A DNA stretch of 64,000 bases from Leucoraja ocellata (lineage: Eukaryota), in contig JAWMAR010000138.1 of the NCBI GenBank assembly GCA_036785375.1, positions 2,480,001 through 2,544,000 on the forward strand, in the 5' to 3' direction. Position numbers and translations under genes: made by a program. The notes beneath the pieces were generated by a model that saw only the letters and a list, made by a program, of their open reading frames with translations, did no database searches and had not been told where the DNA came from. This document shows positions 1 through 64,000 of the stretch, one piece after another (the first letter of the stretch is position 1; the number at the start of each line of letters is the position of its first letter).

Positions 1-597
1 TTGATTGGCCACAGTAGGTTGAGCCCCTAGTGTGTAGGGAGTGGATCCATAAGGACAATGAAGCCAAATACAAGTACAGCAGGTCGAGCTAAGAGAAAGA
101 TACCAGAGTGTAGAATATAGTTTTTCAGCATTGTTGCTCTCTAGTTCCAGGGAAAAGGATGGCTGGAAAAGATTCAGAAAAGACCAGTTGGCCACAGAAC
201 TCAGAGGGTCTCGAACCATAACGTTATCGGTCTCTGTTCTCCAGAGATGCTGCCTGACCTGCTGAGTAACTCCAGTGTTCTTTTGGCTACAGATCTCGCT
301 GATCGAGTCTGCTCAAGTTCCTGGCAGTCACAAGATCGCCATACCTGAAATAAGGTTAAGAGAATATTAGGTTTGACAGCTAGAAATACTGATAGATTTA
401 CAAGTGGAAACGTGATTTATTACATTGTAGACCATCTTGTGGGACTGGAAATGTAACGCTACATTGATGGTAAACTATATTCTATAGGCTGGTACTTTTC
501 TCTTCACTCTACCAGTTGTATTTTGTGTAGGGCTTGGTTGTTTTAGAGATACAACATGGAAACAAGCCCTTCGGCCCACTGACTTTGCACCCAGCAA

Positions 598-985
598 CAT
601 AGAAAAATAGGTGTAGGATTAGGCTGTTCGGCCCTTCGAGCCAGCACCGCCATTCAATATGATCATGGCTGATTATCTAAAATCAGTACCCCATTCCTGC
701 TTTTTCCCCATATCCCTTGATTCCTTTAGCCCCAAGAGCTAAATCTAACTCTCTGTTGAAAACATCCAGTGAATTGGCCTCCACTGCCTTCTGTGGCAGA
801 GAATTCCATAGATTCACAACTCTCTGGGTAAAAAAGGTTTTTCCTCATCTCAGTCCTAAATGGCCGGCCCGTTATGCTTAAACTGTGACCCCTGGGTCTG
901 GACACCCTTAACATCGGGAAAATCTTTCCTGCATCTAGCCTGCTAATCCTTTAAGAATTTTATATGTTTCTATAAGATCCACATC
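598..985 (-). mobile_element. CR1/HER1 3' fragment nested in a V-SINE
   Basis: GHSL.I.G.PFRTEMR motif; SINE halves at about 540-597 and 1000-1215. Confidence 0.8.
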
Positions 986-1812
986 TACAACAATCACACA
1001 TACACTTGTTCTATCCTACACACACCAGGGATAATTATAGCACAGCCAATTAAAATGCAAAATTGCACATCTTTGTGATGTTGGAAGGAACCGGAGCACC
1101 CGTTGTTAACCCATACGACCACAGGGAGATCGTACAAAATTTGGACAGATAGCACCCGTAGACAGGATCGAACCTGGGTCTCTGGCGCTGTGAGGCAATA
1201 ACTCTACTGCTGCGTCTCCTGCCGCCGATGATATTCCTCTTTGGGGGCCAGTACGCAAAGAGCCGCCACACTCCTTCATTGACATGTCTCATAATTCTGG
1301 GAATTCGGATCCGAGTCAGGGTTCTGAACCTGAACCATTCACTCCTTCTCAGACTTGAATTTTTTTTAAGCGGAGATTGACAGGTTAATAATCAGTAAGG
1401 ACATCAAAAGTTACGGAGAGAAGGCAAGAGAAAGGGGTTGAGAAGGAAACTAGATTAGCCAGGAGTAGACTCGATGGGCCAAATGACTCCTATGTCTTAT
1501 GATCGAAACTAAACATTCCATGTGTCCCCAGAGCCAGTATCTACTTAAAGTTGGTATAAACATGCAACACCCATTCAATTGAAAGGGCGATATTGTCCCC
1601 TGGGAGAAAGCCAAGTGATTATGGTTTTCTTAACGTTTTGTTTTGTGGGGATGAGTTTTGGGTTTTAAATGCAAAACATTTTGAACTTTACTTGTACGCT
1701 ATTGGACATTTGTGCAAATCATTGCCTCGATGATCCACAATTGTTTCCACAGTCGTTCCGTGAGTCTGTCCGGCTATGTGTGTTGGCACTGACTGCTCTT
1801 GTCCATGGACTC

Positions 1813-2268
1813 TTGATTCCTGGGATGTCAGGACTGTCTTATGAAGAAAGACTGGATAGATGAGATTGAGAGGGGATCTTATAGAAACTTACAAAATTCT
1901 TAAGGGGTTGGACAGGCTAGATGCAGGAAGATTGTTCCCGATGTTGGGGAAGTCCAGGACAAGGGGTCACAGCTTAAGGATAAGGGGGAAATCCTTTAAA
2001 ACCGAGATGAGAAGAACTTTTTTCACACAGAGAGTGGTGAATCTCTGGAACTCTGCCACAGAGGGTAGTTGAGGCCAGTTCATTGGCTATATTTAAGAGG
2101 GAGTTAGATGTGGCCCTTGTGGCTAAGGGGATCAGAGGGTATGGAGAGAAGGCAGGTACGGGATACTGAGTTAGATGATCAGCCATGATCATATTGAATG
2201 GTGGTGCAGGCTCGAAGGGCCGAATGGCCTACTCCTGCACCTAATTTCTATGTTTCTATGTTTCTATG
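1813..2268 (+). mobile_element. Young CR1/HER1 3' fragment (intronic)
   Basis: RLRGDLIETYKILKGLDRLDAGRLFP...; (TTTCTATG)n tail. Confidence 0.9.
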
Positions 2269-2394
2269 GAGTTCTTGGGCTCCTGGATGGCGATCACACA
2301 GAGACCACGATGGATTAAGATGGCAGGTTTGGCGGACTTTACGGTGAAGTAATATCTGGATAATATCATTAACGACATGATATGATCTTGTCAG

Positions 2395-2667
2395 CTCCAT
2401 ACAGTTCGCCAAATATGACCTTACTTGAAGAATCTATCAGTTGCGAAACAATGGGATATCCTCCTGCTCAGATTCACTGGATGCTCAATGGAGAAAGAAA
2501 CCTCACCAATATATCAAGAACCGACAGAGAAAACACAACGGAAGGTCTGGTTAAAATCACCAGCAAACTTCCAATCAACCTATCCAAAGATAATCCAGAG
2601 AATAGCTATACTTGTTCTGTATGGAATGAGGCAGAGGGAAGAATTGAAGTGGATGCATCCTCATCAA
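2395..2667 (+). CDS. IgC-domain exon of a B7-family (CD276/B7-H3- or PD-L1-like) type I membrane protein; upstream leader/IgV exons not seen in the window
   Basis: Acceptor tcag|ctccat (AG 2393-2394), donor tcaa|gtaagt (GT 2668), phase 1-1. Translation APYSSPNMTLLEESISCETMGYPPAQIHW...GLVKITSKL...YTCSVWN matches B7 IgC hallmarks (APYSxP start, C-x-GYPxAxxxW, GLxxxxSxL, YxC). Five N-glycosylation sequons. Confidence 0.8.
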
Positions 2668-2714
2668 GTAAGTTCATAACCTTCATCTCTCATGATTGGG
2701 GAAAAAAGAGATCT

Positions 2715-3365
2715 TTAAATAATTGCAGATAGACAAAGCACTGGAGTGAACTCCATGGGTCAGGCAGCACCAGAGAAAAAGGATGGATCCCTTCTTCAGA
2801 CTGAAAGTAGAGGGGAGGGAACTGTAGGTAAGAAAAGGCAGGGTCGGCAACAGATAACCAAGAAAGAGTGGAGCTCACAATGGCCCATTGTTGGGTGGGG
2901 TGGAGGTGATAACGAAGAGATACAAGGATGCAGTGGAATTGGAATGATGCGTAGGGGGGAGAGAGAAGCAATGCAGGGGTTACTTGAAATAAGAGAACTT
3001 AATGTTCATACCGCTGGGTTGTAAGACGCCCAAGCGAAATATTAGGTGCAGTTCCTTCAACTGTGACAATGGACAGGACAGAAAGGTCAGTGTGGGCATG
3101 GGAAGAAGGGCAGTTAAAATGATTGGATCTGGGAGATCCCATAGGCCAAGGTAGACTGAGAATAAGTGTACAGCAGGGGACATTTCCAGAGCAGGGGTTG
3201 GCCTGGGTGGGAAAGGATGAGTGAGAGTTGAGGAAGTAACGGTCTCTGCGGAAGGCGGAAAGAGGTGGAGAAGGGCTGACGTGACTAGTGGTGGGATCCC
3301 GTTGGAGGCGACGGAAATGTCGGGCATGATGTGTTGTATGCGATGGCTGGTGGGGTGACAGGTGA
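2715..3365 (-). mobile_element. Degenerate Penelope-like fragment in a B7-like intron
   Basis: RHFRRLQRDPTTSH..PSPPLSAFRRD and ELHLIFRLGVLQPSGMNI. Confidence 0.75.
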
Positions 3366-3455
3366 AAGCTGCAACAAAATAACTGTACTAACAAATGACA
3401 CCAGTGCTCATTTGCTGAAACTTAATGTGCCTTTTATTTCCTTCTAAACTTTTAG

Positions 3456-3602
3456 TTTCAAATCTTGTCGAATTGAACCCAGAACGGCAAAGAGAAGAAA
3501 AGAAGAAAAAGGTTCTCACTGCAGTCTATGTCATTATTGGAGCTCTGCTCTCTGGGATACTTATCCTGGGTCTTTTCCTACTCAGGAAAAGATACAGTCC
3601 AG
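3456..3602 (+). CDS. Stalk + transmembrane exon of the B7-like gene
   Basis: Acceptor tttag|tttca, donor ccag|gtacaa, phase 1-1, in frame with the IgC exon. Encodes (I)SNLVELNPERQREEKKKK-VLTAVYVIIGALLSGILILGLFLL-RKRYSP: hydrophobic helix followed by a basic stop-transfer. Confidence 0.8.
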
Positions 3603-3895
3603 GTACAACTATTCAGCAAATGGTTCCATGAGAAGCCTTGTAATCTTTGTTACATGAAGTATTACCTGCGCGAATCTTTGGTATTAAATTAGCCACGGAT
3701 AACCAATTATTATAATTATAATATACACCAGTAATTAAGCGACCTATGTAATATTTTGTTCTATTGGTACAGTGCAAAGCTTTTGTTGCGTATCAACCAG
3801 TCAGCGGAAAGACAATACATGATTACAATCAAACCATCCACAGTGTACAAATGCATGATGAAGGGAATAACTCGAGTAACGTTTAATGCAAGCTA

Positions 3896-4520
3896 ACATA
3901 GACAGAGACATAGACATAGAAAATAGGTGCAGGAGTAGAGGCCATTCGGCCCTTCGAGCCTGCACCGCCATTCAATATGATCATGGCTGATCATCCAACT
4001 CAGTATCCCGTACCTGCCTTCTCTCCATACCCCCTGATCCCTTTAGCCACAAGGGCCACATCTAACTCCCTCTTAAATATAGCCAATGAATTGGCCTCAA
4101 CTACCTTCTGCGGCAGAGAATTCCAGAGATTCACCACTCTGTGTGTGAAAAATGTTTTTCTCATCTCAGTCCTAAAAGATGAGAATTCCCCCTTATCCTT
4201 AAACTGTGACCCTTTAGCTCTATCTAGTTATAAAAAAAAAACGAAGAAAAATGCAAAAAGTATTGGAGACAATGTAATAATAACTGACAATATTATCAAT
4301 TTAAAAATGTAAGACAGTAATGATGTAATAGATTATGTACCTATCTCCAATAATAAAAAATAAAAAAAAAAATAAATAAAAAAAAAAAAAACTGTGACCC
4401 CTTGTTCTGGACTTCCCCAACATCGGCAACATTCTTCCTGCATCTAGCCTGTCCAACCCCTTAAGAATTTTGTAAGTTTCTATAAGATCCCCCCTCAATC
4501 TTCTAAATTCTAGCGAGTTC
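3896..4520 (-). mobile_element. Young CR1/HER1 3' fragment interrupted by a poly(A)-tailed insert (about 4214-4390)
   Basis: Reverse CR1 ORF end; aaactgtgaccc duplicated on both sides of the A-rich insert. Confidence 0.85.
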
Positions 4521-4833
4521 GCAACCCTCTCAACCCCATTCTCCTGCCTTCACCCCATAACCCCTGACACCCATACTAAGCAACAGTCTATCAAACAATA
4601 TTATAGGTAGGATTGTCCCAGTCTCAACATTTCCTCTATTTTGTTGAAATAAAATTATTTTGAAGGTTGAAATTACTTGAATGTTATGGATAATCTATGA
4701 TTGTTTATTTTTAATAGGCATTTTTTGGAGTTTAAGTGTAAGAAAAATGTACTGGAATATTTTACACAATTATCTTACTTCAAATGAATTAATAACAAAT
4801 TATTAATAACAAATTATTTGTTTTTAATTTTAG

Positions 4834-4868
4834 ATCAAAGCCTCAAACCAGAATATATGCCACCATTG
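4834..4868 (+). CDS. Cytoplasmic mini-exon of the B7-like gene (DQSLKPEYMPPL)
   Basis: T-rich acceptor ttttag|atcaaag and donor ttg|gtaggt. Phase-1 entry matches the TM exon; the exit is phase 0. Confidence 0.6.
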
Positions 4869-4947
4869 GTAGGTTTGATTTCAAATATTCGACTTATTTT
4901 TAACAACTTGCGTCACTATTCTTATAGTTTCTTTGTTCTTTTAACAG

Positions 4948-5592
4948 TAATGTCCGGAACAGTGCAACTGGTAAATTCAATCCACTGAGCCAGCGTTTTG
5001 CAACGCAATGTTTTATCGGTTTGCTCATCTTATTGTGCAACTGCGCAACTTCAGCATCTGCCACAGAGATTGCGAAAATCATTGTAGCCTGAAAACTAAA
5101 ATTATGCTTTCACGATCCAGTGAATGGAGCAACGAACGATGGCACTTTGCTGAGCTCCGCCACTCGTTTTGTTTGACGTCACCAACATCATACATTGATT
5201 ATTCGCACTTAGTAAAACACAACGGCACGGTGGCGCAGCGTTGGAGTTGCCGCCTTACAGCGCCGGAGACCTGGGTTCGATCATGACTATGGGTTCTATC
5301 CGCACAGTGTTTGTACATTCTCCCTGTGACTGTGTGGGGTTTCTCCAGGTTTTCCAGTTGCCTCCCACAGTCCAAAGACGTGCAGGTTGGTTGTAAAATT
5401 GTAAATTGTTTGTAGTGTGTAGGCAAGTGCTAGTGTACGAGATGATCGCTGGTCGACACAGATTCGGTAGGCCAAAATCAAAAGAAAGACTGGATACAAA
5501 AGAGGCCAATCAGTTTCCCTAAGGAATAACACTGCTTTACACATAGAATGCTTAATAAATCAATGAGCCAGCCACCATAAATGTATAATAAA
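4948..5592 (+). other. Probable terminal exon of the B7-like gene: stop codon TAA (4948-4950) plus 3' UTR
   Basis: Acceptor ttctttgttcttttaacag|TAA after a 79-nt intron. AATAAA at 5554-5559 and 5587-5592. Confidence 0.45.
5222..5478 (+). mobile_element. HE1-type tRNA-derived V-SINE (representative); other copies at about 6890-7175, 9620-9905, 24895-25195 (+) and 15645-15890, 16190-16455, 23360-23650, 37970-38270, 51725-52030, 57915-58190, 58525-58780, 59045-59870 (-)
   Basis: A/B-box head ggcacggtggcgcagc...gggttcgatc, V-domain ttctccctgtgac.gcgtgggttt..tccgg..ttcctcccaca, CR1-like tail. Confidence 0.85.
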
Positions 5593-8500
5593 AGAGAAGA
5601 ACATCTTCGGCTCAGTTGCACTTTGAAAGTTTGCTTCCTGTGGGTTGGTAACGGAACAACCATGAAGAAGTTTTTCTGCAGGACTGCACTTCCCACAATA
5701 TAAAAGAGGAAACGTTCTTTGCCAACAGCTACTCTGAATGAATCAACAGAACTTGTATGTCGCCCAATTGCAAAGCTATTTTGATCTGTGCAACACACGT
5801 ATTAACATTTTAGAGAGTTTTCATTTGTTCTCTTTCCAACTAAAATTATTTTTGTCACTTTAATGGATGTTGAACCATCTCTGGTAAGTTAACCTACACT
5901 ACTGCTTGTATGAGCCAAGCCAATGAATGTGAGATGGTCATTTAACTATGTAAGATTTGTCATCGGTCCCTAACACTTAAGAAAATTTGGTGACACCGTT
6001 TGTAGCAGTCCTAAAATGCAAATAATATCCAGTGCATGCAGTATTTTTTACAAGAGTTCACTATTTCATTGAAGTAACTGATTCAAACCCAATGGAAGTT
6101 GTGGTCATGTATGCAATGTGAAATCTAACACAGGCTAGACTCAGAGTCTATGTTAGAATGGAGAAACAAGAAACCGCAGGTGCTGGTTTACAAAAAAATA
6201 CACAAAATGCTGGAGTAACTCAACGGGTCAGCCAGCATCTCTGGTGAAGGTGGATAGGTGATGTTTTGGGTCGGAACCCACCTTCAGAATGAACTTTCGT
6301 CTGAAGAAGAGTCCTGTCCCGAAACATCACCGATTTACCTCCAGCAGAGATGCTGCCTGACCCGCTGAGTTACTCCAGCATTTTGTATCTTTCTTCTTCT
6401 TTCATGTGGCGTGCACAGCCTAACGTTGTTGGACAACTTTGATCTTCCGTTTGTGCACGTCGAGTTGATTGCATTAGTCGAAACAGGGCGGACCACGTGA
6501 AGGTCGCAACCTTCCACCCCTGTGTCTTTCTGTTAGAATGAGACTGGCTGAGTTTATTCTGCTTGTTTTATTGCCAGAAGAGCCAAAAAAAAAGTTATGA
6601 ACTAATTATTTTTGAATTGTTTGTAGAGTCTGTGATGCATTGTTAGCAATTCTGCCAGGAAATAAATAGGTTGTGACCTTTCCATTCTTTATCGCTTTCT
6701 TCCTCATGTGAATGCTTTGACTGCTGGTCAAATTGCACAATTTCCATCAGTCCTTGCCTTAGTTTTACGATCGTCAGGGGATTCATATGACTTCCATTTC
6801 AACGAGGGCCTGTGACTTAAATTGGTGGTGATTTAATCAACACAATCCAATTCTCAAACATCATCAGTGGGATTTATATTCGGTGACTCCACAGTGGTGC
6901 AGAACCGAGTTTCTGCCTCACAGCAATAGAGACCCAAGTTTGATCCTGACTTCAGGTGCTGTCTGTACGGAGTTTGTACGTTCTCCCTGTGACCGCGTGG
7001 GCTTTCTCCAGGTCCTCCGGTTTTCCCTCACACTCCAAAGACGTACAGGTTTGTAGGTTGATTGGCTTCTGTAAATTGACCCTAGTGTGTAGTAGGATAG
7101 AGCTTGTGTATGGGGTGATCCTTAGCTGGCTTGGACTCAGCGGGTCAAAGGGCCTGTCTCCGTGTTGTATCTTTCAATTAATTACAGAAGAGTGATATCA
7201 TTTCTGAAAACTTTGGCAACACACCAGGTATTTTGTAGAGTGCAGCGGGACAGTATTTTTTCTGAGTTTATGATTACCACAAGTCAATTATTACAGCAAC
7301 ATGATTTCACAATATTGAAATAGTTTCAATTAGACAAGCTTTTTAAAAAGCTTGCAGTGAAAACGGGGTGACTGAAGGTAAGGGCTTTAGTTATTCACAG
7401 TATATAGCAATGATACAGATGAGAGACATTTGTAATATTTTGCTGACAAACATCAAACTCGGTGCGATCGTGAATTGTGTGCACATCTCCCCATTCTAAC
7501 TGAAGAAGGGTCTCGACCTGAAACGTCACACATTCCTTCTATCCAGAGATGCTGCCTGACCCGCTGAGTTACTCCAGCATTTTGAGACTACCATTCTATC
7601 CCTCTCTGTCTCCCTGCCTAGAACCATTCTTACATTCACGCTCCGCCTCCTCCAATTGAAACCAAAACAAAGCATGTTCTGCTGTGAACATTGCTAGCCT
7701 TGGTTTCAAAGAACAGCAGAATTGTTTATAGACTTCTAAACGGTTACCTTTGCCCAGTGACTTTGCCAAGATAAAGAACAATACCATAAAGATAGAGCAC
7801 ACCTGTAGGAAGGAACTACACATGGCTGGTTTACACCGAAGGTGGACACAAAATGCTGGAATAACTCAACGGGTCAGGCAGCAAGTCAGGAGAAAAGGAA
7901 TAGGTGATAATTCGGGTCGAGACCATTGCTCAGACTGAGAGTCGGAGGGGGGAGGGAAACTCGAGGTGTGCAAAGATTCAGAACAAATCAGAGCCGGCAC
8001 CGATGACCAAGGAAAGGTCAACGAACATTCTCGACCCATAACATCGCCCATTCCTTCTCTCCAGAGATGCTGCCTGGCCCGCTGAGTTACTCCAGCTTTT
8101 TGTGTCTATCTTCTGGAGCCCACAATAGTCCATTGTTGGCTGTGGAGCCAACAAAGCCATCAATTGTAGTTGATGTCATTTCAAGATAATTAGTAAAGGC
8201 AAATATAGAAGAATTATAAAATAGGAAAGGCAGTCGGAGTGAAAGGGAAGGCACAGAATTTACTCCTCAAATTCAGTCCATGAAAGATCGCCTCCCTGGG
8301 CCTTCATCACTGTAATGGACAATGTAGAGTCAAAAAGGGCCAGAATAATGTCCAACTGTTCCATGATGACCAAGTTGGCCCATCAAAGCTAGTGCCTCTT
8401 CACTGTGTTCGGCCATATCCCTCTAAACATTTCCTATCCATGTACCTATCCAAGTGTTTTTTATATGCGGTAGAACCTGCCTCACCTACCTCCTCTGGTA

Positions 8501-9159
8501 GCCCACTCCTTATACCAACCACCCTCTGAGTGAAACAGTTTCCTGTTAAATCTTGCCCGTCTCAATTTAAACCTATGTCTTCAGGTTCTTGATTTCTCTA
8601 CCCTGGGTAAAAGACACTGTGCTTTCACCCCCGTTTATTCCCCTCGTGATTCTGTACACCTCTATAAGATCACCCCTCAGCCTTCTGTGCTCCAAGGAAG
8701 AAACTCCCAGCTTACTCGACCTTTTCTTTTAGCTCAAGCCCTCAAAATCTGTCAGCATCCTCGCAAATCTTCTCCGCATTCTTTCCAGCCTCATGACAGA
8801 ACTTGTTTGTCTGCAACTTGGTGGCATGTTTTGTTTCTCATGACTTATAAGATTTGTGCGCGCGTTTTGCAAATCCTTTGTAAAGTTAAATTCTCTCTTC
8901 AAATTGTTTTGTATAAATAAATGTGTTCCATTAAAAAATAAGATATCTGTGTTTAATCATCTTGGTTAGCTGGAGGTATCTGCTTGTTAGTAAGGAGACA
9001 TCACTCAGACGGGACACATCACTCAGACGGGACATCACTCAGAATACTGATCGTGAACAGCTAAAACCCTTTCAGAAAAGAGTAAATCAGCTTTTGAAAT
9101 ATTATAACCTCACTAAACTGAGGCTGCTAGTAGATTATTTATAATAGGTAAGATTTATA

Positions 9160-9585
9160 GGTTGAACAAGTTAGGGCTTTATTCTTTGGAGCGCAGAAGG
9201 TTAAGGGGGGACTTGATAGAGGTTTTTAAAATGATGAGAGGGATAGACAGAGTTGACGTGGAAAAGCTTTTCCCACTGAGAGTAGGGAAGATTCAAACAA
9301 GGGGACATGACTTGAGAATTAAGGGACTGAAGTTTAGGGGTAACATGAGGGGGAACTTCTGTACTCAGAGAGTGGTAGCTGTGTGGAATGAGCTTCCAGT
9401 GAAGGTGGTGGAGGCAGGTTCGTTTTTATCATTTAAAAATAAATTGGATAGTTATATGGACGGGAAGGGAATGGAGGGTTATGGTCTGAGCGCAGGTATA
9501 TGGGACTAGGGGAGATTATGTGTTCGGCACGGACTAGAAGGGTCGAGATGGCCTGTTTCCGTGCTGTAATTGTTATATGGTTATT
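9160..9585 (+). mobile_element. CR1 subfamily 2 3' fragment (near-identical copy at about 60320-60765 on -)
   Basis: ORF 9162-9509 LGLYSLERRRLRGDLIEVFKMMRG...; ORF 60403-60750 is nearly identical. Confidence 0.88.
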
Positions 9586-9914
9586 TAAAGTTTTATCTTT
9601 AAAACTGGTAACTTTGGAGAGGCATGGAGGCGCAGCATTAGAGTTGCTGCCTTACAGCACCAGAAACCTGGCTTGAATACTGACTACAGATGCTGTCTGT
9701 AATAAGTTTGTACCTTCTCCCTGTGACTACGTGGGTTTTCTCGGGGTGCTCCAGTTGCCTCCCACATTCCAAAGACATGCTGGTTTGTAGGTTAATTGGC
9801 TTCAGGAAATTGTGTAGGATAGAGCTAATGTACAGGAGATTGTGAGTTGGCGCTGACTCAGTGGGTCAAAAGGTCTGTTTGCACGCTGTGTCTCTAAAAC
9901 TAAAAATCATCGCA

Positions 9915-10468
9915 CGATCTCATTTGGACTACGCAGTATTTAGACCTCATTTGGACCACGCAGTTGCAGCATGGGACCCATACACAAATAAAAAAATGTC
10001 TTCCATCGAACGTGTCCAAAGACAGGCAGCTCGATTTGTTACTAACACCTATGAGAGAGAAGCGAGTGTCACCAAACTTCTGAATTCTCTGGGGTGGAAC
10101 CCTCTCCAAGACACACGTGAAGCTCACCGTTTGACCTGTTTTTACAAAATGTTAAATGGTCAGCTCGACATAGACTACAAGACCTACACCAAACCCAAAC
10201 CAATTAGGAGCGGACGAGGGCATTCGATCCAATTTGTGACCCCAGCTACAAAGACAGATGTGTACAGCAATTCGTTCTTCCCCCGCACAATTAAAGCATG
10301 GAATAATCTCCACCAAATTATAGTTACCCAACCAGATGCAACTAAATTTAAAGTAGCTCTTTCTTCCCAATAAACTTTTCTGGCTTAAGCCCTCCCTTCA
10401 CCACCTCCAGTTTAAATTCCAGTTGGAATATTTTGGAGTACAGGTACCAAGAAACCAAGAACCAAGAT
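9915..10468 (+). mobile_element. CR1/L2-group LINE 3' fragment of invertebrate-like (Daphne/Crack-like) type
   Basis: RPHLDHAVAAWDPY..IERVQRQAARFV..Y....SVTKLLNSLGW..L...RLTCFYKM...NSFFPRTIKAWNNL; (CCAAGAA)n tail. A second tail copy lies at about 37293-37357 (-). Confidence 0.75.
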
Positions 10469-10589
10469 CTGATGTTCTCTCCATTCCTCTCTCTGATCCT
10501 CATTTTCCAACTTTGTTTCTCTTCTCTCTGCTTCCTGCTCATCCTCTGTCCTCTTTGATTCCTTTTCTCTGTTCTCCGCGAAACCAGCA

Positions 10590-12432
10590 TCTGCCGTTGC
10601 GTTCCACACATTCCCATGGTGTGGCCATCAAAAAGGCCAAAGGGGACTTCTGCTCCAAGCTGGGGGATGAGACAGATGTTCGGCAGCTGTGGCGGGGCCT
10701 GAATGCAATCACCTCTACAAGGCGAAATCAGGAGGTAGCTCGAATGTCGGCGTAGCATCACTCTCTGACGAGCTCAATGCGTTTTACGCATGCTTTGATA
10801 GGGAGAAAACTGGTGTTCCTTTTTCCATGACTGGTGTTCCTTTTTCCATACCACCCCCATTCGCCGTGATGGTATTTCAGTCTCAGTCACAGAGGCCGGC
10901 ATCAGAAAATCCTTCAGAGGGGTGAACCCTCGAAAAGCACCTGATGGTATACCCGGTCGTGTTCTAAAACTTGTGCGGGCCAACTGATTGGAGTTTTTAC
11001 GGACATTTTCAACCTCGCACTTCTGAGGTCTGAGGTTCCCACCTTCTTTAAAAGGGCATCAATTATACCGGTGCCCAAGAAGAGCAAGGTGACATGCCTC
11101 AATGACTATCGACCAGTGGCACTAACGTCGGTGGTGATGAAGTGCTTTGAGAGGTTGATCATGGCGCAAATCAACTCCTACCTCGACAAAAACCTGGACC
11201 CACTGCAGTTCGCTTACCGCCACAACAGATCAACGGTGGATGCGATCTCGCTGGCTCTCCACTCCGCTCTGGACCACTTGGACAACAAAAACTCATTAGT
11301 CAGGCTAATATTCATTGATTACAGCTCGTCATTTAATACAATCATCCCCTCCTAGCTGGTTACCAAACTCGCAGAAGTGGGCCTCTGCGCATCTCTCTGC
11401 AATTGGATCCTCGACTTCCTCATTCACAGACCACAGACTGTTCGAATTGGTGGAAATGTGTCAGCTCGATAACAATCAGCACCAGAGCACGTCAAGACTG
11501 CGTGCTCAGCCCCCTGCAGTACTCACTCTATACTCATGACTGCGTAGCCAGTCATAGTGCGAACTCCATCATCAGGTTCGCTGATGACACCACTGTTGTG
11601 GGACGTATCACTGATGGGGACTAGTCAGAGTATAGAAGAGAGATCGACCGACTGACCAAATGGTGCCAGCACAATAAACTGGCCCTCAACACCAGCAAAA
11701 CCAAGGAACTGATTGTGGACTTTGGAAGAGGTAGGGTCGATAGTGGAAAGGGTCAAGAGCTTCAAATTCCTGGGCGTGCACATCTCTGAAGATCTTTCCT
11801 GGTCCCAGAACACTGATGCAATTATAAAGAAAGCACATAAGTGCCACTACTTCCTGAGAAGATTACGGAGAGTCAGTTTGTCAAGGAGGACTTTCTCGAA
11901 CTTCTACAGGTGCACAGTAGAGAGCATGCTGACCGGTTGCATCGTGGCTTGGTTCTGCAACTTGAGCGCCCAGGAGCGGAAAAGACTACAAAAAGTAGTA
12001 AACACTGCCTAGTCCATCATCGGCTCTGACTTTCCTTCCATCGAGGGGATCTATCGCAGTCGCTGCCTCAAAAAGACTGGCAGTATCATCAAGGACCCAC
12101 ACCATCCTGGCCACACACTCATCTCCCTGCTACCTTCAGGTAGCAGGTACAGGAGCCTGAAGACTGCAACATCCAGGTTCAGAAACAGCTACTTCCCCAC
12201 AGCCATCAGGCTATTAAACTCAACTCAAACAAAACTCTGAACCCATTTTCTGTTTATTTGCACTTTATCTGTTTTATTTATTCATGTGTGTATATATTTA
12301 TATTATGGTATATGGACACACTGATCTGTTCTGTATTCATGTCTTCTATATTCTGTAGTGCTGATGCAAAGCAAGAATTTCATTGTCTTATCTGGGACAC
12401 ATGACAATAAACTCTCTTGTATCTTGTATCTT
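10590..12432 (+). mobile_element. Rex1/Babar-type non-LTR retrotransposon, 5'-truncated, frameshifted RT
   Basis: [63 protein letters not shown]; 3' AATAAA plus (TCTTGTA)n tail. Confidence 0.88.
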
Positions 12433-12555
12433 GTTTAGTAAGATTATGACTACAGCTGTATTCAAATCACACTAACAACTTGGAATCAGATGACAAAAGA
12501 ATTGGACATTCAGAATTGGAAATTCTATTAATGTAAATCAAGATGATGGAGGCAG

Positions 12556-14679
12556 GCTGCTATTTGTTGTTTAGCAGGCAGCTCCCAGTGGCATTTAAAC
12601 ACAGTCGATAAAGCTGGGGTGGTCCTCATCTAGTTGACAGAACCTGATAGCACAAAACAAGGAGAGCAGCTGGAGGAAATCAATGGCTTTTCTTGAACTT
12701 GACAAGACCCGTTATTTTCCATCGATCACCCACAGTGACCTGGTGCACAGACCATGATCTCTTACTCAACTCATCAAAAACAAAAGAACTCATCATCGAC
12801 CCATGACGCCAGCCATCCCCCAAAACTCCTGTGCTCATTAAAGGTGAATCCATCTCCATCACTGACACATTCAAACTCCTTGGAACCCACATCAGCAACA
12901 ACCTCAAATGGAGGACAAACGCAGACCACATCTATGGAAAAGCCCAGCAAAGACTTTTCCATCTCCGACAGCTCAGGAAGTTCAGAGCAAGGTCTCATCT
13001 CATGCTCCGCTTCTATACAGCCACCATCGAAAGCATCCTCACTTCATCCATCACAGTCTGGTTCGGCAGTCTCGACTCACTCTCCCAGAAGAAATTACAG
13101 GGCATCATCAACAGGGCATCTAAAATTATTGGCTTACCCCTACCATCCCTTGAATCACTTTACCACAAACGGACATTACACAGAGCCCGCAAGATCATCT
13201 CTGATCCTACTCACCCTGCACACTATGCCTTTCAGCTACTGCCCTCTGGGAGGCGCTACAGGACAATTGCCGCCAAAACAAACCGCTTCAAAAACAGTTT
13301 CATTCCCACTGCAATTAACATTTTAAACTCTGTACGGTGAGGAATAAGAATAAGCATGGCCCTTATGTATTATGTAATGTGTCTGTCTGTATGTATATCT
13401 ATGTTATATGTTTAATGTTGATGAAATGTTGGAACCTGTACCGAGCTGTACTGATAACAAATTCCACCAGACTGGCTGTGTGGTCATTAAAATACAATAA
13501 TACAATACAATACAATTCACGCTTGTTCTATGTTACCCACTTTCTCATCTACCCCCTGCACACTAGGGAATATATGTCCAGAGACCAATTAATCTACAAT
13601 CCCGCACGTCTGTGGGGTGTTGGAGGGATCAGGAGCACGGGGCTAGTGTAGACGGGACATGTTGGTCGGTGTGGGCAAGTTGGGCCGAAGACCTGTTTAC
13701 ACACTGTTTACGACGATGACTCTCTAAATTAAATCTCCTTATCTGCCACGGCAAATTTAGTGGGAGGTTGCTCATTCCAGGGACATTGTGCATCATTTAG
13801 ATTAGATTAGATTAGATATAATTTATTGCCACACAACCAGGGTCGGTGGAAATTTGGGTAGAAATCTGGAAAACAATAGTAGAAACAAGGAACTGTAGAT
13901 GCTGGTTTACATAAACAGAACACAAAGTGCTGGAGTAAAACGGCATCTTGGACGGACATGGATAGGGGACGTTTCGGGTTGGGACACTTCTTAGAATCAT
14001 ACAGCATACAAAATAAAATGCCTCCATTGTGGAGGAGTTACGGGAAGACTGGGATATTAGTCATAGGGTCGTAATGTGATACAGCACAGAAGCAAGCCCC
14101 TTTTGCCCAAGTTGTCCATGCCGACCAAGATTATCTCAGTTAATCTCATTTGACCACGTTTGACCCATATCCCTCTAAACCTTTCATACCTGTCCAAGTG
14201 TTTTGTCACCACAATTCAGCAGCAGAAGAGTTGTTTGCATTGGTCTCACACTACACCTAGTGTTTATCTGTACAGGAGCGGTTGGACCTCTGTCAATGTG
14301 GAGAAGTAGCGCCCCTTACTGGAACTAAAAGCAAGTGTCAACATAAATTCACCAGTGCAGTTAATTCATGTCTTTCTTCAGATTCAGATTCAGATTCAAT
14401 TTTAATTGTCATTGTCAGTGTACAGTACAGAGACAACGAAATGCATATAGCATCTCCCTGGAAGAGCGACATAGCAAATGATTTGAATAAATAATAATAA
14501 GTGTCCGGGGGGGGGGCTGCTGTTTGGTGTTTAGCAGGCAGCTCCCAGTAGCATTTAAACACAGTCAATAAAGCTGGGGCGGTCCTCATCTAGTTGACAG
14601 AACCTGATAGCACAAAACAAGGAGAGCAGCTGGAGGAAGTCAATGGCTTTTCTTGAACTTGACAAGACCCGTTATTTTC
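12556..14679 (+). repeat. Local direct duplication of an about 165-bp non-TE-looking block (12556-12719 and 14516-14679)
   Basis: Near-identical ggctgct.tttg.tgtttagcaggcagctcccagt...gacaagacccgttattttc in both places. Confidence 0.85.
12725..13515 (+). mobile_element. Second Rex1/Babar subfamily 3' fragment
   Basis: ORF 12831-13340 (KAQQRLFHLRQLRKF...HPAH..FQLLPSGRRYR...RFKNSFIP); (TACAA)n tail. Confidence 0.82.
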
Positions 14680-14696
14680 TTTCCACAAGATATGTG

Positions 14697-15070
14697 GAAA
14701 CATAGAAACATAGAAACATAGAAATTAGGTGCAGGAGTAGACCATTCGGCCCTTCGAGCCTGCACCGCCATTCAATATGATCATGGCTGATCATCTAACT
14801 CAGTACCCCGTACCTGCCTTCTCTCCATACCCTCTGATCCCCTTAGCCACAAGGGCCACATCTAACTCCCTCTTAAATATAGCCAATGAACTGGCCTCGA
14901 CTACCCTCTGTGGCAGAGAGTTCCAGAGATTCACCACTCTCTGTGTGAAAAAAGTTCTTCTCATCTCGGTTTTAAAGGATTTCCCCCTTATCCTTAAGCT
15001 GTGACCCCTTGTCCTGGACTTCCCCAACGTCGGGAGCAATCTTCCTGCATCTAGCCTGTCCAACCCCTTA
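14697..15070 (-). mobile_element. Young CR1/HER1 3' fragment
   Basis: ORF 14800-15075 (-); (CATAGAAA)n tail. Confidence 0.9.
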
Positions 15071-15149
15071 AACAATCACAAAGTAACCCTATCACATTTG
15101 TAGGCAAGAATGCATTCATTCTTTTATTTCCGTTTAATTTAGTGTTAGA

Positions 15150-15640
15150 ACGGTTCACCAGACTGATTCCTGGGATGTCAGGACTGTCTTATGAAGAAAG
15201 ACTGGATAGACTTGGTTTATACTCTCTAGAATTTAGAAGATTGAGAGGGGATCTTATAGAAACTTACAAAATTCTTAAGGGGTTGGACAGGCTAGATGCA
15301 GGAAGATTGTTCCCGATGTTAGGGAAGTCCAGGACAAGAGGTCACAGCTTAAGGATAAAGGGGAAATCCTTTAAAACCGAGATGAGAAGAACTTTTTTCA
15401 CACAGAGAGTGGTGAATCTCTGGAATTCTCTGCCACAGAGGGTAGTTGAGCCCAGTTCATTGGCTATATTTAAGAGGGAGTTAGATGTGGCCCTTGTGGC
15501 TAAGGGGATCAGGGGGTATGGAGAGAAGTCAGGTACGGGATACTGAGTTGGATGATCAGCCATGATCATATTGAATGGCGGTGCAGGCTCGAAGGGCCGA
15601 ATGGCCTACTCCTGCACCTAATTTCTATGTTTCTATGTTT
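15150..15640 (+). mobile_element. Young CR1/HER1 3' fragment
   Basis: ORF 15142-15546; (TTTCTATG)n tail. Confidence 0.9.
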
Positions 15641-16455
15641 CAGTTGAGTTTGGAGATACAGCATGGAAATAGTCCCTTCGGCCCACCGAGTCCATGCCGA
15701 CCCATTCACACTTGTTCTATGTTACCCACTTTCTCATCTACTCCCTGCACAGTAGGGAAAATATTTACAGAGACCAATTAATCTACAATCCCGCACGTCT
15801 GTGGGGTGTGGGAGGAAACAGGAGCACCCAGGGGAAACCCACATTGTCCTAGGGAGAACGGGCAAACTCCACGCAGACAGCACCTGAGTGGGATTCTTTG
15901 CTGGAAGACATGGAAGACACATCTGAGGAAGGAAGGTTCTGCCCCAAACAGTTCCTTTCTACCAATGAAGATCTAATTCAAGTGGACTACAATGAACAAC
16001 AATCGATCATTTTGCTCATTCACACCAGTCCCTCCATTCTCTCCCTGCTGTCACTAATCATCATATCATTCTCTGGGACCCAAAGGAAAACATTAAAATC
16101 AACACACAATAAAATATCTACTTTGTTTTGTAAATGAAACCATACTGCGGCCAAACTTACTTTGACTGAATGAAAGATTCGCCTTTTGTAACAGGAACCT
16201 TCGACCCACCGGGTCCACACTGACTATTGATCACCCATTCACACTAGTCCATGCTATCCCTCTTTCGCATTCACTTCCGACACGCTTGGGGCACTTTACA
16301 GAGGCTGCTTACCCTACAAACCCACCCGTCTTTGGGTTGTGGGAGGAAACCTGAGCATCCAGAGGAAACCCACACAGTTACAGGGAGAACTTGCAAACTC
16401 CACACAAGTCAGCACCTGAGGTCAGAATTAAATTCAAGTCTCTGGTGCTGTGAGG

Positions 16456-17005
16456 CATAGAAACATAGAAACATAGAAATTAGGTGCAGGAGTAGGCCAT
16501 TCGGCCCTTCGAGCCTGCACCGCCATTCAATATAATCATGGCTGATCATCCAACTCAGTATCCCGTACCTGCCTTCTCTCCATACCCCCTGATCCCTTTA
16601 GCCACAAGGGCCACATCTAACTCCCTCTTAAATATAGCCAATGAACTGGCCTCGACTACCCTCTGCGGCAGAGAGTTCCAGAGATTCACCACTCTCTGTG
16701 TGAAAAAAGTTCTTCTCATCTCGGTTTTAAAGGATTTCCCCCTTATCCTTAAACTGTGACCCCTTGTCCTGAACTTCCCCAACATCGGGAGCAATCTTCC
16801 TGCATCTAGCCTGTCCAACCCCTTAAGAATTTTGTAAGTTTCTATAAGATCCCCTCTCAATCTCCTAAATTCTAGCGAGTATAAACCAAGTCTATCCAGT
16901 CTTTCTTCATAAGACAGTCCTGACATCCCAGGAATCAGTCTGGTGAACCTTCTCTGCACTCCCTCTATGGCAATAATGTCCTTCCTCAGATTTGGAGACC
17001 AATAT
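16456..17005 (-). mobile_element. Young CR1/HER1 3' fragment nested in a V-SINE
   Basis: ORF 16555-17055 (-). Confidence 0.9.
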
Positions 17006-18722
17006 TGGCAATATTGGAGGCAATATGGAGGCAATATTACTGCAGACTGCACCACTGTGCGTTTACTTTCAAATTTGTAATTGAAACCTCAGCAGAGTGA
17101 CTTTCGAACAGTATTTGATGAGGCAACTGCCCTATAAGATGCACCACTCTGCTGTTTTATTAATCGTTCATCATCATTCTTGCTAATCAAATGTTCCTCT
17201 ACAGTGCTACTCCAGTGGCTGCAGTAAGTGAGTCGAAAGCCCGTGGTTTTCTGTGTGGGACGATCCTGAACTTCACGGAACCTTCAAGCCCAAGGTACAG
17301 ACTGCATCAGCCCAGCCAATGAGTAGGAATTTCTTTAACGAAAAGGTGGTGAATCTGAGGAATTCATTGCCACAGACGCTGTGTATTTTTAAACGGAGAT
17401 TGAGAGTAAGGATGTCAAAGGTGACGGGGAGAAGGCAAGAAAATGGGGTTGAGTGGAAAAATATAAATCAGCCATGATCGAATGGTGGAACAGACTCGAT
17501 GGGCTGAATGGTCTCATGATCGTAGGATTATGATCTTATGAGGTGGCTGACTGACTGATGGGCTATAACAAGGATGCAGGACTGATAGGTATGAGAAGGC
17601 ACACCAAGAAAGACCATTGGACGTGCCTCAATGCCTCAACAATCCTTGGTGGTTAGAAGTTGCCATTCCTTTTGCCCACAGCAGTCCCCTCACTTTAGGT
17701 CTTGGTGCTAGCATGCACAGTAGTGCAAGAGGCAGGGAGAGCCGCAGAGGTCAGGATCATAAACATGCTTAACGTGAATGGGTGTGGAATAATTCGGCAT
17801 CAAAATCCATTAAGCTGGGAAGAGTGCAGAGAAGATTTACTAGGATCTTATCAGGACTCCAGGGCCTGAGCTATAGGGGGAGATTGGGCAAGCTACGACT
17901 TTATTTATTGGACTGCAGGAGTCTGCGGGATGATCTGATAACTATGTGTATAAAATCAGGAGGGGAATAGAAGGGCGAATGCGCAGAGACTTTCACCTGA
18001 CCCAACCTATAGGTTTAAGGTGAGGGGGGGAAGATTTAATAGAAACCTGAGGGGAAATATTTTCACACAGAGGGTGAAATAAATCAATCAAATGACTATT
18101 ACTGTTGCTGAGGCAGCTGCACATCATGAGCAGTGGACAGAAATCAGTTGCCATCTGACCTTGCAAACTAACGCAGTATCACAGATCATCAACAGATGGC
18201 GGTAGATACTCTGAAGTAGATATTCAGAGGACGTTACTTCACTAGGTGTAACTATTGTTTTTACCATTGTTGAGAAAAAAGACCAAGTTCTGGAAGAACT
18301 CAGCAGGTCAGGCATCATCTTTGGAGGGGTTGGACAGGCAACGTTTCAAGTTGGAGCCTCTCTTCAAACCTAAAGCATCCTCCGTCCATTTCCTCCAAAG
18401 ATGCTCCTGGTCAGAGGAACCAAAATGTTACCGATTCCTTTTCTCCGCAGATATTGCCTGACCCAGCTGAGTTTTAGTTTAGATTAGTTTAGAGATATAG
18501 CATCAAAACAGGCCCTTTGTCCAACTGAATCTGCGCCAACAATCACTGGTACTATCCTACACACTGGGGACATTTTGCAATTTTTACTGAAGCCAATTAA
18601 CCTCCAAACTTGCACGAGTTTGGAGTGAGGGAAGAAACCGGAACACCTGGGGAGTTCTTCCAGCACTTTAGCTTTTGTTCAGGATTCCAGCATCTGCAGT
18701 TCCTTATATTTCCAATTGTTTG

Positions 18723-18962
18723 TGTAGATGACTAGTGCATGTGCCTTTAACATAGTGATCTCACCACTGCTAACCACTCCCCTTACTAGATGTATAACAA
18801 CCTCCCCACCCATAGTTCTCTCTCTCTAGCTCCGGTGACAGACCACGTACAGCTAGAACAGCAATGCTTGTGTACTATCAATAAACAATTAGTAAAGACA
18901 CGATGTGTTGGTGAGACTTCTTTACATGGTGTCAGAAGTGGGATTCGAACCCACGCCTCCAG
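18723..18962 (+). mobile_element. Short LTR (about 204 bp, TGTAGA...TTTACA) followed by a tRNA-Leu primer-binding sequence
   Basis: AATAAA at about 18880. Immediately after the terminal ...ACA comes TGGTGTCAGAAGTGGGATTCGAACCCACGCCTCCAG (18927-18962), the complement of the CCA-bearing 3' end of vertebrate tRNA-Leu(CAG/CAA). Confidence 0.72.
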
Positions 18963-19379
18963 TGCTACTTAATTTAGTTTGTAATTGTCACATGTACCGA
19001 GGTACAGTGAAAGGCATTTCTGTTGGGTGCTAGTCAGTCAGCTAAAAGACTACACATGATTACAACAGTGTACTTGATCATGAGATGTGTTTGGCTCCAA
19101 AGTCAGCATTCATTGTATATTTCTAATTGTCTATTGACTGTGCAGAAAACTAAGAGTCATGGAAAATAAACTATTTTAATACTTGATGCAGAATTTGAAG
19201 ACTCAAGCTATTTCCATCAAACATTGGATGTGCCACTTATTGCATGAGTCCATAAATTTCATTTGACGACACAGAGTGCTGGAGTAACTCAGCGGGTCAG
19301 GCAGCATCTCAGGAGAACAAAGATAGGAGATGTTTCAGGTCAGGACCCCTCTTCTAACTCTAACAGGGGTCTGAACAAG

Positions 19380-20375
19380 GGCCCCTCTCATCCTTCTAAA
19401 CTCCAGAGTGTACAAGCCCAGCCACTCTATTCTCTCAGCATATGACAGTCCTGCCATCCCGGGAATTAGCCTTGTAAACCTACGCTGCACTCCCTCAATA
19501 GCAAGAATGTCCTTCCTCAAATTAGAGGACCAAAACTGCACACAATACTCCGGGTGTGGTCTCACTAGGGCCCTATACAACTGCAGAAGGATCTATTTAC
19601 TCCTATACTCAACTCCTCTTGTTATAAAGGCCAACATGCCATTCGCTTTCTTCACTGCCTGCTGTACCTGCATGCTTACTTTCATTGACTGATGAACAAG
19701 GACCCCCAAATCCCATTGCACTTCCCCTTTTCCCAACTTGACAGCATTTAGATAGCAATCTGCCTTCCTGTTTTTGCAACCAAAGTGGATAACCTCACAT
19801 TTATCCGCATTAAACTTCATTTGCCATGCATCGGCCCACTCCCCCAACCTGTCCAAGTCACCCTGCATTGTTATAGCATCCTCCTCACAGTTCACACTGC
19901 CACCCAGCTTTGTGTCATCTGCAAATTTGCTAATGTTAGTTTAAATCCCTTCATCTAAATCATTGATGTATATTGTAAATAGCTGTGGTCCTAGCACCGA
20001 GCCTTGCGGTACCCCACTAGTCACTGCCTGCCATTCTGAAAGGGACCCGTTAATCCCTACTCTTTCTTTCCTGTCTGCCAACCACTTCTCTATCCATGTC
20101 AGCACTCTACCCCCAATACCATGTGCCCTAATTTTGCCCACTAATCTCCAATGTGGGACATTATCAAATGCTTTCTGAAAGTCCAGGTACAATACATCCA
20201 CTGGCTCTCCCTTGTCCATTTTCCTAGTTACATTCTCAAAAAATTCCAGAAGATTAGTCAAGCATGATTTCCTCTTCGTAAATCCATGCTGACTCGGACC
20301 GATCCTGTTACTGCTATCCAAATGTTCGGCTATTTCATCTTTTATAATTGACTCCAGCATCTTCCCCACCACCAC
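19380..20375 (-). mobile_element. CR1 (HER1-like) LINE RT-domain fragment
   Basis: SQHGF....[50 protein letters not shown]. Confidence 0.92.
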
Positions 20376-22193
20376 TCTCTCCTTCAGTAATGCTACATAG
20401 AGGCAGTCATTCCTGTTCCTGCTCTGTCAAAGTATCATAGGGTCAGACAGCATGGAAACAGGCCATTCCATGCAACTCGTCCATGGCAACCAAGATTTAT
20501 AACTGAGCTAGTCCCATTAGTCTGCATTTGGTCATATCACCTCTAATCTTTCCTGTCCCTGTACCCCTTAACCTTTAAACATTGTCATTGCATCTGCCTC
20601 TACAGCTTCCTCTGGCAGCTTATTCCAAATACACACTCCGTCTGTGTATAAGGTCTATTTTGAAATCTTTCCCCATTCATCCTAAACTCATGGCCTCTAG
20701 TTCTAGATTCATTGGGAAACAGACTGTGGCCATTTAGTTTATCTGCACCTCTTTGTATTTTTTCCATCCTCTGCTCTGCCAGTCAAACACCTTTCCCATT
20801 CTCCTACCTTCTCCCCATAACCCCTGACACCCGTGCTAATCAAGAATCTATCAATCGCCACCTAAAAAATATCCATTGACTTGACCTCCACAGCCGACTG
20901 TGGGAATGAATTCTACAGATCCACCGCCCTTGTGACTAACAAAATTCCTCCTCATCTTCTTTCTAAAGGTACGTCATTGTATTCTGAGGCAAAAGCCTCT
21001 GGTCCTAGATTCTAAAGGTACTTTTCTAAAGGCACATATTTTTTACCTGAGGCTATGGCCTGTTGTTCTAGACTCTCCCACTAGTGGAAACATCTTCTCC
21101 ACGTGCACTCCTTTCACTATTCCACGTCCAGTCCTTTCATTATTCGTTAAGTTTCAATGAGGTCCCCCCCCCTCATCCCTCTAAACTCCAGCGAGTCCAG
21201 GCCTAGTGTTGTCTAACATTCATCATAACCTAATCATTTCTGGGATCATTCTCGTCAAGACCCTTCTTTAGACTTGCACCTTGTTTACCCTGTTTCCATT
21301 CCGCCTGATGAGAAATCTTCATTCACGCCCCCTCTCCTGGAGAGTAATGACTGTTCATCGTGGTTTACTTTCCTGTTTACGACTTGTGTTACATTTTCAG
21401 AGGGTTGCAGATTAAAGTGTTGTCTGCACTTTGTATTGCAGACTGACAGAAAGCATTTGACTAGAAGCATTAGTTCTGTTTCCATTCCTACAGATCTGCC
21501 CTGACCTGATCTGCTGAATATTTCTGGAATTTTCTGTGCGTGTTATTGCGACATTATCAAATGAAACTTGATCTGAAGATCACTTTTACTTCAGATCTCG
21601 AAGTGCGTGTGGGTGGGTGAAGTAGATGCGGCTGTGTTGTTTAGAAATTATGTCAACGGTTGCAATTTGGTTCTCATAATTAAAACTGACATATCAATAA
21701 CTTAGAGCAATGATCTCAGAAGTTTTTAGCTTTTTAGTTTTGAAGATAGAGCGTGGAAACAGGCGCTTTGGCTCACCGAGTCCACGGCGACCATTGATCA
21801 CCTGGGGTCATGGAAAGACCGATCACGTCGCAGCCCTGTTTCCACCAATCTTTCCACCAACACGCCCAAGAAACACAAGCAGCGCAAGACAGGCACCATT
21901 GTATCCAGATGCCGAGAAGTGTGTTCAGCTCTGGCTGAACAACTTCTAATCTTGTGTGGGGACACGATCAGAAGAAGATTGATAACCTGTACACTAATTC
22001 TTTCCTACACACAAAGGAACAATTTTACAGAAGCCAATTAACATACAAAACCTGCACGAATTTGGAATTCAGAAGGCGTTATAATCTGTAAATTAAGCAA
22101 GATTGTTGTTGTCTAACTGTCATTCAGTGCATAATCTTTTCTGGCCTGAGAGTACTGTGATCATTTTTTAAACCCTGTTACTGTGCTTTGTAA

Positions 22194-22495
22194 TGCCCCT
22201 GCCCAACTTAGGAAACCTGAATGGAAACCTCTGGAGACTTTGCGCCCCACCCAAGGTTTCCGTGCGGTTCCCGGAGGTTTTTGTCAGTCTCCATAATGGT
22301 CGAAAGTGGTTTCCGCTTCTTTTAGTTCCGGCGATTATTTAAAAAAATTAAAAACCGGCTGCGACTAAAAATAGGTTGCCGTTTTAAAAATCGGTAATTT
22401 TTTAGTCGAAGCCAGTTGCGATGCAAGTTGAAGTTGGTTGCTGGGGGTTGCAGGTAAGACCTTCCACTACTTGCAACCTCCGGCAACCACTTCCA
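22194..22495. mobile_element. Truncated Harbinger-type MITE (one end)
   Basis: taa|tgcccctgcccaacttagg resembles the same TIR family; the other end is replaced by a retro-element tail. Confidence 0.5.
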
Positions 22496-23839
22496 GCGGG
22501 CGGGCGGCGCTGACTTCAACATCGCGGAGTCCTGGGGCCCTTTGCCGAGGGCCACCAGCGTTGAATCTCCACCCAGCGTGACCTGTGGACTTTGGGAGCC
22601 GTGGACTTCGGTAGGAGGTGGCCAATTCGGATGTCCAAGCTGAGCGGGCCTGAACATCGGGCCGCCCATAGCTGCGGGGCGACAACAGAGGAGGATGACT
22701 GCATTTTGGAGCCTTCCCTCACAGTGGGAAACTTTGATCCCGCTGTGTGGGGTTGTCTGTGTTAAAGACTATCGTGTTCTGTGCTCTTTATTATTCGTAT
22801 GGCTGTATGGCGACCACATATTTCACTGTACCAATTGGTACATGTGCCAAATAAATGTATCTTGTAATCTTGTCAAAGTATTGTAGTCTTCTCCAAGTTC
22901 CAAACTCAAGGCCATCCTTTACAATACTTGTCCCCTCGTTGTTGCTGCTGATGTCTTGATGCTCCTTCCATTTTACATTCTCCCCTGATCTTCCAGAATG
23001 GCCTGGACTTACACTGATGGACCTCTGAACAACCCTTTATGAGATGTGGCTGCATATCTGATAAATGTTATGTATTTATATTGGAGCTTATGTCTTCAGT
23101 CTCAAATGTCTTCTATCCATTTGTGTATTTCATTTAAGAGACTTTTGAATAGACACATGGATACACAGGGAATGGAGGGATATGGATTATGTGCAGGCAG
23201 ATATAGAGGTTGGTGTTGGCCTGATGTTCAGCATGAGCATTGTTCCTGTGCTGTACTCTTCTATGTTCCATGTTCAGTGTTATTTGGACTGTGGTCAGCA
23301 ACTTTTGTTCTGATTTCCAGTGATGAAAAGTCAACTTCATTACCTTTAGACTTTACTTTCGACTTTGGAGATACATCCCTTCACGGAAACAGGCCCTTCA
23401 TTCCCCCGAGCAATCACCAGCGACCAACCCCGTACACTAGCACTCTACTACACACCAGGGACAATTTACAATTTTCCCAAAGCCAATTAACCTACAAACC
23501 TGTATGTCTTTGGACTGTGAGAGGGAACCAGAGCATTGGGAGAAAACCCACCCAGTCACTGGGAGAATGTACAAACTCTGTACAGACAGCACCCATAGTC
23601 AGAATCAAACCCGGGTCTGGTGAGGCAGCAGATCTACTGCTGTGCCACCATTTAGCGGGTATTGGCATCATGTTTGGCATAGATATTGTGGACTGAAGGG
23701 CCTGGTCCTGTGCTGTACTGTTTTATGTTCTATGTTCTGTGTTCTTTGGATTGTGATCAACAACCAGTGGTGAAACGTCAAGTATAGCACCATCTGTGTG
23801 CAGAATGCAGCAGAAACATTGAGGTTACAGATACAGATT

Positions 23840-24483
23840 TGATGAGTATAGGAGCAGGGAGGTTCTACTGCAGTTGTACAGGGTCTTGGTGAGACCACAC
23901 CTGGAGTATTGCGTACAGTTTTGGTCTCCAAATCTGAGGAAGGACATTATTGCCATAGAGGCAATTGCCATAGAGGGAGTGCAGAGAAGGTTCACCAGAC
24001 TGATTCCTGGGATGTCAGGACTGTCTTATGAAGAAAGACTGGATAGACTTGGTTTATACTCTCTAGAATTTAGGAGATTGAGAGGGGATCTTATAGAAAC
24101 TTACAAAATTCTTAACGGGTTGGACAGGCTAGATGCAGGAAGATTGTTCCCGATGTTGGGGAAGTCCAGGACAAGGGGTCACAGCTTAAGGATAAGGGGG
24201 AAATCCTTTAACACCGAGATGAGAAGAACTTTTTTCACACAGAGAGTGGTGAATCTCTGGAACTCTCTGCCACAGAGGGTAGTTGAGGCCAGTTCATTGG
24301 CTATATTTAAGAGGGAGTTAGATGTGGCCCTTGTGGCTAAGGGGATCAGAGGGTATGGAGAGAAGGCAGGTACGGGATACTGAGTTAGATGATCAGCCAT
24401 GATCATATTGAATGGCGGTGCAGGCTCGAAGGGCCGAATGGCCTACTCCTGCATCGAATTTCTATGTTCTATGTTCTATGTTA
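23840..24483 (+). mobile_element. Young CR1/HER1 3' fragment
   Basis: ORF 23874-24383, with a 15-bp internal duplication (IAIEAIAIE). Confidence 0.9.
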
Positions 24484-25200
24484 CAGGTTAAGAAATAATA
24501 ATAATAATAATGAATGATATATAGATATAGAAGATATATATGTGCCACCTGCCCACATCCTTGATGGGCTCCATTTTATTATGCTCAGTTCAGTTTATCT
24601 TTCTGAGCTCTAACCGGAACTATTCTTGTTGATAGAAGCAAATAAAATTTAAAGGTCACAATGTTGCTTCTCAATCTTTTCTGAAACATGCTTTGAAGGA
24701 AATCACCTGCGGATGTTCTACTAACCTTAAGTCTGCACGCAGTCTTCAGATGAAAAGATAACAATGGTAGAAATGTGTGAAAGGCTAGAAACAGCAGATG
24801 TTTAAAGAGTCCCGGGGAAGTGGAAACTTAACTCTGATCCGCAAAATAAAATGAGTACGTATGGAAGTCTTCATCTGAAGCAGTCTCTTTCATAATGTGG
24901 CACAGTGGCGCACTGCCTCACCCTACTAGGGACCATATCCAATCCTGACCTCGGGTGCTGTTTGTAAGGAGTTTGCATGTTTTTCCTGTGAACGCGTGAG
25001 TTCCTTCCGGTTGCTCCGATTTCCTCCCATATCCCGAAGTCGTGCGGGTTTGTAGGTTAATTGGCCTCCGTGAAATTTCCGCTAAAGTGTAGGGAGGAGG
25101 TGTGAAAGTGGGATAATGTAGAACGAGTGTGAACGGGTTATCGATGGTGACCATGGTGGGTCGAGGGGCCTGTTTCCATGCTGTGGCTCAAAATATAAAA

Positions 25201-28200
25201 TTTTACTTCGGAGTCACGTGAGTGATTCCGTGAAGACCCCAGCTCCAGTGCGCATGCGGCATAATCGCACAGCGTGCAGAACGTGGCCAGCGGGAGTCGG
25301 CAGCTCCCGCATCCAGGGACGAGAGGTAAGTACTTACCTTAATCGGGCCTTGTGTTTTTTGCTCCAGGGGGAGCAAAGTGAGGCATGGTGAGCGGCCCCG
25401 TTTCGACTCCAGCGTGGAGCCGACAGTGGACGGGGAAAAGGCGCTACCCGGACCGCACAGGCTGCGGACCGCTGCAAGGAGCTGCGCTAATGCCGGTCCG
25501 ATGAACAGCTGTTTGGTAACAGCAGCGGACCGGCGGGAAATTTAAAAAACCCGACCGGCAGCCCTGCAGACTCCTGACAAGGAGAATCACCGCCCGGGAA
25601 CCGCCACAATGCCGCCTGGAAAACGGCAGGCAGCCTCTACATGCAGGTAAGAGAAAAATCTTACCAATTTACAGGTTCTACAGGAGCCAACTTCCTCCAA
25701 AACTGTAACAGGTTGGAGAAGGCAAAAATAAGAGTATCTGTCTCCCCAAGCCAGAGGAGGTCATGGAATTTACCTCCAGGAGAAAAGGGGCACTGGCTGA
25801 ATGCCAAGGGAGCTGACTCCTACCCCAGTGCTATTGCACTAGCCATCTCCCTTGTCGAGGGATTGATGCAACAGCGGAGTTTGAGCTATGCCTCCTCCAA
25901 TTTAGCTTTTTGAGGCTAGCTAAGGAGGCCAGGGCTGGGCTGGCTTAAACGCTGGGCAGGCGGACGAGAACAGCAGTATGCCAGGGGAGCAGGATCAGGA
26001 AGAGCTACTGGGTGTCGTGGGCCACTACATGGCTCCTCCACGCGACCATCTTCCCAACAAAGCCCTGCAGGAACAGGCCTTTCCAGAGGCAAATCCGCAG
26101 GCAGCTGGGTCTAGTAGACTCGCAGACAAGCAGCGAATTCTACAGAAGGTCAAGATGTTACCACCTTTGCTCGCCTTTTCCACGGATTATATTTTCCCAG
26201 GATAAGGACTATCCCTTTGCACTACCAGGGTGCTGACGCCTAAGATGTTCCCAAATTTGGGATATTCGACTGAACAATGGTGCATATAGACCTGCCCGCA
26301 ACCCCGAATATATGGGGCTATGCAAACCGCTGCTGCGGGAAGAGAGGCAGCTAAACCTGTGCGCCTCATGAAGGCAGGCTATGGGACGAGCAGGACATCG
26401 CATCCAACACCCAGCTGGCAGCACCCCTCGGCATCCACCAGCGATATCAAACAAGGACTGGTGAAAGCCTGGCGACCGCTTCACATTACCCCCATAGTTC
26501 TTTTTAGACGGGGCCCAGAGCGGAGCCGTGGGAAGATGCGCCGCCCCACCGACAGCACCAGCATACCAGCAAACTACGCCTTCATGAAAAAACAACAAGC
26601 ATGGAGGTAGGTAGTCTGGTTCCTCCCAGTTTACACTAAAACAAGGGTGTTCTACTAACTGCATGGGGGGGGGCATTTACACTTGTGGATAAAGCATGGG
26701 ATGCTGTCACAAATAACTAAAATATACTCAACAGTATTAGAGGATAAAAACGAATTCAAATTGGGCATATTACCGCCAGTTCAGCAATGCGCCCAAAGGG
26801 CATTTTCTCCCTCTAAGAAAAGAGAAGTGAGAAGGCAAGCTGAACTAAAAAGGCTCATTACTAAACGGATTGGGAGTAAAAATGAACCATTGGAATTTGT
26901 ATCGAATATATTCACCAAAACTATAAAAGATGGTGAATGTAGCATCATCAATGATCTAATATCACTAAATAAATCTGTTGAGTATATCCACTTTAAGATG
27001 GAGACGGGGTTTTGTCACTGCCAGACATCTGATCTCCCAAGGATACCTATGGGGAGCATTGATATGGAAGATGCTAACTATCTTATACCCATACACTAGG
27101 ATCATTATAGATACCTAAAAATATTTACCTGGATCATGGATATCCCGGTTAGGGCAACCATGGGAGCATATAGCATTTCATATGGTCTAAACCTCAGCCC
27201 TAAACTATTATAAATGGCCATGAAAATATTAAGAAAACAAGATCATGGCATATATTGGATGATATCCTCATATTAGGGGAAACAAAGGAATTAGCTGTGG
27301 CAGCAGTTCTAGCTACGAAACAGCTCCCTAAAGCTGAGGTTCATCCCACGCCCAGAAAACCAGAATTGAAGCGTTACTACCAAGGATTATCTGGGCTTCA
27401 ATAATAATTCCGTCCATATGACTGTTACTTTGCCAAGATACTTGGGTCACTATAATCAAATCATGAATGTACCCACTGAAGCTATATCACAATTAAGGTG
27501 GTGGGCAGACATATATTTGGCATAGTTTTCAGCCCTATTATCACCACCAATCCCAACTTGGTTATTTAAAAACCAATGCCAGTACTTTAGGCTGGGGAGC
27601 AACTAAACTCCATATCCAGCACAGGTAACAGATGGACCAAGTCACAAACATCGTTACTACACATACCGGGCATCAACTACTTGGGATTGGTGATCGCCTA
27701 TTGGGCTAAAAAGCATATCCATTTCAAATGCAGCACGTACATATGTGGTTACGGATTGATAATACTATGGTGGTGGCTTATATCAACCATATGGGGAGCA
27801 TAATAATCATTATTGTGCAACAAATTGGTCAAACAAATCTGGCAATGGTGTGTCAAAAGACATTTTAACTATCAGCTGCCTATGTCCTAGGAAGCTAGAA
27901 CACAGTGGGAGACACCATGTCACGGGGTAAAATTTATGATTACATTGAATAGATGTCAAACCCAAAATATCTGCTAAAGTTATTAAGCAGTTTGAAAGCC
28001 AGATATCAATTGGTTGCACAAGACGGAATCACCAGTAACCTATGTATGTGACTAAGGAACCAGATTAGAGGCAGCAGCGATAGATGCCTACACGCTGGAA
28101 GGGGGAATTTTGCTTTGCCTTCCTCCCTTCTGCCTCATCAGACGGGCACTTTACAATACAGATGGGATCTGTCTCCGAAATATTGATCGTGCCCGACCGG

Positions 28201-29890
28201 CCTACACAGCCATGGTTCCCAGTTCATTACGACATGGTGGGCGAGTCACCTATGGATTTCCCTAGTGGACCATGGTTGCTGACTCAACCCAGTATCAGGC
28301 ATAAGCCACCCATGCCAGGGAAACATCAAACTCCTGGGTGCAGGTTTTGAATAGACCTTACCAGGGACTGGGATTATCCAAAGGAACCATTACCACCATG
28401 TCGGCATCCCTGCGAACAGTCACTAAAAGCTAACATGGGTAAAATACTGCCACGACGCAGGGACAACGAACTATTCAACCACTGACGTATTGGAGTTCCT
28501 GGAACATCTACACCATGACTAAAAGGTGAGTTACAGTGCCGTAAATACAGCATGGAGCGCCTTATCTGCTTATCTAAAACAGCATGTCAGCAGAGCATGG
28601 GATCCCATCCACTGAAGGTAACCATAATATAGGGCAACTATAATATAAGCCCCAAACACCCAGGTATATACCCATGTATGGGATATTGGTGTGATATTGA
28701 CATATCTCAGAGAATGGCACCAGCCAGATCCCTCAGCTCGCTTAATCTATGTTTCAAAAAACGCTCATGCTTATGGCTCTTGTACACGCTCACAGAGTCC
28801 GGTCACTCCATAAACCAGACTGGATAACATGGTGATTACCCCAGACGCATCACGTTCATATTTAGGTCTGGTAAAATCTAACTCGCAGGTATATGGGACT
28901 AGGCGAGATTATGAGTTCGGCTCGAACTAGTAGGGTCGAGATCGCCTGTGTTTTCCGTGCTGTAGTCGTTATATGACTATATGGACCAGGAACGCCCAAT
29001 TCACTGGTGGGATTCCGGGCCTACCCACCAGAATCCAGGTTGAGTGTGGTGACCCATCTACTACTATATATAGACACAACCCACAATCTTAGAGGGAGAG
29101 GAAAGCCTATGGGTCAACCACAGTAACCCAAGACGGGGTATGAGCCAAACCACTCCAAGGTGGCTCAAACAGGTACTGAAAACTGCCGGAATAGATAATA
29201 ATACATTTAATCCCATTCCACTAGGGCAGCATTGGTATCAGCGGCTGAATGAATGGATATCCCGGTTGACCACATTTTCCATACAACAGAATGGTCAAGG
29301 GAACGGCGTTCAGAACATTTTTTATTATAAACCGTTGATAAACCTGATTTAATTGCAGGAGAATATTACAAACTGCAATATTAATTTAAGCTCAGAGGAG
29401 CTCTTTTATGTTGTTATTGTTAACAAATACCTTTCTGTTTCTTTTGAAATCAGATCCACTGGTTGATTACGATAACACTTCCTCCCTCATAAACTTCGGC
29501 AGTGAGTGAAATAAAAACTGTTACACGGTTTGAAATCACAGACCTTTGAAGTCTTCACGGAATCACTCACGTGACTCCGAAGTAAAATAGTAAGATTAAA
29601 CGAGTACTTACCAGTACGAAGTTTGATCAGTATTTTATGAGGAGTTACGGTGAGGGATTAAGTGCCCGCCGCTCCCACCCTCATTATACAGATCAAACTA
29701 GTAAACTGATGTCTCGTGATCTTTACTATCTTACTTCAAATATTGTGTCTATTCTGTGATGTCACACCGCTGCTTCGAAGTATGCCGCATGCGCACTGGA
29801 GCTGGGGTCTTCACTTAATCCCTCACCGTAACTCCTCATAAAATACAGATCAAACTTCGTACTGGTAAGTACTCGTTTAATCTTACTATT
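25201..29890 (+). mobile_element. DIRS1-type tyrosine-recombinase retrotransposon, full-length, ORFs decayed
   Basis: Inverted termini 25230-25263 / 29781-29814. ICR 29551-29587 is the exact complement of 25201-25237; 29586-29664 is complementary to 29812-29890 with 1 mismatch. RT remnants (FVSNIF..KDG..LN..HFKMET, SIDMEDAxY.IPIH, xDDILI), RNase H (TNAS..GWGA, DNTMVVAYINHMG), methyltransferase-like ILIVPDxPTQPWFP, YR remnants (RWLKQVLKTAGID, FYYKP). Confidence 0.93.
28885..28985 (+). mobile_element. Short CR1 3' tail inserted in the DIRS YR region
   Basis: Similar to the CR1 tail at about 9490-9585 (gcaggtatatgggactagg...gggtcgagat...ttccgtgctgta). Confidence 0.65.
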
Positions 29891-31025
29891 AAATGACAAA
29901 TCCACTCCAGGTTGTGGCATCTGAACTGGCCAATGGGACCAATATCATAATCACTGCCTCTTTCACAGGGCTGGGATGGAAGAATAGTTCCTTCCACTGC
30001 TTACACATGTTCATAAGGTCATAAATTATAGGACCAGAATTAGACCATTCGGCCCATCTAGTCTATTCCGCCTTTCATTCATGGCTAATCTATCTTTCCC
30101 TCTCAACCACATTCTCTTGCCTTCTCCCCAAAATCCTTGACACCTGTACTAATCAAGAATCCACCAATATCTGCTTTAAAAACATCCATTGACGGCCTCC
30201 ACAGCCGTCTGTGGCAATAAATTCCATAGATTTACTATGGCTTACTCCTGAACCTATTGTCTATTGTCTATTGCCCATTACACACTGACTAAATAAATTC
30301 CTTCACATTTCCTTTACAAAGGCATGTCCTTTAATTCTGAGTCTGTGGCCTCTTGTCCTAGACTCTCCCAAAGGCGGAAACATCCTCTCCACACCAACTC
30401 TATCAGGCATGTCACTGTTCGGTAAGTTTCAATGAGGTGCCCCCTCATCCTTCTAAACTCCAGTGAGAGCAGTGCTGTCGAACGTTCATCATATGTTAAC
30501 GCAATCACTTCTCGGATCATTCTCATTAACCTCCTCTGGACCCTCTCTAACACCAACATCATCCTTCCTTGGATACTATATTCTCAAGGCTTATTTCTGT
30601 TTGGTCCTGATGCATGGATACCAACAACATCCTGAAAGCTTCTTCTCCAGCTGAGCATATTTGGACTAGAGGTTCCCAGGGAACAGTGGGATTCCTGTTT
30701 TTTGGCTCTTCGTCAGGAAGGCTTTAAGGAGTGCACCTTTGATCCTTCTCCTTTGTCTACCTGATGCTCACCTCTGTCGACAGAGCACAGAATAATATGT
30801 CTACAATGGTACAATAGCTTCTACCAGCGATCTGTCATGAACCAACTATATTGATACGACAGCCAAGAAGAAACACTAATGCCTTCACTTCCTTAGGAGA
30901 CTGAGGAATTTTGGCAGTGGGCTGGGACACTCTGGTGACCATTGGGATGGGACACTCTGGTGACCATTGGGATGGGGCACTCACGGTGAGCATTGGGCCG
31001 GGCCAATCGCAGAAAACAGGCCTAA

Positions 31026-31541
31026 AGCCCCTGTGCCACTCTCACGACCTAATTGGCGACCTCTGCCGAGTTTGTCCTTGACTCATACTCGCAGCATGGT
31101 CGCCACGAGGTCGTAGGAGGTCTCCGTAACTCTTCCTCATGCTCGTGTGTGGTCTCCGTGTACTCGTGGCTTCAAGTAGGCCGTGGCGTTTTTTCCAGCC
31201 TGATAGAAATGTCCACGAGTAAAAAAAAGGCCGGCATGGAAAAAAATGATGCTTTTTACTAGTAGGTCGGTCGTAGAGGGTTGTGATGGTAGTCGTGGGT
31301 CAGTAACTGGCCCGAGAAAAAAAATGCAAACATGACATCATTTTATCATGTGATCATTTTCCATTCGTAGCTAGTCGTAGGTGGTCTTAGGTGTGGAAGA
31401 CTGAGGTCGAGGGGGGTCTCAGGAGGTCGTAGACATAGTCGTAGGAGGTCTTTTACTTTGGCGAGTCAACACGGCCTTGACACATTTTTCAACTCGTCTA
31501 GAGTCTTCCAAACTCGTGGTCATCCAAGTGGGACAGGCCCT
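31026..31541. mobile_element. Harbinger-family MITE
   Basis: Ends AGCCCCTGTGCCACT / AGTGGGACAGGCCCT with TAA on both sides. Internal (GGTCGTA)-type subrepeats are shared with the 61617-63455 element. Confidence 0.8.
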
Positions 31542-31939
31542 TAATTCACACACCGAGGACCAACCTGAGAGGAGGTCTAGTCCGCCACGGACCGGCAACG
31601 GGTCGGGCGGGCTCAACCATCGCGGACAAATCATCCCCAAGCCGTGCCACTGAGAGTACGATGGACCAGTGGGAGGGAGCGATAGGGGATGCCGGTGGCG
31701 GGCCACTGAGAACAGTGGGGGGGAACCCGGCGAGAACAAGGGTGAGGGGTGGGGAGGGAGTGACGGAGCTGCTGCCATGTGCAGCAGTAGACAGGACTCT
31801 CCGATACTTTTCTAACTTTGTCGACGTCAACACGTGGCGACACGCGTGTACTGCCTCGGTCATGTGTGAAATAAAGCTTTTCACTACACCTAGTGTGAGA
31901 TGTGACAATAACATATTATTAATTCAGTCATGTCTACGG

Positions 31940-32425
31940 TGACTGATTCCTTGGATGTCAGGACTGTCTTATGAAGATAGATTGGATAGACTTGGTTTAT
32001 ACTCTCTAGAATTTAGGAGATTGAGAGGGGATCTTATAGAAACTTACAAAATTCTTAAGGGGTTGGACAGGCTAGATGCAGGAAGATTGTTCCCGATGTT
32101 AGGGAAGTCCAGGACAAGGGGTCACAGCTTAAGGATAAGGGGAAAATCCTTTAAAACCGAGATGAGAAGAACTTTTTTCACACAGAGAGTGGTGAATCTC
32201 TGGAACTCTCTGCCACAGAGGGTAGTTGAGGCCAGTTCATTGGCTATATTTAAGAGGGAGTTAGATGTGGCCCTTGTGGCTAAGGGGATCAGGGGGTATG
32301 GAGAGAAGGCAGGTGCGGGATACTGAGTTGGATGATCAGCCATGATCATATTGAATGGAGGTGCAGGCTCGAAGGGCCGAATGGCCTACTCCTGCACCTA
32401 ATTTCTATGTTTCTATGTTTCTATG
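31940..32425 (+). mobile_element. Young CR1/HER1 3' fragment
   Basis: ORF 31955-32326; (TTTCTATG)n tail. Confidence 0.9.
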
Positions 32426-33979
32426 TGACTGAAAACATCTATGATGCACCGTAGAGAGCAAACTGTGGCTTGCTTGGTTTGGGAACAGCTAGGAGTTGCA
32501 GCACATTGTAGATGTAGTCCAGTTCATTCCACAGACCTTTTGAAGGCAGAACGAGGTGTAGCTGGAGTCAATGGTCTCCGTGATGGGCTGGGCTACATCC
32601 ACAACTTTCTACAATTTCTTCTGGTCTTGTGCAAGCTATTCCCTGAGGGTTTTGACTGTCTGTCCTATCTATGAGTAGGAAGGAACTGCAGATGCTGGTT
32701 TAAAGCGAAGATAGGCACAAAAAGCTGGAGGAACTCAGCGGGCCAGGCAGCATCTCTGGAGAGAAGGAATGGGAACGTTTTGGGTCTTAAGAAGGATCTT
32801 GACCAGAAACGTCACCCATTTCTCCTCCAGAGATGTTGCCTCTCTCGCTGAGTTACTCCAGCTTTTTGTGTCTATGTCCTATCTATGACATGCTACAGGT
32901 CTCCATTCAAACTCCAGCTTTCTAGGGAAAACAAGCTAAGCTAATACTCTCTAATCCTGGTAAACCGCACCTGCACCGATTACAAATCCTTCCTGTCGTG
33001 GGGTGACCAGAAAAGCATGCAATGCCCCAAATATGTTGTAACGAAGTGTGCAGGAAGGAACTGCGGATACTGGTTTATACTGAAGATAGACTATCTTTGA
33101 TCAGACTTTGCTTGCTTTACCTTCCACCATACACTAAACGATATTCCCTTATCATGCAGCTGTACACTGTGTATGGCTCGATTGTAATCATGGATTGCTT
33201 TTCCGCTGGCTGGATAGCACGCAACAATATCTTTCCACCTAACCTTGTAACACGTGACAATAAACTAAACTAAATTAAACTAAACTAGATGCAAAGTGCT
33301 GGAGTAACTACCACTAATATCTTTCAATAAATATTTAATTTATGAACTTATTTAATCAGTCCTCTTTTCTCTACCACTTGTTTTAACTCGATGTGAAATC
33401 ATTTTGCAGACCAGCATACACCATTAACATTCAAGTATATTTTACGTACTCAATCAAGTCTGTTTTTTGTGAAATTGGGACTCAGAAATGATGTCAAAAT
33501 TCACACAGAGTGCTGGAGTATTTCAGCGGTCAGGCAGCATCTTTGGAGAATATGGACAGGTGACATCTCAGGTCGGGACCCCTTTACTGTCTGCCCAATT
33601 ATATTCTCCAGACATGCTGCCTGACCCACTGAGTTACTGCAGCATGTTGTGTTTTTATTTGTAAACCAGCCCCTGCTCTTCCTCATGTTTACATAATTCA
33701 CAGGTTTTAAGGTCACTTCATATTTTTACCGTTTCATTTCCCCTTGCATTGTGAATAACAGAGTGTAAAGCATCAAGTAACTATTTTCAAAAGAACCCAA
33801 AGTGCTGAAGTCCAGCTTTCTTCTCCCCTCTATAATCAGTCGAAAGAAGGGTCCCGACCCAAAATATCACCTCCATGTCCTCCAGCGATGCTGTCTGACC
33901 TGCTGAGCTACGCCAGCATTGTGTGGCCTTTAGTGTATTACCCAACACCTGCGTCTCTTTATTTCTACCAGCATCTAAT

Positions 33980-34032
33980 CTTCCTGTCAGCGTCATCTAG
34001 TGTGGTTTCAATAGTGGCTTCAAAGTGAAACT
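33980..34032 (+). promoter_or_regulatory. Lymphocyte-type proximal promoter motif cluster of the CD7-like gene
   Basis: ETS CTTCCTG (33980-33986), CRE half-site GCGTCA (33990-33995), RUNX TGTGGTTT (34001-34008), TCF/LEF TTCAAAG (34019-34025) and IRF/ISRE-like AAAGTGAAACT (34022-34032), all 60-115 bp upstream of the ATG. Confidence 0.55.
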
Positions 34033-34093
34033 TGCTTAGAACACCAGCTCAGATTTTAAATTTTTTGACAGAAGCAACCAGCAAGGAAGAAAT

Positions 34094-34151
34094 ATGGCTG
34101 TGCAAATATTCCTCTGCTTTTCGTTTTTATTCTTTCCAATGTTAACTGCAG
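34094..34151 (+). CDS. CD7: CD7-like receptor exon 1 (signal peptide MAVQIFLCFSFLFFPMLTA-G)
   Basis: Good Kozak context aatATGG, 19-aa hydrophobic leader, donor GCAG|gtaaga, phase 1 compatible with the IgV exon. Confidence 0.75.
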
Positions 34152-34714
34152 GTAAGAACCAACTTCCAATGAAGTCTCATGAATTTTAAATAATAACTGC
34201 ACACCAGAAATGTTTTGCCGCACTTGTTTGTTCCTCTACAGGCTTGTGGTCAGAAGTGATCGTATATGTTCAATCTTCCTTTGGGATAGCCTTTGACAAA
34301 TATTGTCCCTGCACTGTAGAAACAAGGAATTGCAGGTGTTAGTTTGCAACAAGAATGACACAGAGGGCTGGAGTAACTCAGCGGGTCAGGCATCAACCCT
34401 GGAGAACATGGATAGGCGATGGTTCGTGTCGGGACCATTCTTCTGTCCCGACCTGAAACATCACCTATCCATGTTCTTCATTGCCAAGGAACTAATCCCT
34501 TCATCTGCGATTCTTCTTAAATCCCAGAGTTTAGGATAGATTTTCCAAATCTAGGTTCTGTGGTCTAATGTTTAATTTTCTCATTCTTGTGGTACATTTT
34601 GGGATGTGTTTCTATATTGGTAAGAAATTATAAAAATGCATGCTATCCTTTTCTTGTGCTATCTTGAACCGTGATCTTCATTAGAGCATTTCAACTTGTT
34701 CTCTCCAGTGTAAA

Positions 34715-35320
34715 TAGAGTTATAGAGTTATAGAACCATAGAGTCTTACAGCATGGAAACAGGCCCTTCCGTCCAACTTGCCCACGCCGGCCAACATCCC
34801 GTCTACACTTGTCCCACCTGCCTGCAGGTAGCCCACATCCCTTTAAACCTGTCCTATCCATGTACCTGTCTATATAATTCTTAAGCATTGTGATAGTGCC
34901 TGCCTCAACTATCTCCTCTGGCAACTCGTTCCATACGCCGACCACCTTTTGTGTGAAAAGGTAACCCATCAGGTTCTTATTAAATCTTTCCCCCCTCACC
35001 TTAAACCTATGTCCTCTGGTTCTCAATTCCCTTACTCTGTACAAGAGATTCTATGCTTTTGCCTCTCATGTACAGCTCTATAAATAAGAACATCCCTCAT
35101 CGTCCTGCAGTCCAAGAAATAGAGTCCGAGCCTGCCCAGCCTCTCCCTTAAGCTCAAGCCCTCGAGTGCTGACAAGGTTATAAATCTTCTCTGCACCCTT
35201 TCCAGTTTGATAACATCTATCCTATAACTTGGTGCCCAAAACTGAACACAATACTCTAAATGTGGCTTCACCAATGTCTTACACAATTGCAGCTTGATCT
35301 CCCAACTTCTATACTTAAAT
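34715..35320 (-). mobile_element. Older CR1 3' fragment
   Basis: KTLVKPHLEYCVQFWAP, RTRGHRFKVRGERF, FTQKVVGVWNELP. Confidence 0.8.
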
Positions 35321-36187
35321 ATTAATATAATCCCAATACAAACCAATCAACATTGAAGCAGTTGATGTTCTTCTGTCTGAAGAAGGGTCTTGACCCAAAA
35401 CGATGCCTATTCCTTCACCATAGATACTGAGTTGAGCAGTCGAGGACTCTATTTCTTGGACTGTAGGATGATGAGCATTCTCCAGTATTTTTTGTCTATC
35501 TTTGATTGTTCCGGCATCTACAGTTCCGTCTTAAACATGAAAGCAATGATACCTAACTATGTTTTACAATCCTTGGTCGTTAAAGCTGCAAATAATTGAA
35601 CTAATTTAAAAGGTTTTAAACAAAAGATAAATTCTGCAATACCGATAAGGAATCTATCATGAAAAATCAAGCTAATCTTTATAGAATTAGTTTTTATATA
35701 TTTGTGACCTTCAAAATGATGTTGGGTTTGAAAGTGTTGTATTAAAATTCATTACATACAAAAAATGAACGCTGTAAACCAAAATCTCATTGGAACATCC
35801 AAAAATATATATTTTAAACTTTCATAGTGAGGAATAGACTTTGGAGTCGCCTCTCTTTGAAAAGCAAATGATATATTGCATTTGCTGGGAAATAAATTGC
35901 TGGGATATTCCACAAGACAGGTCGTATATGTAAAGAGAAAACAAATTAAAGTTTCAGATCAAGAATTATTCTATTTCCTAGCTCCTCTTTTTAGGAATAT
36001 TACCTTATCATCTATAACAATTGAAATGTAGGCACAAAAGAAAGAAGGGCCTATTTCCGTTCTGTAATCCGTATATGTTTATATATGTTTATATCAAAGA
36101 TTAAGAAATAAATGAGCAGAAACAGTGGTGGAGGAACTCAGCGGGTTAGGCAGCATCTCCAGAGGGAATGAACAGACAACATTTCAA

Positions 36188-36562
36188 GACATAGAAACAT
36201 AGAAACATAGAAAATAGGTGCAGGAGTAGGCCATTCGGCCCTTCGAGCCTGCACTGCCATTTGATATGATCATGGCTGATCATCCAACTCAGTATCCCAT
36301 CCCTGCCTTCTTTCCATACCCCCTGATCCCTTGAGCCACAAGGGCCACATCTAACTCCCTCTTAAATATAGCCAATGAACTGGCCTCAATTACCTTCTGT
36401 GGCAGAGAATTCCACAGATTCACCACTCTCTGTGTAAAAAATGATTTCCTCATCTCAGTCCTAAAAGTCTTCCCTCTTATCTTTAAACTGTGACCCCTAG
36501 TTCTGGACTTCCCCAACATCGGGAATAATCTTCCTGCATCTAGCCTGTCCAACCCCTTAAGA
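36188..36562 (-). mobile_element. Young CR1/HER1 3' fragment (CD7-like intron 1); further copies at about 38895-39145, 49120-49385 and 62214-62513
   Basis: ORF 36289-36606 (-); shared tail. Confidence 0.85.
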
Positions 36563-39144
36563 CCCTTCCTCCGACTGAGTGAAACAAACGTTCTTTTGCC
36601 CCTCAAACCCGTACTGTTTCAACAAATCTTATTCGACATTTCTTTAATTTTAAATATTTAGGTTTAAGAAACTGTCTCAAAATTAGGTTATTTTATTCTT
36701 GAACATTTTAATTGCATGTTTTAATTCTTAGATTCTAAGCATCTTAATATGTTTCAATTACATTTAAATATTTGTAAAGTAAAAGTTGGAGTTCTTATGG
36801 ATTTGCAATAATCATTGTAAATGATTGCAGTTACCACAACCCAGGTTTGGCAATGTCAAAGGCTAGAGGCCATTGCTTTAAAGTAAGAGGGGCAACATTT
36901 AAACAAGACAGGATTTTTACACAGAGAGTGGTGGCTGCCTGGGGCAGTGGTGGAGGTAGATATGATAGTGGCATTTAAGAGGCTTATTGATAGGCGCATG
37001 GATAGGCAGGGAATGGAGGGATATAGATTATGTGCAAGCAGCGGAGATTAGTTTAACTTAGTGTCATGTTCGGCAGGGACATGACGCCCAGTGGAGGATT
37101 GCGGACGCAGCTCAGACTATCACACAAACCAACCTCCCTTCCATTGACTCCATCTACACCTCACGCTGCCTCGACAAAGGCCAGCAGCACAATCAAGGGC
37201 AAGACGCACCCCGGCCACTCCTTCCTCTCCCCTCCCCCATTGGGCAAGAGGTACAGAAATGTGAAAACGCACACCTCCAGACTCAGGGACTCTTTCTTGG
37301 ATTCTTGGTTTCATAGTTCTCCAAAATATTCCAAATGGAATTTAAACTGGAGGTGGTTTCTTCCCAGCTACCATCAGGCATCTGAACCATTCTACCAACA
37401 ACTAGAGAGCAGGCCTGAGCTACTATCTACCTCATTGGAGACCCTCAGAATATCTTTGATCCAACTTTATTGGATGTTATCCTGCTTTAAACGTTATTGA
37501 CGTTTTGCCTTTATCTTGTATCTATACGCTACAGAGCGCTTGACTGTAAGCATGTATTCTCTTTCCGTTGACTTGTTAGCACGCAACAAAACATTGGTAC
37601 ACTTGATAATAAACTAAACTAAAAAAACGAATCCATTGATTGTGAAGTCAATTCTGTTCATTGCATATCATTTTACTGTGTAACATGTATGGAGACATGC
37701 ACACCTTAATGTTGAGTATGCATGGTGCTTTGTCCAGCATGATCTCCTGTATTCCTCAATGGACCAGAGTGGATCTTATTGCTTAGAAGTAACAATATCT
37801 TGAGGGATAGGCCAGGCTTTGAGGCCAGGCTTTGGCAGCAATGTCAATGTGAAGCAAAATGTGCACACAATGTTTTGGGGATATGATGAAATTTCATCAG
37901 GTGACCACAGGAAAAACGTTGGTGAAAACTTGAAGTCATTAAACAGCTATCACCTGCTAGACTCATGAGACTTGAGAGAAACAGTGCGGAAACAGACCCT
38001 TCAGCCCATGGATTCCGCACTGACCTGCGATCTTCTCATACATTAACATTTTCCTACACACTAGGGACAATTTACAATTTACAGAAGGCAACTAACCTAC
38101 AAACCTGTGAGTCTTTTGAGTGTGGGAAGACACCGGATCACTCAGAGAAAACCCATGCAGTCACAAGGCAAATATACAAACTGTATACAGACAGCACCCG
38201 TGGTCAGGATCAAACCCAGGTCTCTGGTCTGTAAGGCAGCAGCTGTACAATTGTACCATCATGCCATCCGCCTCCTTTGATAAAAACAGAAAATGCCCAA
38301 AATACTCAGCAGGTTGGGCAGCATCTGTGGGAGGAGAAACAGAGTGAGCATTTCAGATTGGGACCCCTTCCTTAGAGCTGGTCTTCCTTCTTCTTCCTAA
38401 TCCTAATGAAAGGTCTTCAACCTGAAACGTTAATTTTGCTTCTCTTCCCACGGATGTCGCCTGACCTGCTGAGTAGCTCCAGCATTTTCTGTTTATATTT
38501 CAAGTTTCCCTCACCTGCAATATTTTGTTTGTTTTTGTAGCCTCCTTTGATTTGAAGACCAAAAAAGTAGATACATACCACGAGCAGGAGGACTGCAGAA
38601 TGAAATTATATTCTGGACATTACTGCAGTCAATGATAAGTCAATAGATTTTTTACTGCAACTTTTGCTGCAGAACCAAAGATCAGACCGCAACTTTGCAA
38701 AATAATCTGCAGCCAGTGAATAAAAGAAAAGGGAGAGATTAGATCATAGAACAGAGAACACAGAACATAGAACAGTGTTGTATAGTATAGGAACAGTTCA
38801 TTTGGCCCACAATGTCTGTGCCGAATATTATGCCAGCCAAACTCTTATCTGCCTGCACATGTTCCTTATCCCTCCTTCTTTTCTTAGGCCCCCTTGACAC
38901 AGAGAGTGGTGAATCTCTGTAACTCTCTGCCACAGAGGGTAGTTGAGGCCAGTTCATTGGCTATATTTAAGAGGGAGTTAGATGTGGCCCTTGTGGTTAA
39001 GGGGATCAGAGGGTATGGAGAGAAGGCAGGTACGGGATACTGAGTTGGATGATCAGCCATGATCATATTGAGTGGCGGTGTTGGCTCGAAGGGCCGAATG
39101 GCCTACTCCTGCACCTAATTTCTATGTTTCTATGTTTCTATGTT

Positions 39145-39535
39145 TGACCATTGCTGACCATGGGTGTCTGCAGGGTGTTATTCCCTATATGGAGGATGCC
39201 TGTGTGTGATTTTATTTAACGTGGGGAAACAGCCACCCTACGGTCCTTGACAGATCTGGATCAGGATCCAGTGGCATGGAATCCAAGATGACTGGAGACC
39301 CTTTTCTGCTGCAGCCTTCATCCGCCTTCCCAGCCGTTGTGAAGCTCCACAAAGGTCAGCCATCATCCTCCGCTTGTTCTACCGTTGAGGTCTTGGTTGG
39401 ATTGCTCTTTGTCAGAGACCTCCCCCTTGACCTTAGCGTATTGGGTGGCCCTACCGTGACCATAGCTCCAGGCGGCATCACTCTCAGGTTCTCAGGTCAC
39501 ATGCTTCTCCACCACGACAAGGGGACAATCCACGG
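39145..39535 (-). mobile_element. RTE (Rex3/Expander/BovB-like) 5'-UTR-derived non-autonomous element
   Basis: Minus strand starts ccttgtcgtggtggag...gagctatg...gtagggccaccca, typical of RTE-clade 5' ends. Confidence 0.55.
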
Positions 39536-39794
39536 AGAATCGCTCCATTCCCTGCATGTCTATGTGCCTATCCAAAAGCCTCTTAAACACCATCATCTTA
39601 TCTGCATCCACCACCACCCCTGGCAGTGTGTTCCAAGCATCCACATGTGTTGAAAGCTTGCTCCCCACATCTCCTATAAACTCACCCCCTCTCATCTGAA
39701 AGCAATGTCCTATAGTATTGGATATTTCCATCCTGGGAAAAAGGTTCTGACTGTCTTCCCCAAGTATTCCTCTCATAATTTTATATACTCTTAT

Positions 39795-40412
39795 CAGATC
39801 TTTCCTGGTCCGAGAACACTAATGCAATCATCAAGAAAGCTCATCAGCGCCTCTACTTCCTGAGAAGATTACGGAGAGTCGGTTTGTCAAGGAAGACTCT
39901 CTCTAACTTCTACAGGTGCACAGTAGAGAGCATGCTGACCGGTTGCATCGTGGCTTGGTTCAGCAACTTGAGCGCCCTGGAGAGGAAAAGAGTACAAAAA
40001 GCAGTAAACACTGCCCAGTCCATCATCGGCTCTGACCTTCCTTCCATCGAGGAGATTTATCGCAGTCGCTGCCTCAAAAAAGCTGGCAGTATCATCAAAG
40101 ACCCACACCATCCTGGCCACACACTCATCTCCCTGCTACCTTCAGGTAGAAGGTACAGGAGCCTGAAGACTGCAACGACCAGGTTCAGGAATAGCTACTT
40201 CCCCACAGCCATCAGGCTATTAAACCTGGCTTGGACAAAACTCTGAACATTAATAACCCATTATTTGTTATTTGCACTTTATCAGTTTATTAATTCATGT
40301 GTTTTGGAGTCAATGCCTGTTATGTTCTGTTGTGCTGAAGCAAAGCAAGAAATTCATTGTCCTATCAGGGACACACGACAATAAACTCTCCTGAACTCTT
40401 GAACTTGAACTT
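39795..40412 (+). mobile_element. Rex1/Babar 3' fragment (same subfamily as 10590-12432)
   Basis: ORF 39884-40246 nearly identical to 11880-12240; (CTTGAA)n tail. Confidence 0.85.
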
Positions 40413-40998
40413 GAGGTCTTCCCTTAGCCTCCAGCATTATGGAGAAAACATTTCTAGTTTGTCCAACCTCTCTTTGTATCTAATACTCTCTATTCCACGC
40501 ATCATCCTGACCTGTTTCTCCCAGTTGTTTTCAGGCAATTGTATCATCCTATCACCAACTAGAGTGCGATTCTGAGCTACTATCAACGTCACCGGTGACC
40601 CTTAGACTAAAGTGGACTTTACTGGACTTTATCTCACACTAAATGTTATTTATTTCATCATATATCTGTACACTGTGGACAGCTTGATTGTAATCATGTA
40701 TAGTCCTTCCAGTGACCTGATAACATGCACCAAAAAAGCTTTTCAATGTGTCTCAGTACATGTGACAATAAACTAAACTAAACTAAACTAGATTTGGGCC
40801 TCGATTGAGTCACTCCAGCATTTTGTGTCTATCAATTCTTGATTGTTGCATGAAACAAACTTCCTCCAGGGATATATCGCTAATTGTATGATATTCGTAC
40901 CTTCTCCATCTCTGTTTTTAAAGTATGAAAATGTGCTTATTGCTGACTGATCACTTGATGCATGCACTGACAATATTTTTGTTTGTGCAATTTTACAG

Positions 40999-41343
40999 GA
41001 CAGTTTGTTTCCCAGTCTCCACGTACCATATATGCAGAAAGAGGAGAATCAGTTTCAATGACCTGTGAAATCACATTTACACATGGAAAGCTAGTGGGCA
41101 CTAATTTACTAAGGAATCCTTTGAACCCAATGGATCTTTGTTATGTCACCGGGACAACTGACTACGTACCTGATACGCATAGTCTTCGTTTGCGTTGCAA
41201 TGGGACACACGATGGAAAAAGGATCAACATTACTCTCAAAAATCTCCAGAAAAACGACACTGATATTTACTATTGTTCTTCTGGGATAGAGAACGGTAGA
41301 TTAGACAACTTCAACTCTGCAGGAACAATACTTTTTGTAACAG
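40999..41343 (+). CDS. CD7: CD7-like receptor exon 2 (IgV domain, CD7/CD28-family type)
   Basis: Acceptor ttttacag|ga, donor acag|gtacgt, phase 1-1. GQFVSQSPRTIYAERGESVSMTC...KLVGTNLLRN...DLCYV...RCNG...INITLKNLQKNDTDIYYC...SAGTILFVT. V-set with no C-strand Trp (as in CD7 GIYLRQ and in CD28) and a J-like G strand. Confidence 0.8.
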
Positions 41344-41464
41344 GTACGTGAGTTTTATGCATCAAATATTCATGCAGTATTATATACTGAAGTAGAGCTG
41401 ATAATTAAAAACTATGTGTGGGAAGCCACTGCAGATGCGGGTTAACATTGAACTATCATAACAT

Positions 41465-42508
41465 ATCTATCTATCTATATACTGTTAAAACTGTGTGTGT
41501 GTGTGTGTGGGTGTGTGGGTGTGTGTCATTTTGCCTTTGAAACGTATCTCCTCGAAAACCAGATGCAAAAATAGGGAGATTTTTACATATTTTGCTAGGG
41601 AATTACCTTATGATTTCAGAAAATGTGGTCAATTATTTCCCCAGATTTTGAATAAAATTGTTCACAAAACTCACTTTAAAAAAAAATAATTGCCGCTTGC
41701 TAGCTGCTGACATCGCGATGCCCACATGCCCACCAATCAAAGCCCACCTGCCTCCTGGCCCCGCCCGCCCACCACTGTGGATTAACGTAGCCGCTGTCAA
41801 TGCGCATGCGCAGTTTTTCACGAGGTATGTTACTCCACGCACCCCCCCCCCCCCCCCTCATTCTTCAAAAGGCGCAGAAGGAATGAGAAAGTTCTGCAGC
41901 AAAGATCCTACAGCTCCGCTCCGCAATAGGATATTTGTTTTGGCAGATCGCAAAGTCAGCAGCACTCACATGCTGAAGAAGGTTCTCTTCCCAGAGAAAG
42001 CAGAGAGAAGAGGGAGGAGGAGAGGGAGGAGAGGGAGGAGAGGAGGGGAGAGGGAGGGGGGGGAGGGGACCCTCCCTCTCTGCCCCCCCCCCTCCCTCTT
42101 TACCCCCCCTCCCTCTCTGCCCTCCGTTTCCTCTCTGCCCTCCCTTCCTCTCTGCCCCCCTCCCTCTCTAGGGAGTGGTGAATGTTGGGACCTATGGGTG
42201 AGTGGTGGAGTATTGCGTTTGGGAACCAGCCCTCCCCTGTGATGCCGTGCCCTCCCAGCCCCAAATCCATACCCCTTCCCCTTCCCTCCACCACCCCCCC
42301 TCTCTAGACACGACTGCGCAGTTAGGGGTTATGCATGAGTGGATAGGGCGGGGCATGGGGTATAAGGAGCAAATTAATATTAATATAATATCAACATGTG
42401 TGTGTGTGTTTGTGTGTGTGAAATGGGGGAAACGAGGAGTTATATTAGAATGTGGGTGAAGTGTGTATTGGTTTATTTGTGTGGTGGTTGGTGTGTGTGT
42501 GTGTGTGT

Positions 42509-42562
<54 letters not shown>

Positions 42563-43915
42563 GTATGTCATTTTGCCTGTGAAACATATCTCCTCGAAAC
42601 CAGACGCCGAAACAGAGACATTTTTACATATTTCAGTAGAGATTTTGGGCAGTAGAGAATCTGTCATTTGGTACATTATTTTCCCGGCTTTTTTATTAAA
42701 ATTGGTGACCAACCTGACCTTTTCATTTAATCTGACCACTGCCCAGTTGCTGACGTTACAATAACAGTGAAATGTTTACACCTTCTGGTAGAAATTTCCC
42801 TCATGATTTCAAAAATCCAATCCTCTATAAATGTGGTCAATTACTTTCCGAGATACCTCTCTCCCCCCTCCGTCTCTCCCTCTCTGTCACTCTCCCCCCT
42901 CTCTCTCCTCCATCTCTCTCTTCCCATCTATCTCTCTCCCTCCCCNNNNNNNNNNNNNNNNNNNNNNNNNNNNNNNNNNNNNNNNNNNNNNNNNNNNNNN
43001 NNNNNNNNNNNNNNNNNNNNNNNNNNNNNNNNNNNNNNNNNNNNNNNNNNNNNNNNNNNNNNNNNNNNNNNNNNNNNNNNNCTCTCTCCCTCTCCCCCTC
43101 TCTCTTTCCCCTCTCTCTCTCTTCCCCCTATCTCTCCCCCACCTCTNNNNNNNNNNNNNNNNNNNNNNNNNNNNNNNNNNNNNNNNNNNNNNNNNNNNNN
43201 NNNNNNNNNNNNNNNNNNNNNNNNNNNNNNNNNNNNNNNNNNNNNNNNNNNNNNNNNNNNNNNNNNNNNNNNNNNNNNNNNNNNNNNNNNNNNNNNNNNN
43301 NNNNNNNNNNNNNNNNNCTGCCCTCCACACCCTCCCCTCCACCCCTCCCCTACCCCCTTCCTCCCACCTCTTCCCCATCCATTACCCACCATCTCTCCCC
43401 CTCCCTTCCTCCCCCTCCCTTCCCCCACCTCTCCCCCTTCCTTCCCCCTCTCCCCTTCCCTTCTCCCCTCTCAGCCCCCCTCTCTCTCCCCCCTGTCTCT
43501 CTCTCCTCTCTCTCCTCCCAACCGCTGCCCAGCTGCTGACGTCACAATGCCCTTGCTCGAGGCCCCCCTGTCTCCTGGCCCGTCCTGCTTCTGGATTAAA
43601 GCAGATGTTGTCACCGTGCATGCGCACTGCTTTCACGAGTTACGTTACCCCCCCCCCATTCTTCAAAAGGCGCAGAAAAATCGAGTGTTCTGCAGATCCG
43701 AGGTCACCGGAGGTCACCGGCGCTCAACGCTCAGCTGAAGAACTTTCTCCTCGCGGCCTGCCCCAGGTTTCCCTATAGTCGAGCCTGTCTCTTTCTCTCT
43801 CTCCCCAGTGCAGTGAGTAAAGTCTTCCCGCCTCAAAAGCCACGATCGGCCGGCCCTTTGCTGCCATCGATCGTCCGCCCGCTCCAGCTTTGTTTCCAAT
43901 CATTTATAAAACACT
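41465..43915 (+). repeat. Dimeric, microsatellite-rich non-autonomous element (possibly Helitron-like) spanning two assembly gaps
   Basis: Blocks at 41527-41880 recur at 42567-42840 and 43520-43680 (tgtcattttgcct.tgaaac.tatctcctcgaaa; gcatgcgca...cattcttcaaaaggcgcagaa). TCTATAT start, (GT)n and polypyrimidine tracts. Confidence 0.5.
42946..43317. other. Assembly gaps (N runs 42946-43081 and 43147-43317) within a polypyrimidine tract
   Basis: N bases in the sequence. Confidence 0.99.
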
Positions 43916-45286
43916 AATCATAGAGTCTTCCAGCATAGAAACAGCCCCCTTGGCCCAACTTGCTCGCACCGGTCAACATGTGCCATCTGCACTAGTCCCA
44001 CCTTGCCTGCTTTTGCCCCATATCCATCTAAACCTGTGTTATGCAATTACCTGTTTTAATATTTCTTAACAGGTATCCAAAATATCAATTCCATTGTTTC
44101 TAATTATCTCTTCCCAGGGGAATAAATTAACGGCTTGTTACTCAACATATTTGATTTCACTTTTCTGACTGAAAAATGAAGTTGTGGCAATTGCATTTTA
44201 AGTGCCGTTTTATACTGAATTCATAATAAAATCCCTTCCAGAATGTAGTAAGAGACAGCAGAGTAGAGGCAAAACGAATTGGAGATGCTGGAATCTTGAG
44301 TAAAATACAAAGTTCTGGAGTAACACTAGTCAGGCAGCATCTCTGGAAAGAATGGATTGGCGACATTTTGGGTTGGGACTGTTCTTCAGCCTATCCTTTG
44401 ATTCCACAGATGCTGCCTGACCCACTACTCCAGAATTTTGTGCTTTATTCAGAGGTCAGCAGAAGTCGTGTTGCCTTTGCGCGGCATATTGCTTGAAGAG
44501 TGTATAAATGCTGGAGTAACTCAGCAGGACAGGCAGCATCTCCGGAGAAGAGGTTACTATAATCAAAGTAGACATGCCAAAGGAAAAACTGTATTATATA
44601 GTCCCCTCTTTATTCAAGTGAGATTGGATAAACCCAGCAACTTGGGTGCCAGTGGGATAATTTCTTATTATTGTGGTCTGTTCTATTCGATCATATGACC
44701 AACACCTTTGGTTAGTTTAGAGATACAGGATGTTTTGAGTCCACGTCACCCATCAATTGTCTTTTCAAACTAGATCTATGTTATACCACATTCTCAATCA
44801 CTCCTTACACATTTGGGAGATTTAGAGGCTAATGAACCTACAAAGTTGCACGTCCTTGGAGTGTGGGAAGGAACATGTGTCCATTCTCCATGTCAGAATG
44901 GCAAGTGAAAAGATTCTTGGTTCAACACCCATTTCCGAGAGACTTAAGCAGATAGATTGTGCCTAAGTCTTTAATAATGTATTTCTGGGAGGTCCGTTGG
45001 ATAAGGTGTTAAAATGCCGTTCCATCTGCCCACTCAGCAGGACATAAATTTCCCAGACCACTATTTGACCGATATATACCCCCAAACTAAAATTCAATAC
45101 ATTACGATGAAGTTTCCAGGACTTGATATTTACAAGACCTGGCAACATCCTCGTAAATCTTTTCTGGACACTTTCCAGCTTAACGACGTTGTTCCTATAA
45201 CAGGGTGACCAAAACTGAACACAGTACTCTAACTGTGGCCTCACCAATGTCTTGGACAGCTGTAACATATCCTCCCAACTTATATA

Positions 45287-45479
45287 TTCGATGGTACACA
45301 AAAAAGCTGGAGAAACTCAGCGGGTGCAGCAGCATCTATGGAGCGAAGGAAATAGGCAACGTTTCGGCCCGAAACGTTGCCTATTTCCTTCGCTCCACAG
45401 ATGCTGCTGCACCCGCTGAATTTCTCCAGCTTTTTTGTGTACCTTCGATTCTCCAGCATCTGCAGTTCCTTCTTAAACA
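45287..45479. repeat. Palindromic Penelope-pLTR-derived mini-element (about 160-bp hairpin) inserted in a CR1 remnant; related copies at about 6165-6390, 32680-32870, 33505-33665, 45655-45850, 50130-50335 and others
   Basis: ggtacacaaaaaagctggagaaactcagcggg...gtttcgg-c-ccgaaac...cccgctgaatttctccagcttttttgtgtacc; ttatata on both flanks. Confidence 0.8.
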
Positions 45480-46872
45480 TTTATATACTCGATGCTCTGA
45501 CTGATGAAGGCTAATGTGCTGAAAGCCTTCTTGATAACCTTGTGATGCCACTTTCAAGGAACATTGTACCTGTAATCCCAGATCCCTCTGCTCCACAACA
45601 CGCCAAAGGGCCTTGCCATTCACTGTTGGTTCTGCCCTGGTTTGAATTCCAAAGATAGACATAATTGCTGGAGTAACTCAGCGGGACAGGCAGCATCTCT
45701 GGATTGAAGGAAAGGGCGACGTTTCGGGTCTAGACCCTTCTTCAGATAGTCTCCCAAGGGTCTCGACCCAAAATGTCACCCATTCCTTCCAACCAGGGAT
45801 GCTGCCTGTCCTGCTGAGTTACTCCAGCATTTTGTGTCTATCTTCAGTATTCGCAGTTCCTTCCTACACACTTGAGTTCCAGAGATGCTGTCTGAGTTCT
45901 TCCAGCATTTTGTGTTTGTTGAAGATTGCAGCATCTGCAGTTCCGCCTGCTTCCATACTTACACTTGTTAGATTCTCATGCTTTGAAATGTGATCCATTT
46001 TGTGTGAACTTTGAAAACTACCTGTGGTGCTTGGAAACCGCCACTGCATCGAACTGCCTCTATATTGTGGGATGAAACTTCTGAGGGGTTATGCCTTATT
46101 CCTTATGCCTTATCCTAATGCCTTATAAACCAATCTGCTGGATCTGTAAACAGTTTTGTTTTTCCTCCCTAAACGCTTGTAAACTTGAGCTTATATACCT
46201 TTTTTCAAAAAATATTTGTGATTTAGTTATCAAAATCCTTGCTAATTTTCAATGTGCAATTTAGTAGCTCAAGCATGCTGACCTCATGTTTAAAGGTCTT
46301 TGTTCAAGATCCTTAGAATTACTTCTTTGAAGAGTTCATGCGTTCATGTTATAGGAGCAGAGTTAGGCCATTCAGCCCATCAAGTCTACTCTGCCATTCA
46401 ATCATGGCTGATCTATCTTTCTCTCTCAACCCCATTCTCCAGCCTTCCCCCAAAAACCCCTGACACCCGCACTAATCAAGAACCTGCCAATCTCCACCTT
46501 AAAAAGATCCATTGACTTGACCCACCACAGTCATCTGTGGCAAAAAATGCACAGATTCACCGCCCTCTGACTAAATAAATTCCTCCTCATCTCCTTTCTA
46601 AATGTACGCCCTCTTATTCTTAACGGCTGTGTCCTCTGCTCCCACACCTTCATACTAGTGGAAACATCATCTTCATGCCCACTCTATCCAGTTCATGAGA
46701 TAAACACTGACGGTTAATGTAGCGAATGGTATTTTGCCACCAGACACAAATATTCCATCCTATAAGTCATGTTTCATCTTTTTTAAGGAGTTTGTGAACA
46801 TTTTATGAGAAGTTGATGATGTAATGGACAAATTAAGACATACGTATATGTTTTTATATTTTATCTTCTCAG

Positions 46873-47003
46873 ACGAAACCAAGCATAACTGTGCCACAGA
46901 AGAAAAGTGCACATTTGCTGTTTTTAAGGATCCGCTGATGATTGCAATGATTATTCTTGCCGTTGCTAGCTTCCTTTGTGCACTGGTTCTGTTAATTCGA
47001 CAT
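46873..47003 (+). CDS. CD7: CD7-like receptor exon 3 (Cys-containing stalk + TM)
   Basis: Acceptor ttctcag|ac, donor cat|gtaagt, phase 1-0. Encodes DETKHNCATEEKCTFAVFKD-PLMIAMIILAVASFLCALVLLI-RH. Confidence 0.78.
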
Positions 47004-47112
47004 GTAAGTTTCTAATTTATATTCATCGAATATTATGCCTTGAAATATAAAAAACATAACAAGATTATTAAACTGATTGAAGAAATTGATTTGAGGGCAG
47101 CACTGTGGCGCA

Positions 47113-47660
47113 AGGCAAGGCAACTTTATATATATATAGCACATTTCATACACGAGGCAGACTCAAAGTGCTTCACATAAAAACAGGTCATACAATAAAA
47201 TGAAATAATAAAATGAAATAAAATAGAAGAATTAAAAGAAAAGAAAAGCAAAATTAAAAATGCATTATAAAAAGTGCAAAAGTTATAAGTGCAATGGAGT
47301 TAAGATTTAGCTGAAAGCTAAAGTAAACATAAAAGTTTTCAGTCTTGTTTTAAAAGTGGTCAAAGTTGGGGCAAGTCTTAAATCTTCAGGAAGTTTATTC
47401 CAGCTATTTGTTGCATAGTAACTAAATCCTGCTTTCCCGTGTTTTGTATTTACTCTGGGAATCACCAACAGATTGGTTTCATAAGATCTTAGCGGTATAG
47501 AAGGCTTATATAGTGGAAGCATGTCAGTGATATACTTTGGTCCTAAACCATGTAGTGATTTATAGGTGAGCAGCAGGATTTTGAAATCAATTTTCTGACA
47601 TACAGGGAGCTAATGTAAGGATTTAAGATTTGGTGTAATGTGTTCAAATTTTTTTTGAAC
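47113..47660 (-). mobile_element. L2-clade LINE 3' fragment inserted in a SINE head
   Basis: YKPSIPLRS...LLVIPRVNTKHGKAGFSYYATNSWNKLPEDLRLAPTLTTFKTRLKTFMF; (CCTTG)n tail; tggcgca duplicated at 47106-47112 and 47683-47689. Confidence 0.8.
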
Positions 47661-49871
47661 ACATTACACAAACCCGGGTCTCTGGCGCAGCAGATAGAGC
47701 CACTGCCTCACAGCGCCAGAGACCCAGGTTCGATCCTGTCTCTGTCAGCATGTGATCCATATCCCTGCATGTCTATATGCCCATCTAAATGCCTCTTAAA
47801 TGTCGCTATGGGTGTACATGGGAGTGGGCAAGAGATGGTTGGTGCTCTGAGGCGCAACAGACTGCAGATGCTGGAATCTGATGGATGGAAAGGAGAACAG
47901 CTGGAGGAACTCAGCCGGTCAGGCAGCATCTGTGGAAGGAAATAGGCAGCCCGGGTGAAGTGTCCTGACTCGAAACACCGACCAGCAATTGATGCATTTG
48001 ATGGTTTTAGATATAAAGGGAGGATGGGCAAACTTGGACTGTTTATTTCTGGAACTTTGGGTGTTGAGGTGAGAACTGCTGGGAGTACATAAAATTATGA
48101 GAGGCATAGATAGACAGTCTGACAGTCAGAACCTTTATTCCCAGGGTGGAAATGTCAAAGACGAGTGGGTACAGTTTAAAGGCGAGGGTGGCAAAGCTTA
48201 AAGGAGATGTGCGAGGCACATGTTTTACAGAGTGGGGTGAGTGCTTGGAATGTGTTGTCAAGCGTGATGTCGGAGGCAGATATGATAGTGGCCTTTAAGA
48301 GCCTTTAACATAGGAATGTGGATAGGCAGGGAGTGGAGGAATATGGATCACTGATCAATTGTAATCATGTGTAGTCTTTACCCTGGCTGGCTAGCACGTG
48401 GCAAAAAGCTTTTCACTGGACCTCGGTACATGTGACAATTAACAAAACTAAACTGAACTAAATTAAATGTGCTGGCAGAGGAAATTAGTTGAACTTGGCA
48501 TCAAATTTGGCATGGACATTGTGGGGTGAATATTCCTGTGCTGCACTGTTCTGCGTTCTTCCCTTCCAAGTTACAATCCACCCTGATTTGGGGAATTAGT
48601 GTTATTCCAGCTTCATTGCTAGCTGTAAACCTTGGACCCTCTCTGCCCAACAACACCATGGGATTACTTATGGAATGCATTTCGTTGTCTCTGTACTGTA
48701 CACTGACAATGACAATAAATTGAATCATTTCATTTCAATTTTTTTTATATAGATTCTCTAACTCAGGAAGCAGACCCACTACGATCAGCCATGATCACAA
48801 TGAATGGCGGTGCTGGCTCGAAGGGCCAAATGGCCTCCTCCTGCACCTATTCTCTATGTTTCTATGACTTGTTAGGGGTATTAACAGCATGTATGTCCAC
48901 TATTCACCTTTCCAAAATTAATTAGGGGAATTGATAGGATAAATGCACAGTTTTTATACCCTGAGGAACCGGGGGGTTTAAGGCGAGGGGACAAGATGTA
49001 AAGGAACGTGAGGGACAACTTTTTCACTCAGTGGGTGTATGGAATGAGATGCCAGAGGGGGTAGTTGAGGCAGATTTAATAACAGCATTATAAAGCACTT
49101 GGACAGGTACAAGGAAATGAGGAGAACATTTTTCACACAGAGAGTGGTGAATCTCTGGAACTCTCTGCCACAGAAGGTAGTTGAGGCCACACAGTTCATT
49201 GGCTGTATTTAAGAGGGAGTTAGATGTGGCCCTTGTGGCCAAGGGGATCAGAGGGTATGGAGAGAAGGCAGGTACGAGATACTGAGTTGATGATCAGCCA
49301 TGATCATATTGAATGGCGGTGCAGGCTCGAAGGGCCGAATGGCCTACTCCTGCACCTAATTTCTATGTTTCTATGTTTCTATGAAAGGAAAGGTTTAATG
49401 GGATATGGCCAAATGTGGGCAAATGGGACTCGCTTACATGGGACACTTGGTGTTAGCATGGATGAGTTGGGCTGAAAGGCCTGTTTCCATGCTGTATGCC
49501 TCGATGACTGTAAAGACATTTGCTAGAATTCTGAAGGCTCTCAGGCTGAAGAAGGATCTCAACCCAAAACATCACCTGTTCTTTTTCTCCAGAGTTGCTG
49601 CGTGACCGTTGAGTTCCTCCAGCTTCGGTTTAAACCAGCATCTGCAGTTCCGTCCTTCTTTGATAGAATTCTCTCTTGTAACTTTGCAAGAAGCGAGATA
49701 TGAATAGACAATCTGGCAGAAGATGGCCTATCATTGCGCAAATAATGCCAACCAATATTGATTCCAACGACCATTATGCTTAATTAGGATTAACAAGAGT
49801 GCAAGAAAGTCTGTGTTGAAAGTTGTAAATTTAGAGAAAAAATAACGTTTAAAAATTGTCTTAATTTTTAG

Positions 49872-49973
49872 GGGAAAAATCACTATCAAGAGGCCGAATC
49901 TCAACGAAAACGAGTTCCAAATTCAGTGTATGAAGATATGAACTTGGTACGATCGCAAAGTATGGCTCGTTAG
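49872..49973 (+). CDS. CD7: CD7-like receptor exon 4 (cytoplasmic tail with YEDM, stop)
   Basis: Acceptor ttttag|ggg, phase 0. Encodes GKNHYQEAESQRKRVPNSVYEDMNLVRSQSMAR*. VYEDM is the CD7 tail YxxM motif. The four exons total 636 nt, i.e. 211 aa plus stop. Confidence 0.78.
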   Translation, partial: GKNHYQEAESQRKRVPNSVYEDMNLVRSQSMAR

Positions 49974-50381
49974 TGGTCAAGTAAAATGAGCCTTAAACAT
50001 TTGATTCAATTATCTATGAAAGGTAAAATGCAACATCAAAGTAGGATAGGACCTGATGGAATCTGCAAAGTTCTTAATCATTTTCTTCACTGTTTTGTTT
50101 CTGTGACGTAAACTTTTATGGAGTAAGATGGAATGCTGAAATCTTGAGCAAAACACAAGATGCTGGAATAAATCAGCGGGTCAGGCAGCATCTGTGGAGG
50201 GAATGTACAGGGGATGTTTTGGGTCAGGAACTCTTGATCAGTCTTAAGAATGGTTCCAAACCGAAACGCTCCCTCTCCATAGTCTCCAAAGATGCTGCCT
50301 GATCTGCTGAGTTACTCCAGCACTTTGTGTTTTGCTGTGGTATAAATTGGGTGTGTTTTAACAGAACATCATGTATATAAT

Positions 50382-50885
50382 CTACATGATGTTCTACAGT
50401 CTCACCGATGTAGAATCTACAATTCTACATCGGTGAGACTAAGCGGAGGTTGGGCGATCGTTTCGCCGAACACCTCCGCTCGGTCCGCAAGAAACTACCT
50501 GACCTCCCAGTGGCTCAGCACTTCAACTCCCCCTCCCATTCCCAATCCGACCTCTCTGTCCTGGGTCTCCTCCATTGCCAGAGTGAGCAACACCGGAAAT
50601 TGGAGGAACAGCACCTCATATTCCGCTTGGGGAGCCTGCATCCGACGGGCATGAACATTGAATTCTCCCAATTTTGTTAGCCCTTGCTGTCTCCTCCCCT
50701 TCCTTATCCCTCGAGCTGTCTCCTCCCATCCCCCAGCCCTCGGGCTCCTCCTCCTCCCTTTTTCCTTCCTTCTCCCCGCCACCCCCTATCAGACTGAAGA
50801 AGGGTTTCGGCCCGAAACGTTACCTATCTCCTTCGCTCCATAGATGCTGCTGCACCCACTGAGTTTCTCCAGCATTTTTGTGTAC
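50382..50885 (+). mobile_element. Penelope-like element 3' fragment (GIY-YIG C-terminus + pLTR) in the putative CD7-like 3' UTR
   Basis: YIGETKRRLGDRFAEHLRSVR...PVAQHFNS..H..SDL.VLGL...EEQHLIFRLGSLHP.GMN; 15-bp TSD catcatgtatataat (50367-50381 / 50886-50900). Confidence 0.88.
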
Positions 50886-50971
50886 CATCATGTATATAAT
50901 GTACAGACTCACTGTTCCATTACAATGTACATGCAATATACATTGTATATATATTTTTAGCTTTCATTTAA

Positions 50972-50977
50972 AATAAA
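50972..50977 (+). promoter_or_regulatory. Candidate polyadenylation signal of the CD7-like gene
   Basis: AATAAA in non-repeat sequence about 1 kb after the stop, followed by a T/GT-rich tract. Confidence 0.35.
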
Positions 50978-53900
50978 TCTCTATGTTTCACCCCACCTTC
51001 AGTGTTTTTCAATATCTGTGAGCTGTTCCACACAACGGGGAGGAAACTCATTCTTCAATCTGTGTTGCACTTGCAACAGAAGTGTGAAAAATTTGTCACA
51101 TTTGTTTCTTTGAGTGGCTTCTGATCTTCAGCTATCGTTCCCACCCTTGATTGAAAAAGGATCTTTATACTGAAGAAAACAGTGAATGCAAATCTTTACA
51201 ACAATGCATCCACATCATTGTGTCAATTATTGTCATCTTTCTGTGAATGTGAATGTTGCTGGCACTGTCGAAGCTGAACTCTGAACTGAGTTGTCAAATG
51301 CCAACAACATTGGTGGGTCAGGAATCACACTTGTAGGTCTAACTAGGTGGAGGGCAGTAGATGGGCACGCAATGAAATGCAGATGCTACAATCTTGCTGA
51401 GAACATAAAGTGCTGGAGTAAGTCATTAGGTCAGGAAGCCCGAGAGCGGATAGAGAGAGCTGGATGAAGACGGCATGAGTACCGGGCTCGTCCCTGGTGC
51501 ATTGCATGTCGGGCCGGGCTCCGCGGCTCCCCTGCCTGTGAAGTCTCGCTGATTTTAAACCCCCCCCACCCCAAACTCGGAGCTTCTTCCTTCGGCCTGG
51601 GGTTAAACTTCACCGCACTCCCCGCCACCCTCACTTGGTTATAGTGGACAATTGACAATACTGACACTATCCCCCTCCCCCATCCCCCGCACATGGTTTG
51701 TTATTGCAGGGATTTCTTGTACAACATGGAAACAGGGCCTTCGGCCCATCAAGTCCATGCCGCCCATTGATCACCCGTTCACACTAGTTCTATGTTATCT
51801 CACTTTCGCATCCACTCCCTGCACACTACGGGGAATTTACAGAAGCCAATTAACCTACAAACCTGCACGTCTTTGGAATGTGGCAGGAAACTGGAGCACC
51901 CGGAGAAAACCCAGGCAGTCACAGCGAGAACGTACAAACTCCGTACAGACAGCACCCGTGTGCAGATTGAACCTGGGTCACTGGCACAGTGAGGCACCAG
52001 CTCTACTGCTGTGCTAGTGTGCCGCCCTTAATTGTTATCCAACAACTAATTAGTATTATCCCTCCAACTTCTGAGACCAGCTTTCAGAAGTACCAGCATC
52101 AAACAGAAACAAAAACAGTTTCTCTCAATTCCTTTCTTTATGCCCAAATCTATTATTTTGGTGGAACAGGAAACTGCAGATGCCGAAATTTAGACCAGAA
52201 AACAAACTCAAAAAAAGGAACTCAGCTGGTTGGGCAGCATTCAGATTCACATTCAGATTCAACTTTAATTGTCATTGGCAGTGTATAGTACAGAGACAAC
52301 GAAATGCAGTTAGCATCTCCCTGGAAGAGCGACATAGAATATGGCTTCTGTGGAGTGTAGAGCATTCTGTAGAGCTACCATGTGGGGGGATGGTAGGAAA
52401 CGATGATGTTTTGTGTTGACACCTTGCACACAGTCCTGATGTAGGGAACACCGAGTCCTGACCAAAAAGGACCCGACCATAAACGTCACCCATCCTCTTT
52501 CTCCACAGATGCTGCCTGACCAGTAGTGTTACTGCACCACTTTGTGTGTATCGTTTCATATCTTGCATTGTTATCCTTGTGGCATCAAACACATGCGTAC
52601 ACCTGCCAAAAACAGACATTACTTGAGTTTCCTCTTGCATTCACACATTGATAAAGTAAGTGGTTGAGGTTGTAAAATATAGGTCACGCACCTCATGATG
52701 CAATGGCAGCAGAATGGGTAAACAGTGATCTTAATCCACAAAGGTTTTATGGTGGCTGTACAGAGCTTCAGTACACACTTCAGCAGGTACAGGATACTGA
52801 GTTTGATGATCAGCCATGATCATATTGAATGGCGGTGCAGGCTCGAAGGGCCGAATGGCCTACTCCTGCATCTATTTTCTATGTTTCTATGTTTCTATGT
52901 ACATCTACAGGCTGGGTTGTGACAGTCAGATGTATTCACTTGCACCGGGACACCAACCATGCCACTGTGCCACCCTAAGGATGCCACCATTACACGTCCC
53001 AATTCTTAATGCAAATTCCAATTTACCATTCTTGGACCTTAATACTGGTCTAAATTCCATTCAGCCTTTGTACTTTTTGGACGAAACCTTTCAGGATCCT
53101 GCCCTGTTCCCTGAAAGGAAGTCTTGAAAATCTATATCATAATTCTGACCATTTTGAATTTACAGATTTCACAAGTTTATCTTGAAGTTTCCAAGTAACA
53201 GGGACGGTGACTAGATCTAATGAGATAGAAATAATTGTACAAGTTGAAAGATAGGAGCAGTTGAAAGTGTATATTAACGCTGACTTTAGGCACTTCTTGT
53301 TATCTCTATCATGTAGATGTCACAATTTGAATCAGTTTCAGTCTGCCTCTTTCGATCTATCTTTCCATCTGTCTGTCTCATTCTCTCCGTCTGTCTCTCT
53401 CTCTCTCTCGGCCTCAAAAAAGCAACATTTCACTGAACCATGCAATCAAAACAAAACTACAACAATATGCAAATGAATTCCACCGAGTTCTTGATTTATA
53501 AGACTAAACAATATGTTATCTTTTGGGAAAATATTCTTGATGTAAAACTGAATTTTGAATCAACGTCTCACGATCTTTCTGTTATGAATTGAAAAAACCT
53601 GTAGCAGTGATTTTACAAAAGCATATTCAGAAAACAAAATGTTAAAGGTGATATTTCAATGTGATGTGAGAAAACCCACACGGTCACAGGGAGAACGTGC
53701 CGACTCCACACAAACAGCAGCCGAGGTTAGGATTGAATCCGGGTCTCTTGTGCCGTGTGGCAGCAGTCCCATTAGTTCAGAAAAATATTCTAAAAAAAAA
53801 ACCGACAAGCATCCACGCAGTGTCTCTTTTGGATTCAGAAACCACTTTGTAATCGTTAGAATCCCTGCAACGGACTGTTCCAGCTGCTACGGTCAGGCAA

Positions 53901-56900
53901 ACGCCTCCGTTGCCATGCGGTGAGAACGGAGAGGTTGAGAAGGAGTTTCTTCCCAGAGGCAATTCGGACTGTAAACGCCTATCTCACCAGGGACTAACTC
54001 TACAGAACATTTTTCCTTCCATTATTTATTATGTAAAAGAATATGTGTGTTATGATTGTGTTTATAATTTGTTTGGTTGTTTTGTTGTTTGTCTTTTGCA
54101 CAAAAGTCCGCGAGCATTGCCACTTTCATTTCACTGCACATCTCGTATGTGTATGTGACAAATAAATTTGACTTGACTTGACTAGAAGCACACTTGAATC
54201 TTACCTGTCTACAGTTCACCAAACAGTACATGTTACTGGCTATGTATACACGATCCCTGAATGACAATCATCTTTAGAATACGAACCTCTGCTTTTCTAA
54301 TATTTGATGCGTTAATATACCTTGCTATAATTGTTTTCTTATATTGACTGGTGGGCAGAAATGCTTTCATGTGTATTGATAGATATTTAGTTAAAGTTGG
54401 AGAAACTACCATTGAGAATACTTTGGTGGCAATTCGTAATTTTATTTGTGTGGATACAATACCTCCTCGTTTTTATGGTTCACTTATTATGTATTGATAT
54501 TCACTAAAAAGTATTGAACAAAATGATTTTGTGGCTGTCCTTTGGAGTATGTTTGCACAAGCATTAATACTGAAACATGGCTCACAATGGTTACCTTAAC
54601 ATGCCACCAGTTGCGATTGTTTTCAGTCACGTACATCACGTACATGACCTTTCCAGCTGGCATTTGCAAAGTGGATTTTTTTTTCTTCAGAAAGCTCGTC
54701 TTTCTAAATCAAAAGGTTTGTGGTTCCACGTCAAATGCATTTACGGCACAGCCGTTCACACCTGTCATTACTAATATAAAAATAGACAAACCTTCCCAAT
54801 ATGTGAAACAGGCTGGGTACTTGACTGATGGAAGAATGATAAAAAGGATTTGAAGGAGCTGTTTTAATGGGATTATGTTTATTTCTCTGCTAATTAGTTG
54901 AATAACTTCTGCATTTGTAACACTCAACGGTTCAATACACAAAAACATTTATTTGTGACATGTGCAACTGCACAGTGACATTATTTTTGCATATATTACA
55001 CCGCTATGTTTGGCAACATTATTCAAAGTCCGATCGGCCCGCACGCTTGATGTTCTTTGACTGGAATGCCAGAGGTTGTGTCGAGACCTGATAGAGGTAT
55101 AGAAAATGATGAGAGACATAGATAGGGTAGACAGTCAGAACCTTTCTCCCAGGAGGGAAATATCAAATACTAGAGGGTATATCTTTAAAATCAGAAGGGC
55201 AAAGTTTAATGGAGATGTGCAGGAAAAGTACTTTACACAGAGGGAGGTGAGTGCCTGGAACACGTTGTCAGGGGACAAATATGATAATGGCATTTAAGAT
55301 CATTTTGGATATGCACATGCAGGGGAAGAAGGGCCTGTTCCTGTGCTGTACTGTTATATATTCAATGTTCCCACAGATTGAATTATTCAGCTGTTTATAT
55401 ACTCATAATCCTTAAATACTTTTATTTTCTTTGGTTACTAGAATTTTTCTGCACAAAAACATTAATCTCAGGACCGATGAACTGCAATGGCAGCCTCACC
55501 AACAGTCTGTGTCGACTATTCCTGCTTTGTTGTTTATAGTATGTGTTAAATGTATGTTTTAGTGTTCTTCAGCTTGTTTTATGTGTGGGGGAGGTTGTGG
55601 TGATGGTGGTGGGGGGAGGGGGGGGGGGGTTTGGGGGGGAAACCTTTTTTAATCTCTTACCTCGACTGAGATGCGATTTCTTTCCGCATCGTATCTCCGT
55701 CCACAATGCGGCCTAACATCATGGCAGCAGATGGTTTGACTGCTCCGACCGCGGGAGACTAAGAGGAAGAAGATTAGACTTTATTGCCTTCCATCACAGT
55801 GAAGAATGTGGGGAATCCACTATGATGAATGGTGACTATTATGTAGTTGTGTGCATTGTTGCTTTTTTTTAGCATGGCTGTATGGTAATCCGAGTTTCAC
55901 TATACCTTAATAAGCGAGTTTGGTATCTCAATAACCGCAAGGAATCATGAGATTTGTCAAGGGTCATTCGTGATAAAATGAAAGTGAACGCAGCGCTATA
56001 TAAACTGTGTATAAATTGGTAACTATTCTACCAAAGAATTAATCTAGAATTCTGTCAACTCAATAGCTTCCTTTCTTGTTCTGCTGTTCACACACCACTT
56101 ACACAGTCCCAGTTCTAGTTCCGTTCATTAATCTGCAATTATGAGATATTCAAAAAGTTAAAGAATTTATTATTTTCATTTTATCCTTAATGTGTTTGCT
56201 ACTGGAATGAGAAAGTATCACTTGTGTTTGAAACATTTTTTTATCTTTATTCATAATATTTGTGTAAAAATATATTTCATCTGAGGCAGGCAGCGACTGT
56301 ATCAGTGTGATGTGGGCTGGTGCTTTACTTACAGGCGGTGTGAATGTACCGTTAAGGCAAAGATTCGTCTCCGAGGAAAACCAAGTACAGGGTTGGCCCT
56401 GTGAAGGAGCCACCAATCCGATATATGACATTTAACTGTGAATTGCCTGCCCTTTAGTATTGGATAGATTGAGTGGAGGGTCTGTGCTGTTCCAAGTTGG
56501 CGGTGGTTGCGGTGCGTTTTCCTCAGCCATCTTCCCAGTGCACGTTGACCAGCTCCGTTTGCCAGCTCTTGTTAGCAGAGGCTCTTTGTGCAGGTGTTAC
56601 CCGAAGCCCAAACGTTTTGTGGAGGTTCTGCATTGGGATCAAGCACGCATCGAGCTAGCGAGAGGGCTGTCAGATCAGTTCAGCCCAGGTTGCCGAGTGG
56701 CCGAAGGGCAGATTTTAATGCGTTGTTATTAAACTGTTCCGTCTGTGCGGCATTGCCAGCTCTCCCTCTCTCTCCCAGATCCCCCACCCCATCTGTCGAC
56801 AAAGTCTGACTGAGAAAATGCTCCAACTCATATTACGGGTTGGCTCCGCATTTGCCCACTCGCTGAGGCGGGCAGCACCTCCTTCAAAGAGCAAGAACAG

Positions 56901-59157
56901 GTCCCATCAGCTGGTGAGCTGCGCCCCACTCCTGAGTGAAGCCGCTAGTTTGGCTGCGGTTCAAATGGCTGTAAATTCCCATAATTATCACCGCCTGGTC
57001 ACCCGGACCCGGCTCCCAACTATGTGCCCTGACAGACTGGAAACAACACCAGAAGTTAAAGTGACAGCATCTTTATTTAAGCCAACCCACCTCGAATGTT
57101 TAACCAGCCTGTTTGAATCCAATCTGAACTTTCCAACCTACCCCCACACAGCACATTCGCCTCGTTTCCTTCAATCCAGGAAGGTTGTTTAGATAAGAAT
57201 GTAAGGACTGTCTCAAATTGGTTGACCACACAACTTGTAATTTGTGTAAATCAATATCAAATTTGAATGGCTGTGACTCAGGTTAATGCCAGGGAATTGA
57301 TAATTGACAGGTTTGTTCCAGGTATTCTTGGTTTTCAAGGCTGGTGCTGTATTGTCAATAATTTAAATAGATGCACTTGTGGATTTGTGCAGCCTGCAGT
57401 ACGTTGTGGCTTACCGCCGACATATTTGACGGATACATTTATTTATAAATCTCATTGAAATGAATACGCAAGTACGTACACACACAGTAGCTCAGCTGAC
57501 GAGAATGTTTATCCCGAATGACCCATGACCTGGGCATGCGCAGTTGTAATACCGAACTCGCTTGTTGGTACATGTGACAATAAACAGACCTTTGAACCTT
57601 TGAACCTTTGAACCTTTGATTCATTGTTTTGTCAGGCTTCTCACTGTTGTGGCTGAACCCACAGTCCAGGTCTGGTTGTATTTCTGGTCAATGTTGACTC
57701 AAAAATGTTGTGGTTGGACAATTTTACACGTGTTGTTTATCCAGAGTCTCTGCTCGTAATCGACTCATACACATGACGTTCAAGGTTGTGATTAAACTTT
57801 AGAGATACAGTGGAAAAACAGGGCCTCCAGCCCACTGATCATACCACACACTAGCACTATCACACACCAGGGATGTTAAACAGATCATGTCTGCCTGCAC
57901 GTGATCCATATTTAGTTTGGTTTAGAGATGCTACGGGGAAACAGACCCTTCGGCCCACCAAGTCTGTGCTGACCAGTGATCCCCATGCACTAGTACTATC
58001 CTACACACCAGGGAAACTTTATAATCTTTACCATAGCCAATAAACCTACAAAACTCCACGTCTTTGGTGTGTGAAGGATACCAGGGCACCCGGAGAAAAC
58101 CACGCGGTCCGTACAGACAGTACCCGCAGTTGGGATTGAACCTGTTCTCTGGCGCTGTAAGGCAGCAACTCCAGCACTGTTCCACTGTGCCAGCCTAGTT
58201 GCTGGATAATTGTTTGCCTAAATGAGCCACATTGGTGCTTGGAGCAGGCAGCATTCAAGGGTTAAATCCCACTAGTGCATTCAAATGACAACATTAAGGA
58301 GAACCACGGTAAAAGCATTTTCTTGAATAACCTGAATTTTAATGAACTTTAACATTCACCCACTTTGTTTGGACTTAGGTCATTTTACCTTTGTACGATT
58401 GGACCCTGGTTGATAGTTTGGGAATAGGTACACTGTTAAAAGATCTTGATGGATTTGAGCTGATCAGGTCTCGAGTTAGGTGGCGAGGATTACTGCCTTC
58501 TGATTTTTACTAACTTCTTCTCTTTAGAGATACAGCACGGAAACAGGCCCTTCGGCCCACCGATTCCGCATCGACCAGCGATCACCCCGTACAATTGCAC
58601 TTTCCTGCACACCAGGGGCAATTTACAATTGTTTTTACTGAAGCTAATTAACTTACAAACCAGTACATTTTTGGAGTGAGATCACAGGGAAAGCATGTAA
58701 ACTGTACAGACAGCACCTGTAGTCAGCATCAAACCCAGGTCTCTGGCTCTCCAAGGCAGCAACCCTACCACTGCGCCACCCTGGTTATTACAGCTCAATC
58801 CAGTTCAATCGCACATATTTGACATTATTTTTCCAAGAGCATATTTTACGCTGCTACAAATGATATTTGCAACTTTGAACTAGACTAAGTGGTCACCTAG
58901 TGTGACCAGGGGCTGATTAGCATAAACATGCAACATAGGACATAGATCTGTGCAGCACAGGGAAAGCATCTTCAACCTATAATGTCTGTGCCGAGCATAA
59001 AGGCAAGTTAAACAAATCTTCTCTGCCTGCACGTGATCCATATTTAGTTTAGATATGCGGTGCCCAAAGAGGCCCTTCAGCCCACTGAGTCCACACCAAC
59101 CAGGGATCCCCTATACTAGCACTGTCCTACACACTAGGGACAATTTACAATCTTTAC

Positions 59158-59692
59158 CAAGTTCATGTTCAAGGTAGTTTATTGTCATGTCCCCGATAGG
59201 ACAATTAAATTCTTGCTTTGCTTCAGCACACAGAACATAGTAGGCATTTACTACAAAACAGATCAGTGTGTCCATACACCATAATATAAATATATACACA
59301 CATGAATAAATAAACTGATAAAGTGCAAATAACAGATAATGGGTTATTAATAATCAGAGTTTTGTCTGAGCCAGGTTTAATAGCCTGATGGCTGTGGGGA
59401 AGTAGCTATTCCTGAACCTGGTTGTTGCAGTCTTCAGGCTCCTGTCCCTTCTACCTGAAGGTAGCAGGGAGATGAGTGTGTGGCCAGGATGGTGTGGGTC
59501 TTTGATGATACTGCCAGCCTTTCTGAGGCAGCGACTGCGATAAATCCCCTCGATGGAAGGAAGGTCAGAGCCGATGATGGACTGGGCAGTGTTTACTACT
59601 TTTTGTAGTCTTTTCCTCTCCAGGGCGCTCAAGTTGCCGAACCAAGCCACGATGCAACCGGTCAGCATGCTCTCGACTGTGCACCTGTAGAA
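59158..59692 (-). mobile_element. Rex1/Babar 3' fragment inserted into a V-SINE
   Basis: Minus-strand FYRCTVESMLTGCIVAWFGN...FRNSYFPTAIRLLN; SINE halves on both sides. Confidence 0.85.
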
Positions 59693-60779
59693 GCCAATTA
59701 ACCTTCGAACCCATACATCTTTGGAGTGTGGGAGGAAACCAGAGCACTGGGGGAAAACCAACGCTGTCACGTTGAGAACATACAAGCTTCGTACAGACAG
59801 AAGCCGCAGTCACGATCGAACGGGTCTCTGGCGCTGTAAGGCAGCAACTCTACCGCTGTGCCACCCATCTCTCTCCATCCCCAGCACATCAATGTGCTTA
59901 TTGTAAAGCGTCTTAAATGGTATTATATCTGCTCCACCATCACCGCATACCCGGCACCCCACACCCTCTGTGTAAAACCGTTGCCCTGCATATTTCCTTT
60001 AAAGTTTGCTCTTTCACACTCTCATCAAATGCATCTCATATAATGACCAGCCTCACACAAACCACAATGTCAGTGGACTCTGCACCTGACCCATTGTGGT
60101 GGAAGCTCAGACATTTATTTTGTGCAAAATAAATGTGAGAAAAGCTGAGGAAACCAAAATTTACGCACACACGGTTTTGTGAACTAATTACAATGCTGTT
60201 ATTCGGCAAACGTCAGCTCTGGGAAATCAAACCACTTATGAGTCCATAAAACCTAATTTAGTTTCGCCATATCGAAGCAATGGCCAAGAAAGCACACCAA
60301 TGCCTCTACATATTTAACCATAACCATATAACCATATAACAATTACAGCACGGAAACAGGCCATCTTGATCCTTCTAGTCCGTGCCGAACACGTATTCTC
60401 CCCTAGTCCCATACACCTGCGTTCAGACCATAACCCTCCATACCTTTCCCGTCCATATAACTATCCAATTTATTTTTAAATGATAAAAACCAACCTGTCT
60501 CCACCACCTTCACTGGAAGCTCATTCCACACAGCCACCACTCTCTGAGTAAAGAAGTTCCCCCTCATGTTACCCCTAAACTTCTGTCCCTTAATTCTCAA
60601 GTCATGTCCCCTTGTTTGAATCTTCCCTACTCTCAGTGGGAAAAGCTTACCCACGTCAACTCTGTCTATCCCTCTCATCATTTTAAAGACCTCTATCAAG
60701 TCCCCCCTTAACCTTCTGCGCTCCAAAGAATAAAGCCCTAACTTGTTCAACCTTTCTTTGTAAGCCTTTAGAAGGAAGC

Positions 60780-61355
60780 CTTAGGAAGTTTGGCATGTCC
60801 CCTACAACTCTCACAAACTTCTACAGAGGTCCCATAGAAAGCATTTTATCGGGATGCTTCACAGCATGCAAGAAATTGCAGTTAATTGTGGACGCAGCTC
60901 AGACCATCACACTAGCCAACCTCCCTTCCATTGACTCGATCTACAATTCATGCTCCTTGGGAAGGCCACCAGCATAATCAAGGACCTGTTTCACCCCGGT
61001 CACTCCCTCTTCTCCCCTCTCCCATCAGGCAAGAGAAGCAGGAGTGTGAAAACGCACACCTCCAGACTTCAGGGACAGTTTCTTCCCAGCCATTATCAGG
61101 CAACTGAACCATCCTATCAACAACTAGAAAGCAGTCCCAAGCTGCTATCTACCTCACTGGAGAACCTCGGACTATCTTTAATCGCACTTTATTGGACTTT
61201 ATCTAGCACTAAGCATTATTTCCATTATCATATATCTGTGCACTGTGGATGGTTCAATTGTAATCATGTATTGTCTTGGCTGGTTAGCACGCAACAAAAA
61301 AGGTTTTCACTGTACCTCAGTACATATGGCAATAAACTAAACTAACCCCAACTAA
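60780..61355 (+). mobile_element. Older Rex1-related 3' fragment (a similar copy lies at about 37095-37620)
   Basis: TLTNFYRGPIESILSGC, HPGHSLFSPLPSGKR; (TAAAC)n tail. Confidence 0.7.
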
Positions 61356-61616
61356 ATGTAAATGTGTACAACACCGTCATTGGTTTTCATTTGAGAAAAC
61401 ATGTTACTAGTTTCTTAGTTCCTGTCACACCTCAAAAAATCCTGTGGGAAAATGATCAATTTTTTCACCTGATACATTTGCAAAGAACTGGTAAACCGCT
61501 TCATGTCAGTGACTTGGGGAAAGAAAGTGGAGAGTGTGAGTGATGACATAGAATCAGTGAAGAAATAAGGACTGTATTTACTGCTTTACAAATCACTACA
61601 CAAAGTACTGGAGTAA

Positions 61617-63455
61617 AGGGCCTGTCCTACTTGGGAGACCTCCACCACGAGTTCTGGCGACCTTAAGCGACTAAAACAAAATCAAGGTTTCGGTGACCTA
61701 CGACCTACGACCTTTCTTGACTATGTGTACGACCTCCTACAACTATGTTGAAGACCTCCCTGGACTGCAAAGAAGTCCTCCTTTGACCTCCTTTGACCTC
61801 TTTCGACCTCCTACAACTATGTTGAAGACTGGCTTCAACCATGTACGTTTTACTCGAGGATGGTCTCTGGCAAATTGGTCCGTGAATGAGCACGACCCCC
61901 TTCGACCTCAGAGGACCACACCGACAACCAACAACGACCAGTGGCAAGTGTCTACAGCTCAAATGATCACCTGATAAAATTATGTCATGTCTGCAATTTT
62001 TCTCACTAAAACATGCCTCCCAGGTTTTGTTTTAATCATTCTGAACCATGCAAGCAAGGAAGGAACTAGTTTGGAGGATGTTAGTAAAACATACAACCAC
62101 TGCTGTTTGCAGTAGCCCTTTTGCTTCAACAGCCTTTTAAGAAAGGCAGAAGGGGAAGAACAAGGGTGAAGAGTAATTACAAGAAGAGGTCTCAATGGGT
62201 GAATGGAGGTGGTGGGGTCAAAGTTTAAGGATAAGAGGGAAGCCTTGTAGGTCCGAGATGAGAAAATCATTTTTTACACAGAGAGTGGTGAATCTGTGGA
62301 ATTCTCTGCCACAGAAGGTAGTTGAGGCCAGTTCATTGTCTATGTTTAAGAGGGAGCTAGATGTGGCCCTTGTGGCTACAGGGATCAGGGGGTATGGAGA
62401 GAAGGCAGGTACGGGATACTGAGTTGGATGATCACCCATGATCATATTGAATGGCGGTGCAGGCTCGAAGGGCCGAATGGCCTACTCCTGCACCTATTTT
62501 CTATGTTTCTATGTGATGGACTGTCCCAGTAAACCAGATGATTGGAAGAAAGTGGCGCTGGGCTTTGACAAAAGATGGAACTTTTTACGCACACATGTGG
62601 GGCAGTGGATGGCAAGCGTGCCATTCTTATCCCTGCCCCTGTACCCCTCATTTTCCTTATCGTACAGGATGGCATTCTGCTGGAACCATTCCTCAAGGTC
62701 CCCCTCCTGCTGCCTGGTGAAGGTGTAGGGCATAACCTTTCTCCAGCCCTCCCTCACCACCAATGGGGCATCTGCCTCTGATGCTGTGTCAGACACAAGA
62801 GAAAGGGCTGCTTTGCTGCCTTCAAATGAGGCAGTGAAGGATGGGGTGGTGGTGGGGACATATACTAGCACCCTGGTCTCCTCCTCCAGGCGTCTCTCAT
62901 GCAGGGCTACCTCCTCCTGCACTATCACCTCCTGCCACTCCTCCCCCTGGGTGGGCAATACCCGCATGGCAGGTTTTTTTAGGGTTGTGCCATTCCCCTG
63001 TGCTGCTGCCTTTTGTGTGCCATCTCTGAAACACAATTCTCCTCTCCAACAAAACTCTCCAGCTATGAATGAACATGCCCTGGAGTGACAGAGGTGACGT
63101 TCTGCTGTTTACATCACCTTTTTTTTCTACTGACTTTTTTTCACCCCAGAGCTATTACCTTCAACTACCTACGACTAGCATCACGACTTACTACGATTGA
63201 CTTCAACTAGACCTACGACTAAAAAAGTATCGATTTTTCCCACAGCGACCTATTTTTTAGTCGCGGTCAATTTTTAACATATTGATAAAATGTGCCGCGA
63301 CTTAGCTGAAGCCTCGACCACGCGGAGACCACTCTCGACCATGAAGGAGAGTGACGAAGACCTCCTACGACCTCATGGCAACCTTCCCGCAACTATGGGT
63401 CGCGGGCAAGATCGCCAGAACTCGCGGTGGAGGTCACCCGAGTGAGGCAGGGGCT
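61617..63455 (+). mobile_element. PIF/Harbinger DNA transposon, internally deleted
   Basis: About 46-bp imperfect TIRs (AGGGCCTGTCCTACTTGGGAGACCTCCACCACGAGTTCTGGCGACC vs AGCCCCTGCCTCACTCGGGTGACCTCCACCGCGAGTTCTGGCGATC). TAA TSD at 61614-61616 / 63456-63458 splits a Penelope-derived repeat. Transposase remnant PSKPDDWKKVALGFDKRWNF..CGAVDGK (+); MADF-like remnant EGDLEEWFQQNAILYDKENEGY (-). Confidence 0.88.
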
Positions 63456-64000
63456 TAACTCAATGGATCAGGCAGCATGTCTGGAGAACATGACAGGTGA
63501 CATTTAGGGTTGGGACTCTTCTTCAGATTAATTAGTTTAAGTTAGTTTAGTTTATTATTGTCACGTGTACTGAGGTACAGTGAAATGCTTTCGTTTGCAT
63601 GCTATCCAGTCAAAAATAACATACTATACATGATTACAATCAAGTCATCCATAATGCACAGATAAAGGATAAAGGGTACAAATAAAGGCCACAACATTTC
63701 ATACAATCTAACGTGCAATAAAGTTCAATTAAAGATAGTTCAGGTCTCCAGTTTGTTAGATGGGAGTTCAAGACCATACTCTTGCTGATGATAGGATCAT
63801 TCAGTTGGCTGATAGCCACTGGGAAGAAAATGTCTATGAAACTGGAGGTATGCGTTTTTAAATTTCCGCATCCCTTGCCTGAGAGGAGCGGGATGAAGAG
63901 GGAGTAACCGGGTGAGACTGATCCGTGATTATGCTGGTGGCCTTGCCGAGGCAGCGTGAAGTGTAGATGGAGTCAATGGAGTTTGGTTTACGTGATTGTC

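Follow-up and report, generated by a model that had tools for sequence, protein, structure and literature searches.

Does this stretch of skate DNA, 64,000 nucleotides analysed at its full length and called the window here, encode both partners of a co-stimulatory ligand-receptor pair in cis? SECTM1 lies upstream of CD7 on the same strand. In mammals the gene of a proven CD7 ligand adjoins CD7 (PMC4603632; PMC3769348), and SECTM1 has been reported to be eutherian-specific (PMC4603632). The window carries part of a B7-like gene followed by a receptor gene, and the two may represent an early version of the SECTM1-CD7 pair of mammals. Their exons and associated features are as follows.

2395-2667, + strand: IgC exon of the B7-like gene (splice sites read; phase 1 at both ends)
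3456-3602, + strand: stalk/TM exon of the B7-like gene, 3' end provisional (acceptor and orthologue match)
4948-4988, + strand: last coding exon of the B7-like gene, ending in MSGTVQLVNSIH and a stop at 4986-4988
5554-5592, + strand: two AATAAA signals, at 5554 and 5587 (pattern search)
34094-34151, + strand: CD7 exon 1, start codon and leader MAVQIFLCFSFLFFPMLTA (tblastn of P0001 and P0002; phase-1 donor GCAG/GTAAGA)
40999-41343, + strand: CD7 exon 2, IgV (Pfam V-set, 1.5e-10)
42946-43081 and 43147-43317, no strand: two assembly gaps (N runs with 65 read bases between them) in CD7 intron 2
46873-47003, + strand: CD7 exon 3, short stalk with two cysteines, and TM (tblastn, RNA-type contig)
49872-49973, + strand: CD7 exon 4, tail GKNHYQEAESQRKRVPNSVYEDMNLVRSQSMAR and stop (YEDM at 49929-49940; VYEDM at 49926-49940)

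The receptor gene is complete, with four exons and a single IgV domain between 34094 and 49973 on the + strand; the first-pass annotation had already recognized a single-IgV YEDM receptor starting at 34.1 kb on the same strand as the B7-like gene, and VYEDM lies in exon 4. The exons (58 + 345 + 131 + 102 = 636 nt) amount to 211 codons plus the stop, the same length as P0001, a transcript-derived relative of 211 aa, and the IgV exon is 84% identical to P0001 and 78% identical to Amblyraja P0002. A contig of the RNA-type run X1 covers 46870-47003, where its match ends at the exon border, and record 3 of that run (797 nt) joins 47003 directly to 49872, the splice between exons 3 and 4. Both assembly gaps, which are flanked by low-complexity, microsatellite-like repeats, fall within intron 2, so that continuity of frame across them is irrelevant to the coding sequence.

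What the window contains of the B7-family ligand-type gene is its 3' half. The IgV exon is upstream of the window; a tblastn search with the 298-aa Rhinoraja protein P0004 gave no match in the window to residues 1-125 of that protein. The IgC exon (acceptor TGTCAG/CT, donor TCATCAA/GTAAGT) was matched by the Pfam families C2-set_2 'CD80-like' (6.8e-9) and C1-set (8.7e-7), is 69% identical to residues 126-223 of P0004 by tblastn, and retrieved P0004 at 9.4e-34 in a phmmer search of 1.84 billion representatives. The stalk/TM exon begins after the acceptor TTTTAG/TT at 3455/3456 and is 74% identical to P0004 residues 228-269 (tblastn); its donor is probably the CAG/GTACAA at 3602/3603. The encoded C-terminus, MSGTVQLVNSIH, is similar to the P0004 end, ISGRVSLVNSIQ. 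The tail of the Rhinoraja protein has about 14 aa more, and the tail model is therefore incomplete; an extra small tail exon may lie between 3603 and 4947. The transcript likely ends at the AATAAA pair, which fits the earlier placing of the end of a B7-type IgC+TM gene at about 5.6 kb. The coordinates given in the first-pass annotation are exact. Full-length orthologues (P0004, P0007, P0011, P0017, P0018, and P0021) are V-C-TM proteins of 285-300 aa; this architecture is seen in the orthologues, and the window itself carries the IgC, TM, and tail exons only.

The receptor gene is located 28.5 kb downstream of the B7-like gene on the same (+) strand. Between and beyond the two genes (6.9-34.0 kb and 50.3-64 kb), we screened the 128 stop-to-stop ORFs that reach 75 aa, a length threshold that shorter exons escape: three matched RVT_1, two matched ALKBH8_N, which we read as LINE-tail ORFs, and the others had no match. 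The same screen of the 64-kb window, at the same threshold, identified none of CSNK1D, SLC16A3, and UTS2R. That no other convincing gene separates the pair thus held up among ORFs of this size. The linkage, which was predicted to extend to other sharks and rays, does so: in all five species in which both proteins were found (Rhinoraja, Hypanus, Chiloscyllium plagiosum, Heterodontus, and Scyliorhinus torazame), both are carried by a chromosome-sized contig of the same length. Accessions are neighboring or near in Heterodontus (XP_067914191/-192), C. punctatum (GCC35555/GCC35554), S. torazame (GCB61899/GCB61903), and C. plagiosum (XP_043570550/-560), an order that suggests adjacency of the genes in these four sharks, which represent three orders. 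For Rhinoraja and Hypanus, accessions about 800 and 400 apart, respectively, indicate linkage on the same chromosome only.

The V domain of the upstream lineage, whose V exon the window does not include, was studied in orthologues and is atypical. All ten lineage proteins (eight elasmobranch and two coelacanth) contain two cysteines 16 residues apart and have no F-strand cysteine, and hence no canonical B-F disulfide; the same ten place a GxYx[Y/W]x[L/V] motif 58-62 residues past the second cysteine. The full set of these features occurs in none of six other B7-like proteins examined. Eutherian SECTM1 is described as having C38 and C55, no classical disulfide, and G113xYxWxL119, within a motif given as GxYxWxLxGxQ and accompanied by two invariant N-terminal cysteines (PMC4603632). 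The resemblance comprises a type I membrane protein whose gene adjoins CD7 and, in the orthologues, an IgV-like domain in which the canonical disulfide is missing, two N-terminal cysteines are spaced by 16 residues (17 in SECTM1), and GxYx[W/Y]xL stands at a similar distance from the second cysteine when compared with the published description of the motif; the coelacanth version, GTYEWFL, is 58 residues past that cysteine, as in SECTM1. Two differences stand against it: the terminal xGxQ of the SECTM1 motif has no counterpart in the orthologues, and the skate lineage has a membrane-proximal IgC domain (exon 2395-2667), whereas the SECTM1 ectodomain is a single Ig-like domain. No SECTM1 chain was among the best 60 of 352 PDB matches to the V-domain profile or among the 21 matches at E<=10 to the coelacanth V domain, and the PDB may hold none. 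The atypical IgV thus lends motif-level support to the SECTM1 idea; because the link rests on a published motif description and not on an alignment, it remains a lead. We tentatively propose, with somewhat less than an even chance of being right, that SECTM1 is directly orthologous to the V-C-TM lineage of elasmobranchs and the coelacanth. If this is true, SECTM1 would be no eutherian invention but a B7-family gene that has lost the IgC domain, and CD7 with its ligand would constitute a further B7:receptor co-stimulatory axis, held in cis since the jawed-vertebrate ancestor.

The best explanation of the locus, about as likely to be right as wrong, is that the two genes encode a cognate ligand-receptor pair in cis, a V-C-TM forerunner of SECTM1-CD7, the pairing itself being what we infer. 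The B7-like ligand, on a presenting or epithelial cell, would bind the IgV domain of CD7 on T or NK cells. Phosphorylation of the tyrosine within the conserved NSVYEDM tail would follow, and this tyrosine would recruit the SH2 domain of PI3-kinase p85, leading to co-stimulation. CD7 reportedly binds PI3K through its YEDM motif, a result credited to Lee et al. in 1996. Through its two stalk cysteines the receptor may form a disulfide-linked dimer. The chief competing account, which we consider unlikely while granting it real weight, is that the genes are linked but not cognate: they would be remnants of an old IgSF cluster, with the B7-like protein binding another receptor and elasmobranch CD7 having a different ligand or none. 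Same-chromosome linkage may indeed persist without function, and the coelacanth relatives are part of a B7-like gene cluster (XP_005998594 to -596, which are consecutive accessions on a single 37.8-Mb contig), which indicates that the lineage duplicates locally. Against this account stand the close neighborhood of the genes in the skate window, with the accession order pointing to the same in the sharks, and the rare derived features common to the V domain and SECTM1, the mammalian CD7 ligand; in mammals, moreover, the gene of a proven ligand occupies the same position relative to CD7 (PMC4603632; PMC3769348).

As judged by profile comparison, the upstream lineage belongs to the B7 family and is of V-C-TM type. 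The IgC exon alone was ambiguous in the PDB (IgG Fc, 32-41 bits; CD276, 31 bits), and a profile of the orthologues, spanning both domains, matched CD276 (3.9e-20; 75 bits, two-Ig chain), PD-L1 (2.8e-19; 72 bits), and PD-L2 (6.3e-18; 68 bits) and, more weakly, BTN1A1 (6.5e-14; 55 bits), CD80 (6.1e-13; 52 bits), ICOSL (41 bits), and CD200 (37 bits). The ranking of B7-H3 and PD-L1/2 above butyrophilin and CD80 bears out the description of the gene as B7-like in the first-pass annotation. Further points of likeness to B7-H3 (CD276), PD-L1, and PD-L2 are a common V-C-TM architecture of about 290-300 aa, alignment of the profile with both domains of solved CD276 and PD-L1, and GYPxAQIxW in the IgC domain together with the Pfam 'CD80-like C2-set' assignment. 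A butyrophilin with a B30.2/SPRY domain was rejected, given the short tail with its stop at 4986-4988 and orthologues of 285-300 aa with no SPRY match; SPRY was also unmatched among the 128 ORFs from the remainder of the window.

NCBI names of the orthologues conflict, being 'PD-L2(-like)', 'CD276', or 'ICOS ligand'. Some of them raise the alternative that the gene is the elasmobranch orthologue of PD-L1/PD-L2, a PD-1 ligand, with its position near CD7 incidental, which we regard as improbable. The Carcharodon protein is called 'programmed cell death 1 ligand 2' and those of Hypanus and Chiloscyllium 'PD-L2-like', the family profile reaches 2.8e-19 against the solved PD-L1 chain of full length, and cartilaginous fish have PD-L1 according to PMC12151841, in which the sequences are named in the supplements and may include the upstream lineage. 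The names disagree among themselves, however, since other orthologues are called CD276 or ICOS ligand. In a tree of 15 proteins, with midpoint rooting used only to draw it and without CD80/86, true ICOSL, B7-H4, and HHLA2, the clade of paddlefish and two-frog PD-L proteins (100/98) excludes the elasmobranch clade (100/99), which is found on the opposite side, together with the coelacanth cluster and a 'CD276' of the paddlefish. PD-L1 is absent from the best 60 of 352 PDB matches to the V-domain profile, among which B7-H4, butyrophilins, CD200, and CD80 are listed, and the canonical IgV disulfide missing from the upstream lineage is kept by the four PD-L-named rows examined. The skate lineage differs from B7-H3, PD-L1, and PD-L2 in its V-domain disulfide and, in this small tree, falls outside the PD-L clade.

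The downstream partner had been called CD7/CD28-like. By profile and structure-database searches, the skate receptor is a CD7 orthologue and not a CD28-family member, so that the first half of that description stands and the second does not. The CD7-family profile, built from six elasmobranch rows and searched against 5.8 billion proteins, gave 19 matches at E<=1 among 1536 candidates: 15 belong to the elasmobranch family (14 named species and one Logan transcript), and the other four are all amniote proteins of CD7 type, three of them named CD7 or CD7-like (Cyrtonyx CD7, 2.7e-26; Serinus CD7-like, 1e-22; Chelonoidis CD7, 8.8e-23 with 31% identity and 99% coverage; and a Chelonoidis fragment that does not bear the CD7 name, 4.2e-17). 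No CD28-family protein was found among these 19 matches. In the PDB, the elasmobranch-only profile matched the 'T-cell antigen CD7' chain 12hp_C at 1.2e-15 (60.6 bits, one whole-domain stretch), the best of the chains under 259 aa; the 13 higher chains are all at least 259 aa long, and we read them as multi-V-domain constructs. Chains of CD28, CTLA-4, ICOS, and PD-1 were absent from the best 60 matches listed, the last of which was at 1e-12. With turtle CD7 as the query, 12hp_C came first (2.2e-10; runner-up, 8e-5). The skate IgV exon shows 35.7% identity to turtle CD7 P0173 (60.8 bits, across about 111 aa), and the tails are 47% identical. Skate, shark, and turtle have the same NSVYEDM sequence; of 15 full-length rows, 14 retain YEDM, and Amblyraja has VHEDM in place of VYEDM.

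That the receptor is instead a CD28-family member such as CD28X or CD28H is very improbable: the IgV exon alone does find CD28 chains in the PDB (1.2e-6 and 1e-5) and no CD7 among the best 60, its stalk is short and cysteine-bearing, the V domain of batoid receptors carries a second pair of cysteines, and a YEDM-type motif occurs in CD28X (EYEDM) and is mentioned for CD28H (PMC11599192), but catshark receptors have no second pair, the CD7 chain is listed and no CD28-family chain is listed among the best 60 PDB matches to the elasmobranch-only profile, and the CDR3 region SSGIENGRLDNFNSAG, with YYCSSGIENGRLDNFNSAGT as its FG region, contains none of the proline motifs (PPP, MYPPPY, or EIP) described as defining nine CD28-family members (PMC11599192). 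The features held in common with CD28, CTLA4, ICOS, CD28H, and CD28X are a single V domain, a stalk cysteine, and a YxxM motif for PI3K.

With amniote CD7, the skate receptor shares one IgV domain, a TM segment and a short tail, a four-exon structure in which the V exon is bounded by phase-1 junctions, the NSVYEDM tail, the LQKNDT..Y.C and GESV..(S/T)C framework, and 31-36% identity to turtle CD7. The human CD7 gene has four exons, and its product has a long, proline-rich stalk. The skate stalk, by contrast, is short and contains cysteines, and the batoid V domain has its extra cysteine pair. Bird CD7 has two V domains, as compared with one in the skate.

The + strand of the window carries two immunoglobulin-superfamily genes, a B7-like, ligand-type gene whose 5′ part is cut off by the window start and a receptor gene complete within the window. 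This is the arrangement described in the first-pass annotation, a B7-type gene with IgC and transmembrane (TM) exons that ends at about 5.6 kb, followed on the same strand by a single-IgV receptor with a YEDM motif from 34.1 kb on.

Features of the B7-like gene and the predicted CD7 gene
2395-2667, +, B7-like gene, IgC exon, phase 1 at both ends; Pfam C2-set_2 'CD80-like' 6.8e-9, C1-set 8.7e-7
start 3456, +, B7-like gene, stalk/TM exon, reading ..ERQREEKKKKVLTAVYVIIGALLSGILILGLFLLRKRY..
4948-4988, +, B7-like gene, last coding exon, ending ..MSGTVQLVNSIH and stop
5554 and 5587, +, B7-like gene, two AATAAA signals
34094-34151, +, predicted CD7 exon 1, leader
40999-41343, +, predicted CD7 exon 2, IgV
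42946-43081 and 43147-43317, two N runs inside receptor intron 2, microsatellite-like sequence
46873-47003, +, predicted CD7 exon 3, stalk/TM
49872-49973, +, predicted CD7 exon 4, tail

The B7-like gene may have one further small tail exon, since the tail of its Rhinoraja orthologue is ~14 residues longer; its IgV exon had no tblastn match within 1-2394 of the window. The window is otherwise vertebrate DNA with abundant LINE and SINE fragments. In 6.9-34.0 kb and 50.3-64 kb, where 128 stop-to-stop ORFs reach 75 aa or more, a Pfam scan (E ≤ 0.001) that short exons could escape matched RVT_1 in three ORFs and ALKBH8_N in two and identified no other family, in keeping with the earlier statement that no other convincing gene lies between the two. 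The ALKBH8_N-matching ORFs were read as LINE-tail ORFs. One LINE-type 3′ ORF (..RLGLYSLEFRRLRGDLIETYKILKGLDRLD..) is repeated in many copies on both strands (e.g. 15055-15543, 16558-17088, 23823-24380 and 31943-32323), and these copies are taken to be the ORFs labelled ALKBH8_N by Pfam; the − strand also carries a piece of a reverse transcriptase at ~19.3-20.4 kb.

The four receptor exons have compatible phases and total 636 nt, corresponding to 211 codons plus a stop, the same length as the transcript-derived relative P0001. Neither N run affects a codon; the CA-/TC-rich microsatellite and low-complexity sequence that surrounds both gaps (41900-43750) is a likely cause of the assembly breaks. 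When contigs were matched to 44000-49990 of the window, as a record of presence and not of expression level, a 797-nt contig from run X1 (dated 2016, 14 million letters, presumed to be RNA) matched 49872-49990 and then continued straight on to 46870-47003, thus spanning the spliced exon 3-4 junction. The other 491 nt of this contig have no match in the intron before 46870, and X1 contains 62% of the words sampled from the IgV exon. The contig and the word share fit a spliced mRNA across the gap-bearing intron, the junction seen being that of exons 3 and 4. Runs X3 and X4 were read as genomic because their contigs cross exon-intron borders.

By sequence comparison, we assign the receptor to CD7. 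Window exons were searched and compared singly, and full-length comparisons were made on orthologues. The IgV exon alone had two protein matches within the length filter, an unnamed Logan transcript (P0001, 84% identical) and the Amblyraja radiata protein LOC116987783 (78%). P0001 matches the window without a difference in the tail exon, but not in the IgV exon; it may come from a closely related species, from a paralogue or from an allele that has diverged strongly. A six-row receptor profile gave 19 matches at E ≤ 1 among 1536 candidates, of which 15 constitute an elasmobranch family with the names 'T-cell antigen CD7-like', 'uncharacterized', 'Ig kappa chain V region' and 'CMRF35-like'. The other four are from amniotes, three of them CD7 or CD7-like (2.7e-26, 8.8e-23 and 1e-22) and one an unnamed fragment from Chelonoidis (4e-17). 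The 19 include no member of the CD28 family. Against turtle CD7, identity was 35.7% for the skate IgV (60.8 bits) and 47% for the tail exon.

When the PDB was searched with an elasmobranch-only profile, the solved 'T-cell antigen CD7' chain was matched at 1.2e-15 in one stretch over the full domain, with only 13 chains above it, all of at least 259 aa and read as multi-V-domain constructs, and with no CD28-family chain among the best 60 matches. The solved CD7 chain also ranks first in a search with turtle CD7. Evidence against CD7 came from the single IgV exon, whose best 60 PDB matches include CD28 (1.2e-6) but not CD7. An extra V-domain cysteine pair (..DLCY.. and ..RL(E/R)C..) occurs in each of the seven batoid proteins of the CD7-type alignment and in the window exon (41136-41200), and catshark CD7 V domains do not have its first cysteine; a 'CD28-type second disulfide' is therefore no family trait of elasmobranch CD7. 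In the sections available of a CD28-family survey (PMC11599192), nine members are defined by proline motifs and CD7 is not treated. Such motifs, MYPPPY included, are absent from the skate receptor sequence, and CD28X and CD28H were ruled out for want of one. Of the earlier label 'CD7/CD28-like', the first half is thus borne out by the profile matches and the second is withdrawn.

The tail motif PNSVYEDMNL.R.QS is near-invariant from skate to catshark, and NSVYEDM is also found in turtle CD7. In the Amblyraja protein (P0002, LOC116987783) VHEDM replaces VYEDM and the model ends after NLV, which could reflect a true loss, allelic variation or a faulty gene model; YEDM is kept in the other 14 full-length rows. 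Additional CD7-like copies (P0171 in S. canicula and P0176 in Rhinoraja) lie on the same chromosome-sized contigs, and P0171 ends without a YEDM tail. Bird CD7 proteins P0172 and P0174 (321-325 aa) carry a tandem pair of IgV domains, each similar to the skate V exon. In the PDB, the 120-residue 'T-cell antigen CD7' chain accounts for 12 chains in two entries (12hp and 12np). No publication on elasmobranch CD7 was found.

By sequence, we assign the ligand-type gene to the B7 family. Its IgC exon (90 aa), when compared with 1.84 billion representatives, had 145 matches at E ≤ 0.001, mostly giant multi-Ig proteins matched in several stretches. The top two-domain match (~290 aa) was Rhinoraja longicauda LOC144594480 (75% identity, 9.4e-34), with further matches of this kind in Hypanus, Mustelus, Chiloscyllium, Carcharodon, Scyliorhinus torazame and Heterodontus, and the automatic names of these orthologues conflict (PD-L2(-like), CD276(-like), uncharacterized). 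Against the PDB, an orthologue profile matched CD276, PD-L1 and PD-L2 over both domains, above BTN1A1, CD80, ICOSL and CD200. PD-L1 is present in cartilaginous fish according to the available part of PMC12151841; in a tree of only 15 proteins, with other B7 members left out and a midpoint root for drawing only, the elasmobranch B7-like clade (100/99) is apart from a paddlefish and frog PD-L clade (100/98). The catshark orthologue P0021 retrieved only generic V-C families from the ESM Atlas (butyrophilin, CD200, CD80 and PD-L) and, among unnamed clusters only, mollusc and echinoderm proteins; nine B7-like V domains matched only general Ig families in Pfam at E ≤ 10. A butyrophilin was ruled out by the weaker scores and the absence of a SPRY domain. 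The C-termini of the B7-like proteins read TDV or ADI in four sharks and TQV in the stingray Hypanus (together P0011, P0017, P0150, P0021 and P0007), which look like a PDZ-ligand motif, and NSIQ and NSIH in two skates (Rhinoraja P0004 and window 4948-4988).

Linkage of the two genes, for which the first reading had proposed a check in other sharks and rays, extends beyond the window: in all five other species with both proteins found, these lie on a contig of equal size. Adjacency in sharks is suggested by accession order, which would usually follow gene order.

Contig size and accessions (B7-like / CD7-like)
Rhinoraja: 82,215,972; about 800 apart
Hypanus: 65,566,259; about 400 apart
Chiloscyllium plagiosum: 56,061,091; XP_043570550 / -560, 10 apart
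Heterodontus: 77,794,652; XP_067914191 / -192, consecutive
Scyliorhinus torazame: 170,482,615; GCB61899 / GCB61903, 4 apart
C. punctatum: GCC35555 / GCC35554, consecutive

For CD7, a major marker of T/NK cells and a target for CAR-T therapy, little has been described of how far back the gene goes or where its ligand came from. Since skate and shark CD7 is always chromosome-linked to a B7-type gene, which adjoins it in the window, the origin of the mammalian CD7 ligand SECTM1 (K12) becomes testable. Eight elasmobranch orthologues and two coelacanth relatives all have an IgV without the F-strand cysteine, two near-N-terminal cysteines 16 residues apart, and GxYx[Y/W]x[L/V] 58-62 residues past the second cysteine; none of six other B7-like proteins examined has all three features. 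Eutherian SECTM1 is described, in the available part of PMC4603632, as a eutherian-specific CD7 neighbour of unknown ancestry with invariant C38 and C55, no classical disulfide and an invariant G113xYxWxLxGxQ123. Compared with this description, not by alignment, coelacanth GTYEWFL 58 residues past the second cysteine is alike, whereas the xGxQ part is unmatched in the B7-like lineage and SECTM1 has no IgC domain. No SECTM1 chain was among the best 60 of 352 PDB matches of the V-domain profile or among the coelacanth V-domain matches, and the PDB may hold none; no publication on SECTM1 in cartilaginous fish was found.

Both a cognate pair and a SECTM1 ancestor are plausible readings. The atypical V domain of the B7-like ligand would bind the V domain of CD7, whose YEDM tyrosine would then be phosphorylated and dock the p85 subunit of PI3K; Lee et al. 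reportedly described YEDM docking of PI3K for human CD7 in 1996. If true, this would be a fourth old B7-type axis, alongside CD28/CTLA4-B7, ICOS-ICOSL and PD-1-PD-L. In Latimeria, three B7-like genes (P0093, P0106 and P0010) lie on one 37.8-Mb contig, two with consecutive accessions; the V domain is atypical in two and canonical in one, and one of the three has two IgC domains.

Follow-up and report, generated by a model that had tools for sequence, protein, structure and literature searches.

CD7 is a major CAR-T target. Its flanking genes in mammals are SECTM1, TEX19 and UTS2R, of which SECTM1 lies upstream of it on the same strand. SECTM1 is reported both to adjoin CD7 and to bind it in mammals (PMC4603632, PMC3769348); the 2015 study (PMC4603632) terms SECTM1 eutherian-specific and describes two invariant cysteines, Cys38 and Cys55, and the motif GxYxWxLxGxQ. 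The YEDM motif of CD7 is tied to PI3K by a title cited in PMC10320036. As for cartilaginous fishes, Table S3 of a 2026 survey (PMC13262535) scores CD7 orthologs as 0 in Chondrichthyes, with CD7 treated as mammalian, and the main text of the 2024 survey of the CD28 family (PMC11599192) never names CD7. The family definition given in the latter admits PD-1 as an exception to the proline motif, and the G-strand GxG is not universal in it. XP_055510220, the little skate relative of the gene described here, is not among the little skate accessions of the nine described CD28-family loci in its supplements S2 and S4, where the CD28/CTLA4 trio, CD28H, CD28HL1 and CD28X appear under other accessions.

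We analyzed a window of 64,000 nucleotides from the skate Leucoraja ocellata (contig JAWMAR010000138.1), the whole stretch in which a sequence-only reading had seen a mosaic of CD7 and CD28. We conclude that the gene is very probably a CD7 ortholog with a CD28-like cysteine pair specific to rays and skates, in which a disulfide is likely; the mosaic is rejected, and a linked B7-type gene provides a lead to the ligand. The gene itself is not new, since the NCBI names of some shark genes, those of bamboo shark and catshark, are already CD7-like.

A four-exon CD7 gene in skate

The exon that encodes the Ig domain is 345 nt long with AG and GT at its ends (Table 1), and the frame from 41001 is open for 114 residues. 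Its product is a V-set domain (Pfam, E 1.2e-10) that has the canonical pair Cys22/Cys92, Leu36 where the C-strand Trp would stand, and three N-glycosylation sequons. Joined, the four exons give a 636-nt reading frame of 211 residues with one stop and AG/GT at every junction, and the encoded protein has the layout of CD7 and of the CD28 family: a single V-set domain, a stalk, a transmembrane (TM) helix and a short tail. A 797-nt contig of run X1, presumably RNA, spans exon 2 with three differences and runs across the splice sites, from a leader-like sequence through exon 2 into the TM exon. Since the AlphaFold2 model of the V domain has a mean pLDDT of 96.6 and this contig is spliced across exons, the exon 2 domain is not a chance open frame. 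The loose ends of the X1 and X2 contigs are similar to exon 1. The window, XP_055510220.1 and the two runs X1 and X2 do not agree at the end of the signal peptide (34094-34151).

Table 1. Coordinates of the CD7 gene and of the B7-type gene in the window
Feature	Positions	Strand	Evidence or remark
B7-type gene, IgC exon (CD80-like C2-set)	2395..2667	+	
B7-type gene, stalk and transmembrane exon	3456..3602	+	
B7-type gene, tail	4834..4950	+	short exon 4834-4868 ending EYMPPL, spliced stop 4948-4950
CD7 exon 1: ATG and signal peptide (phase 1)	34094..34151	+	tblastn of P0002, splice sites
CD7 exon 2: IgV domain	40999..41343	+	open frame, Pfam, model, splice sites
Cys47 codon, C' strand	41139..41141	+	model strand E44-50
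Cys66 codon, D strand	41196..41198	+	model strand E64-68
F-G region SSGIENGR, without proline motif	41277..41300	+	same in 4/4 skate sequences seen
CD7 exon 3: stalk (two Cys) and transmembrane helix	46873..47003	+	splice sites; X1 contig runs into exon 3
CD7 exon 4: cytoplasmic tail, VYEDM, stop	49872..49973	+	YEDM at 49929-49940

A scan of the 150 longest of the 341 non-repeat frames found, besides CD7, only the B7-type gene in the window. A tandem second copy within the window was ruled out, as none of six exons recurs. The regions 5000-34000 and 50000-64000 are mostly LINE/SINE-like repeats, and 35% of the window matches itself; reverse transcriptase fragments lie at 10945-11621 and 19596-20426, and N gaps at 42946-43081 and 43147-43317.

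Membership in the CD7 family

The nearest named proteins are those of two skates, Leucoraja erinacea XP_055510220.1 and Amblyraja radiata XP_032899882.1. Full-length P0002, a protein near-identical to that of the window, was searched against 1.84 billion representatives with E up to 0.001 and gave 88 matches, 20 of which were checked for their names. Six of the ten best matches were named CD7 or CD7-like (from bamboo shark, a bird, a caecilian, a gharial, a turtle and tuatara), and the other four were ray proteins. A second search for relatives gave 13 matches, shark and bichir included, several of them named CD7-like; chimaera and squalomorph CD7 orthologs were not among these 13, which does not imply their absence from those groups.

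A broad profile (A1) includes mammalian CD7, which makes its PDB match circular, and tetrapod-free profiles were used instead. Human CD7 was the best single-domain PDB match for the profile of nine cartilaginous-fish rows (12hp, 60.5 bits, the next single domain at 34.4), for that of nine shark rows (47.4 bits) and for that of six ray and skate rows, all of which have the extra cysteine pair (42.7 bits, with CD28 below 34.8). CD28 did not appear in the top 60 PDB matches of any of the CD7 profiles. When the window V domain was searched alone, the best non-antibody match in the PDB was the CD28 chain 4r0l (31.7 bits) and human CD7 was not in the top 60; a search by single sequence favours CD28, and this is the real basis of the impression from which the mosaic came.

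We built a tree from 115 columns of 59 V domains, eight of them outgroup domains and none of them from CD28, CTLA4 or ICOS; many of its forks are open. The six rays and skates (96/88) and the nine sharks (99/95) form sister groups in it (98/99), and all CD7-like rows split from the outgroup (98/99). By tree and by profiles the gene thus nests in the CD7 family, as its CD7-like features had suggested to the sequence-only reading. The V domain, stalk, TM helix and tail all follow the shark CD7-like proteins, and the VYEDM of the CD7 tail is present in exon 4; the YEDM that had been assigned to the Ig exon is real, but begins at 49929, beyond 40999-41343. No grouping with CD8, TCR-V or NKp30-like domains, named earlier as unrelated V-set families, appears in the tree, yet TCR-V and antibody V domains come out on top in fold searches. 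The predicted domain itself retrieved TCR, VHH and CD8 at the top (Z 15-18, largely tied), and CD28, CTLA-4 and ICOS were not among the rows shown; these searches were too flat to rank CD28 against other V domains. The search of a viral fold library gave generic Ig proteins only. The nearest ESM Atlas clusters of the receptor are V-set, ICOS-like and CTLA4-like at 0.97, a weak lead.

The skate gene shares with human CD7 (12hp), Chiloscyllium XP_043570560 and the Scyliorhinus "T-cell antigen CD7-like" protein a single V domain without C-strand Trp, a stalk, a TM helix and the VYEDM tail; it differs from other CD7 in the Cys47/Cys66 pair, found in rays and skates, and in a short stalk with two cysteines. 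Exon 2 thus very probably encodes the single IgV domain of a skate CD7 ortholog, likely a costimulatory receptor of T or NK cells that recruits PI3K through its VYEDM tail, likely with an extra disulfide and possibly with a B7-type ligand. This ortholog dates the receptor to early jawed vertebrates.

Several elasmobranch CD7 genes carry other names in NCBI (XP_055510220.1, XP_069786410.1 and P0119: TCR beta-like, Ig kappa V region and CMRF35-like), and this misnaming may be the reason why surveys have missed CD7. An identity as TCR beta or Ig kappa, as such names imply, is ruled out by the lack of a C-strand Trp, the lack of a constant domain and the VYEDM tail. CD28X was likewise ruled out, by the absence of PPP and by its different accession.

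The additional cysteine pair

The motifs on which the sequence-only reading was built are all present in exon 2: DLCYV (with Cys47), RCNG (with Cys66), TLKNLQKNDTDIYYC, SSGIENGR, LDNFNSAGTILFV, VSQSP and GTNLLR. Its CD28 counterparts, given from recall, agree with the human CD28 row in supplement S3 of PMC11599192. It was also right that MYPPPY is absent, with SSGIENGR in the F-G region, and that the two extra cysteines match the CD28/CTLA-4 pair in position. In the model Cys47 lies on strand C' and Cys66 on strand D, 18 residues apart; the corresponding spacing is 19 in human CD28, 17 in CTLA4 and 19 in ICOS, and 18, 19 and 18 in the skate trio (counts by eye from supplement S3 of PMC11599192). 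The two cysteines thus sit at the same places as the pair of CD28, CTLA-4 and ICOS.

Cys47 and Cys66 are very probably joined by a C'-D disulfide. In the alignments Cys66 falls on the Ile of heavy-chain RFTI and Cys47 on that of light-chain LLIY, with one heavy-chain alignment off by one at Cys47. These are presumably the antibody positions Cys54 and Cys78. The known C'-D bond between Cys54 and Cys78 is easily formed, and somatic mutation has produced it in a camelid VHH (PMC10641266); given the alignment with these positions, a bond in the skate domain is likely, and it would be easily gained.

Among 22 aligned rows, Cys47 is present in all six rays and skates and in none of the nine sharks or seven bony vertebrates, and Cys66 in all six rays and skates, three of the nine sharks and none of the seven bony vertebrates. 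Our wider collection comprised 139 V domains from 93 of 96 proteins. Both extra cysteines occur in nine of these domains, eight of them from rays and skates and one from outside the batoids (the first domain of P0030), and the D-strand Cys occurs alone in four further CD7-like domains, besides that of bamboo shark. A single gain in the ray stem would account for Cys47 within CD7. With the pair in 6/6 ray and skate rows and 0/9 shark rows, inheritance from a CD28-like ancestor is about as parsimonious as a new gain. Descent of the pair from an ancestor shared with CD28, CTLA-4 and ICOS has, in our judgement, a chance somewhat under even, and we lean towards its having been regained in the ray and skate stem. 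The lone Cys66 of sharks fits a relic, and fits a tolerated buried residue as well. Taken on its own, the pair is a modest structural detail.

Relation of CD7 to the CD28 family

Compared with CD28, CTLA-4 and ICOS and with the chondrichthyan trio (XP_055494224-6), skate CD7 has the matching C' and D cysteines, no C-strand Trp, a YxxM-type tail and the same V-TM-tail layout. It differs from them in lacking (M)YPPPY or PPP, in lacking YxxxxT in the TM helix, and in its accession and chromosome, and they are not among its top profile or fold matches. CD28X of PMC11599192 resembles it in the YEDM tail; skate CD28X and CD28H differ in that they keep the Trp, lack the Cys pair and have other accessions, while skate CD7 has neither the PPP nor the EIP of these proteins.

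The sequence-only reading took the domain for an intermediate between CD7 and CD28, and its title implied a recombinant. Either a separate intermediate lineage or a recombinant origin is very improbable. Although the search by single sequence does place CD28 above CD7, the V domain, stalk, TM helix and tail are all shark-CD7-like, the tree mirrors the split between rays and sharks, and the skate CD28 trio is separate, on chromosome 7. Both "mosaic" and "intermediate" thus fail for a protein that lies as a whole inside the CD7 family with sharks as its sister group, and for which even the profile of rows with the Cys pair scores CD7 above CD28. The supposed CD28-type framework, L..L...D[TS]D.Y.C, was found in 36 of the 139 domains, 35 of which are CD7-like by our reading, and is therefore a feature of the CD7 family.

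In its defensible form the idea makes CD7 a divergent offshoot of the CD28 family and has rays and skates retain the ancestral C'-D disulfide of CD28, CTLA-4 and ICOS, which would have been lost in sharks and in bony vertebrates. Such a history would not conflict with CD7 orthology, and we regard it as possible but somewhat less probable than not. The positions and spacing of the cysteines equal those of the CD28 trio, although Cys47 is in no shark or bony-vertebrate row and regain is easy, as the somatic bond of camelid VHH and the first domain of P0030, which has both cysteines independently, illustrate. A lone D-strand Cys, in three of the nine shark rows and four other CD7-like domains, is what a relic would leave. 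Were CD7 the sister of the trio, a history of two losses would need as many steps as one loss and one gain (hand count on the tree). The C-strand Trp is absent from CD7-like rows and from the trio and is kept by skate CD28H, CD28HL1 and CD28X; CD28X, for its part, shares YEDM. Against common descent, CD28 lies beyond the top 60 for all CD7 profiles, and the Pfam ICOS V-set family matches one of 22 rows (E 0.046), with none listed among 31. No CD7-like domain among the 139 has a proline motif (PPP or EIP) near CDR3, where the skate gene has SSGIENGR. The G-strand GxG is also absent from the skate gene, which has SAGT; GxGT is found in many CD7 relatives, and four CD7-like paralogs of fish have a G strand of the SNGT type. 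The lungfish CD28H P0088 reaches 59.8 bits with a CD7 V profile made from elasmobranchs only, where none of the 21 other non-CD7 matches exceeds 31.8, but it is one long-branch sequence that was selected by the same search. The missing Trp and this score are two hints, at the level of the family, toward CD28 relatives.

P0088 matches XP_043946518, also lacks the C-strand Trp, and outscores two mammalian CD7 rows (44.0 and 38.0) on the elasmobranch profile. It may be a better bridge between the CD7 and CD28 families than the skate gene.

The upstream B7-type gene

The second gene in the window is of B7 type, lies on the same strand as CD7 and ends 29 kb upstream of it. Its leader and V exons are outside the window, presumably before base 1. 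The exons in the window are identical to P0005 over 151 residues and differ from XP_055510223.1 at two. Reading through at the tail gives the longer tail of the Amblyraja model, which makes two alternative tail ends. The full protein has a V and a C domain, and its best PDB matches include CD276, butyrophilin, PD-L1 and CD80. Like the B7 family (CD276/B7-H3, PD-L1, CD80) and butyrophilins, it combines a V with a CD80-like C domain, a TM helix and a short tail, and its closest solved relatives are B7 proteins, with the similarity to butyrophilins comparable. It departs from the B7 family in a V domain without C-strand Trp and with an extra N-terminal Cys. Human B7 members score about 30 bits per unit against it, and none is a clear ortholog. 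A structural model of the protein was set aside for its pLDDT below 50 in the V domain, and the ESM Atlas placed this V domain in generic clusters. RefSeq names the gene PD-L1/PD-L2-like in Leucoraja and CD276-like in Amblyraja; the tail ends in YMPPL.

Relatives of both genes are found on contigs of equal size in Leucoraja (35,584,021) and in Amblyraja (37,436,020). Two automatic gene models from one sturgeon genus each contain a B7-type part fused with a CD7-like V domain, and one of them continues into a flavoprotein, presumably FDXR. The B7-type part scores 45.6 bits with P0005, where single human B7 units score about 30, and by this measure the closest relative of the upstream gene seen here is the B7-type part of the sturgeon models. 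The CD7-like gene of sturgeon belongs to a paralogous branch without YEDM.

Variation in the V domains

The CD7 of the window and XP_055510220.1, which NCBI misnames "M1-specific T cell receptor beta chain-like", differ at 17 of 114 V residues (85% identity) and at one of the 77 residues of stalk, TM helix and tail (76 identical; Fisher p 0.0016). Fourteen of the 17 differences fall in residues 30-72, strands C to D, a range picked post hoc, and the F-G loop is unchanged between the two. The variant sites of run X1 (41123, 41193 and 41239) are all non-synonymous (L41F, R65G and K80R); each variant residue is found in another skate sequence, and one also in run X4, from a second study. In the B7-type gene, 20 of 89 V sites are variable, compared with 11 of 152 other sites and 2 of 90 C-domain sites, among ten near-identical sequences mostly from unknown species. 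Variation is thus concentrated in the V domains of both skate genes. This pattern fits diversifying selection on both binding domains, and the variants may mix alleles, close species and paralogs.

A candidate ligand and its relation to SECTM1

Skate CD7 would most likely act on T or NK cells as a type I receptor. Its V domain would bind an Ig ligand at the cell surface by some face that is not a proline loop, and its tail tyrosine (VYEDM) would recruit PI3K, as reported for human CD7; by this analogy, PI3K signalling on lymphocytes is probable. The two stalk cysteines may dimerise the receptor or bond with each other. The best candidate for the ligand is the putative protein of the upstream gene, and we rate the chance that it binds CD7 as only slightly short of even. 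If it does, CD7 and SECTM1 would be one more CD28-B7 pair.

A fuller version, which we consider less probable than not, makes the upstream gene both a cis-linked CD7 ligand and the ancestor of SECTM1, with the C domain and the F-strand Cys lost later and the V domains of receptor and ligand co-varying in skates. The position next to CD7 and the binding of CD7 by its mammalian neighbour argue for it (PMC4603632, PMC3769348), although adjoining genes are frequently non-binding. As in SECTM1/K12, an N-terminal Cys precedes the B-strand Cys by 16-17 residues: Cys30 and Cys46 are present in all five skate B7-type sequences checked, as Cys38 and Cys55 are in SECTM1, and a Cys at that N-terminal place is rare, with 5 cases in 134 other V domains. 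A motif resembling that of SECTM1 around the F strand, GxYxCxIxTxQ, is found in four of the five, as a pattern match rather than an alignment, but the agreement amounts to three identities out of six. Unlike SECTM1, which has a single Ig domain, the upstream gene keeps its C domain. Most of the species seen also keep the F-strand Cys, but in the Rhinoraja sequence this site is Tyr and the N-terminal pair alone remains. SECTM1 is not in the top 60 PDB matches of a V-only profile (it may be missing from the PDB), and PMC4603632 reports having found it in no lineage outside eutherians. The score of the sturgeon fragment, well above those of human B7 units, is a further point in favour, yet it comes from two fused automatic models of one genus. 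The excess of variable sites in the V over the C domain also counts in favour, but the variant (Logan) sequences are from species not identified.

At its broadest, CD7 would be an overlooked tenth branch of the CD28 family, cis-linked to a B7 ligand since the first jawed vertebrates, with SECTM1 as a truncated mammalian descendant of that ligand, not a novelty of eutherians, and skates keeping the old state; we consider this unlikely. Were it true, the old state would comprise a CD28-type disulfide in the receptor, a ligand with both V and C domains, and allelic variation concentrated where the linked receptor and ligand bind, in one domain of each. The neighbour of CD7 would then have passed from a V+C B7-type gene, as in skate, to the single-domain SECTM1 of mammals. 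A literature search, mostly at title and abstract level and with subscription papers mostly outside it, listed no work that assigns CD7 to the CD28 family, puts a B7 gene next to CD7 in fish, or links SECTM1 to a fish B7 gene; the B7 surveys of Hansen 2009, Flajnik 2012 and Bernard 2007 may cover the gene.

Other CD7-like genes

The tree contains a second CD7-like branch without YEDM (99/95), with members from sturgeon, bowfin and teleosts (P0112, P0051, P0097 and P0080). Scyliorhinus canicula and Polypterus have two CD7-like genes each, on one chromosome. CD7 models with two V domains in tandem were seen in birds, gharial and caecilian and in teleost cd7al models (P0025, P0026, P0027, P0035, P0115 and P0127).
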